Below, in pieces: positions 1 through 34,838 of a DNA stretch of 34,838 nucleotides; positions within the stretch are counted from its first letter, which is position 1, and each line of letters opens with the position of its first letter. Source of the DNA: Pseudopedobacter sp. (GTDB taxonomy: Bacteria; Bacteroidota; Bacteroidia; Sphingobacteriales; Sphingobacteriaceae); contig JACMNZ010000098.1 of assembly GCA_014378285.1 (NCBI GenBank), positions 1-34,838 of the forward strand, given 5' to 3'. The notes beneath the pieces were generated by a model. That model saw nothing but the letters and a program-made list of their open reading frames with translations. It was not told the origin of the DNA and did not search any database. Made by a program: the position numbers and the translations under genes.

Positions 1-2
1 TA

Positions 3-551
3 AGGACAAGACACATTCCTATCATATTACTTACTGCCAGAACAGGAGATTTGTATGAACTAGAGGGCTTGAAAACAGGTGCTGATGTTTACCTTACAAA
101 ACCTTTTAGCCTCCAAAAATTACAGTTTACAGTTCAAAACTTACTCAGTTTACAAAAAAGTATGCGAGAAAAGTTTTCTCATCATTTTACTGTAGAACCT
201 AGTTTAGCCAAAATAGAATCAACTGATGAGGACTTTTTAAATAAGGTTTTATTACTTTTAGAGCAAAACATTAATAACCCTGACTTTAATGTAAACCTTT
301 TTGCTTCGGAAATTGGTATGAGCACCCCTGTTTTTTATAAAAAGATATTTGCATTAACAGGCTTCACGGTTAATAATTTTATAAAATCTGTAAGATTAAA
401 AAGAGCGATGCAATTGATACAACAAAACGCAGGAAATGTTTCTGAAATTGCCTATCAGGTTGGCTTTAATGATGCTAAGTATTTTGGAAAAGAATTTCGT
501 AAGCAATATGGTAATTCACCATCTACGTTTGTCCAAAAAAACGGCTTTTAA
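3..551 (+). CDS. Hybrid two-component system (HTCS) regulator, C-terminal receiver + AraC-type HTH domains (5' end lies outside the window)
   Basis: The frame is open from the window edge: RTRHIPIILLTAR...EGLKTGADVYLTKPF (receiver end), then NPDFNVNLFASEIGMS..FYKKI and NVSEIAYQVGFNDAKYFGKEFRKQYGNSPS (AraC double HTH). It sits upstream of susC. The TTG at 51 in the ORF track is internal. Confidence 0.93.
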   Translation, partial: RTRHIPIILLTARTGDLYELEGLKTGADVYLTKPFSLQKLQFTVQNLLSLQKSMREKFSHHFTVEPSLAKIESTDEDFLNKVLLLLEQNINNPDFNVNLFASEIGMSTPVFYKKIFALTGFTVNNFIKSVRLKRAMQLIQQNAGNVSEIAYQVGFNDAKYFGKEFRKQYGNSPSTFVQKNGF

Positions 552-901
552 AGTTATCCATCTGTAAATATAGACTTAAAAACACATGAAAGGTCAAGCG
601 GTTCTCGAAACGGGGAAGGTAGGTTCTGATGTAATATCTTCACCAAATATGTTTTGATACAGGAGGCTTTTTTATGTGGTGAGCATCATTATAGTATTTA
701 TCGCCTTTTATTTGTACCTAATGTGAATTATTTAAGATAATTCTTTTTCTGATCTGCCTAAAATAGGTAACAGATTTTTATTTCGTTTTCCTCCATAAAG
801 TATCTATTGAAAAATTTTGTTTCAAATGCTAATAGAAAGAATAAGCATTTTGATCAACCTTTTTATCGCAGTAAACATTTGTTTAAATTAAAACAGTAAA
901 G

Positions 902-1655
902 GGTATTAGCGGTAGCGATGCTGTTAGTGGCAGAAGTAGTGGAGCAGGAGGAGCAGGTGCAAATGGCGGGCAGACGGAACAGCTGTAACAGCTGACGGGT
1001 TAGGTGTTGCCAAAATGGAACCAGGCGGAGGAGATAGTGGTGGCTTTGCTGCAACCAGTTCTCGTAAAGGTGGAGCAAGAACAACTGGGAGGGTAAGGTT
1101 AACTTATGGCACTGTTTTACCAGTTTCTTTAACTTTTTTTACTGCTCAATCTTCAGACTTTCAATTAAAATAGAGTACAGCATCAGAAACAAATAATTCT
1201 CATTTTGATATTCAAAGATCAACAGATGGCAATCAATTTTCTAACGTAGGTAAAGTAAATGGTGCGGGTAATAGTAAAGCTTTATTAGATTATTATTTTA
1301 CAGATAAAAGCGCAGCTACAGGCACAAATTACTACCGTTTAAACCAAGTAGATTTTGATGGGAAAGCTTCTGTATCAAAAGTTGTTTCAGCAAATATGAG
1401 TTTTAGCAATTCATTTATGCAAGTTTACTCTTTAATAAATTTATCAAATGTAAATATTTCCATTTCTACGGAAAAAGCCTCTAAAGGACAATTAATTATT
1501 TACAATGTTAATGGCAAAAGAGTTTTTGAACAGCCTGTATTTAAGTAAAGGAAATAATGATTTTTTAATCAATATGCAAAATATGGATAAAAGGTGTTTT
1601 TGTAGCTACTCACAATTCGGATTCGCAAATTTTTAAAACTAATTTTTTAAAATAG
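902..1655 (+). pseudogene. Decayed T9SS-secreted protein (Gly-rich region + 'LPV' Ig-like domain + type A C-terminal sorting domain)
   Basis: Manual translation gives GISGSDAVSGRSSGAGGAGANGG, a frameshift near 970, then ...GRVRLTYGTVLPVSLTFFTAQ..QLK*STASETNNSHFDIQRSTDG..VGKVNGAGNS..YYFTDK..NYYRLNQVDFDGK...LIIYNVNGKRVF. Further frameshifts near 1540 and 1590 lead to KGVFVATH..KTNFLK*. TAG at 1171-1173 replaces the usual Trp codon of the W-x-T-A-S-E motif. Confidence 0.85.
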
Positions 1656-2238
1656 TTTAATAGTCCGCAAAAATGATGATGGCGGGATTACCCTTGTGGA
1701 TATTCTGTTGATAGCAATGGAATTAAAGTTATGAATGATTATGGGGGGCAAACTAATTAACAGATTTTGAATAATTTACTTGACATTGCTTTTAAGTTTC
1801 TTTTTATCGGTTTCTGCATTGGTTGCAAAACTCTCTTTCTTTACAAACTAAAATATTAAGGCAGTCCCAAAATCTACTCCTATAAAAAAAGGCTTTAATG
1901 CGTTGTTATAATGCCAGCAATTCAGTTCGTTCTGGTTTGTATATTGTCGCTCTGTTATTTAATCATCAAAACTCAGTACAATCATATTTTTTGATTGGGT
2001 TAATTCCTGTATCTAAACCTTCGCATATTTTTATAAGAGTTTTTGTTATAAAAGCTACATAAGAGTTTCAAAGTTATTTTTCTCTTTTTTTATTGATTAT
2101 AAAGAACCCATTCCTGTGGTATAATAGTTAATCCTTATCAAATAATCAGCTTTTAAAATTTTAAAAGTATTAAAATCTTATCCTCTAATATTTAAAAAAA
2201 TTATTATTCATGTGCGTTACATGAGTAAAGAGATCAAT

Positions 2239-2302
2239 TTAAGATTTTACTCCTATTGTTTAAGATTTTATACTCTTGTTTAAGAACGGTAATATAACTT
2301 AG
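2239..2302 (+). promoter_or_regulatory. Candidate HTCS operator (direct repeats, 21-bp period) and -7 promoter element of susC1
   Basis: TTAAGATTTTACTCCT at 2239, TTAAGATTTTATACTC at 2260 and a partial TTAAGA at 2280, plus a related TTAAAATCTTATCCTC at 2170. TAACTTAG at 2295-2302 is one mismatch from the Bacteroidota TAnnTTTG -7 box. Confidence 0.6.
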
Positions 2303-2331
2303 TTGAACCAATTAATAAACTTTAAACTAAT

Positions 2332-5300
2332 ATGATGAAAAAAAATGTACTACAGGATTTTTTCCAAAAATTATTTTTCCGGCGGAGGCTCGTTCTTGTT
2401 TTATTAATTATTCCATTAATAGCCAACACAGTTACTGCTCAAACAATAAGTGTTTCGGGTGTTGTCAAAGATGAACAAGCTTTCCCTTTACCCGGTGTTG
2501 CAGTGTCTATTAAAGGCACAACCGGCGGCGCAGTTACTAACCAAAACGGTGAGTATAAATTAAACGTATCACCAACTGCAACACTTGTATTTAATTACTT
2601 GGGCTTTACTTCACAAGAAGTTGCTGTTAGCAATAGAACAAGTATTATGATAACCATGAGGGAGGATATTAGCAAACTGGACGAGGTTATTGTTGTGGGA
2701 TATGGAATACAGACTAAAAGAGAAATTGCAGGAGCTATAAGTTCTATTAGCGCAAAAACAATTGAAGAAAGGGTTCCTGTTTCAATTTTTGATGTTTTTC
2801 AAGGTGCAGCTGCTGGGGTCCGTGTGGCTAGTGATTCTGGTGCGCCGGGTGAAGAATCTTCCATTAATATACGAGGGGTTTCTTCTGTGTCCGAAGCTGG
2901 GGGTGTGCCTTTATATGTAGTTGATGGTATAATAGTGGACAATATTAATGGGATTAGTCCAAACGATATTCAGTCTATTGAGATTTTGAAAGACGCAGCT
3001 TCTGCAGCCATCTATGGAGCTCGTTCTGCAAATGGTGTTATTTTAATTTCAACAAAAAGAGGTGATGAAGGAAAGCCAAAAATTAACTTTGGTTACACAA
3101 ATAGTTATAGCAACTTGGCACACAAACTTCCTCAAGCTAATCGGTTAGTTAGAGAGGTTTATGATCAATCTACGCTCCCAACTCGATTTGGATTATATCC
3201 AGAACGTAATGATTCTACTGCTTATAACCGAAATAATGATTTTGATTACCAAGACTTAATTACAAAAACAGGCATAAGAAGCCAGTATGATTTAAATATC
3301 AGTGGAGGTAGTAAAAATCTTACATACTACACAGGTGTGCAATATTTAAACAATTCGGGCATCATACTGTCATCTGAAGAAAAAAGAGTTACTTTCAGAA
3401 CAAATGTCGATTATAAACCCAATCCTAAAACTCTTTTAGCTACTCGTTTAACATTTGGTTATACAGATGCGAATTTAATCAATGACGGAGAGAGTTTGTC
3501 TCAAGCGCTTCAACGCCCAGCTTTTCAGGCCCTATATCTGCCCGACGGTACTCCAATTTTTAATAATGGGGGACGTAGACATCCAATAGAGACAACAAGA
3601 TTAAGACAAGATAGAAGAGGGAGATATAATGGAGTAATTGGTCAAATTTTCGAATATGATCTTTCAAAAGCTATTCGTTTCCATGTTGACGGTTCGGCCA
3701 CGTTAGATTTTCGAAATAATAGACAATTTATTTCTGGTTTTCTAACCAATGCTCCTTCATTTGGCGCTGAAAGTATTGATAGGGTTTCCAGACTACAGTT
3801 TAACTCTTATGTTAATCTTAAAAAGACATTTAGTAAAGTCCATAATTTCACAGGGCAATTAGGTACATCGTATGATGGTTCTAATATGCGGTCCTTATCA
3901 GTTAGAGGAACAAATTTTGTAACAGAATCAGTTAATACATTAAACGCTATAAGCTTATTAAATCCAGCAGGAACAGGCTCAGATGGCTCTACTAGCGCTA
4001 TATTAGGTTTTTTTGCAAGAGCAGGTTATAACTACAAACAGCGGTACATTTTTAACGCAGTTATAAGAAGAGATGGTTCATCTAAATTTGGTGCAGATAA
4101 TCGCTTCGGTAACTTCCCTGCGTTTTCATCGGCCTGGAGGTTCACTGATGAGAAATTTATGGGCTTTGTTAAAAAAATATTAACTGATGGTAAGTTAAGA
4201 GCTACTTGGGGCATTCAAGGATCTGAGGGGAATTTGGGGAATTTTGCATCTAGAAACTTATTAGTTTTTGGAAGTACCTTTTATAATGGTGTTAGTGGAG
4301 TAATTACTAATCCTTTATTAGGTAATTCAAATTTGAAATGGGAAGAGCAAACACAATCTGATGTAGGTTTGGATTTACAGTTTTGGGGTGGTAGATTGTC
4401 ATTAGAAGCCTCTTATTATCAAAGGATTACAAAAGATTTAATTTCAAACAGTGCTTTTGAATTGCCTGCTGAAGTGGGAAGAACAAACAATGTTTTTTTA
4501 AATGCAGGAACCATTAGAAACAGAGGGGTAGAGCTTCAATTATCTGGTTTTCCTATCAGAAATACTTCAAAAAATATTAGTTTGAATACCAATTTGTTCT
4601 TAGGTTTTAATAGAAATAATATTACAGATTTACCAGGAGACGAAATAATAAGGAACAACCTATATATTGTAAGAGAAGGTCAGGAAGTTGGAAGGTTTTT
4701 TGGATATAGAAATTTAGGAATATATGCTTATGATGAATCTAATGCTTATACAGATAATTATACAACCAGATTAATACCTCAATTTCAAAGAGACCAAAAC
4801 GGAAATGTTGTTATCGGTAATAATTTAAAACCAGTATTTTTAGGTTATACTTTACCCAATGGAACACCTTATTCCGGCAACGTTAACAGGTTAACCACAT
4901 CAGGTGCTACTGCAAAAGCAGGTGACGTGATTTGGGAAAATTTACCAGATGCAAATGGTAATCTTAATGGTGATATCGGTATTGAGGACAGACAAATTTT
5001 AGGTTCAGGTCTACCTAAATTACAAGTTAGTTTAAATAACACTTTTACCTACAAAAGATTTACAGTTTCTGCATTTGTGTACGGAAGCTTTGGTAATAAA
5101 GTTTATAATAGTTTAGCTAGATCAGGTGCACAATTTAGCTCAGTAAACACTAGTCCTGATCCCTATGTCATATCAAATCTTTGGAAATACCCTGGTCAAA
5201 TTACCGATGTATACAGTAGAAACGGAGCATTAAATAATTCGAGACCAGGAAATAGCTTTTTCCTGGAAGACGGCTCTTTTATTCGCCTGCAAACAGTACG

Positions 5301-5511
5301 TTTGGGTTATCAAATCCCAGACAAGTATAGTAAAAAAGTATACATCAGTAATTTATCAATATTTGCGTTCAGTAATAATCTAGCTACTTGGACTAAATAT
5401 TCAGGATTTGATCCAGAAGTAGGTCAAAGAAATGTTTTAGAACCCGGAAATGATAATGGAAGGTTTCCAAGAAGAAGAGAATTTGGTTTTGGACTTAATG
5501 CTTCATTTTAA
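2332..5511 (+). CDS. susC: SusC/RagA family TonB-dependent outer-membrane transporter
   Basis: Signal peptide, carboxypeptidase-regulatory-like domain, LDEVIVVGYG, plug motif PLYVVDG..DIQSIEILKDAASAAIYGARSANGVILISTKRG, RRDGSSKFG, FLEDGSFIRLQTVRLGY, C-terminal Phe. It has no N-terminal STN domain. Confidence 0.97.
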   Translation: MMKKNVLQDFFQKLFFRRRLVLVLLIIPLIANTVTAQTISVSGVVKDEQAFPLPGVAVSIKGTTGGAVTNQNGEYKLNVSPTATLVFNYLGFTSQEVAVSNRTSIMITMREDISKLDEVIVVGYGIQTKREIAGAISSISAKTIEERVPVSIFDVFQGAAAGVRVASDSGAPGEESSINIRGVSSVSEAGGVPLYVVDGIIVDNINGISPNDIQSIEILKDAASAAIYGARSANGVILISTKRGDEGKPKINFGYTNSYSNLAHKLPQANRLVREVYDQSTLPTRFGLYPERNDSTAYNRNNDFDYQDLITKTGIRSQYDLNISGGSKNLTYYTGVQYLNNSGIILSSEEKRVTFRTNVDYKPNPKTLLATRLTFGYTDANLINDGESLSQALQRPAFQALYLPDGTPIFNNGGRRHPIETTRLRQDRRGRYNGVIGQIFEYDLSKAIRFHVDGSATLDFRNNRQFISGFLTNAPSFGAESIDRVSRLQFNSYVNLKKTFSKVHNFTGQLGTSYDGSNMRSLSVRGTNFVTESVNTLNAISLLNPAGTGSDGSTSAILGFFARAGYNYKQRYIFNAVIRRDGSSKFGADNRFGNFPAFSSAWRFTDEKFMGFVKKILTDGKLRATWGIQGSEGNLGNFASRNLLVFGSTFYNGVSGVITNPLLGNSNLKWEEQTQSDVGLDLQFWGGRLSLEASYYQRITKDLISNSAFELPAEVGRTNNVFLNAGTIRNRGVELQLSGFPIRNTSKNISLNTNLFLGFNRNNITDLPGDEIIRNNLYIVREGQEVGRFFGYRNLGIYAYDESNAYTDNYTTRLIPQFQRDQNGNVVIGNNLKPVFLGYTLPNGTPYSGNVNRLTTSGATAKAGDVIWENLPDANGNLNGDIGIEDRQILGSGLPKLQVSLNNTFTYKRFTVSAFVYGSFGNKVYNSLARSGAQFSSVNTSPDPYVISNLWKYPGQITDVYSRNGALNNSRPGNSFFLEDGSFIRLQTVRLGYQIPDKYSKKVYISNLSIFAFSNNLATWTKYSGFDPEVGQRNVLEPGNDNGRFPRRREFGFGLNASF

Positions 5512-5520
5512 TTAAAAGTT

Positions 5521-7086
5521 ATGAAAAAGAATATATATGTATTTGTGATACTTGCATTTTTCCTTGCAGGAGGCATAGCAAGCTGTAGTTTAATTGATAA
5601 AGATCCAGTATCTGAAATCGCTCCTGATAATTTTTTTAAGAATCGTAAAGATGCCGATGCTTTTATGGCGGGTATTTATAATTCTTTACAAGAAACTTTA
5701 CGTAGCAATTATTTTGATTGGGGCGAAGTTAGGTCGGATAACGTTCAAAATGCTGGAACTGGAACCGCTCAGGAAAAAGTGATAAATAATGTTCTAGCCG
5801 CTAATGATAATGACCTAAATGCGATTACGGATTGGAGTAATCTTTACCGGACAATTTCATTATGTAATTTTGCAATTGAAAAATTTCCGGATTTGATAGA
5901 GAGGAATGTTGATGCAAGCGAAGCTCAATACAGAGATCAACTAGGACAAGCATATGCACTTAGAGGGCTACTATATTTTTATGCCTTAAGGGTTTGGGGA
6001 GGTACTCCAATTGTAAATGATGTTATTGTTAATGTTAATCAACGGTTAAGTTTTCCGAGAGCAACTGTAGCACAAATGAAAATTCAGATTTTAGGTGACA
6101 TAGATAATGCAACTGCAATAATTGGTAACAGTACAACAAAAAAATTTTATATCCAAAGAGGTGGTGTATTTGCATTAAAAACTGATGTGCATATGTGGTT
6201 TCAAGAATATCCTGAAGCTATACAGGCTTCAAACAATTTAACAGGTTACAGTTACATAACAAATCCATCACAATGGAAACAAATCTTTACTGTACCTGAA
6301 GGTTCAAATGAAACTATTTTTAATATGTTTTGGAATTCAGTTGAAGCTGGTAACAGAGGCGTTGCGGTATGTCAAAAATTAGGAGCTTTTGGTAATACTA
6401 GCCAGTATAGAATTGCGCCTAAGGTTGTACAGCCCTATTACAATAGATTTAATACGGGAACTACAAAAAAATCAGATGCTCGTTTATGGCTTTCTATAGA
6501 TACCGTTCTGTACCCAACGTTAGACCTTTTTGCAACTGCTGCTTCAAACACTATTCAGTATGGTAAGTTTATGGATATTAGCCCAATTGATGGTCGATTT
6601 GCATATAGTACGCAGCAGGAGTGTAGTGTTAAAGTGCCTATATATCGATTTGCTGACGTGATGTTGTTAAGAGCAGAAGCCTTGGCCCGGACATATAGTT
6701 TTCAACAAGCCTTAGATATTGTTAATGCAATAAGAAGTAGAGTGGGTTATAATGTTAAAGCTGTATTAGCAGATTATACCGGAACGCAAGAACAAAAAGC
6801 AATAGCTATTCAAAGAACCGTTCTACAAGAGCGCCAATTAGAGTTAGTTGGAGAAGGCAAAAGATGGTTTGACTTATGTAGAATTGGAAGAACTTACGAT
6901 TATACCTTAAATGGTTATGACTTTTTAAGAGAAGTAATGAACCCAATTTTAACTGCTAGGGGAGCAGATGCTGTAGCCTATAATAGTGATTTAAATATGG
7001 GCAGAATTTTGTATCCTATAAACTCTGATGTAATTAATGCGAACCCGCTCTTAAGAGGTAAGCAAAACCCTCCATATTCTGAGTAA
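5521..7086 (+). CDS. susD: SusD/RagB family glycan-binding lipoprotein
   Basis: Lipobox IASC, AYALRGLLYFYALRVWGGTP, PIYRFADVMLLRAEA, ERQLELVGEGKRWFDL, YPI..QNPPY. It lies directly after susC. Confidence 0.96.
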   Translation: MKKNIYVFVILAFFLAGGIASCSLIDKDPVSEIAPDNFFKNRKDADAFMAGIYNSLQETLRSNYFDWGEVRSDNVQNAGTGTAQEKVINNVLAANDNDLNAITDWSNLYRTISLCNFAIEKFPDLIERNVDASEAQYRDQLGQAYALRGLLYFYALRVWGGTPIVNDVIVNVNQRLSFPRATVAQMKIQILGDIDNATAIIGNSTTKKFYIQRGGVFALKTDVHMWFQEYPEAIQASNNLTGYSYITNPSQWKQIFTVPEGSNETIFNMFWNSVEAGNRGVAVCQKLGAFGNTSQYRIAPKVVQPYYNRFNTGTTKKSDARLWLSIDTVLYPTLDLFATAASNTIQYGKFMDISPIDGRFAYSTQQECSVKVPIYRFADVMLLRAEALARTYSFQQALDIVNAIRSRVGYNVKAVLADYTGTQEQKAIAIQRTVLQERQLELVGEGKRWFDLCRIGRTYDYTLNGYDFLREVMNPILTARGADAVAYNSDLNMGRILYPINSDVINANPLLRGKQNPPYSE

Positions 7087-7105
7087 TAACTTAAAATACA
7101 TTAAA

Positions 7106-7798
7106 ATGATGAAATCGAAAAATATATTTGTTGTTGCTTTAGCAGTTATTACTGTGATTTTGACAGCATGCGAAAAATTACCATTACAAAAAACAAAGAA
7201 GTATGAAACCTCTTTTTTTCAAAATAACCTAAATAAATCAGTTTTAGATTTTATGGAATCTCGTACTGATATATTTACTGGGATGTTAGATGCTATAGAT
7301 TATGTAGATGAAGATCCTGCATTTAATGATGTAAAAAAAGCATTCCAATCAGATGGGAATACGTTTCTGCTATTGGCAGATCAAGCAACAATCGCTTTAC
7401 CTTCAACAGTAAGTTATTTTGGTGTTAACCTGGTTGATGATGATAATAACCCGGTAACACCTATGACTGCCGCAACATCTTGGAGACAATACCCAAGAGA
7501 GCAAATTGCTAACCTATTAAGATATCATATTGTGAAAGGAAAAAGGGATTTTCCGAACTTAACATCCACGGCTAGATGGTTTGATACCTTTGCAATTAGT
7601 GCTACAAATGACTCAGCGAAAGTCAGAATATTTATGACTAATGATAGGGATGGTGGTATACGTATAAATGATTATTTGGGAGCACCCGCAGTATCATTAC
7701 CAAGAACACCAAATTTATATGCTACAAACGGAGTTGTACATGTATTAAATGTGTTTTTAAGACAACCAACAAGATTAGCAATTACAAATAACCGTTAA
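7106..7798 (+). CDS. Fasciclin (FAS1) domain lipoprotein
   Basis: Lipobox LTAC. FAS1-type segments GNTFLLLAD (H1-like), LLRYHIVKG (YH motif) and NLYATNGVVHVLN (H2). Confidence 0.85.
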   Translation: MMKSKNIFVVALAVITVILTACEKLPLQKTKKYETSFFQNNLNKSVLDFMESRTDIFTGMLDAIDYVDEDPAFNDVKKAFQSDGNTFLLLADQATIALPSTVSYFGVNLVDDDNNPVTPMTAATSWRQYPREQIANLLRYHIVKGKRDFPNLTSTARWFDTFAISATNDSAKVRIFMTNDRDGGIRINDYLGAPAVSLPRTPNLYATNGVVHVLNVFLRQPTRLAITNNR

Positions 7799-7810
7799 AC
7801 AATTACAACG

Positions 7811-8923
7811 ATGAAGATATTTAAATTATTTATGTATGTAGTTGCTTCTGGTATTGTTTTTACCAGTTGCAAAAAAGATCCAGAAATTGAATTGGTTTCC
7901 CTTAATAAAATAGGTGAAGAACATTACTTTGGAGAGAAAGTATTAATGTGGGCAAGCACTGAAGGCGATAAGAAGGACATGACTTATGAGTGGACTACTA
8001 CAGGTGGTACATTTGAGGGTGCTAGAACGCAAGATCGATTTGAAAATGTATGGATAGCACCAACTCAAGTTGGCCAATTTGATGTAAGTATCACAGCTAA
8101 AAATGGGAAAAGCAGTTCAACAAAAACATCAACTTTGAATGTGACGAGGTACTTTTTTGATCATTTTCAGAGTCCAAATATTTTTGCCGGAAACGGATGG
8201 CCGGGCTGGGCTACAAATAATATCATATTTAGTCAACGTAATAGTGATGACAAACTTACTAGTAGTTTACGCATTTCTCCTTCTAGGGTAAATAACAGTA
8301 ATATTGATGTAAACGTAAGAAAAGTGCTTAATTCTGCAGAGTTAAAAATCCCTTTTTCTGTGCGGGCAAAAATGGGCTTTGATACTTATTTTAAACCTGA
8401 CGCTTCTTTTTGTATTTCACTAACATTTCGCCAACCAAGGGCAAATCCAGAAAGACCATTCATCCGAGAGATAAGATGGGAGGTTTTTCCTTCACCATCC
8501 AATACTACATCTGCAAATTTCCAAATAAGGTATGAAGTTTTTACACCTTCAAAAAATCTAAGTGTATTTAGCACCAATACAGGTGTTTATCCAGCTGCAG
8601 GCCCATTAATAAATCCAATTACAGGTAGAAATAATGCCTTATTTACAATGACCTCCAACGTAGCAAAGAATTTTACTTTTTCAATGGAGGCTGATGAAAC
8701 TTTTGTAACGCATGTTAATGGAGTGGAGTGGTTTAGATCCGCAGGAATCAAAAACTGGTTGACTGCAGCTCGAGCTCAATATCCCGGTTTTGAAGCTCCT
8801 GTTGCAAATGAATTTAGGATTTTAATGCCCGGTAGGGCGGCAAGCACCTTACCAGTTAGCCAATTATTTATGAATAGTGTTTACATTAATAATGATGGAA
8901 CAATTTTAAATAGTCCTATATAA
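7811..8923 (+). CDS. Uncharacterised lipoprotein, probable surface glycan-binding protein (N-terminal PKD/Ig-like module)
   Basis: Lipobox FTSC followed by KKDPE (export-signal-like). TYEWTTTGG..WIAP..GQFDVSITA resembles a PKD/Ig-like beta sandwich. It occupies the SusE/F-like position. Confidence 0.7.
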   Translation: MKIFKLFMYVVASGIVFTSCKKDPEIELVSLNKIGEEHYFGEKVLMWASTEGDKKDMTYEWTTTGGTFEGARTQDRFENVWIAPTQVGQFDVSITAKNGKSSSTKTSTLNVTRYFFDHFQSPNIFAGNGWPGWATNNIIFSQRNSDDKLTSSLRISPSRVNNSNIDVNVRKVLNSAELKIPFSVRAKMGFDTYFKPDASFCISLTFRQPRANPERPFIREIRWEVFPSPSNTTSANFQIRYEVFTPSKNLSVFSTNTGVYPAAGPLINPITGRNNALFTMTSNVAKNFTFSMEADETFVTHVNGVEWFRSAGIKNWLTAARAQYPGFEAPVANEFRILMPGRAASTLPVSQLFMNSVYINNDGTILNSPI

Positions 8924-8943
8924 AAATATCATATTATTTTAAT

Positions 8944-8982
8944 AAAAATGGGTAATCCTTTTACGGGGTTATCTATTTTTTT
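8944..8982 (+). terminator. Intrinsic terminator/attenuator after the transport module
   Basis: AAAAATGGGTAATCCT / GGGGTTATCTATTTTT stem with several G-U pairs, followed by a T run, 20 nt after the stop at 8923. Confidence 0.6.
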
Positions 8983-9118
8983 CTTGTATGATGCACATGA
9001 ATATTTCCATCATATAATGCTTAAATTTTAAATAACTGTTTAACTGATAGTTACATCAGTAAATTTTTAAATTAATCAGTTATTAATATTCTTTCATGAT
9101 TACAATTGATGTTAAGAT

Positions 9119-10594
9119 ATGAGTAATAATAAAAATAGTTTTCATTTAAATCCATTCGTAAAATATTTGCGGCTCGCTCTTGTGAATTTTCTCTTGATAT
9201 TTTTTTGTTTAAGCACACAAGCCCAAGAAAAACCTAACGTTATTTTTCTAATTATCGATGATTTGAATGATTGGGTAGCTATTTCTGAAAAATTCCCGAT
9301 GGTAAAAACACCTAATATAGATAGATTAGCTTCAAAAGGAACCTATTTCACAAAAGCCTATAGTCAAGCGCCATTATGCGGTCCATCTAGGGCTTCCTTT
9401 TTGTCGGGCTTATTGCCATCAAAAACAGGTGTCTATCTACAAATGAAAGACGAAGACCTTAAAAAATACTACGATGAAAAGTTTGGCATTGATTTTTTAC
9501 CGAATTATTTTTCTAAAAATGGTTATAATACGTTTGGAGTTGGTAAAATATTCCACAACGGACCTGGTATAGATGCTTTTGATGAATATGGAGGAAAATT
9601 TGATCTTTACGGTCCGTCTCCTAAAGAGAGAATGAACTATGACCCCGCTTGGTTCGGACAAAATGGAACGCAAACAGATTGGGGAGCTTTCCCTGATAAA
9701 GACGAACTAATGCCTGATTTTAAATCCGCAAAATGGGCGTCAGAACAACTACATAAAGTACATACAAAGCCTTTTTTTATGGCAGTTGGATTTGTAAGGC
9801 CTCATGTACCTTGGCATGTACCTCAGAAATGGTTTGATGAAATAAAATTAAATACTATCAAAACTCCTCCATACCTAAAGACTGATATGGAAGACATTCC
9901 TGAAATTGGTAAGTCTATAGCTGAGGTTTTAGAAATGCCAACAACCGAGTGGGCAATAAAAGAAAATAAGTGGAAGGAAATGGTGCAGGCATACATAGCC
10001 TGTATAGCTTTTGTTGACGCTCAAGTTGGTAAAGTACTTGATGCTTTAGAGAAATCAGCATATAAAAACAATACTTATGTTGTATTATTATCAGATCATG
10101 GCTATCATCTGGGAGAGAAAAACAGGTTTGCAAAACATTCTTTATGGGAGAGATCAGCACATGTACCTCTTATTATAAGTGGACCTGGTTTACAGCAAAA
10201 TAAAATTAATAATCAACTTGTAGGTTTAATTGATTTATATCCAACATTGGTAGATTTATGCAACCTGCCAAAAAATCAGACCAACGATGGTAGAAGTTTA
10301 GGCCCTCTTGTGAAAAATATAGCTAAAAGATGGGATTATCCTGTCTATTCGTTTTATGGAACTGATAATTTATCAATTTATAGGGATAAATATCATTATA
10401 TAAAATATGAAGACGGTGCAGAAGAGTTTTATGATTTAGCTGAAGATCCTCAGGAATGGAAAAATCTGGCTATTAAACTCAAAAGCTCAGCCTTATTAAA
10501 CTCTTTCAGAAAAATAGCACCTCTAAAAACAGCTCCTTATGCACCACATTTGGTATTGGAAAGTAACGCATATTTTAGATCTAAAAAGCTCTAA
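9119..10594 (+). CDS. Formylglycine-dependent sulfatase (S1, iduronate-2-sulfatase-like)
   Basis: Signal peptide, KPNVIFLIIDDLND, CGPSRASFLSG (CxPxR), GKIFH, GFVRPHVPW, SDHGYHLGEK..KHSLWE. Confidence 0.95.
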   Translation: MSNNKNSFHLNPFVKYLRLALVNFLLIFFCLSTQAQEKPNVIFLIIDDLNDWVAISEKFPMVKTPNIDRLASKGTYFTKAYSQAPLCGPSRASFLSGLLPSKTGVYLQMKDEDLKKYYDEKFGIDFLPNYFSKNGYNTFGVGKIFHNGPGIDAFDEYGGKFDLYGPSPKERMNYDPAWFGQNGTQTDWGAFPDKDELMPDFKSAKWASEQLHKVHTKPFFMAVGFVRPHVPWHVPQKWFDEIKLNTIKTPPYLKTDMEDIPEIGKSIAEVLEMPTTEWAIKENKWKEMVQAYIACIAFVDAQVGKVLDALEKSAYKNNTYVVLLSDHGYHLGEKNRFAKHSLWERSAHVPLIISGPGLQQNKINNQLVGLIDLYPTLVDLCNLPKNQTNDGRSLGPLVKNIAKRWDYPVYSFYGTDNLSIYRDKYHYIKYEDGAEEFYDLAEDPQEWKNLAIKLKSSALLNSFRKIAPLKTAPYAPHLVLESNAYFRSKKL

Positions 10595-10665
10595 GACAAA
10601 AGTAATTATCAATTTAAGATTATTAATTTGAGATATTAAGTTTAAGATTTATACCCACAGCATAA

Positions 10666-12318
10666 ATGAAAAAAAATTCCCTTTCGGTTTTATTATTTAC
10701 TTTTTATATCGGTTTGTCATGCCAGTGTTCATATGCCCAAAAGTACTTTAATAACCCAATTCTTAAAGGTTTTTATCCAGATCCATCTATTTGCAGGGCC
10801 GTTAATGATTATTATTTAGTATGCTCAAGTAATGAGTATTACCCAGGTATTCCGTTATTTCATAGTAAGGATTTGGTAAACTGGCAGCAAATAGGGCATG
10901 TTTTAGATAGGCCAGATCAAGTTCGTTTAGATAGTGTAAACGCATCAGGTGGTATTTTTGCGCCAACCATAAGGTATCATAATGGGGTCTTTTATGTCTT
11001 ATGTACTCGGGCTGGTGGAGATCCTAAAAAGAGAAATTTTATAGTTACAGCAACTGACCCGGCTGGTCAATGGAGCGACCCTTACTGGTTAGAAGATGCA
11101 CCAGGAATAGACCCTAGTTTATTTTTTGATGATGATGGAAAAGCTTGGTATACCGGAAACCGTACTCCTGAAGGCGGCGAAAGATATTTTAAACAAAGAG
11201 AAATCTGGCTGCAAGAATTTGATATCAAAAATATGAAACTCAAAGGACTTGTTACCACTTTATTAGATGAGGGAGCGGTAAGACAAGCCCGTAATATAGA
11301 AGCCCCACATATTTATAAAGTAAATGGATTTTACTACTTGGTGATTGCAGAGGGCGGAACAGATTTTAACCACGCAGCAACAATATTTAGAAGTAAAAAC
11401 ATTAGTGGTCCTTATGAAACGGGTGCCAGAAATCCAATTATTACCAGCAGGCATTTAGGCATGGATTACCCTATCCAATGCATTGGTCATGCAGATTTTG
11501 TGGAAACACAAAACGGACAATGGTATACCGTATTGTTAGGCACAAGGCCTTATGGAGGTAAAAACCTTGCGAATTTGGCTAGAGAAACTTTTTTAGCACC
11601 CATGACTTGGGAAGAAGGATGGCCAGTTGTTGCTCCCAGAGAAGGCAGGGTTTTGCAACAATTTCCACTGCCCAATTTACCGGAATTTGAAGTTGAAGAG
11701 CCTAAGATACGAGATGATTTTGATGCTGAAAGGTTAGGCTTTCAATGGAACGTAATTAGAACTCCAAATAAAAATCTTTACAGCTTAAATGATAAAAAAG
11801 GAACTTTAAGGTTATTCTTAAAACCCCAAACCATCAGTGAAAAAGCCAACCCTGCATTCATCGGTAGAAGGCAACAACATAAAGATTTTAATGCTGCCAC
11901 ATTGATGACTTTTAGTCCCAAAAATAAGGAGACAGCAGGCTTATTGGTTTATCAAAATCCGGAGCATCACTTTAAAATGGAATATCTATTGAAAAAGGGT
12001 AAAAAAACACTTCGCTTAACTAAAGTTAAAGCGGGAAAATCAGAAATATTAATAGAGAAACCAGTAAATGCCAAACAGATATATTTAAAAGTATGTGCAA
12101 AAGATCAGGATTATAATTTTTATTACGGTACAGAAAAAGATCAATGGCTGTTATTAAGGGATAAGATTAATGGGAGCATGTTAAACAGAAGTACGGCAGG
12201 TGGTTTTACTGGAGTTTACTTAGCGATGTACGGTAGTAGTAATGGAAACAAGACTGCTAATCATGCAGATTTTGCATGGTTTGATTATCAAGAAATGACT
12301 TTTGAACCGTCAAAATAA
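10666..12318 (+). CDS. GH43 beta-xylosidase/alpha-L-arabinofuranosidase (beta-propeller + C-terminal beta-sandwich), paralog 1
   Basis: NPILKGFYPDPSI (catalytic Asp), GIFAPTIRYH, GIDPSLFFDDDG, IEAPHIYK (catalytic Glu), GHADFVET, GGFTG..ADFAWFDY. Confidence 0.95.
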   Translation: MKKNSLSVLLFTFYIGLSCQCSYAQKYFNNPILKGFYPDPSICRAVNDYYLVCSSNEYYPGIPLFHSKDLVNWQQIGHVLDRPDQVRLDSVNASGGIFAPTIRYHNGVFYVLCTRAGGDPKKRNFIVTATDPAGQWSDPYWLEDAPGIDPSLFFDDDGKAWYTGNRTPEGGERYFKQREIWLQEFDIKNMKLKGLVTTLLDEGAVRQARNIEAPHIYKVNGFYYLVIAEGGTDFNHAATIFRSKNISGPYETGARNPIITSRHLGMDYPIQCIGHADFVETQNGQWYTVLLGTRPYGGKNLANLARETFLAPMTWEEGWPVVAPREGRVLQQFPLPNLPEFEVEEPKIRDDFDAERLGFQWNVIRTPNKNLYSLNDKKGTLRLFLKPQTISEKANPAFIGRRQQHKDFNAATLMTFSPKNKETAGLLVYQNPEHHFKMEYLLKKGKKTLRLTKVKAGKSEILIEKPVNAKQIYLKVCAKDQDYNFYYGTEKDQWLLLRDKINGSMLNRSTAGGFTGVYLAMYGSSNGNKTANHADFAWFDYQEMTFEPSK

Positions 12319-12356
12319 ACACTTTAAATAAAGTTCAATAAAAAAATAAATAGATT

Positions 12357-13991
12357 ATGAGATTTAAAATTTGTGTTGTTTTTGTTTTTTGTTTTTTCAA
12401 TATAATTGTAGCCTTAGCTCAAACAAAAGATAAAGAAGCCTTTGATAATCCAATTCTCAAAGGTTTCTACCCCGATCCTTCAATTTGTAGGGTAGGCGAT
12501 GATTATTATTTGGTAAATTCCTCATTTGAATATTTTCCGGGGGTACCTGTTTTCCATAGTAAGGATTTAGTGAATTGGCAACAAATTGGTCATGTTTTAA
12601 ACCGGCCCTCTCAATTAAATTTAGATAGCGTAAGGGCATCAGGAGGTATTTTTGCCCCCACTATTCGTTACCATAATGGTACTTTTTACATGATTACCAC
12701 TTTGGTTGGTACAAAAGAAGGAGGTAATTTCTTTGTAACAGCCAAGAACCCTGCAGGGCCTTGGTCAGAGCCTCAGTGGCTACCAAAAGAAGCGATAGGT
12801 ATTGACCCCTCTTTGTTTTTTGATGATGATGGTAAAGTTTATTATACTGGAAATAAAAAACCTGTAAATCAAGGTCAGGTTACCAGATACAGACAAATAT
12901 GGCTCCACGAAGTGGATTTAAAAAACAGAACTTTTGTTGGAGAGCGTAGTATAATCCTAGAAGAAGGTGCATTACACAACGCCGAAAATGCAGAAGGCGC
13001 ACATCTTTATAAAAAAGATGGTTATTACTATTTGTTAATTGGCGAGGGTGGAACATTTGAAAATCACGCCGTTACAATTTTTAGGAGTAAGAATATTACT
13101 GGGCCTTATGAGGGCAATAAAAAGAATCCTATCCTTACCCATCGTCATTTGGGTTTAAATTATCCAATCACTTCTACCGGACACGCAGATTTAGTGGAAA
13201 CTCAGAAGGGAGATTGGTGGATGGTTTTATTGGGAGTAAGAAAATATGGCGGACTACATTATAACTTAGGAAGAGAAACTTTTTTAACAAAAGTAGAGTG
13301 GCAGGATGGATGGCCTATCGTTAATCCGGGAGAGGGGAAGGTTTTAGCTACTCAATTAAAACCAGACTTGCCAGCTTTTAACATCCAGCAAGAAAATTTA
13401 AGAGATGATTTTAAGGCAGACACCCTTTTTCATTATTGGAATTTTTTAAGAACTCCAAGAACAAATTTTTGGTCATTAGAGAAGAAGGAAGGGTTTTTAC
13501 GACTTAACTTATCCAAGCAAGAAATAACCGATTTAGTATCGCCATCTTTCATCGGCAGAAGACAACAGGACACTTCTTTTCAAGTAGAAACCGCAATTCA
13601 GTTTACACCTAAAAAAGAAAATGAGCTAGCAGGAATGGTTTTGATGATGAATAATAACTTTCAATATCGATGTGAGAAAATTTTGAGTAATGGTAAGTTT
13701 TATGTACAACTAATCAAAAGGGCTAAGGGTATTGATGAGTTGATCAGTAAAATTCCGGTAGAAAAAGGCGAATTAATTTTTGGAGTACAGGCAAATGGTC
13801 AGGATCTGGAGTTTTATGTTAAACAAAAAGAAATAAAGCAAACACTTGCACAAAAAGCGGATGCTAGAATATTGAGTGTAGTAAACGCTCTAGGATTTAC
13901 GGGTGTATATGTTGGTGTTTATGCAAGTTCTAAAGGTGCAAATTCATCAAATTATGCTGATTTTGATTGGTTTGAGTATAAGAAGCTTTGA
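12357..13991 (+). CDS. GH43 beta-xylosidase/alpha-L-arabinofuranosidase, paralog 2
   Basis: YPDPSI, SSFEYFPG, GIDPSLFFDDDG, AEGAHLYKKDG, GHADLVET, LGRETFL, ADFDWFEY. Confidence 0.95.
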   Translation: MRFKICVVFVFCFFNIIVALAQTKDKEAFDNPILKGFYPDPSICRVGDDYYLVNSSFEYFPGVPVFHSKDLVNWQQIGHVLNRPSQLNLDSVRASGGIFAPTIRYHNGTFYMITTLVGTKEGGNFFVTAKNPAGPWSEPQWLPKEAIGIDPSLFFDDDGKVYYTGNKKPVNQGQVTRYRQIWLHEVDLKNRTFVGERSIILEEGALHNAENAEGAHLYKKDGYYYLLIGEGGTFENHAVTIFRSKNITGPYEGNKKNPILTHRHLGLNYPITSTGHADLVETQKGDWWMVLLGVRKYGGLHYNLGRETFLTKVEWQDGWPIVNPGEGKVLATQLKPDLPAFNIQQENLRDDFKADTLFHYWNFLRTPRTNFWSLEKKEGFLRLNLSKQEITDLVSPSFIGRRQQDTSFQVETAIQFTPKKENELAGMVLMMNNNFQYRCEKILSNGKFYVQLIKRAKGIDELISKIPVEKGELIFGVQANGQDLEFYVKQKEIKQTLAQKADARILSVVNALGFTGVYVGVYASSKGANSSNYADFDWFEYKKL

Positions 13992-15652
13992 TGAATTTTA
14001 ACCTACATAAACGGGGTATGCTAAACAAAAATTTAAAAAACATCTTGCTTTTAAGTATTTGCTATTTTGTGCTTCCGTCAAGTAATTTTTTGAAAGCTCA
14101 ACAGAAAGCGGATCGTCCAAATATATTATGGATTACTTGCGAGGATATGAGTGCCAATTTACCTATGTATGGAGATTCTACTATTAAAACGCCTAACCTA
14201 AGTAAGTTTTCAGAAGAGTCTGTTAAATACACTAGAATGTATTCTGTAGCTGGCGTTTGTGCTCCAAGTCGCTCAGGAATTATCACTGGAATGTATCCTC
14301 CCGCAATTGGAACTCAACATATGCGGACAGGCACAGGAGGAGAGAAAGACCCATCCATACCCAGTTATCAGGCTGTAACACCGGCAGAGGTAAAGGCTTT
14401 CCCTGAATATTTAAGGGCAGCTGGTTATTATTGTACTAATAATGAAAAAACAGATTATCAAATAGGGGAGCCTTTTACCGTATGGGATGATTGTAGCAAA
14501 GATGCTCACTGGCGAAATAGACCTGTAGATAAACCATTTTTTGCGGTTTTTAATATCATGAGCACACATGAATCTATGATATGGAAAAATGCTGATAAAC
14601 CATTAAGGGTTAATCCAGAGGATATAAAACTACCACCTTATTATCCTGAAAGCCCTATCATTCGTAAAGATATCGCAAGGTATTATGATAACATTATGCT
14701 GATGGATAGCATAGTTGGAACAATTCTTAAACAATTAGAAAATGATGGTTTGGCCGAAAATACCATCGTTTTTTTCTTTAGTGATCATGGAGCTGCATTA
14801 CCATGGTATAAAAGAGAAGTTTACGAAAGAGGCTTACATGTACCATTCATGATTAGGTTTCCTGATAAAAAGGGTGCAGCTCAAACACATAATCAGCTGT
14901 TAAGCTTTATGGATTTGGCTCCCACAGTGCTCTCTTTGGCAAAAATTCCTGTTCCTAAATATATAAATGGCCAAGCATTTCTTGGAGATCAAAAAGCTGT
15001 AACCCCACGCAAATACATTTTTGCCGCAAGAGACAGATTGGATGAACATTATGATTTGGTAAGAACAGTAAGGGATGAAAAATTTCAATATATACGTAAT
15101 TATCAACCAGAAAAACTCAACTATATGGATATCGGTTTCCGCAGGCAAATGCCTATGATGATGGAGATATTAAGGTTAAAAGACGTGAAGAAATTAGATA
15201 ATGTGCAAAGTAGATGGTTTAGCGAAAAACCAGTAGAAGAACTTTATGATTTGGAAAATGACCCTTTTGAAATTAACAATCTTGCAAATAGTTTAATTCA
15301 TCAATCAAAACTTAAAGAATTAAGAGAGGTACAAAATAACTGGAGTTTACAGATAAAAGATAAAGGATTTATGTCTGAAAAAGATATGGTAAACCTGATG
15401 TGGCCGGGCGGTAAGCAACCAATTACCAATAAGCCTGAAGCTAAGATTCTTAATCAGCATAAAAATAGTTTGGAAGTACAATTAACAAGCTTAACAGAAG
15501 GTGCTTCTATTGGATACAAAATTGGAGACTTAGGGAGTTGGCAGTTGTATCATCAATCTATAAAAGTTAAACAGGGAGTTAAACTTTATGCAAAAGCTAT
15601 TAGGTATGGTTATAAAGAAAGTGAAAAAGTATTAATAAACGGTGTTAATTGA
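13991..15652 (+). CDS. Formylglycine-dependent sulfatase (S1, sulfamidase-like) with C-terminal Fn3-associated/CHB_HEX_C-like domain
   Basis: RPNILWITCEDMS, CAPSRSGIITGMY, SDHG..P.YKRE, ARDRLDE.YD..R. The C-terminus TEGASIGY..LYAKAIRYGYKESE fits the extra domain. Start is placed at the ATG overlapping the upstream stop (TGATG); ATG 14018 is an alternative. Confidence 0.93.
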   Translation: MNFNLHKRGMLNKNLKNILLLSICYFVLPSSNFLKAQQKADRPNILWITCEDMSANLPMYGDSTIKTPNLSKFSEESVKYTRMYSVAGVCAPSRSGIITGMYPPAIGTQHMRTGTGGEKDPSIPSYQAVTPAEVKAFPEYLRAAGYYCTNNEKTDYQIGEPFTVWDDCSKDAHWRNRPVDKPFFAVFNIMSTHESMIWKNADKPLRVNPEDIKLPPYYPESPIIRKDIARYYDNIMLMDSIVGTILKQLENDGLAENTIVFFFSDHGAALPWYKREVYERGLHVPFMIRFPDKKGAAQTHNQLLSFMDLAPTVLSLAKIPVPKYINGQAFLGDQKAVTPRKYIFAARDRLDEHYDLVRTVRDEKFQYIRNYQPEKLNYMDIGFRRQMPMMMEILRLKDVKKLDNVQSRWFSEKPVEELYDLENDPFEINNLANSLIHQSKLKELREVQNNWSLQIKDKGFMSEKDMVNLMWPGGKQPITNKPEAKILNQHKNSLEVQLTSLTEGASIGYKIGDLGSWQLYHQSIKVKQGVKLYAKAIRYGYKESEKVLINGVN

Positions 15653-15657
15653 GAAAA

Positions 15658-17298
15658 ATGTCAAATATTTATAAAAAACTTTTTTATACGGTAATATTAT
15701 TAACGTTTACACAGCTGGTTTTAGCGCAAAATAATGAAAGGTTTCAAAATCCAATACTTAAAGGCTTTTACCCAGATCCGTCTATTTGCCGTGTTGGCGA
15801 CGATTATTATCTGGTAACTTCTAGTTTTGAGTATTTTCCCGGTGTACCCATTTTTCATAGTAAAGACATGGTGAATTGGCAACAAATAGGACATGTATTA
15901 GACCGTCCGTCTCAATTAAAACTTGATGGTATACATCCCTCTGGTGGCATTTTTGCACCTACTATTCGTTACAATAACGGTACTTTTTACATGATTACTA
16001 CTTTAATTACCAAGCGTAACAATACGGGAACTAATTTTTATGTAACAGCAAAATCGCCCTATGGTCCTTGGTCAGATCCTCATTGGTTAAAAGACGCTCC
16101 AGGTATTGATCCTTCTTTATTTTTTGATGATAATGGCAAGGTTTATTATACAGGGAATAGAACTCCAGCGGATAAGCCTACTGGCTCAAAATATAGGCAA
16201 ATCTGGATTCAAGAATTAGATACAATAAAGAAGCAATTGGTTGGCGAGGTTACAGTTGCCATAGAGGAAGGTGCCTTACATGATGCAGTGGTTGCAGAAT
16301 CACCTCACATGTATAAAAAAGACGGTTATTACTATATCATGTTAGCCGAAGGAGGAACAGGTATTGATCATGCTGTTAATATTTTTAGAAGTAAAAGTCC
16401 GCTTGGACCTTATGAAGGGAATAAGAAAAACCCAATTATTACTCACCGTAATTTAGGAAAACAGTACCCTGTGGCCTGTGTAGGGCATGCAGATTTAGTA
16501 GAAACACAAAATGGAGAGTGGTGGATGGTTTTATTAGGCGTTAGAACTTATGGCGGTTTCCACTATAATTTAGGTAGAGAAACTTTTCTTACTCCCATAA
16601 CTTGGGAAAACGATTGGCCAGTTGTGAATCCAGGAATTGGTAAATTACTTTTAGAAGAAAGAAAACCAAAGTTACCTGCTTTTACCGCAAAGAAGGAAAA
16701 TGCTTTTGATGATTTTAATGCTGATAGCCTTCAATATTATTGGAATTTTTTACGAACACCAAAGAGTGATTTTTGGTCATTAAAAGATAAAAAAGGTTAT
16801 TTATCGTTACAATTACAATCCTATACATTAGTTGATTTAGAAAATCCATCTTTTGTTGGGAGAAGACAACAAGACACTTCTTTTAATGCAGAAACAAAAA
16901 TGATTTTTGAACCCAAAAGCAGCAACGAAAGTGCAGGTTTAGTGGTGATGATGAATAACAACTTCCATTTTAGGTTAGAGAAAGTTTTAGAGAATAATAA
17001 AACTTATATAAAGCTTACAAGAAGACATGCAGGCAAAGAAGAGATAATAGCAACGAAGCCTGTTGATAAGGAAGATATTGTACTAGGTGTTGAGGCAATT
17101 GGTCAAAATTATTCTTTCTATTACAAGAAAAATGATAAAATTATTTTTCTTACTGAAAATATAGATGGGAGAACATTGAGCAGGACAAATACCGGAGGTT
17201 TTACCGGTACTTATGTTGGATTATATGCCAGTTCTAATGGTTTTCCTTCTAAAAATAAGGTACATTTTGATTGGTTAAACTATCAGCAAATAAAATAA
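15658..17298 (+). CDS. GH43 beta-xylosidase/alpha-L-arabinofuranosidase, paralog 3
   Basis: YPDPSI, SSFEYFPG, GIDPSLFFDD, AESPHMYKKDG, GHADLVET, GGFTGTYVGLYA. ATG at 15658 is preferred over the TTG at 15649 because it starts the signal peptide. Confidence 0.95.
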   Translation: MSNIYKKLFYTVILLTFTQLVLAQNNERFQNPILKGFYPDPSICRVGDDYYLVTSSFEYFPGVPIFHSKDMVNWQQIGHVLDRPSQLKLDGIHPSGGIFAPTIRYNNGTFYMITTLITKRNNTGTNFYVTAKSPYGPWSDPHWLKDAPGIDPSLFFDDNGKVYYTGNRTPADKPTGSKYRQIWIQELDTIKKQLVGEVTVAIEEGALHDAVVAESPHMYKKDGYYYIMLAEGGTGIDHAVNIFRSKSPLGPYEGNKKNPIITHRNLGKQYPVACVGHADLVETQNGEWWMVLLGVRTYGGFHYNLGRETFLTPITWENDWPVVNPGIGKLLLEERKPKLPAFTAKKENAFDDFNADSLQYYWNFLRTPKSDFWSLKDKKGYLSLQLQSYTLVDLENPSFVGRRQQDTSFNAETKMIFEPKSSNESAGLVVMMNNNFHFRLEKVLENNKTYIKLTRRHAGKEEIIATKPVDKEDIVLGVEAIGQNYSFYYKKNDKIIFLTENIDGRTLSRTNTGGFTGTYVGLYASSNGFPSKNKVHFDWLNYQQIK

Positions 17299-17323
17299 TC
17301 ATACACATTAAATCATATGCATT

Positions 17324-18856
17324 ATGAAACTTAAATTATTAGTTTTTTTAGGCTTAATTTTTTTCCCCTTAACAAGTATTCTTGCTCAGGAAAAGGCACA
17401 AAAACCCAATGTATTATTTATAGCAATTGATGATTTAAAACCTTATTTGAATTTTTATGGGTTTTCAGCTGTAAAATCTCCAAACTTGGATAAGCTGGCC
17501 GAAAGAAGTACTGTTTTTATGAGTAATTATTGCCAACAAGCAGTTTGTGCACCAACCAGAGCTAGCTTATTAACAGGCCTACGTCCGGATAGAACTCAGG
17601 TATGGGACTTAAAAACCTTGATTAGAGATAAAAACCCTGATGTAATCACACTGCCTCAACTTTTTAAACAAAATGGGTATACCACAGCGGCTTTGGGCAA
17701 AGTTTTCGACCAAAGAAGTGTAGATAAAAAACATGATGAGATTTCGTGGACTGAACCTTATAAGGGCAAATATAAATATCCGGTAGCTTACGGCGCACCT
17801 CTTTTAGGCCATTATCAAAATCCCGAAATGAAAAAGAAGTATGCAAATGCAGATGAAAAGGATATGGATGAGGTAAAGGTTTCAACAGAATCTGCAGATG
17901 TGCCCGATGACGCTTATGCAGATGGAGCAATGATAAATGAAGCTATAACGGATCTAAGGAAATATGGAAGTGCTGGAAAACCATTTTTTTTGGCTGTGGG
18001 TATTCGTAAACCTCATTTACCATTTGTGGCGCCAAAAAAATATTGGGATATGTATAGTCGGGATAAAATTGAACTTGCCCCATGGCAAAAACATTCAATT
18101 GATGGCCCTCCAATAGCTTATCATAGTTCTGGTGAGTTAAGAGGTTACGCAGATATTAAAGCATCGGTCAAAGATGATGAACCGTTAAATTTAAGTGTCG
18201 ATAAACAAAAAGAATTGATACATGGCTATTATGCAAGTATCAGTTATGTAGATGCTTTAGTAGGTAAATTGCTTGGTGAATTAAAGTCATCTGGATTAGA
18301 TAAAAACACCATTATCATCCTTTGGGGCGATCATGGATGGCATTTTGGTGATCATAATCTTTGGAATAAACACTCAAATTTCGAACAAGCTACCAGAACA
18401 CCTTTAATAATTTCTATTCCCGGCCAAAAGTCTAAAATAGTTTATCAATCTATTACAGAATTTGTAGATATCTATCCAACTTTGGCAGAACTGGCTAATA
18501 TACAACCCACCCAACAGCTAGATGGTAAAAGCTTAGTTTCGGCTTTAAAAGGCGATCAAAAAGCAATCAAGGATTTTGCCATCAGCCAATATCCAAGGAA
18601 AAACGGAAAAGACAACTTTATGGGTTATGCTTTAAGAACAAAACAATATCGTTTTGTAGAATGGATAAAAGATTTCAGAACCACACAAAAATTTGATCAA
18701 CAAAATGTACATGCAGTAGAATTGTATGATTATGAAAAAGATCCTTTAGAAACAAAAAACTTAGCGAACGACCCTGTTTACAAAAAAATTAAGGAAGATT
18801 TAAGTAGTAAAATGCACCAGTTTTATGCAGAGCAAGAAATAAAATTACGGAAATAA
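17324..18856 (+). CDS. Formylglycine-dependent sulfatase (S1, iduronate-2-sulfatase-like)
   Basis: KPNVLFIAIDDLKP, CQQAVCAPTRASLLTGLRPD, GKVFD, GIRKPHLPF, WGDHGWHFGDH..KHSNFE, ELYDY..DPLE..NLA. Confidence 0.95.
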   Translation: MKLKLLVFLGLIFFPLTSILAQEKAQKPNVLFIAIDDLKPYLNFYGFSAVKSPNLDKLAERSTVFMSNYCQQAVCAPTRASLLTGLRPDRTQVWDLKTLIRDKNPDVITLPQLFKQNGYTTAALGKVFDQRSVDKKHDEISWTEPYKGKYKYPVAYGAPLLGHYQNPEMKKKYANADEKDMDEVKVSTESADVPDDAYADGAMINEAITDLRKYGSAGKPFFLAVGIRKPHLPFVAPKKYWDMYSRDKIELAPWQKHSIDGPPIAYHSSGELRGYADIKASVKDDEPLNLSVDKQKELIHGYYASISYVDALVGKLLGELKSSGLDKNTIIILWGDHGWHFGDHNLWNKHSNFEQATRTPLIISIPGQKSKIVYQSITEFVDIYPTLAELANIQPTQQLDGKSLVSALKGDQKAIKDFAISQYPRKNGKDNFMGYALRTKQYRFVEWIKDFRTTQKFDQQNVHAVELYDYEKDPLETKNLANDPVYKKIKEDLSSKMHQFYAEQEIKLRK

Positions 18857-18929
18857 AACAATTCTTAATCACAAGAATAATAAGAAATTTAAATTTAAGT
18901 CTGGGTATTAATAGTTAAAAATTTATAAC

Positions 18930-19580
18930 ATGAATAAAGAAATGAGAAAATATATCGGTTTTGCATCAGTAATAGTTTTATTATCATGCATAGCAGCAAC
19001 TTTACAAACTCCTAAAAATGTATTAATTGTTGGAGATTCTATATCTATAGGTTATACACCTTATATTCAAAAAGCATTAACAGGGATAAATATAGCGCAT
19101 AACCCTGGAAACGGAGGATCAACCATTAGAGGTGTTCAAAGTATCGAAAAATGGTTGGGAGACACGGAATGGGATGTTATCGTATTCAATTTTGGATTGC
19201 ATGATATGGTTTTTAAAGATTCTTTAAATAAGTATGATGTTGTGCATGGTAAGGTTAGCGTTCCTTTAGATGATTATCGGAAAAACTTACAAATTATAGT
19301 AGATAAATTGAAAGAAACTACTGCAAATTTAGTTTTTGTAACTACCACTACCGTTCCCGAGAATTCCTCCGGCAGAAAAACAGAATCGCCCGCACAGTAC
19401 AATAAAATAGCTAAAGCGGTAATGAAGAAAAACGGAATAGAAGTGTTAGACCTCTATGAGACTTCTTTGAAAGTTCATCCAGAAAATTCAAAACCTGGTA
19501 ATGTTCATTATTCAGAATTAGGTTATGAATTGCTTGCAAAACCTATCACAGAAAAGATAAAATCAAAGTTAAATAGGTAA
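18930..19580 (+). CDS. SGNH/GDSL hydrolase (probable carbohydrate esterase)
   Basis: Block I VLIVGDSIS, block II NGG, block III FNFGLHD, block V NVHYSELGY. N-terminal signal; ATG 18942 is an alternative start. Confidence 0.9.
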   Translation: MNKEMRKYIGFASVIVLLSCIAATLQTPKNVLIVGDSISIGYTPYIQKALTGINIAHNPGNGGSTIRGVQSIEKWLGDTEWDVIVFNFGLHDMVFKDSLNKYDVVHGKVSVPLDDYRKNLQIIVDKLKETTANLVFVTTTTVPENSSGRKTESPAQYNKIAKAVMKKNGIEVLDLYETSLKVHPENSKPGNVHYSELGYELLAKPITEKIKSKLNR

Positions 19581-19607
19581 TCTAATTCATCAATAATTCA
19601 GCATAAA

Positions 19608-21137
19608 ATGCAATTAAAAAAAGAGTTTACAGCAATTCGTATAATTATACTTGTGATACTATGCTCATTAAACACATCAGCTGCAATTGCCCAACAATCA
19701 AAGTATTATACAATTAATACCGATGGGTCTTTAATTTACAAACCAGATGAAAAAGGAAATATTATTCCAGATTTTAGTCGGGTAGGTTATCATATGGGAG
19801 ACAGAGAATTGCCAGAAATAAAAGTTGCAAAAAAGGTTTCACCCGCCACTATTGGTAGCAGTCAACAAATTATCCAAAAAGCAATTGATGAAGTTGCTTT
19901 AATGAAGCCAGATAAAAATGGCTTTAGAGGAGCTGTGTTATTAAAAAAAGGAACCTATAAAATTTCAGGAAACCTTACCATTAAAACAAGTGGGATAGTG
20001 TTAAGAGGTGAAGGTAATGATGAAAACGGCACAAAACTAGTTGCTACCGGAAAAAGTAGAAGAACTTTAATACAGGTTTCTGGCGATGGCAACCCGAGAG
20101 AGATTAAAGGAACCAGAACCAAGGTTACAGATGAATATGTGCCAGTTGGACAGTTCTTTGTAAATGTAGAAAAACCAAAAAATTTTAAAGTTGGAGATGA
20201 AATCATCATTTACAGACCAGGAACAACAAATTGGATTCAGGACTTACAAATGGATAAAATTATTGAACGACCCGGAACATTACAATGGCAGGCTAGTGGC
20301 TACAATTTAACCTTCGAAAGAAAAATAACCGCAATTAAAGGCAATCAAATATTTATAAATCAACCTATCATCATGCCTTTAGAAAAAAAATATGGAGGTG
20401 CTGAAGTCTATAAATTTACTTTTAGTGGCAGAATTGAGGAAGTTGGGATAGAGCAAATTTTGTTTGAGTCTGAATATGCAAATGAGACCGACGAAGAGCA
20501 TTCATGGAAAGCCATTGATTTTGATAAAGTTGATAATGGCTGGGTTAGAAATGTAACTTCTAAATACTTCGCTAATTCTTGTGTAAATCTGAGTAAGGAT
20601 GCAAGATATATCACCGTTACAGATTCTAAATGTTTGGATGCAAAATCGATAATTACTGGAGGGAGAAGATATAGTTTTAATGTCAACGGGTCATTTAACC
20701 TGGTAAAAAATTGCGAAACTACAGAAGGAAGGCATGATTATGTGAGCGGTGCAAAAACCATGGGACCAAATGTTTTTTACAATTGTAAAGCTTCAAACAC
20801 ACATGCAGATATAGGCCCGCACCATCGTTGGTCTGCAGGTGCTTTGTATGATAATATTGTCACAGATGGCGAAATAAATATTCAGGATAGAGGTAATTAT
20901 GGTACCGGGCATGGATGGGTGGGTACAACACAAGTAATATGGAATTGTACAGTTAAAAGAGCTGCTGTTCAAACTCCGTGGGTATCCGGTAAGAATTATT
21001 GTATCGGTTTGGTGGGCGAGAAATATAAAGGCCGTTTAGAAGGTAAACCCGATGGAGAATGGGAAAGTTTAGGAAAACACGTTATGCCTGTTTCATTGTA
21101 TTTAAATCAATTAAAAGCTAGGAAAGAAAAAGATTAG
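19608..21137 (+). CDS. Uncharacterised pectate-lyase-like right-handed beta-helix protein (putative polysaccharide lyase/hydrolase)
   Basis: Signal peptide, IPDFSRVGY, IQKAIDEV, GAVLLKKGTY, GIVLRGEG (beta-helix N-cap pattern), Asn/Cys-stacked repeats (NGWVRNVT, NLVKNC, NVFYNC) and the polar cluster GRHDY, GPHHRWS, GHGW. Confidence 0.72.
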   Translation: MQLKKEFTAIRIIILVILCSLNTSAAIAQQSKYYTINTDGSLIYKPDEKGNIIPDFSRVGYHMGDRELPEIKVAKKVSPATIGSSQQIIQKAIDEVALMKPDKNGFRGAVLLKKGTYKISGNLTIKTSGIVLRGEGNDENGTKLVATGKSRRTLIQVSGDGNPREIKGTRTKVTDEYVPVGQFFVNVEKPKNFKVGDEIIIYRPGTTNWIQDLQMDKIIERPGTLQWQASGYNLTFERKITAIKGNQIFINQPIIMPLEKKYGGAEVYKFTFSGRIEEVGIEQILFESEYANETDEEHSWKAIDFDKVDNGWVRNVTSKYFANSCVNLSKDARYITVTDSKCLDAKSIITGGRRYSFNVNGSFNLVKNCETTEGRHDYVSGAKTMGPNVFYNCKASNTHADIGPHHRWSAGALYDNIVTDGEINIQDRGNYGTGHGWVGTTQVIWNCTVKRAAVQTPWVSGKNYCIGLVGEKYKGRLEGKPDGEWESLGKHVMPVSLYLNQLKARKEKD

Positions 21138-21223
21138 CTTGATATTAAGTAGAGTTGCACATTTGAAGAAAAACAAAAACGACCACCTAAAACAGCTGAT
21201 AAATAAATTTAAAACCGAAAATC

Positions 21224-23599
21224 ATGAATGCTTTTTTAATTAAAAAAATCGTAATTGGTGCAGTAGCAATTGTGGTATTTCAATTTAAGGCACCAGCACA
21301 ACAAAAAGTTGAAATGTTTCCGTTAACGGCTGTCACGTTAGAAGATAAACTCTTTTTAAAAGCTCAACAAAATAACTTAAGATATATCTTGGCTCTGGAA
21401 CCCGACCGATTGCTGGCACCTTTCTTAAAAGAAGCAGGTATAAAACCTAAAGCGCCTATTTATGGGAATTGGGAAACTAGTGGTTTGGGTGGCCAAACGG
21501 GAGGTCATTATCTTTCTGCACTATCAATGATGTATGCCGCAACAAAAAATCCAGAACTCAAAAAACGTTTGGATTATATGATTGATGAACTTGCTATTTG
21601 TCAGAAAAAAAACGGCAATGGATACGTTGGAGGTGTGCCTGATGGAATGTTAATGTGGGCTGATTTGGCAGGTGGTAAAATTGAAGTTTCTAATTTTTCG
21701 CTAAATAAAAAATGGGTACCATGGTATAATATGCATAAACTTTACGCTGGTTTAATAGATACTTGGCTGATTACCGGCAATTTAAAATCAAAACAAATTT
21801 TAATAGAGCTTGCGGATTGGTGTATTTCAATAACGTCAAAATTAAGCGACAAACAAATGCAGGAAATGTTACGCTGCGAACAAGGTGGGATGAACGAGGT
21901 TTTAGCTGAGGTAGCATCTATAACAGGAGATGAAAAATACATGCAACTGGCTAAGCGTTTTTCTCATCAATTTATTTTGGAACCCCTGTTAGAACAAAAA
22001 GATGAACTTACAGGCTTGCATGCAAATACACAAATCCCCAAAGTTATAGGCTTTATGCGCATAGGAGAACTTACCAATAGTTTGGCTTGGAAAAACGCAG
22101 CCGCTTTTTTTTGGGAAACAGTAGTGACTACCAGAAGCTTATCAATAGGAGGAAATAGTGTGAAAGAACATTTCAATAAAATAGATGATTTTTCGCCACT
22201 AATGCACCATAAAGAAGGGCCTGAAACCTGCAATAGTTATAATATGCTTAAACTAAGCAAACACCTATTTCTGGAACATCCACAAAGTAAATTTATAGAC
22301 TATTATGAAAAAACCACCTATAACCACATATTATCTTCTCAACATCCAGCGCATGGCGGCTTGGTATATTTAACACCGCTTAGGGCGCAACATTATAGAG
22401 TTTACTCTAGCCCAGGGTTAAATTTTTGGTGTTGTGTTGGTACGGGGATTGAAAATCATGCAAAATATGGTGAAATGATTTATGCCCATCAAAAAGATGA
22501 TTTATATGTAAACCTGTTTATTGCGTCAACACTAACTTGGGAAGAAAAAGGACTTACATTGAAACAGGAGACTAAATTTCCTTTTGAAGAAAAGTCCCGT
22601 TTAACGCTTGAAATCAAAAAGCCAAAAACTTTTACCATTAATATTAGAAAACCAAAGTGGCTAAAATCAGATGCAACACAAATATGGATTAATGATAAGC
22701 CATTAAATGTAAAAACTAATAGCAATGGTTATTACCCAATTAAAAGAAGGTGGGCGGCAAAAGATGAAATTAGATTTTCATTACCTATGGAAACAAAAGT
22801 AGAGCCTTTGCCAGACGGATCTCCATGGGTTTCTTTTATGTATGGCCCAATCGTACTGGCTGCAGCCACTTCTACAGCGAACTTAAATGGGCTAATTGCT
22901 GCCGACGTTAAACAGGCAAATATTGCTAAAGGGCCACTCTTCTCGGTTTCTGACGCTCCGGTAATTATTGCAGATTCAAATTCTTTTAGCCCTGATTTAG
23001 AGATAATTAATAAAGATGAATTAACCTTTGGAATTTCTAAGCACATCTATCAGGAGAAGTACAAAAAGCTGAAATTAATTCCATTCTTTAAGTTACACGA
23101 CGCCCGGTATATGGTTTATTGGCCCGTAAGTAAATTAGAAAACGTTGAAGATAATCGTAAAAAATGGTTGGCAGATGAACGCACTTTATTACCTCTTGAA
23201 ACATCTACCATTGATTTTGTGGCGACAGGTGAACAACAATCAGAGGTTGAACACGATTTTGATGCCGAACAAACCGAAGATGGATTTTTAAAAGACAGGC
23301 GCTGGAGAAATACTACATCATGGTTTAGTTATAAACTTAAAAATGATGATAAAGACGCTAAAAAGCTAAGAATAACGCATTATGGAGCAGAAAAAGGAGA
23401 ATATACCATTTTTATAAATGATAATTTTTTTCAGAAAGTAGTGCTGAGTGGAACCAATGGCGATAAGTTTATTGACGACGAGTACATTTTACCACTAGAG
23501 TTGGTTAAAAATTATGACGGTAAACCCTTAACAATAAAGCTTGTTGCGGATAAAAACTCTTCTACTGCTAAAATATTTTATATCAGATTATTAAAATAA
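21224..23599 (+). CDS. Beta-L-arabinofuranosidase, GH146 (GH127-related)
   Basis: YGNWE..GL.G..GGHYLSA, WVPWYNMHK, EQGGMNE, GLHANTQIPK, ETCNSYNMLKL, FWCCVGTG.ENH (Zn/Cys catalytic centre), GEQQSE.EH C-terminal domain. Confidence 0.92.
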   Translation: MNAFLIKKIVIGAVAIVVFQFKAPAQQKVEMFPLTAVTLEDKLFLKAQQNNLRYILALEPDRLLAPFLKEAGIKPKAPIYGNWETSGLGGQTGGHYLSALSMMYAATKNPELKKRLDYMIDELAICQKKNGNGYVGGVPDGMLMWADLAGGKIEVSNFSLNKKWVPWYNMHKLYAGLIDTWLITGNLKSKQILIELADWCISITSKLSDKQMQEMLRCEQGGMNEVLAEVASITGDEKYMQLAKRFSHQFILEPLLEQKDELTGLHANTQIPKVIGFMRIGELTNSLAWKNAAAFFWETVVTTRSLSIGGNSVKEHFNKIDDFSPLMHHKEGPETCNSYNMLKLSKHLFLEHPQSKFIDYYEKTTYNHILSSQHPAHGGLVYLTPLRAQHYRVYSSPGLNFWCCVGTGIENHAKYGEMIYAHQKDDLYVNLFIASTLTWEEKGLTLKQETKFPFEEKSRLTLEIKKPKTFTINIRKPKWLKSDATQIWINDKPLNVKTNSNGYYPIKRRWAAKDEIRFSLPMETKVEPLPDGSPWVSFMYGPIVLAAATSTANLNGLIAADVKQANIAKGPLFSVSDAPVIIADSNSFSPDLEIINKDELTFGISKHIYQEKYKKLKLIPFFKLHDARYMVYWPVSKLENVEDNRKKWLADERTLLPLETSTIDFVATGEQQSEVEHDFDAEQTEDGFLKDRRWRNTTSWFSYKLKNDDKDAKKLRITHYGAEKGEYTIFINDNFFQKVVLSGTNGDKFIDDEYILPLELVKNYDGKPLTIKLVADKNSSTAKIFYIRLLK

Positions 23600-23803
23600 A
23601 AACTATTACATATAAATTTAGCTTTTTCAACTGATCCAATTATTTTTTTTACAAACTGAAAATACGCCGATAAAACAGAAATTGTTCAATTAAATTTATC
23701 TGTTGCGTAAAACCAATTTAGCCCAAAATGTAATCAAAGGGAAATGAACTTATCTTTATTTTCAACATAAATAATCAATTATAATAAAAATTAAAAAAAG
23801 CAG

Positions 23804-25795
23804 ATGAAGTATTTATATAATTACCGCATTTTATTTTTCATAATAAGCCTGTTAAGCTTTAAATCGGCTTTAGCCCAAAACACACCACTATTTACTGTTA
23901 AAGCTAATCAACCAAAAGCCAAAGTTTCCCCAAATATGTGGGGTGTTTTTTTTGAAGATATCAACATGGGTGCAGATGGTGGTCTATATGCAGAAATGGT
24001 AAAAAACCGTTCTTTCGAGTTTTTTGAGCCATTGATGGGTTGGAAAACAGAAGGTAAGGGAATTAAAGAGGGAGATTTTTTAGTGCATAACAGAAAAGCC
24101 ACCAACACCAATAACCCTAGATATTTAAGAGTTAAAGTTATTAATGCAGCAAAGGGAACGGTTGGAATCAACAACGAAGGTTTTAGAGGTATGGGGATTA
24201 AAGAAGGTTTGCAGTATGATTTTTCTATGCTTTATAAACAAGAAACTTCAAACTTAAAAATGCACTTAGAATTGCTGAATAGCAAAGGAGAGATAATTGG
24301 TGAAACAGAAATTAAACCAGCAATAGCCGATGGCAATTGGCATAAACAAGCTGTAAGTTTTAAATCAAACGCTACTGAATTAAAAGGGGGATTTAGAATT
24401 TGGTTTGAAGGAAGTGGACAAATTGATTTAGATATGATTTCTCTTTTTCCAGAAGATACCTGGATGAAACGCCCTGGAGGAATGCGGGCTGATATGGTGC
24501 AGCTTTTAGCGGATATGAAACCTGGTTTTATACGTTTTCCGGGCGGTTGTATTGTAGAAGGTTTTGATTTATCAAACCGTTACCAATGGAAAAAAACTGT
24601 TGGGCCTATAGAAGAACGCCAATTGATTATCAACAGATGGAATACAGAGTTTAACCATCGTCAAACACCAGATTATTTTCAAACTTTTGGCTTAGGATTT
24701 TTTGAGTATTTCCAACTTGCAGAAGATATTGGTGCAGAGGCCTTGCCAATTTTAAATTGTGGCATGGCTTGTCAGTTTAATACTTCTGAGGTAGTCCCGC
24801 TAGAAGATTTGGATGAATACGTACAGGATGCCTTAGATTTAGTAGAGTTTGCCAATGGCGATGTGAATACCAAATGGGGTAAGTTACGTAGTGATATGGG
24901 ACATCCAAAACCATTTAATTTAAAAAAATTGGGGGTTGGAAACGAAAATTGGGGTCCCCAATATGTAGAACGGTTAAAAGTTTTCAATAAGGCTTTGAAA
25001 GCCAAATATCCTGATATTCTATTGGTTTTTAGTTCAGGTGCTAACCCAGATGGACCTAAATTTGACTTATTAGATAGGGAATTAAGAGCTATTAATGCAG
25101 ATATTATTGATGAACATTATTATAGAAGTCCTGAGTGGTTTTTGGAAAACGTTTCACGTTATGATAATTATAGTCGTCAGGGGTCTAAAATTTTTGCGGG
25201 CGAATACGCTGCCCAAAGTGAACGAATAGCTAGTCCAAACAACAAAAATAATTGGAAAACAGCTATCGCAGAAGCCTCTTTTTTAACTGGATTAGAGCGT
25301 AACGCTGATGTAGTAATAATGGCTTCTTATGCACCACTTTTTGCACATGTTGATGCGTGGCAGTGGGCGCCTGATATGATTTGGGTTGATAATTTGCAAG
25401 CTTATGGAACGCCCAACTATCAGGTTCAAAAATTGTATGCTACCAATAAAGGAACTGATGTTGTGCCTGTTTTAAACGGAGAACAAACAATTGCAGGTAA
25501 AGATGGCTATTATGCATCTGCAACTATTGATAAAGTAACTAATGAAGTGATTATAAAAATCTCAAATTATTCGGCGACAGCCAGAGAAGTTGTTTTTAAA
25601 ATTGATGGAGTAAAGAAACTCGCTTCAAAAGGATCAAATACTTATTTATCATCAGATAATTTGGATGATGTTAATTCTATTCAAAATCCTAAAAATGTTA
25701 GCCCAAAAGAAAAGGAAGTTACAGCTAAAGGAAATCAAGTTAAAACTATTTTGGCGCCTTATTCTTTTAATGTGATTAAGTTTAAAATGGGTTAA
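23804..25795 (+). CDS. Alpha-L-arabinofuranosidase, GH51 (with CBM4/9-like insert)
   Basis: GVFFEDIN..ADGGLYAEMVKNRSFE, RFPGGC, GVGNENWG (acid/base Glu), DEHYY, GEYAA (nucleophile Glu), GLERNADVV.MASYAPL. Confidence 0.96.
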   Translation: MKYLYNYRILFFIISLLSFKSALAQNTPLFTVKANQPKAKVSPNMWGVFFEDINMGADGGLYAEMVKNRSFEFFEPLMGWKTEGKGIKEGDFLVHNRKATNTNNPRYLRVKVINAAKGTVGINNEGFRGMGIKEGLQYDFSMLYKQETSNLKMHLELLNSKGEIIGETEIKPAIADGNWHKQAVSFKSNATELKGGFRIWFEGSGQIDLDMISLFPEDTWMKRPGGMRADMVQLLADMKPGFIRFPGGCIVEGFDLSNRYQWKKTVGPIEERQLIINRWNTEFNHRQTPDYFQTFGLGFFEYFQLAEDIGAEALPILNCGMACQFNTSEVVPLEDLDEYVQDALDLVEFANGDVNTKWGKLRSDMGHPKPFNLKKLGVGNENWGPQYVERLKVFNKALKAKYPDILLVFSSGANPDGPKFDLLDRELRAINADIIDEHYYRSPEWFLENVSRYDNYSRQGSKIFAGEYAAQSERIASPNNKNNWKTAIAEASFLTGLERNADVVIMASYAPLFAHVDAWQWAPDMIWVDNLQAYGTPNYQVQKLYATNKGTDVVPVLNGEQTIAGKDGYYASATIDKVTNEVIIKISNYSATAREVVFKIDGVKKLASKGSNTYLSSDNLDDVNSIQNPKNVSPKEKEVTAKGNQVKTILAPYSFNVIKFKMG

Positions 25796-25966
25796 TTGGT
25801 TTAAAAAAAATAGGTTTTTGTGTATCAAGTATATCTTGTACGATATCTAAATTAATTTTTCTTTAAAATTTACACCTAATTTTTTAATCTATCACTTATG
25901 TTTCAATAGTCTATGCGGGCTTTTTGCCTTTCAATAATAGCAACAAATTAAAAATAAAAGAAGTCG

Positions 25967-26170
25967 ATGAAGTTTTTTTACTTTAAATTATTTCTTGTTT
26001 TTATTCCAACCTAAATACCCAACAAATCCAACGACTTACCACAAATCTGGAATTTTTAAAAAGTGATTGAGTTGGAATTTGGGAGGTCAGCCGCTTTGCA
26101 AAAAAGGGAAACCTCCAAACGGTGACCCTTATTTACCAAGGTTGCTCTGCCGTATTGTTTTAACGTTACG
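25967..26170 (+). pseudogene. Decayed 5' fragment of a GH2 gene homologous to the GH2 at 34237
   Basis: From 26020 it reads QQIQRLTTNLEFLKSD*VGIWEVSRFAKKGNLQTV, then after a frameshift PLFTKVALPYCFNVT. The GH2 at 34237 reads QQSKRLHNNWEFLKSDLGGIWEAMRPAKPGSSESVPIWTKVNLPHCFNAE. Shared DNA includes TTTTTAAAAAGTGATT, TGGAATTTGGGA and ATTGTTTTAACG. Confidence 0.85.
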
Positions 26171-26688
26171 GTAATCCACTTTAAACTAAAAGTTGAAGCT
26201 ATCCGCAGTTGAGATCATCATGCTGATGTTTGCCAATTCCTGGTAATTATCTATGTTAAACCCTTAGTTATTATTTTAAGCCATCAACCTAACTGATGAT
26301 TTTAGCTTTTACAAAATGGTAATTACCCATGCCTACATCATTATCAATGATACCACCAACTAAAAAAAAATTCGTTTTTGGTACAAAAGCGTTAAAAGAC
26401 CAATGGTGCACATAAAAAATAATACAAGGAAGAGTGGGTAAGATGAATAAAGTTGCAGAAACAAATTATATATCAAATCTCCCTGCTTTAGGAGATGGAT
26501 ACATTTTTAGTACTGATAAACCTGTTTTTCCACATTCTTTTTCTTTTACGCAGTTAAAAAGAAAGATTACAATAACTAATTTTTTTAAGCAATCAGATTT
26601 TAGATCATAAACAGTATTGGTTTATCAGGTATATTGCAAAATAATTTATAAATTGCTGTACCTATTAATACCTTTTAAACCAATATAA

Positions 26689-27273
26689 ATGCTCGATAAA
26701 AATCTTATTGACATAGATTTTAATGATGATATAGACGAATCTTTTTTTAAAACGATTTACGTTGATTTTTATCCAGGATTAATTGTTTTTGCAAACGGTT
26801 ATTTAAAAGATATTGCGATGGCAGAGGATACCGTCGAAGATGTTTTTGTGAAACTATGGATTAATAAATACACCATTTCTGCCATAAAGAATCTTAAATT
26901 ATACCTTTTTATTTCGGTAAAAAACGCCTGTATAAATCAACTGGTAAAGCAAAAGAGAATAAATATTCAACTTTTAGATGATTTTGAGATAGATATAAAG
27001 GATATTACCGCAACCGCGGAAGAAAACATGATTTCTGATGAGCGTATTGCGCTGATAAATACCGAGCTTAACAAGCTTCCAAAAAAATGTAGAGCAATAT
27101 TTATTTTGGTAAAAGAAGAGGAGTTAAAATACAGAGAAGTTGCAACTTTACTTAATCTTTCAATTAAAACCATAGAGGCGCAAATGTCTATAGCCTTCAA
27201 AAAATTAGCACTCGCTTTTCAGGACGAGTTTCCAGCGTACTTTGTAAAAGCAAGTAGAAAGAAATCGGTTTAA
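26689..27273 (+). CDS. ECF RNA polymerase sigma-70 factor (Bacteroidota PUL-associated type)
   Basis: AEDTVEDVFVKLW (region 2), YLFISVKNACIN, LPKKCRAIFILVKEEELKYREVA..L.LSIKTIEAQM (region 4). It lies upstream of a FecR-type gene. Confidence 0.95.
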   Translation: MLDKNLIDIDFNDDIDESFFKTIYVDFYPGLIVFANGYLKDIAMAEDTVEDVFVKLWINKYTISAIKNLKLYLFISVKNACINQLVKQKRINIQLLDDFEIDIKDITATAEENMISDERIALINTELNKLPKKCRAIFILVKEEELKYREVATLLNLSIKTIEAQMSIAFKKLALAFQDEFPAYFVKASRKKSV

Positions 27274-27290
27274 AAATAAATATTTCTTTT

Positions 27291-27325
27291 TAAGGGTATC
27301 GCTATTTTTAATTGTCCTTGTAATA
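27291..27325 (+). promoter_or_regulatory. Candidate ECF-sigma promoter of the fecR-susC-susD operon
   Basis: TAAGGGTA (27291) ... TTGTCCTTGTA (27312), ending a few nt before the ATG at 27328. It resembles the bipartite motif I recall upstream of Bacteroidota anti-sigma genes; not verified. Confidence 0.5.
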
Positions 27326-27327
27326 GG

Positions 27328-28407
27328 ATGGATGATAAAAGCAGATTTCTAGAACTTTTAGCAAAAAAGAAGCTCAACAATGCTACTTTAAATGACATTG
27401 CCGAACTTAATCTTTTATGTAAAGATTATGAAATCGATTTAAATGCCTTTAATAAAACCAACCAAATTCTAGAAATCAAGTTTTCTACTAAAGATTTACC
27501 TAACACACAGCAAACCCAAAAAAGTTGGGAAAATTTCAAGCTTAAAGTTGCCTCAATAGAACCTAAAAATGATATAAATATTGAAATCAATCATAAACGC
27601 AAGAGAAAAATATTTTTTTATTATGTAGCGGCGGCAAGTTTTTTAATTTGTATTGGAATAAGCTTCTTGTTTTTTAGAAACAGTTTTAAAGAAACAGATA
27701 AGCTAAATATTATCAGCACACAAAATGGTTCAAAATCTAAAGTACAAATGCCAGATGGTACTCAGGTTTGGTTAAACAGTGGTAGCAAGATAACCTATAA
27801 CAATCAATACGGAATAGATACCAGAACAGTAACGCTAATTGGAGAAGCATTTTTTGATGTTAAACATGATGCCAAACATCCTTTTATCATCCATACAAAA
27901 AACCTTAACTTAAAAGTTTTGGGTACTGCTTTTAATGTTAGGGCTTATGCCAACGATCCTTTAAGTGAGGCCACATTGGTTAGAGGATCGCTGCAAGTTT
28001 CTTTTCCAAACCGCCCTGACGAAAAAATGGTGTTAAAGCCTAAAGAAAAAGTTTCTTACAATGATGTAGATGCAACAACATTGAACAGGAATATTGTAAA
28101 AACAGAATTTAAACCAATGATTACGCTTACAAAGGTTGAATATTCTCCTAATGAGAAAGTAATAGAAGAGATTGCTTGGAAAGAAGATAAATTGATTTTT
28201 AGAAGTAAAGAATTTAACGAACTAGCTTTAGATTTAGAACGCTGGTATAATGTAAAGATAGAGATAGAAAACAATAGTATAAAAGGTAAAAAATTTACGG
28301 GGATTTTTAAAAATGAGAGTGTTTTTGAAGCATTGAACGCTTTAAAACAAACTTATTCTTTTAACTATGTGTTCGATAAGACAACCAACAAAATAGTAAT
28401 CAATTAA
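27328..28407 (+). CDS. FecR family anti-sigma factor
   Basis: Single TM (YYVAAASFLICIGISFLFF), MPDGTQVWLNSGSKI.Y, R.V.L.GEAFFDV.HD..HPF, VLGTAFNVRAY, AWKE..L.F, LERWYNV.I, FTG.F. Confidence 0.95.
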   Translation: MDDKSRFLELLAKKKLNNATLNDIAELNLLCKDYEIDLNAFNKTNQILEIKFSTKDLPNTQQTQKSWENFKLKVASIEPKNDINIEINHKRKRKIFFYYVAAASFLICIGISFLFFRNSFKETDKLNIISTQNGSKSKVQMPDGTQVWLNSGSKITYNNQYGIDTRTVTLIGEAFFDVKHDAKHPFIIHTKNLNLKVLGTAFNVRAYANDPLSEATLVRGSLQVSFPNRPDEKMVLKPKEKVSYNDVDATTLNRNIVKTEFKPMITLTKVEYSPNEKVIEEIAWKEDKLIFRSKEFNELALDLERWYNVKIEIENNSIKGKKFTGIFKNESVFEALNALKQTYSFNYVFDKTTNKIVIN

Positions 28408-28450
28408 ACCAATTTTAAATTAAAATAAACGATGACAAAAAAACCGACCT

Positions 28451-28556
28451 AAAAAAAACGGGAAATACGCTTTACTTCCCGTCATCGATTAAAAAATTCT
28501 TGGGTTCACATACCAGCTTCGAAACAATGATGTGAACTAATATTATTTAACCTAAC
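28451..28556 (-). ncRNA. Candidate cis-antisense sRNA in the fecR-susC2 intergenic region (ends approximate)
   Basis: Minus-strand -7 box TACTTTTG (28567-28560) overlaps the susC2 ATG. There is an internal stem GTTCACAT/ATGTGAAC (28504-28537). Stem ACGGGAA/TTCCCGT (28458-28482) is followed on the minus strand by a T run, as in an intrinsic terminator. Confidence 0.55.
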
Positions 28557-28566
28557 ATCCAAAAGT

Positions 28567-31500
28567 ATGAAAAAAAATGTTTGGGACAGCCCTTATGTCC
28601 CAAAAAACCAATTATTTAAGATCCTAGTTTGCATGAAATTAACTTTTGCATTGATTTTAATACTGAGTTTGCAGCTTTCGGCCAAAGTGCACTCTCAAAA
28701 TATTACACTGAGTATAAAAAACACAAATCTTAGCAGGGCTTTAATGGAGATTGAGAAAAAATCATCATTTAGAGTTGTATTTAACGATGATGTAATTCCG
28801 AAAAATCAGAAATTTAGTATTGAAGCTGTAAATCAAGACATCAATGATGTATTAAACACCTTATTAATAAACACCAATCTAACCTACACTATATCGCAAA
28901 ATAATCTTTTAGTAATTAAATTAAAAGATAACGTTTTAGCAATAGATATAACCGGTAAAGTTGTAGATAATACCAATCAATCTTTAATTGGTGTAAGTGT
29001 AAAGATTAAAGGAACAAATAGAGGTACCGTAACTGATGTTAACGGGAATTATAAAATTTCTGTTGATGATAACAAAGCAGTTTTGGTTTTTAATTACATC
29101 GGATATGAACAAAAAGAAGTAGCTGTAGATAATCAAAAACTGATTAATGTTTCTTTAACAGTAAATCAGAAATCGTTAAACGAGGTAGTTGTTATCGGTT
29201 ATGGTGGCGTTAAAAAGAGTGATGTTACAGGTTCTGTATCCTCTATTAAAAGTAAGGAATTATCAGCTTATCCTTCATCAGGAGTACAACAAGCCATACA
29301 AGGAAGGGCTGCAGGTGTAACCGTAGCGGCAAACAATGGCGATCCTGGTGGTAGTTATAAAATCAGAATTCGGGGCGGTACGTCAATAAACGCCAGTAGT
29401 GATCCTCTTTTTGTTGTGGATGGTTTTGCTGGTGGGGTATTACCTCCATCTGAGGATATAGAATCTATGGAGATTTTAAAAGACGCATCAGCTACTGCTA
29501 TTTATGGATCTAGAGGAGCAAATGGTGTTATTATCATTTCTACAAAAAGAGGTAAATCTGGTAAAACAAAAATAGACTTTTCTACCTCTTACTCTGGCCA
29601 ACAAGAAATAAATAGATTACCGTTATTAAGTGGCGATCAGTTTACAAATTATATTAAAGCGATAAACCCAGCTTATGTTGGTGGTGGCGCAAATACAGAT
29701 TGGCAAAATTTAATTTTTAGATCTGGTAATATAAGTAGCTCACAATTGTCTTTTTCTGGAGGTAACGAAGGGGTTAAATATTACATCTCTGGTAATTATT
29801 ACGATCAACAAGGTATCATTATCAACTCTGGATATAGAAGATTTTCTATTACGAGCAACCTTGATTTTCAGGCAACAAATTGGTTAAAAGTAGGCTTAAA
29901 TCTATTTGCTCGTTCATCCCAAACTGATGGTGTAAGAACCCAAGAAGTATCTGGAGGTGCAAATAATACAGGTGTTGTGGCTAGTGCTTTCAAGTTTAAT
30001 CCTGATTTAGCAATAACTCAGCCTGACGGTACATTTACTATTGCCAGAATTGGAGACCCAATTGATAATCCATTTGCTTTGGCAAGTCAGCAACAAAATA
30101 ATACAAAAGGTGGTTTATACCAATACAATTTCTTTGCAGATTTTAACCTTGTTAAGAATTTAAAATTTAAAACCACATTTGGATCTTTTAACAATAGCGA
30201 TAGAAATGGAAACTTTATCCCAACCACTTTAAACGCTGGTAGATTAGTAGGTGGCGAGGGTTTAATAAACCAAAGCAACAGACTAAGTTATTTAAGTGAA
30301 AACTTCTTAACCTATTCTAACACATTTGCGAAAAAACATAATGTTACCTTATTAGGTGGTGCTTCTTACCAAAAATTTAGAGCAGAAGATTATGGCGCAA
30401 GAAGTCAATCTTTTTTAACTAACTCCGTTTCTTATTGGAATTTAGGGAGTGGCGCAGTTTCATTACCGGGTAACTCTAGTTTAACGGAGTCCCAATTAGC
30501 ATCATTATATGGTAGATTGAACTATAATTTTGACGATAGGTTCTTGTTTACCTTCAACACAAGATATGATGGTTCATCTAATTTTAGTAAAAACAATAAA
30601 TGGGCTTTTTTCCCTTCTGGTGCTTTAGCATGGAATATGCATAACGAGAAGTTTATGCAAAACATCAATGCAATAAGTAGTTTTAAATGGAGGGTAAGTT
30701 ATGGTTTAACAGGTAATCAGGCCATTAATCCTTATCAAACATTAGCGGGTTTCTCTTCAGTTTTTTCTGTAATTGGTAATTCACCAGTTAATGCAGTTAG
30801 GCCTACTTCTATCGCTAATGATGATTTGAAATGGGAAACTACAGCACAGCAAAATATAGGTATAGATGTTGGTTTAATAAACAACAGAATAAACTTTACT
30901 GCAGATTATTATAAATCTATAACTTCAGACTTATTATTTAATGTGCCTTTGCCTCAATATACTGGTTATAGTAGCCAATTACAAAACATAGGTAAAATCC
31001 AAAACTCAGGTTTAGAATTTACTTTAGGCACAAAAAATTTAACCGGTACATTTACTTGGAACACAGATTTTAACATTTCCTTTAACCGTAATAAAGTTTT
31101 AGAGTTGCCAAAAGGTAATGATATTTTATATGCAAATGCACCAGGTCACATGGTTGGAATTGGTCAAACCTCTCAAATATTGAGAGTAGGACAACCAATT
31201 GGTACTTTCTTCGGTTGGATTTATGATGGTGTTTACCAAACAGGAGACACATTTTTAACTGGTGGGGGATTTGAACAAGTTGCGGGTGGAGAAAAGTTTA
31301 GAGATATCAGCGGTAAAAAAGACAACAACGGTAGCCCTTTATTTACGCCAGATGGTATTATAAACAATGATGATAGAGCAATTATTGGTAACCCTAATCC
31401 TAAATTTACTTATGGTATAAATAATGATTTTGGCTTTAAAAACTTTGATTTGAATGTGTTTTTCCAAGGCTCACAGGGCAATGATATTTTAAGTTACACG

Positions 31501-31887
31501 CTTTTAGAGCTAGAAACAATTTCGGGAAGAAACAACGCTACTACAGAAGCTTTAAACAGATGGACACCAACAAACACGGATACGAATGTTCCAATCGCTT
31601 CTGCAACTAGGTCTCAAAGAGCATCTTCTAGGTTTGTATTTGATGGTAGCTATATCAGGTTAAAAAATATTGCATTAGGATATACATTGCCAAAAACTAC
31701 TGCAAATAAATTTAAGATGCAAAGTTTAAGAGTTTATGTAAGTGCGCAAAATATTCTTACCTCAACAAAATACAGAGGCTATGATCCAGAAGTAAACTAT
31801 AGAAGCTCTAACTTAAATGCCGGTGTAGATTATGCAAGTTATCCTAATGCGAAATCTGTTACAGCAGGAATAAACGTTGGTTTTTAA
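28567..31887 (+). CDS. susC: SusC/RagA TonB-dependent transducer with N-terminal STN signalling domain
   Basis: N-terminal extension ITLSIKN..L..AL.EIEKKS.F.V.F..L..LL..TNL.Y (STN), LNEVVVIGYG, DIESMEILKDASATAIYGSRGANGVIIISTKRG, RYDGSSNF, DGSYIRLKNI.LGY, C-terminal Phe. The MKLT Met (28633) is an alternative start. Confidence 0.97.
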   Translation: MKKNVWDSPYVPKNQLFKILVCMKLTFALILILSLQLSAKVHSQNITLSIKNTNLSRALMEIEKKSSFRVVFNDDVIPKNQKFSIEAVNQDINDVLNTLLINTNLTYTISQNNLLVIKLKDNVLAIDITGKVVDNTNQSLIGVSVKIKGTNRGTVTDVNGNYKISVDDNKAVLVFNYIGYEQKEVAVDNQKLINVSLTVNQKSLNEVVVIGYGGVKKSDVTGSVSSIKSKELSAYPSSGVQQAIQGRAAGVTVAANNGDPGGSYKIRIRGGTSINASSDPLFVVDGFAGGVLPPSEDIESMEILKDASATAIYGSRGANGVIIISTKRGKSGKTKIDFSTSYSGQQEINRLPLLSGDQFTNYIKAINPAYVGGGANTDWQNLIFRSGNISSSQLSFSGGNEGVKYYISGNYYDQQGIIINSGYRRFSITSNLDFQATNWLKVGLNLFARSSQTDGVRTQEVSGGANNTGVVASAFKFNPDLAITQPDGTFTIARIGDPIDNPFALASQQQNNTKGGLYQYNFFADFNLVKNLKFKTTFGSFNNSDRNGNFIPTTLNAGRLVGGEGLINQSNRLSYLSENFLTYSNTFAKKHNVTLLGGASYQKFRAEDYGARSQSFLTNSVSYWNLGSGAVSLPGNSSLTESQLASLYGRLNYNFDDRFLFTFNTRYDGSSNFSKNNKWAFFPSGALAWNMHNEKFMQNINAISSFKWRVSYGLTGNQAINPYQTLAGFSSVFSVIGNSPVNAVRPTSIANDDLKWETTAQQNIGIDVGLINNRINFTADYYKSITSDLLFNVPLPQYTGYSSQLQNIGKIQNSGLEFTLGTKNLTGTFTWNTDFNISFNRNKVLELPKGNDILYANAPGHMVGIGQTSQILRVGQPIGTFFGWIYDGVYQTGDTFLTGGGFEQVAGGEKFRDISGKKDNNGSPLFTPDGIINNDDRAIIGNPNPKFTYGINNDFGFKNFDLNVFFQGSQGNDILSYTLLELETISGRNNATTEALNRWTPTNTDTNVPIASATRSQRASSRFVFDGSYIRLKNIALGYTLPKTTANKFKMQSLRVYVSAQNILTSTKYRGYDPEVNYRSSNLNAGVDYASYPNAKSVTAGINVGF

Positions 31888-31902
31888 TAAAAATATTCAA
31901 AG

Positions 31903-33429
31903 ATGAAAAAGATATTAATAATAGCACTTGCGGTAACTGTTAGTTTGGTAGGTGTAAATTGTACTAAAATATTAGAAGAAAAACCAGTTGGATTATTAGC
32001 ACCAGAAGGTTTTTTCAAAACTAAAAAAGACGTAGAAGCTTCGATATTTGGAGCTTATGGGCAAATAGCATCTGAACCTTTGTTTGGCCGTCAGTTTTTA
32101 AGCGCATTGATGCTGAGGAGTGATATGGTAGATATTGGCGATAGAGCAACCAGTCCAGAAAGGATACAAGTGAATGATTTTAATATGGACTCAAACAATG
32201 GCATGGTGGCTAAATTTTGGCCGGTTTGGTATCAAGTAATTTCTGCAGCCAATACTGCCGAGGAAGGAGCAAGAAGCTTAGGTTTGGCAGAGGCAGATAT
32301 TAACCCACTTATTGCTGAAGCTAAATTTGTAAGAGCATTTAGTTATTTCCATTTAGTTAGGATTTTTGGCGACATACCGTACATCAGTGCTGTTTCAAGT
32401 CCAGAAGCTTTAAAAACTATTTCTAAAACTAAAGAAGCTGATGTTTATGCTGCAATTATTAAAGAAATGGAATTTGCCAAAAAATGGTTACCAGATACGC
32501 AACCTAATGATGTGCGCACAAGACCAACTAAAGCAACTGCTGCAGCATATTTAGCTTCAATGTATTTAACAACAGGCGATTTTGATAAAGCTTACGTAGA
32601 AGCTAAATGGGTAATAGACAATAAAATAAAATATAACCTTATTTTAGAATCAGATTTTCAAAACTTGTTTAGGGCTAATTTAGGAAACAATATGAAAGAG
32701 CATCTTTTCGCTGTTGATTTTGTTGGGCAGTTGTTTAGTACAGGTGGGCAAAATGATGATCTAATGGGCCCAATGACAGGGATGAGAGCTCCTATGCAAG
32801 AGAATGGTTTTGGGGTTTTAGTGCCATCTTTAAAGGTTTATACAGATTGGGATGCCGCCGATTACAGAAGAGCAGTTAGTTTTAATGATGTTGGGGTTAA
32901 TGGAGCAGGAGCAACTGTTCCTTATACTGCTTTTTCTAACGAAAAAAGACCACACATTGCTAAGTGGAGACGTTTTCCCGGCAATGCAATAGCCAACGGT
33001 AGATATTCTGATTTCAATTATCCCGATATGCGTTATGCAGAGGTTTTATTAATTGCGGCCGAAGCATTAACCGAGAAAAGCTCTGCTCCAACCCAAGAAG
33101 CCATTGATTACTTAAATCAAATAAGAACACGAGCTAGAAACAAAGCTGGTGCGCCACAATTAGCGCCAGCAAATCTATTGTTATCAAGTTTTACTTCCAA
33201 AGGGCAATTAATTGATGCTATTTTGGATGAAAGACGTTTGGAATTGGCATTTGAATTTAAACGTTGGTACGATATCAAAAGAAGAAAATTGGGTGACATT
33301 GTATTTAAAGGAACTAATTCTTTAGAACCACATGCCAATTTTGATGCTACTAGAGATTATCTGATGCCGTTACCGGCAACAGAATTACAATTAAACCCTA
33401 ATCTAAACCCTCAAAACCCAAAATATTAA
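31903..33429 (+). CDS. susD: SusD/RagB family glycan-binding lipoprotein
   Basis: Lipobox GVNC, EAKFVRAFSYFHLVRIFGDIP, MRYAEVLLIAAEA, ERRLELAFEFKRWYDIKR, PLP..E...NP...QNP.Y. Confidence 0.96.
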   Translation: MKKILIIALAVTVSLVGVNCTKILEEKPVGLLAPEGFFKTKKDVEASIFGAYGQIASEPLFGRQFLSALMLRSDMVDIGDRATSPERIQVNDFNMDSNNGMVAKFWPVWYQVISAANTAEEGARSLGLAEADINPLIAEAKFVRAFSYFHLVRIFGDIPYISAVSSPEALKTISKTKEADVYAAIIKEMEFAKKWLPDTQPNDVRTRPTKATAAAYLASMYLTTGDFDKAYVEAKWVIDNKIKYNLILESDFQNLFRANLGNNMKEHLFAVDFVGQLFSTGGQNDDLMGPMTGMRAPMQENGFGVLVPSLKVYTDWDAADYRRAVSFNDVGVNGAGATVPYTAFSNEKRPHIAKWRRFPGNAIANGRYSDFNYPDMRYAEVLLIAAEALTEKSSAPTQEAIDYLNQIRTRARNKAGAPQLAPANLLLSSFTSKGQLIDAILDERRLELAFEFKRWYDIKRRKLGDIVFKGTNSLEPHANFDATRDYLMPLPATELQLNPNLNPQNPKY

Positions 33430-33452
33430 AAGGTAGAACAGATTTTGTTACT

Positions 33453-33499
33453 AATCCCTAAAATTCTTTTTGTAAAAAGAATTTTAGGGATTTTTTTTT
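33453..33499 (+). terminator. Intrinsic terminator after susD2
   Basis: Perfect 19-bp inverted repeat AATCCCTAAAATTCTTTTT (33453-33471) / AAAAAGAATTTTAGGGATT (33474-33492), running into a T9 tract. Confidence 0.88.
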
Positions 33500-33607
33500 G
33501 AAATAAACTATAAACAGTTAATCATTTTCTATACGGGCAAAAAAACTGTTTATTCAGAGAATACTCCGAAGCTCTACTTCGGTAGTCAACAAGGCATAGT
33601 AAAACAG

Positions 33608-33615
33608 TAACTTTG
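33608..33615 (+). promoter_or_regulatory. Bacteroidota -7 promoter box of tnpA (probably a leaderless mRNA)
   Basis: TAACTTTG matches TAnnTTTG exactly and ends 4 nt before the ATG at 33620. Confidence 0.55.
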
Positions 33616-33619
33616 ATAT

Positions 33620-33913
33620 ATGGGTCATCATATTCACAAGAGCCATAATAAGAGTTTGCTTTTATATCATTTAGTTTGCCCAATTAAGTACAGGAGGAGT
33701 GTTTTAGCTAAAGATGTTGAAGAAAGTTTAGTGTGCAAATCAATTGAGAGTCGGTATGAGATTCATTTTGTTGAAATAGGAGCGGATGATAACCACGTTC
33801 ATTTTTTGATACAGAGTGTGCCGATGTTGTCAGTAAAGAGTATAGTTCAGGCAGTTAAAAGTATTACAGTATAAGAGTTATTCCGTCTTCATCCAGAAGT
33901 GAAACAGCAGCTC
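33620..33913 (+). pseudogene. tnpA: IS200/IS605 Y1 (HUH) transposase, nonsense mutation and 3' truncation
   Basis: LLYHLVCPIKYRR and DDNHVHFLI (HUH). After TAA at 33872-33874 the frame continues ELFRLHPEVKQQL, then homology stops before the WGG..W segment and the catalytic Tyr helix. Confidence 0.9.
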
Positions 33914-34138
33914 TGCTTCTGGGTCGTTCATTCCCCTAAACCCAACTGTTTGGAAATAATATAATATGCAAATTTTGCTTAATGCGCTCAGATAATCACT
34001 CCCTACATTTTACAGACTATATTGAGCATGAGACTAAGAATTATGCCTTATTCAAGAAAGAATTAAATGAATAGAATAATAGCACAATATGAATAATAGT
34101 ATGCTAATTAATATAATAAGGTATTTAAAGTCATTAAA

Positions 34139-34203
34139 TTAAGATTATATACCCTAATCTTTAAAATATTTTCCTTCTATTTTGTCTGCAAGTACTACTT
34201 TAG
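34139..34203 (+). promoter_or_regulatory. Candidate HTCS operator and -7 element upstream of GH2
   Basis: TTAAGATTATATACCC (34139; 14/16 identical to the 2260 copy), TTAAAATATTTTCCTT (34161) and TACTTTAG (34196). The second repeat starts 35 nt before the -7 box, as at susC1. Confidence 0.5.
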
Positions 34204-34236
34204 CATCACTAAATTAATAGATCAAAATCCAAATTA

Positions 34237-34838
34237 ATGAAGCTGATAAAGATTTTTATTTTTGCAGGAATTATTTTCTCGTTTTTCAATAGTCAAGCTC
34301 AACAATCAAAAAGACTACATAACAATTGGGAGTTTTTAAAAAGTGATTTGGGTGGAATTTGGGAAGCTATGCGTCCTGCAAAACCCGGGAGTTCTGAAAG
34401 TGTCCCTATCTGGACAAAAGTGAACCTGCCCCATTGTTTTAACGCTGAGGATGCGGTTGATCCTGATGTCAATTATTACCAAGGACCGGGCTGGTACCGT
34501 ACAAATTTGAAAATTGAAAACCCATACCAAAACGGAAGAACTTTACTACATTTTGAAGGTGCGGGGCAAAAAACACAGGTTTATGTTTACAATACCAAAG
34601 TTGGTGAACATATCGGCGGTTATGACGAATGGACGGTTGATATTACCGATGCAGTTGCGGATTTTAAGAAAGACACTTCCTTTTCTAAACGTTTTGCAAA
34701 TCAAGTCCCAATCGCTATTAGATGCTATAATTCCAGAGATTTAGAAATGATTCCATCTGATTTGGCACATTTCAATATTTACGGAGGGATTTATCGCTAC
34801 CTAAATCTGGATTAACAACCTCAACTTTCTATTGATAA
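34237..34838 (+). CDS. GH2 glycoside hydrolase, N-terminal sugar-binding domain (in-frame TAA at 34813-34815: pseudogene or sequence error; runs off the window)
   Basis: Signal peptide, W..V.LPHCFN..D, YYQGPGWYR, LHFEGAGQ..VYV, HIGGY..W.VDIT, FNIYGGIYR. After the stop the frame continues QPQLSID to the edge. Confidence 0.85.

What the first reader, a model, noticed from the sequence alone, without database searches (positions are those of the whole stretch)
2332..25795. PUL for a probable sulfated, acylated, arabinose-rich glycan
Seen: three CxPxR sulfatases, three GH43s, GH146/127, GH51, an SGNH esterase and an unclassified beta-helix protein behind one SusC/D pair. No GH10/11 xylanase, GH28 or obvious endo-arabinanase is present in the window. 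Known: land-plant arabinans and xylans are not sulfated, whereas green algae make sulfated arabinans/xylo-arabinogalactans and sulfated Hyp-arabinosylated wall glycoproteins. Inference: the locus degrades a green-algal sulfated arabinose/xylose polymer. I do not recognise this gene combination as a characterised PUL, so it is the best candidate for an undescribed system here.
Basis: partly seen in the sequence, partly recalled or inferred. Interest (0 to 1): 0.75.

Follow-up and report, generated by a model that had tools for sequence, protein, structure and literature searches.

The report
Mosaic sulfated-uronan utilization locus, new lyase
A glacier-ice Bacteroidota gene cluster assembled from several movable modules, whose conserved core likely breaks down a sulfated, glucuronic-acid-containing algal or cyanobacterial slime using a predicted lyase from a large unstudied family, rather than a sulfated arabinan.

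Summary
The gene list is confirmed: SusC/D, two surface proteins, three CxPxR sulfatases (two S1_7-like, one S1_8-like), three GH43_12-like enzymes, SGNH, a beta-helix protein, GH146 and GH51, with catalytic motifs intact where checked. The arabinan reading is weakened. In 7 of 34 same-genus genomes the block sulfatase/GH43/SGNH/beta-helix is conserved, never with GH146 or GH51; 6 of the 7 have a GH88 within 5 kb of the beta-helix gene. In one closed genome the window's modules lie at four separate places. The beta-helix protein (AlphaFold pLDDT 97) is homologous to the PL29/DUF4955 lyase domain, has a conserved His/Arg/Tyr set, and is likely an unclassified polysaccharide lyase, which needs uronic acid. 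Codium and Cladophora sulfated arabinans are pyranosic and lack uronate, so they fit poorly. The sequence occurs in glacier and ice metagenomes. Best reading: a mosaic PUL for a sulfated, probably acetylated, GlcA-containing heteroglycan with pentose stubs, with GH146 and GH51 as add-ons. Substrate untested; no matching characterised PUL found.

The parts
3..551 (+). C-terminal end of a hybrid two-component sensor (HTCS); the rest (1219 aa) is on contig C380; likely regulator of the locus
   Evidence: (141-nt overlap); 55% to the HTCS of a beta-helix/GH29/GH2/PL38/GH88 locus in G003
2332..5511 (+). SusC1 TonB-dependent transporter
   Evidence: TIGR04056 732 bits; in a 15-row clade (SH-aLRT 100, quick tree) of SusC genes mostly from SusC/SusD/fasciclin cassettes
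5521..7086 (+). SusD1 lipoprotein
   Evidence: PF07980/PF14322; 65-67% orthologues in 4 of 34 genus genomes, in enzyme-free cassettes
7106..7798 (+). Fasciclin-domain lipoprotein, predicted surface glycan-binding protein
   Evidence: PF02469, lipobox
7811..8923 (+). PKD-domain lipoprotein, predicted surface glycan-binding protein; hairpin at 8944-8980 follows
   Evidence: PF00801
9119..10594 (+). Sulfatase S1_7-like (CGPSR), core block
   Evidence: best PDB 6HHM E 4e-57; 75-77% orthologues
10666..12318 (+). GH43_12-like (GH43a); in relatives paired with GH146 away from the block
12357..13991 (+). GH43_12-like (GH43b), core block; alpha-L-arabinofuranosidase or beta-xylosidase
   Evidence: best PDB 5Z5D, BoGH43B, BoGH43A
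13988..15652 (+). Sulfatase S1_8-like (CAPSR); in 6 of 7 relatives' blocks
   Evidence: best PDB S1_8A-C entries, E 6e-75
15649..17298 (+). GH43_12-like (GH43c), core block
   Evidence: 60% to GH43b
17324..18856 (+). Sulfatase S1_7-like (CAPTR), core block
   Evidence: best PDB 6HHM E 5e-83, then iduronate-2-sulfatase E 1e-73
18930..19580 (+). SGNH hydrolase, likely O-acetyl esterase, core block
   Evidence: PF13472; only uncharacterised PDB relatives
19608..21137 (+). Right-handed beta-helix protein, predicted polysaccharide lyase of a family related to PL29/DUF4955, core block
21224..23599 (+). GH146 beta-L-arabinofuranosidase-like, accessory module
   Evidence: PF07944; best PDB 5OPJ E 2e-227 versus GH127 entries E 1e-13 to 1e-17
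23804..25795 (+). GH51 alpha-L-arabinofuranosidase, accessory module from arabinan/arabinose loci
   Evidence: PF22848/PF06964; MgGH51 E 2e-77
25972..26167 (+). Pseudogene relic of the 5' end of a GH2 beta-glucuronidase
   Evidence: D10; E 3e-11; 31.9 bits; next best of 125 intergenic regions 3.7
26174..26348 (+). Pseudogene relic of the middle of a GH88 unsaturated glucuronyl hydrolase, abutting the GH2 relic
   Evidence: E 5e-5; 17.3 + 5.7 bits; next best of 125 regions 1.3
34237..34815 (+). 5' part of a GH2 of the same orthologous group as the relic, in the next (ECF/FecR/SusC2/SusD2) unit, at the contig end; a stop lies 24 nt before the end
   Evidence: 80% to G048 GH2, whose best PDB hit is beta-glucuronidase 6D7J, 1248 bits

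Best explanation
This is a mosaic Sus-type utilization locus whose conserved core likely degrades a sulfated, probably O-acetylated, glucuronic-acid-containing heteroglycan with single arabinofuranose or xylose side residues, probably a microalgal or cyanobacterial extracellular polysaccharide of glacier biofilms. Shown: gene content, intact motifs, modular conservation, beta-helix fold, the GH2/GH88 relic, glacier/ice occurrence. Inferred pathway: fasciclin, PKD and SusD lipoproteins capture fragments and SusC imports them. No surface endo-enzyme is evident, so the cell would rely on soluble fragments or on enzymes encoded elsewhere. In the periplasm the SGNH would remove acetyl groups, the S1_7 and S1_8 enzymes sulfates (by analogy the endo/exo 2-O-sulfatase pair acting on xylose in ulvan), and the GH43_12 enzymes pentose stubs. 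The beta-helix enzyme would then cut at 4-linked GlcA by beta-elimination, and GH88 and GH2 would release the unsaturated and saturated uronate. In this lineage the adjacent GH2/GH88 have decayed, so they would act from other copies (GH2 at 34237; a GH88 3' end starts contig C367). GH146, GH51 and GH43a are recruited modules that likely widen the locus to alpha- and beta-arabinofuranosyl caps, such as those of algal arabinogalactan-proteins or hydroxyproline arabinosides.
For: Block conserved at 68-86% identity in G015, G020, G024, G041, G043, G048, G049 (7 of 34 genus genomes); GH88 within 5 kb of the beta-helix gene in 6 of 7, and G024/G048 continue with GH2-(PL38)-GH88. Over 37 beta-helix homologue rows, GH88/GH105/PL38 lay within 10 kb in 20 and GH146/GH51 in 0; with at least 9 kb fetched on both sides, 14 of 21 versus 0 of 21 (related genomes, not independent). 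GH2 and GH88 relics follow GH51 in the same order. Beta-helix: NF058554 (BT3328, PL29) E 1e-12; HHalign to DUF4955/PL29-like proteins probability 100, E 6e-43, 426 columns, and those proteins score 287-492 bits on the PL29 model; conserved H270, R325, R326, Y327, R347, H348, H377, R379, R400, H407 (numbered from 19692, add 28 for the full ORF); best fold match an alginate epimerase/lyase (Z 27.8, rmsd 2.5, 272 aligned). A phage beta-helix GlcA lyase uses Tyr/His/Arg (PMC8822698). G049 has the block directly behind a SusC/SusD/fasciclin cassette of the same clade. Distant loci L133 and L145 pair S1_7/S1_8-like genes with GH88 and DUF4955. Charophyte EPS is described as anionic, GlcA-rich and variably sulfated (PMC10762512). 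Holders are glacier and ice metagenomes.
Against: No activity measured; sulfatase and GH43 subfamilies are polyspecific (S1_7 also covers galactose-4-sulfate and iduronate-2-sulfate). The fold search lists hydrolases nearly as high (polygalacturonase Z 24.0), and acids D267, E268, D349 and D387 are also conserved, so a hydrolase or epimerase is not excluded. The window has no intact GH88, only its relic; Pfam GH88 gave no hit over cut-off in this genome, and PL38, xylose isomerase and KduI were not found in it (77.6% complete; XylA and KduI are in 5 of 5 block-carrying relatives). The closest SusC1/D1 orthologues (65-72%) sit in enzyme-free cassettes far from the block (1.5 Mb in G041). The beta-helix family is common in rumen, soil-type and other Bacteroidota loci without sulfatases (sulfatase within 10 kb in only 10 of 37 rows), so it says uronate, not alga. 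Only 3 of 80 metagenome loci of S1_8 relatives had a GH88 and none had GH43 or this beta-helix (many contigs short).
Confidence: 0.5

Rival explanations
1. The cluster is a patchwork without a single substrate: the transporter cassette, the sulfated-glycan block, the GH43a/GH146 pair and GH51 serve different glycans and were only brought together, and loss of the adjacent GH2/GH88 may mark a decaying uronate route.
For: In closed genome G041 the orthologues lie at 2.495 Mb (SusC/D cassette), 0.96 Mb (block), 2.434 Mb (GH43a+GH146, by the rhamnose operon) and 1.478 Mb (GH51, arabinan PUL). Hairpin and 195-nt gap after the PKD gene, 204-nt gap before GH51. GH2/GH88 relic.
Against: G049 places the block behind a same-clade SusC/SusD/fasciclin cassette; gaps inside the enzyme run are -4 to 86 nt; split PULs can stay functional (PMC6994673).
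Confidence: 0.2
2. The target is a sulfated arabinogalactan-protein or hydroxyproline-arabinoside wall glycoprotein of green algae such as snow algae; the GH43s, GH51 and GH146 strip alpha- and beta-arabinofuranose and the lyase/GH2 deal with GlcA caps. This is the part of the first reader's idea that survives.
For: Five furanosidase-type genes in one run; an S1_8 is needed for sulfated AGP use in Bacteroides plebeius (PMC8406133); Chlamydomonas-type walls are HRGPs (PMC10762512); furanosic arabinan is linked to HRGP in Codium (PMC7550628); the genome has araABD (C397) and a GH106/GH78/GH145-like/DUF2264 run (C367).
Against: No galactanase or galactosidase family in the locus; GH146/GH51 absent from 7 of 7 relatives' blocks; a separate GH43 PUL exists on C210.
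Confidence: 0.15
3. The target is a uronate-free sulfated arabinan or xylo-arabinogalactan of Codium/Cladophora/Chaetomorpha type, with the beta-helix as an endo-hydrolase.
For: Such polymers exist, also in freshwater Cladophora, and carry xylose branches (PMC7550628); hydrolase beta-helices score Z 22-24.
Against: These backbones are beta-L-arabinopyranose without uronic acid (PMC7550628); no GH27, GH36 or GH110 in the window; uronate enzymes track the block; glacier/ice habitat.
Confidence: 0.07
4. The target is an animal glycosaminoglycan (chondroitin, dermatan or heparan type, e.g. from microfauna).
For: PL29 and GH88 are GAG enzymes (PMC6994673); the S1_7-like genes resemble iduronate-2-sulfatase.
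Against: No PL8 or heparinase-type lyase and no hexosaminidase in the window; two to three pentosidase-type GH43s in the core have no clear GAG role; the beta-helix scores 47 bits against a cut-off of 1100 on the BT3328 model.
Confidence: 0.08

Closest known systems
Formosa agariphila ulvan PUL (P18_S1_7, P32_S1_8 xylose-2-sulfate sulfatases; PMC9096561)
   Same: S1_7-like plus S1_8-like sulfatases with GH43; 6HHM (P18_S1_7) is the best PDB hit of both S1_7-like genes; lyase plus unsaturated-uronate hydrolase logic.
   Different: No rhamnosidase, GH39, GH3 or GH105 in the window; beta-helix instead of the ulvan lyase families (those recalled); GH146/GH51 added; glacier habitat.
Bacteroides thetaiotaomicron chondroitin/dermatan/hyaluronan PUL with PL29 BT3328 and GH88 (PMC6994673)
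   Same: Homologous beta-helix domain with shared His positions, sulfatases, GH88 association, HTCS.
   Different: About 25% identity to PL29-like proteins; no spacer or conserved lipobox; no PL8; different sulfatase subfamilies; pentosidases and an esterase instead.
Bacteroides plebeius PUL13 for sulfated arabinogalactan-protein (BpS1_8; PMC8406133)
   Same: An S1_8 sulfatase in a PUL for an arabinose-bearing sulfated glycan, including Codium AGP.
   Different: That system depends on GH43_24 galactanase, GH145 and GH105; none is in the window, which has two S1_7-like genes and a lyase-like beta-helix.
Canonical Bacteroidota arabinan PUL
   Same: GH51, GH146 and GH43 families; the GH51 is 65% identical to that of the arabinan-type PUL in G041.
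   Different: No endo-arabinanase-like GH43; different SusC clade; sulfatases, esterase, beta-helix.

Membership tests
Polysaccharide utilization locus (Sus-like) | Adjacent susC/susD pair with co-located CAZymes and a regulator | tested here: met
Polysaccharide utilization locus (Sus-like) | Co-induction of all genes by one glycan | not testable with these tools
   no RNA holder listed
Arabinan PUL | Endo-1,5-alpha-arabinanase | tested here: not met
   GH43s score 18-46 bits against cut-offs of 480-750 on endo-arabinanase models; best PDB hits are exo GH43_12-type
Arabinan PUL | GH51 and GH146 stably linked to this SusC/D and enzyme set | tested here: not met
   0 of 7 relatives' blocks; 0 of 37 beta-helix rows
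PL29 (BT3328 family) | Score above the curated family cut-off | tested here: not met
   46.9 bits versus 1100 on NF058554; the model includes a ~300-aa spacer, but DUF4955 relatives of the same length reach 287-492 bits
PL29 (BT3328 family) | Homologous catalytic domain | tested here: met
   HHalign probability 100, E 6e-43, 426 columns to an 8-sequence PL29-like/DUF4955 alignment; BT3328 itself was not in hand
Beta-helix polysaccharide lyase | Right-handed parallel beta-helix fold | tested here: met
   pLDDT 97.2, pTM 0.95; Z 27.8, rmsd 2.5, 272 aligned
Beta-helix polysaccharide lyase | Tyr/His/Lys/Arg base and acid in the groove rather than a carboxylate pair | tested here: inconclusive
Beta-helix polysaccharide lyase | Beta-elimination on a uronate polymer | not testable with these tools
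   needs an assay
Ulvan PUL | S1_7/S1_8 sulfatases with GH43 | tested here: met
   by best PDB hits only; SulfAtlas and dbCAN not available
Ulvan PUL | Rhamnosidases and GH105/GH88 inside the locus | tested here: not met
   none intact in the window; rhamnosidases are on C367, whose link to this contig is unproven
Sulfated AGP PUL (B. plebeius type) | GH43_24 exo-galactanase, GH145, GH105 with the sulfatase | tested here: not met
   absent from the window
Formylglycine (S1) sulfatases | C/S-x-P-x-R motif | tested here: met
   3 of 3

The most novel reading that the evidence does not exclude
The 19608 protein founds a new polysaccharide-lyase family, sister to PL29 and very widespread (3,252 of 7,997 scored candidates at E<=1e-20; 1,528 clusters at E<=1e-30), that cuts GlcA-containing microbial and algal slimes, and this locus is the first handle on how glacier bacteria recycle the sulfated extracellular polysaccharide of ice or snow algae or cryoconite cyanobacteria, caught while swapping its uronate tail for arabinofuranosidases.
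Probability: 0.35. Interest if true: 0.62.

Novelty: new variant of a known kind. Interest (0 to 1): 0.4.

Why it matters
Sulfated-glycan PULs are described mostly from sea and gut; a freshwater-ice example with cultured relatives (named records L035 and L037 carry the same block) can be tested directly and its enzymes could be used to read the structure of poorly known glacier-algal slimes. The beta-helix protein stands for a large family with no Pfam model and no close solved structure, a good candidate for a new lyase family. The locus also shows PUL rearrangement with a visible pseudogene scar, and warns that substrate calls made from one genome's gene list can be driven by recently added genes.

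Tried and rejected
Single-sequence AlphaFold of the beta-helix failed (pLDDT 34) and was replaced by an alignment-based model. Sequence search of PDB found nothing for it alone and only weak hits with the profile. No structure labelled PL29 appeared in the fold searches, so residues could not be mapped on one. No RNA holder listed. The promoter scan was at chance level (70 found, 74 expected). A recalled lead to a B. thetaiotaomicron BT2912-2923 PUL gave no passage and was dropped. C367 (GH88 3' end, GH106, GH78, GH145-like, DUF2264) as the continuation of the window: no sequence overlap and relatives carry that rhamnosidase run elsewhere, so not claimed. The class-wide SusD1 search (0 of 400 other genomes) scored only 3 candidates per genome and is weak. 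The metagenome scan with S1_8 returned 80 loci at 37-54% identity and no further copy of the block. XylA, AraA and KduI are all present in 5 of 5 relatives tested, so they do not separate xylose from arabinose. The primary papers on PL29 and on the B. uniformis beta-glucuronidases could not be read. Ten paper searches showed no study of this gene set; 'sulfated arabinan' had 0 occurrences in the 25 papers listed, and 'DUF4955' 0 in the 15 listed; the library lacks most subscription journals, and PULDB, dbCAN and SulfAtlas could not be queried. Three look-ups in earlier findings returned nothing. The SusC tree is the quick search only.

Full report
Observation. The window is one 34,838-nt contig (C178) of a 2.75-Mb, 77.6%-complete genome. 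Its nearest named relatives are Pedobacter glucosidilyticus, P. puniceum and Pelobium sp. (their placement in one GTDB genus is recalled). An HTCS lies upstream and continues on C380. Contigs from other assemblies bridge the main gene junctions at even depth. Runs holding half or more of the sampled words are 3 of 19 listed, all glacier or ice metagenomes from three studies, one possibly the source.

Subfamilies, by best solved relative only. The sulfatases at 9119 and 17324 match 6HHM best, which is the ulvan endo xylose-2-sulfatase P18_S1_7 (PMC9096561, passages; the same table lists an S1_7 galactose-4-sulfatase and the S1_8 exo xylose-2-sulfatase). The one at 13988 matches entries labelled S1_8A-C. 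GH43b matches 5Z5D beta-xylosidase and BoGH43A/B arabinofuranosidases best, then an entry labelled GH43_12; the other two GH43s are 51-60% identical to it. A characterised GH43_12 removes single arabinose stubs and has little activity on arabinan (10.1101/2020.12.10.419226, passages). The 21224 gene matches 5OPJ (its GH146 label is recalled) and 23804 matches MgGH51. No enzyme has a conserved lipobox (SignalP not run), so all are predicted periplasmic.

The locus is a mosaic. Among 34 other genomes of the genus, 7 carry the block of S1_7-like, GH43, S1_7-like, SGNH and beta-helix genes at 68-86% identity; 6 of the 7 include the S1_8. In none do GH146 or GH51 follow the beta-helix gene. G015, G020, G041 and G043 have a GH88 inside the block; G024 continues GH43-GH2-GH88 and G048 GH2-PL38-like-GH88. 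GH43a and GH146 orthologues form an adjacent pair elsewhere in G015, G020, G041, G043, G048 and G049, next to the rhamnose catabolic genes in the three where the flank was read. GH51 orthologues (11 of 34 genomes) lie in arabinan or arabinose clusters in the four contexts read. The closest SusC1/D1/fasciclin/PKD orthologues (4 of 34) are enzyme-free cassettes with a LacI-like gene. In closed genome G041 these four modules are at 2.495, 0.96, 2.434 and 1.478 Mb. Yet the transporter and the block are not strangers: G049 has the block directly behind a SusC/SusD/fasciclin cassette, and SusC1 falls in one 15-row clade with that SusC and with those of loci carrying beta-helix paralogues, GH88, GH29 or PL38 (quick tree; one row, G015 C12, has no such neighbour in the stretch read).

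Between GH51 and the ECF gene lie a decayed 5' end of a GH2 (about 25972-26167) abutting a decayed middle part of a GH88 (about 26174-26348). A repeat search first showed it; tblastn gave E 3e-11 and 5e-5; profile scores of 31.9 and 17.3 bits were the highest of 125 intergenic regions of the genome, the next being 3.7 and 1.3. The GH2 belongs to the group whose best PDB hit is the beta-glucuronidase 6D7J. So this lineage's locus once ended in GH2-GH88, as in G024. Another copy of this GH2 starts at 34237, and a GH88 3' end opens C367, but their completeness is unknown.

The beta-helix protein. It has no Pfam hit but a weak hit to the BT3328 (PL29) model. With a 143-sequence alignment it folds at pLDDT 97 and matches alginate epimerase/lyase, a viral putative pectin lyase, AlgE4, polygalacturonase and an alginate lyase at Z 27.8-23.5; fold alone does not separate lyase from hydrolase. 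It aligns over 426 columns with DUF4955 proteins that cover the catalytic part of the PL29 model (BT3328 has a ~300-aa N-terminal spacer, PMC6994673, passages). Conserved polar residues are mostly His, Arg and Tyr, with four acids; a phage beta-helix GlcA lyase uses Tyr/His/Arg (PMC8822698, passages). Of 37 homologue rows (35 genes, two split), 20 have GH88, GH105 or PL38 within 10 kb, 15 GH29, 10 a sulfatase and none GH146 or GH51. GH88 acts on lyase products (established). I put lyase at about 75%. The family is large and occurs in rumen Prevotella and many other Bacteroidota, so it marks uronate, not algae.

Substrate. Sulfate, a likely ester, pentose stubs and GlcA together fit an anionic heteroglycan. 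Charophyte EPS is described as branched, rich in fucose, galactose and GlcA and variably sulfated (PMC10762512, passages); that glacier algae include zygnematophytes and Chlamydomonadales is recalled, and I found no structure of their EPS. The absence of fucosidase and galactosidase from the window limits this fit. Codium and Cladophora sulfated arabinans are pyranosic and uronate-free (PMC7550628, passages) and fit poorly. Predicted sulfated xylose-rich and arabinan PULs in marine Flavobacteriia (PMC6298971, passages) and Maribacter arabinogalactan PULs (PMC11036162, passages) have other gene sets. PMC12243196 and 10.64898/2026.10.07.757250 (passages) added nothing on subfamily or residues. 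No supplements were read; PUL tables in them could hold a similar locus.

Verdict. A real, uncharacterised, mosaic PUL. Odds: sulfated GlcA-heteroglycan core with accessory arabinofuranosidases 0.50; no single substrate 0.20; sulfated AGP/HRGP 0.15; GAG 0.08; uronate-free sulfated arabinan 0.07. It is a new variant of a known kind; the most valuable part is the candidate lyase family.

Noticed in passing
window 26689-34838: A second unit, ECF-FecR-SusC2-SusD2-GH2. Its SusC/D orthologues (74-83%) precede the same GH2 in G010 and a PL38-like lyase beside an alginate-type cluster in G043, so it also points to a uronate polymer and may work with the first locus.
   Followed up: partly
window 33620-33920: Transposase-like remnant between SusD2 and GH2 (55% to an insertion that splits a beta-helix gene in G003; IS200/IS605 type by recall); depth doubles there in run X1.
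   Followed up: partly
window ~940-1560: Decayed gene for a secreted protein with an Ig-like/T9SS-type C-terminal region between the HTCS and SusC1; a similar intact gene lies just upstream of the SusC in G049.
   Followed up: partly
window 34813-34815: Stop codon in the GH2 24 nt before the contig end, with homology continuing past it; real nonsense change or end-of-contig error not resolved.
   Followed up: no
L073-L075, L079-L086 (G041, G043, G020, G015): SusC/SusD/fasciclin/PKD cassette with a LacI-like gene and no enzyme, between housekeeping genes: an orphan importer.
   Followed up: partly
L026-L033, L047, L108, L199-L203: Paralogous loci with beta-helix genes, several GH29, GH88, GH3, GH31 and GH95 behind the same SusC clade; could target fucose- and GlcA-containing bacterial or algal EPS such as colanic acid (inference).
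   Followed up: no
L041, L042: Rumen Prevotella loci with the same SusC clade, PL38-like, GH105/88-like, the beta-helix, GH97, GH31 and GH36 and no sulfatase seen.
   Followed up: no
G000:C367:1-10477 (L106): GH88 3' end, GH106, GH78, an unassigned 621-aa protein, GH145-like and DUF2264 genes; same run in G021 and G023.
   Followed up: partly
L133, L145: Distant loci with GH88, GH29, esterases, S1_7-like + S1_8-like pair and a DUF4955 beta-helix: a parallel sulfated uronan design.
   Followed up: partly
G000:C411:2651-3385: A rhodopsin-like gene next to carotenoid and retinal-type genes, judged by eye from the sequence starts.
   Followed up: no
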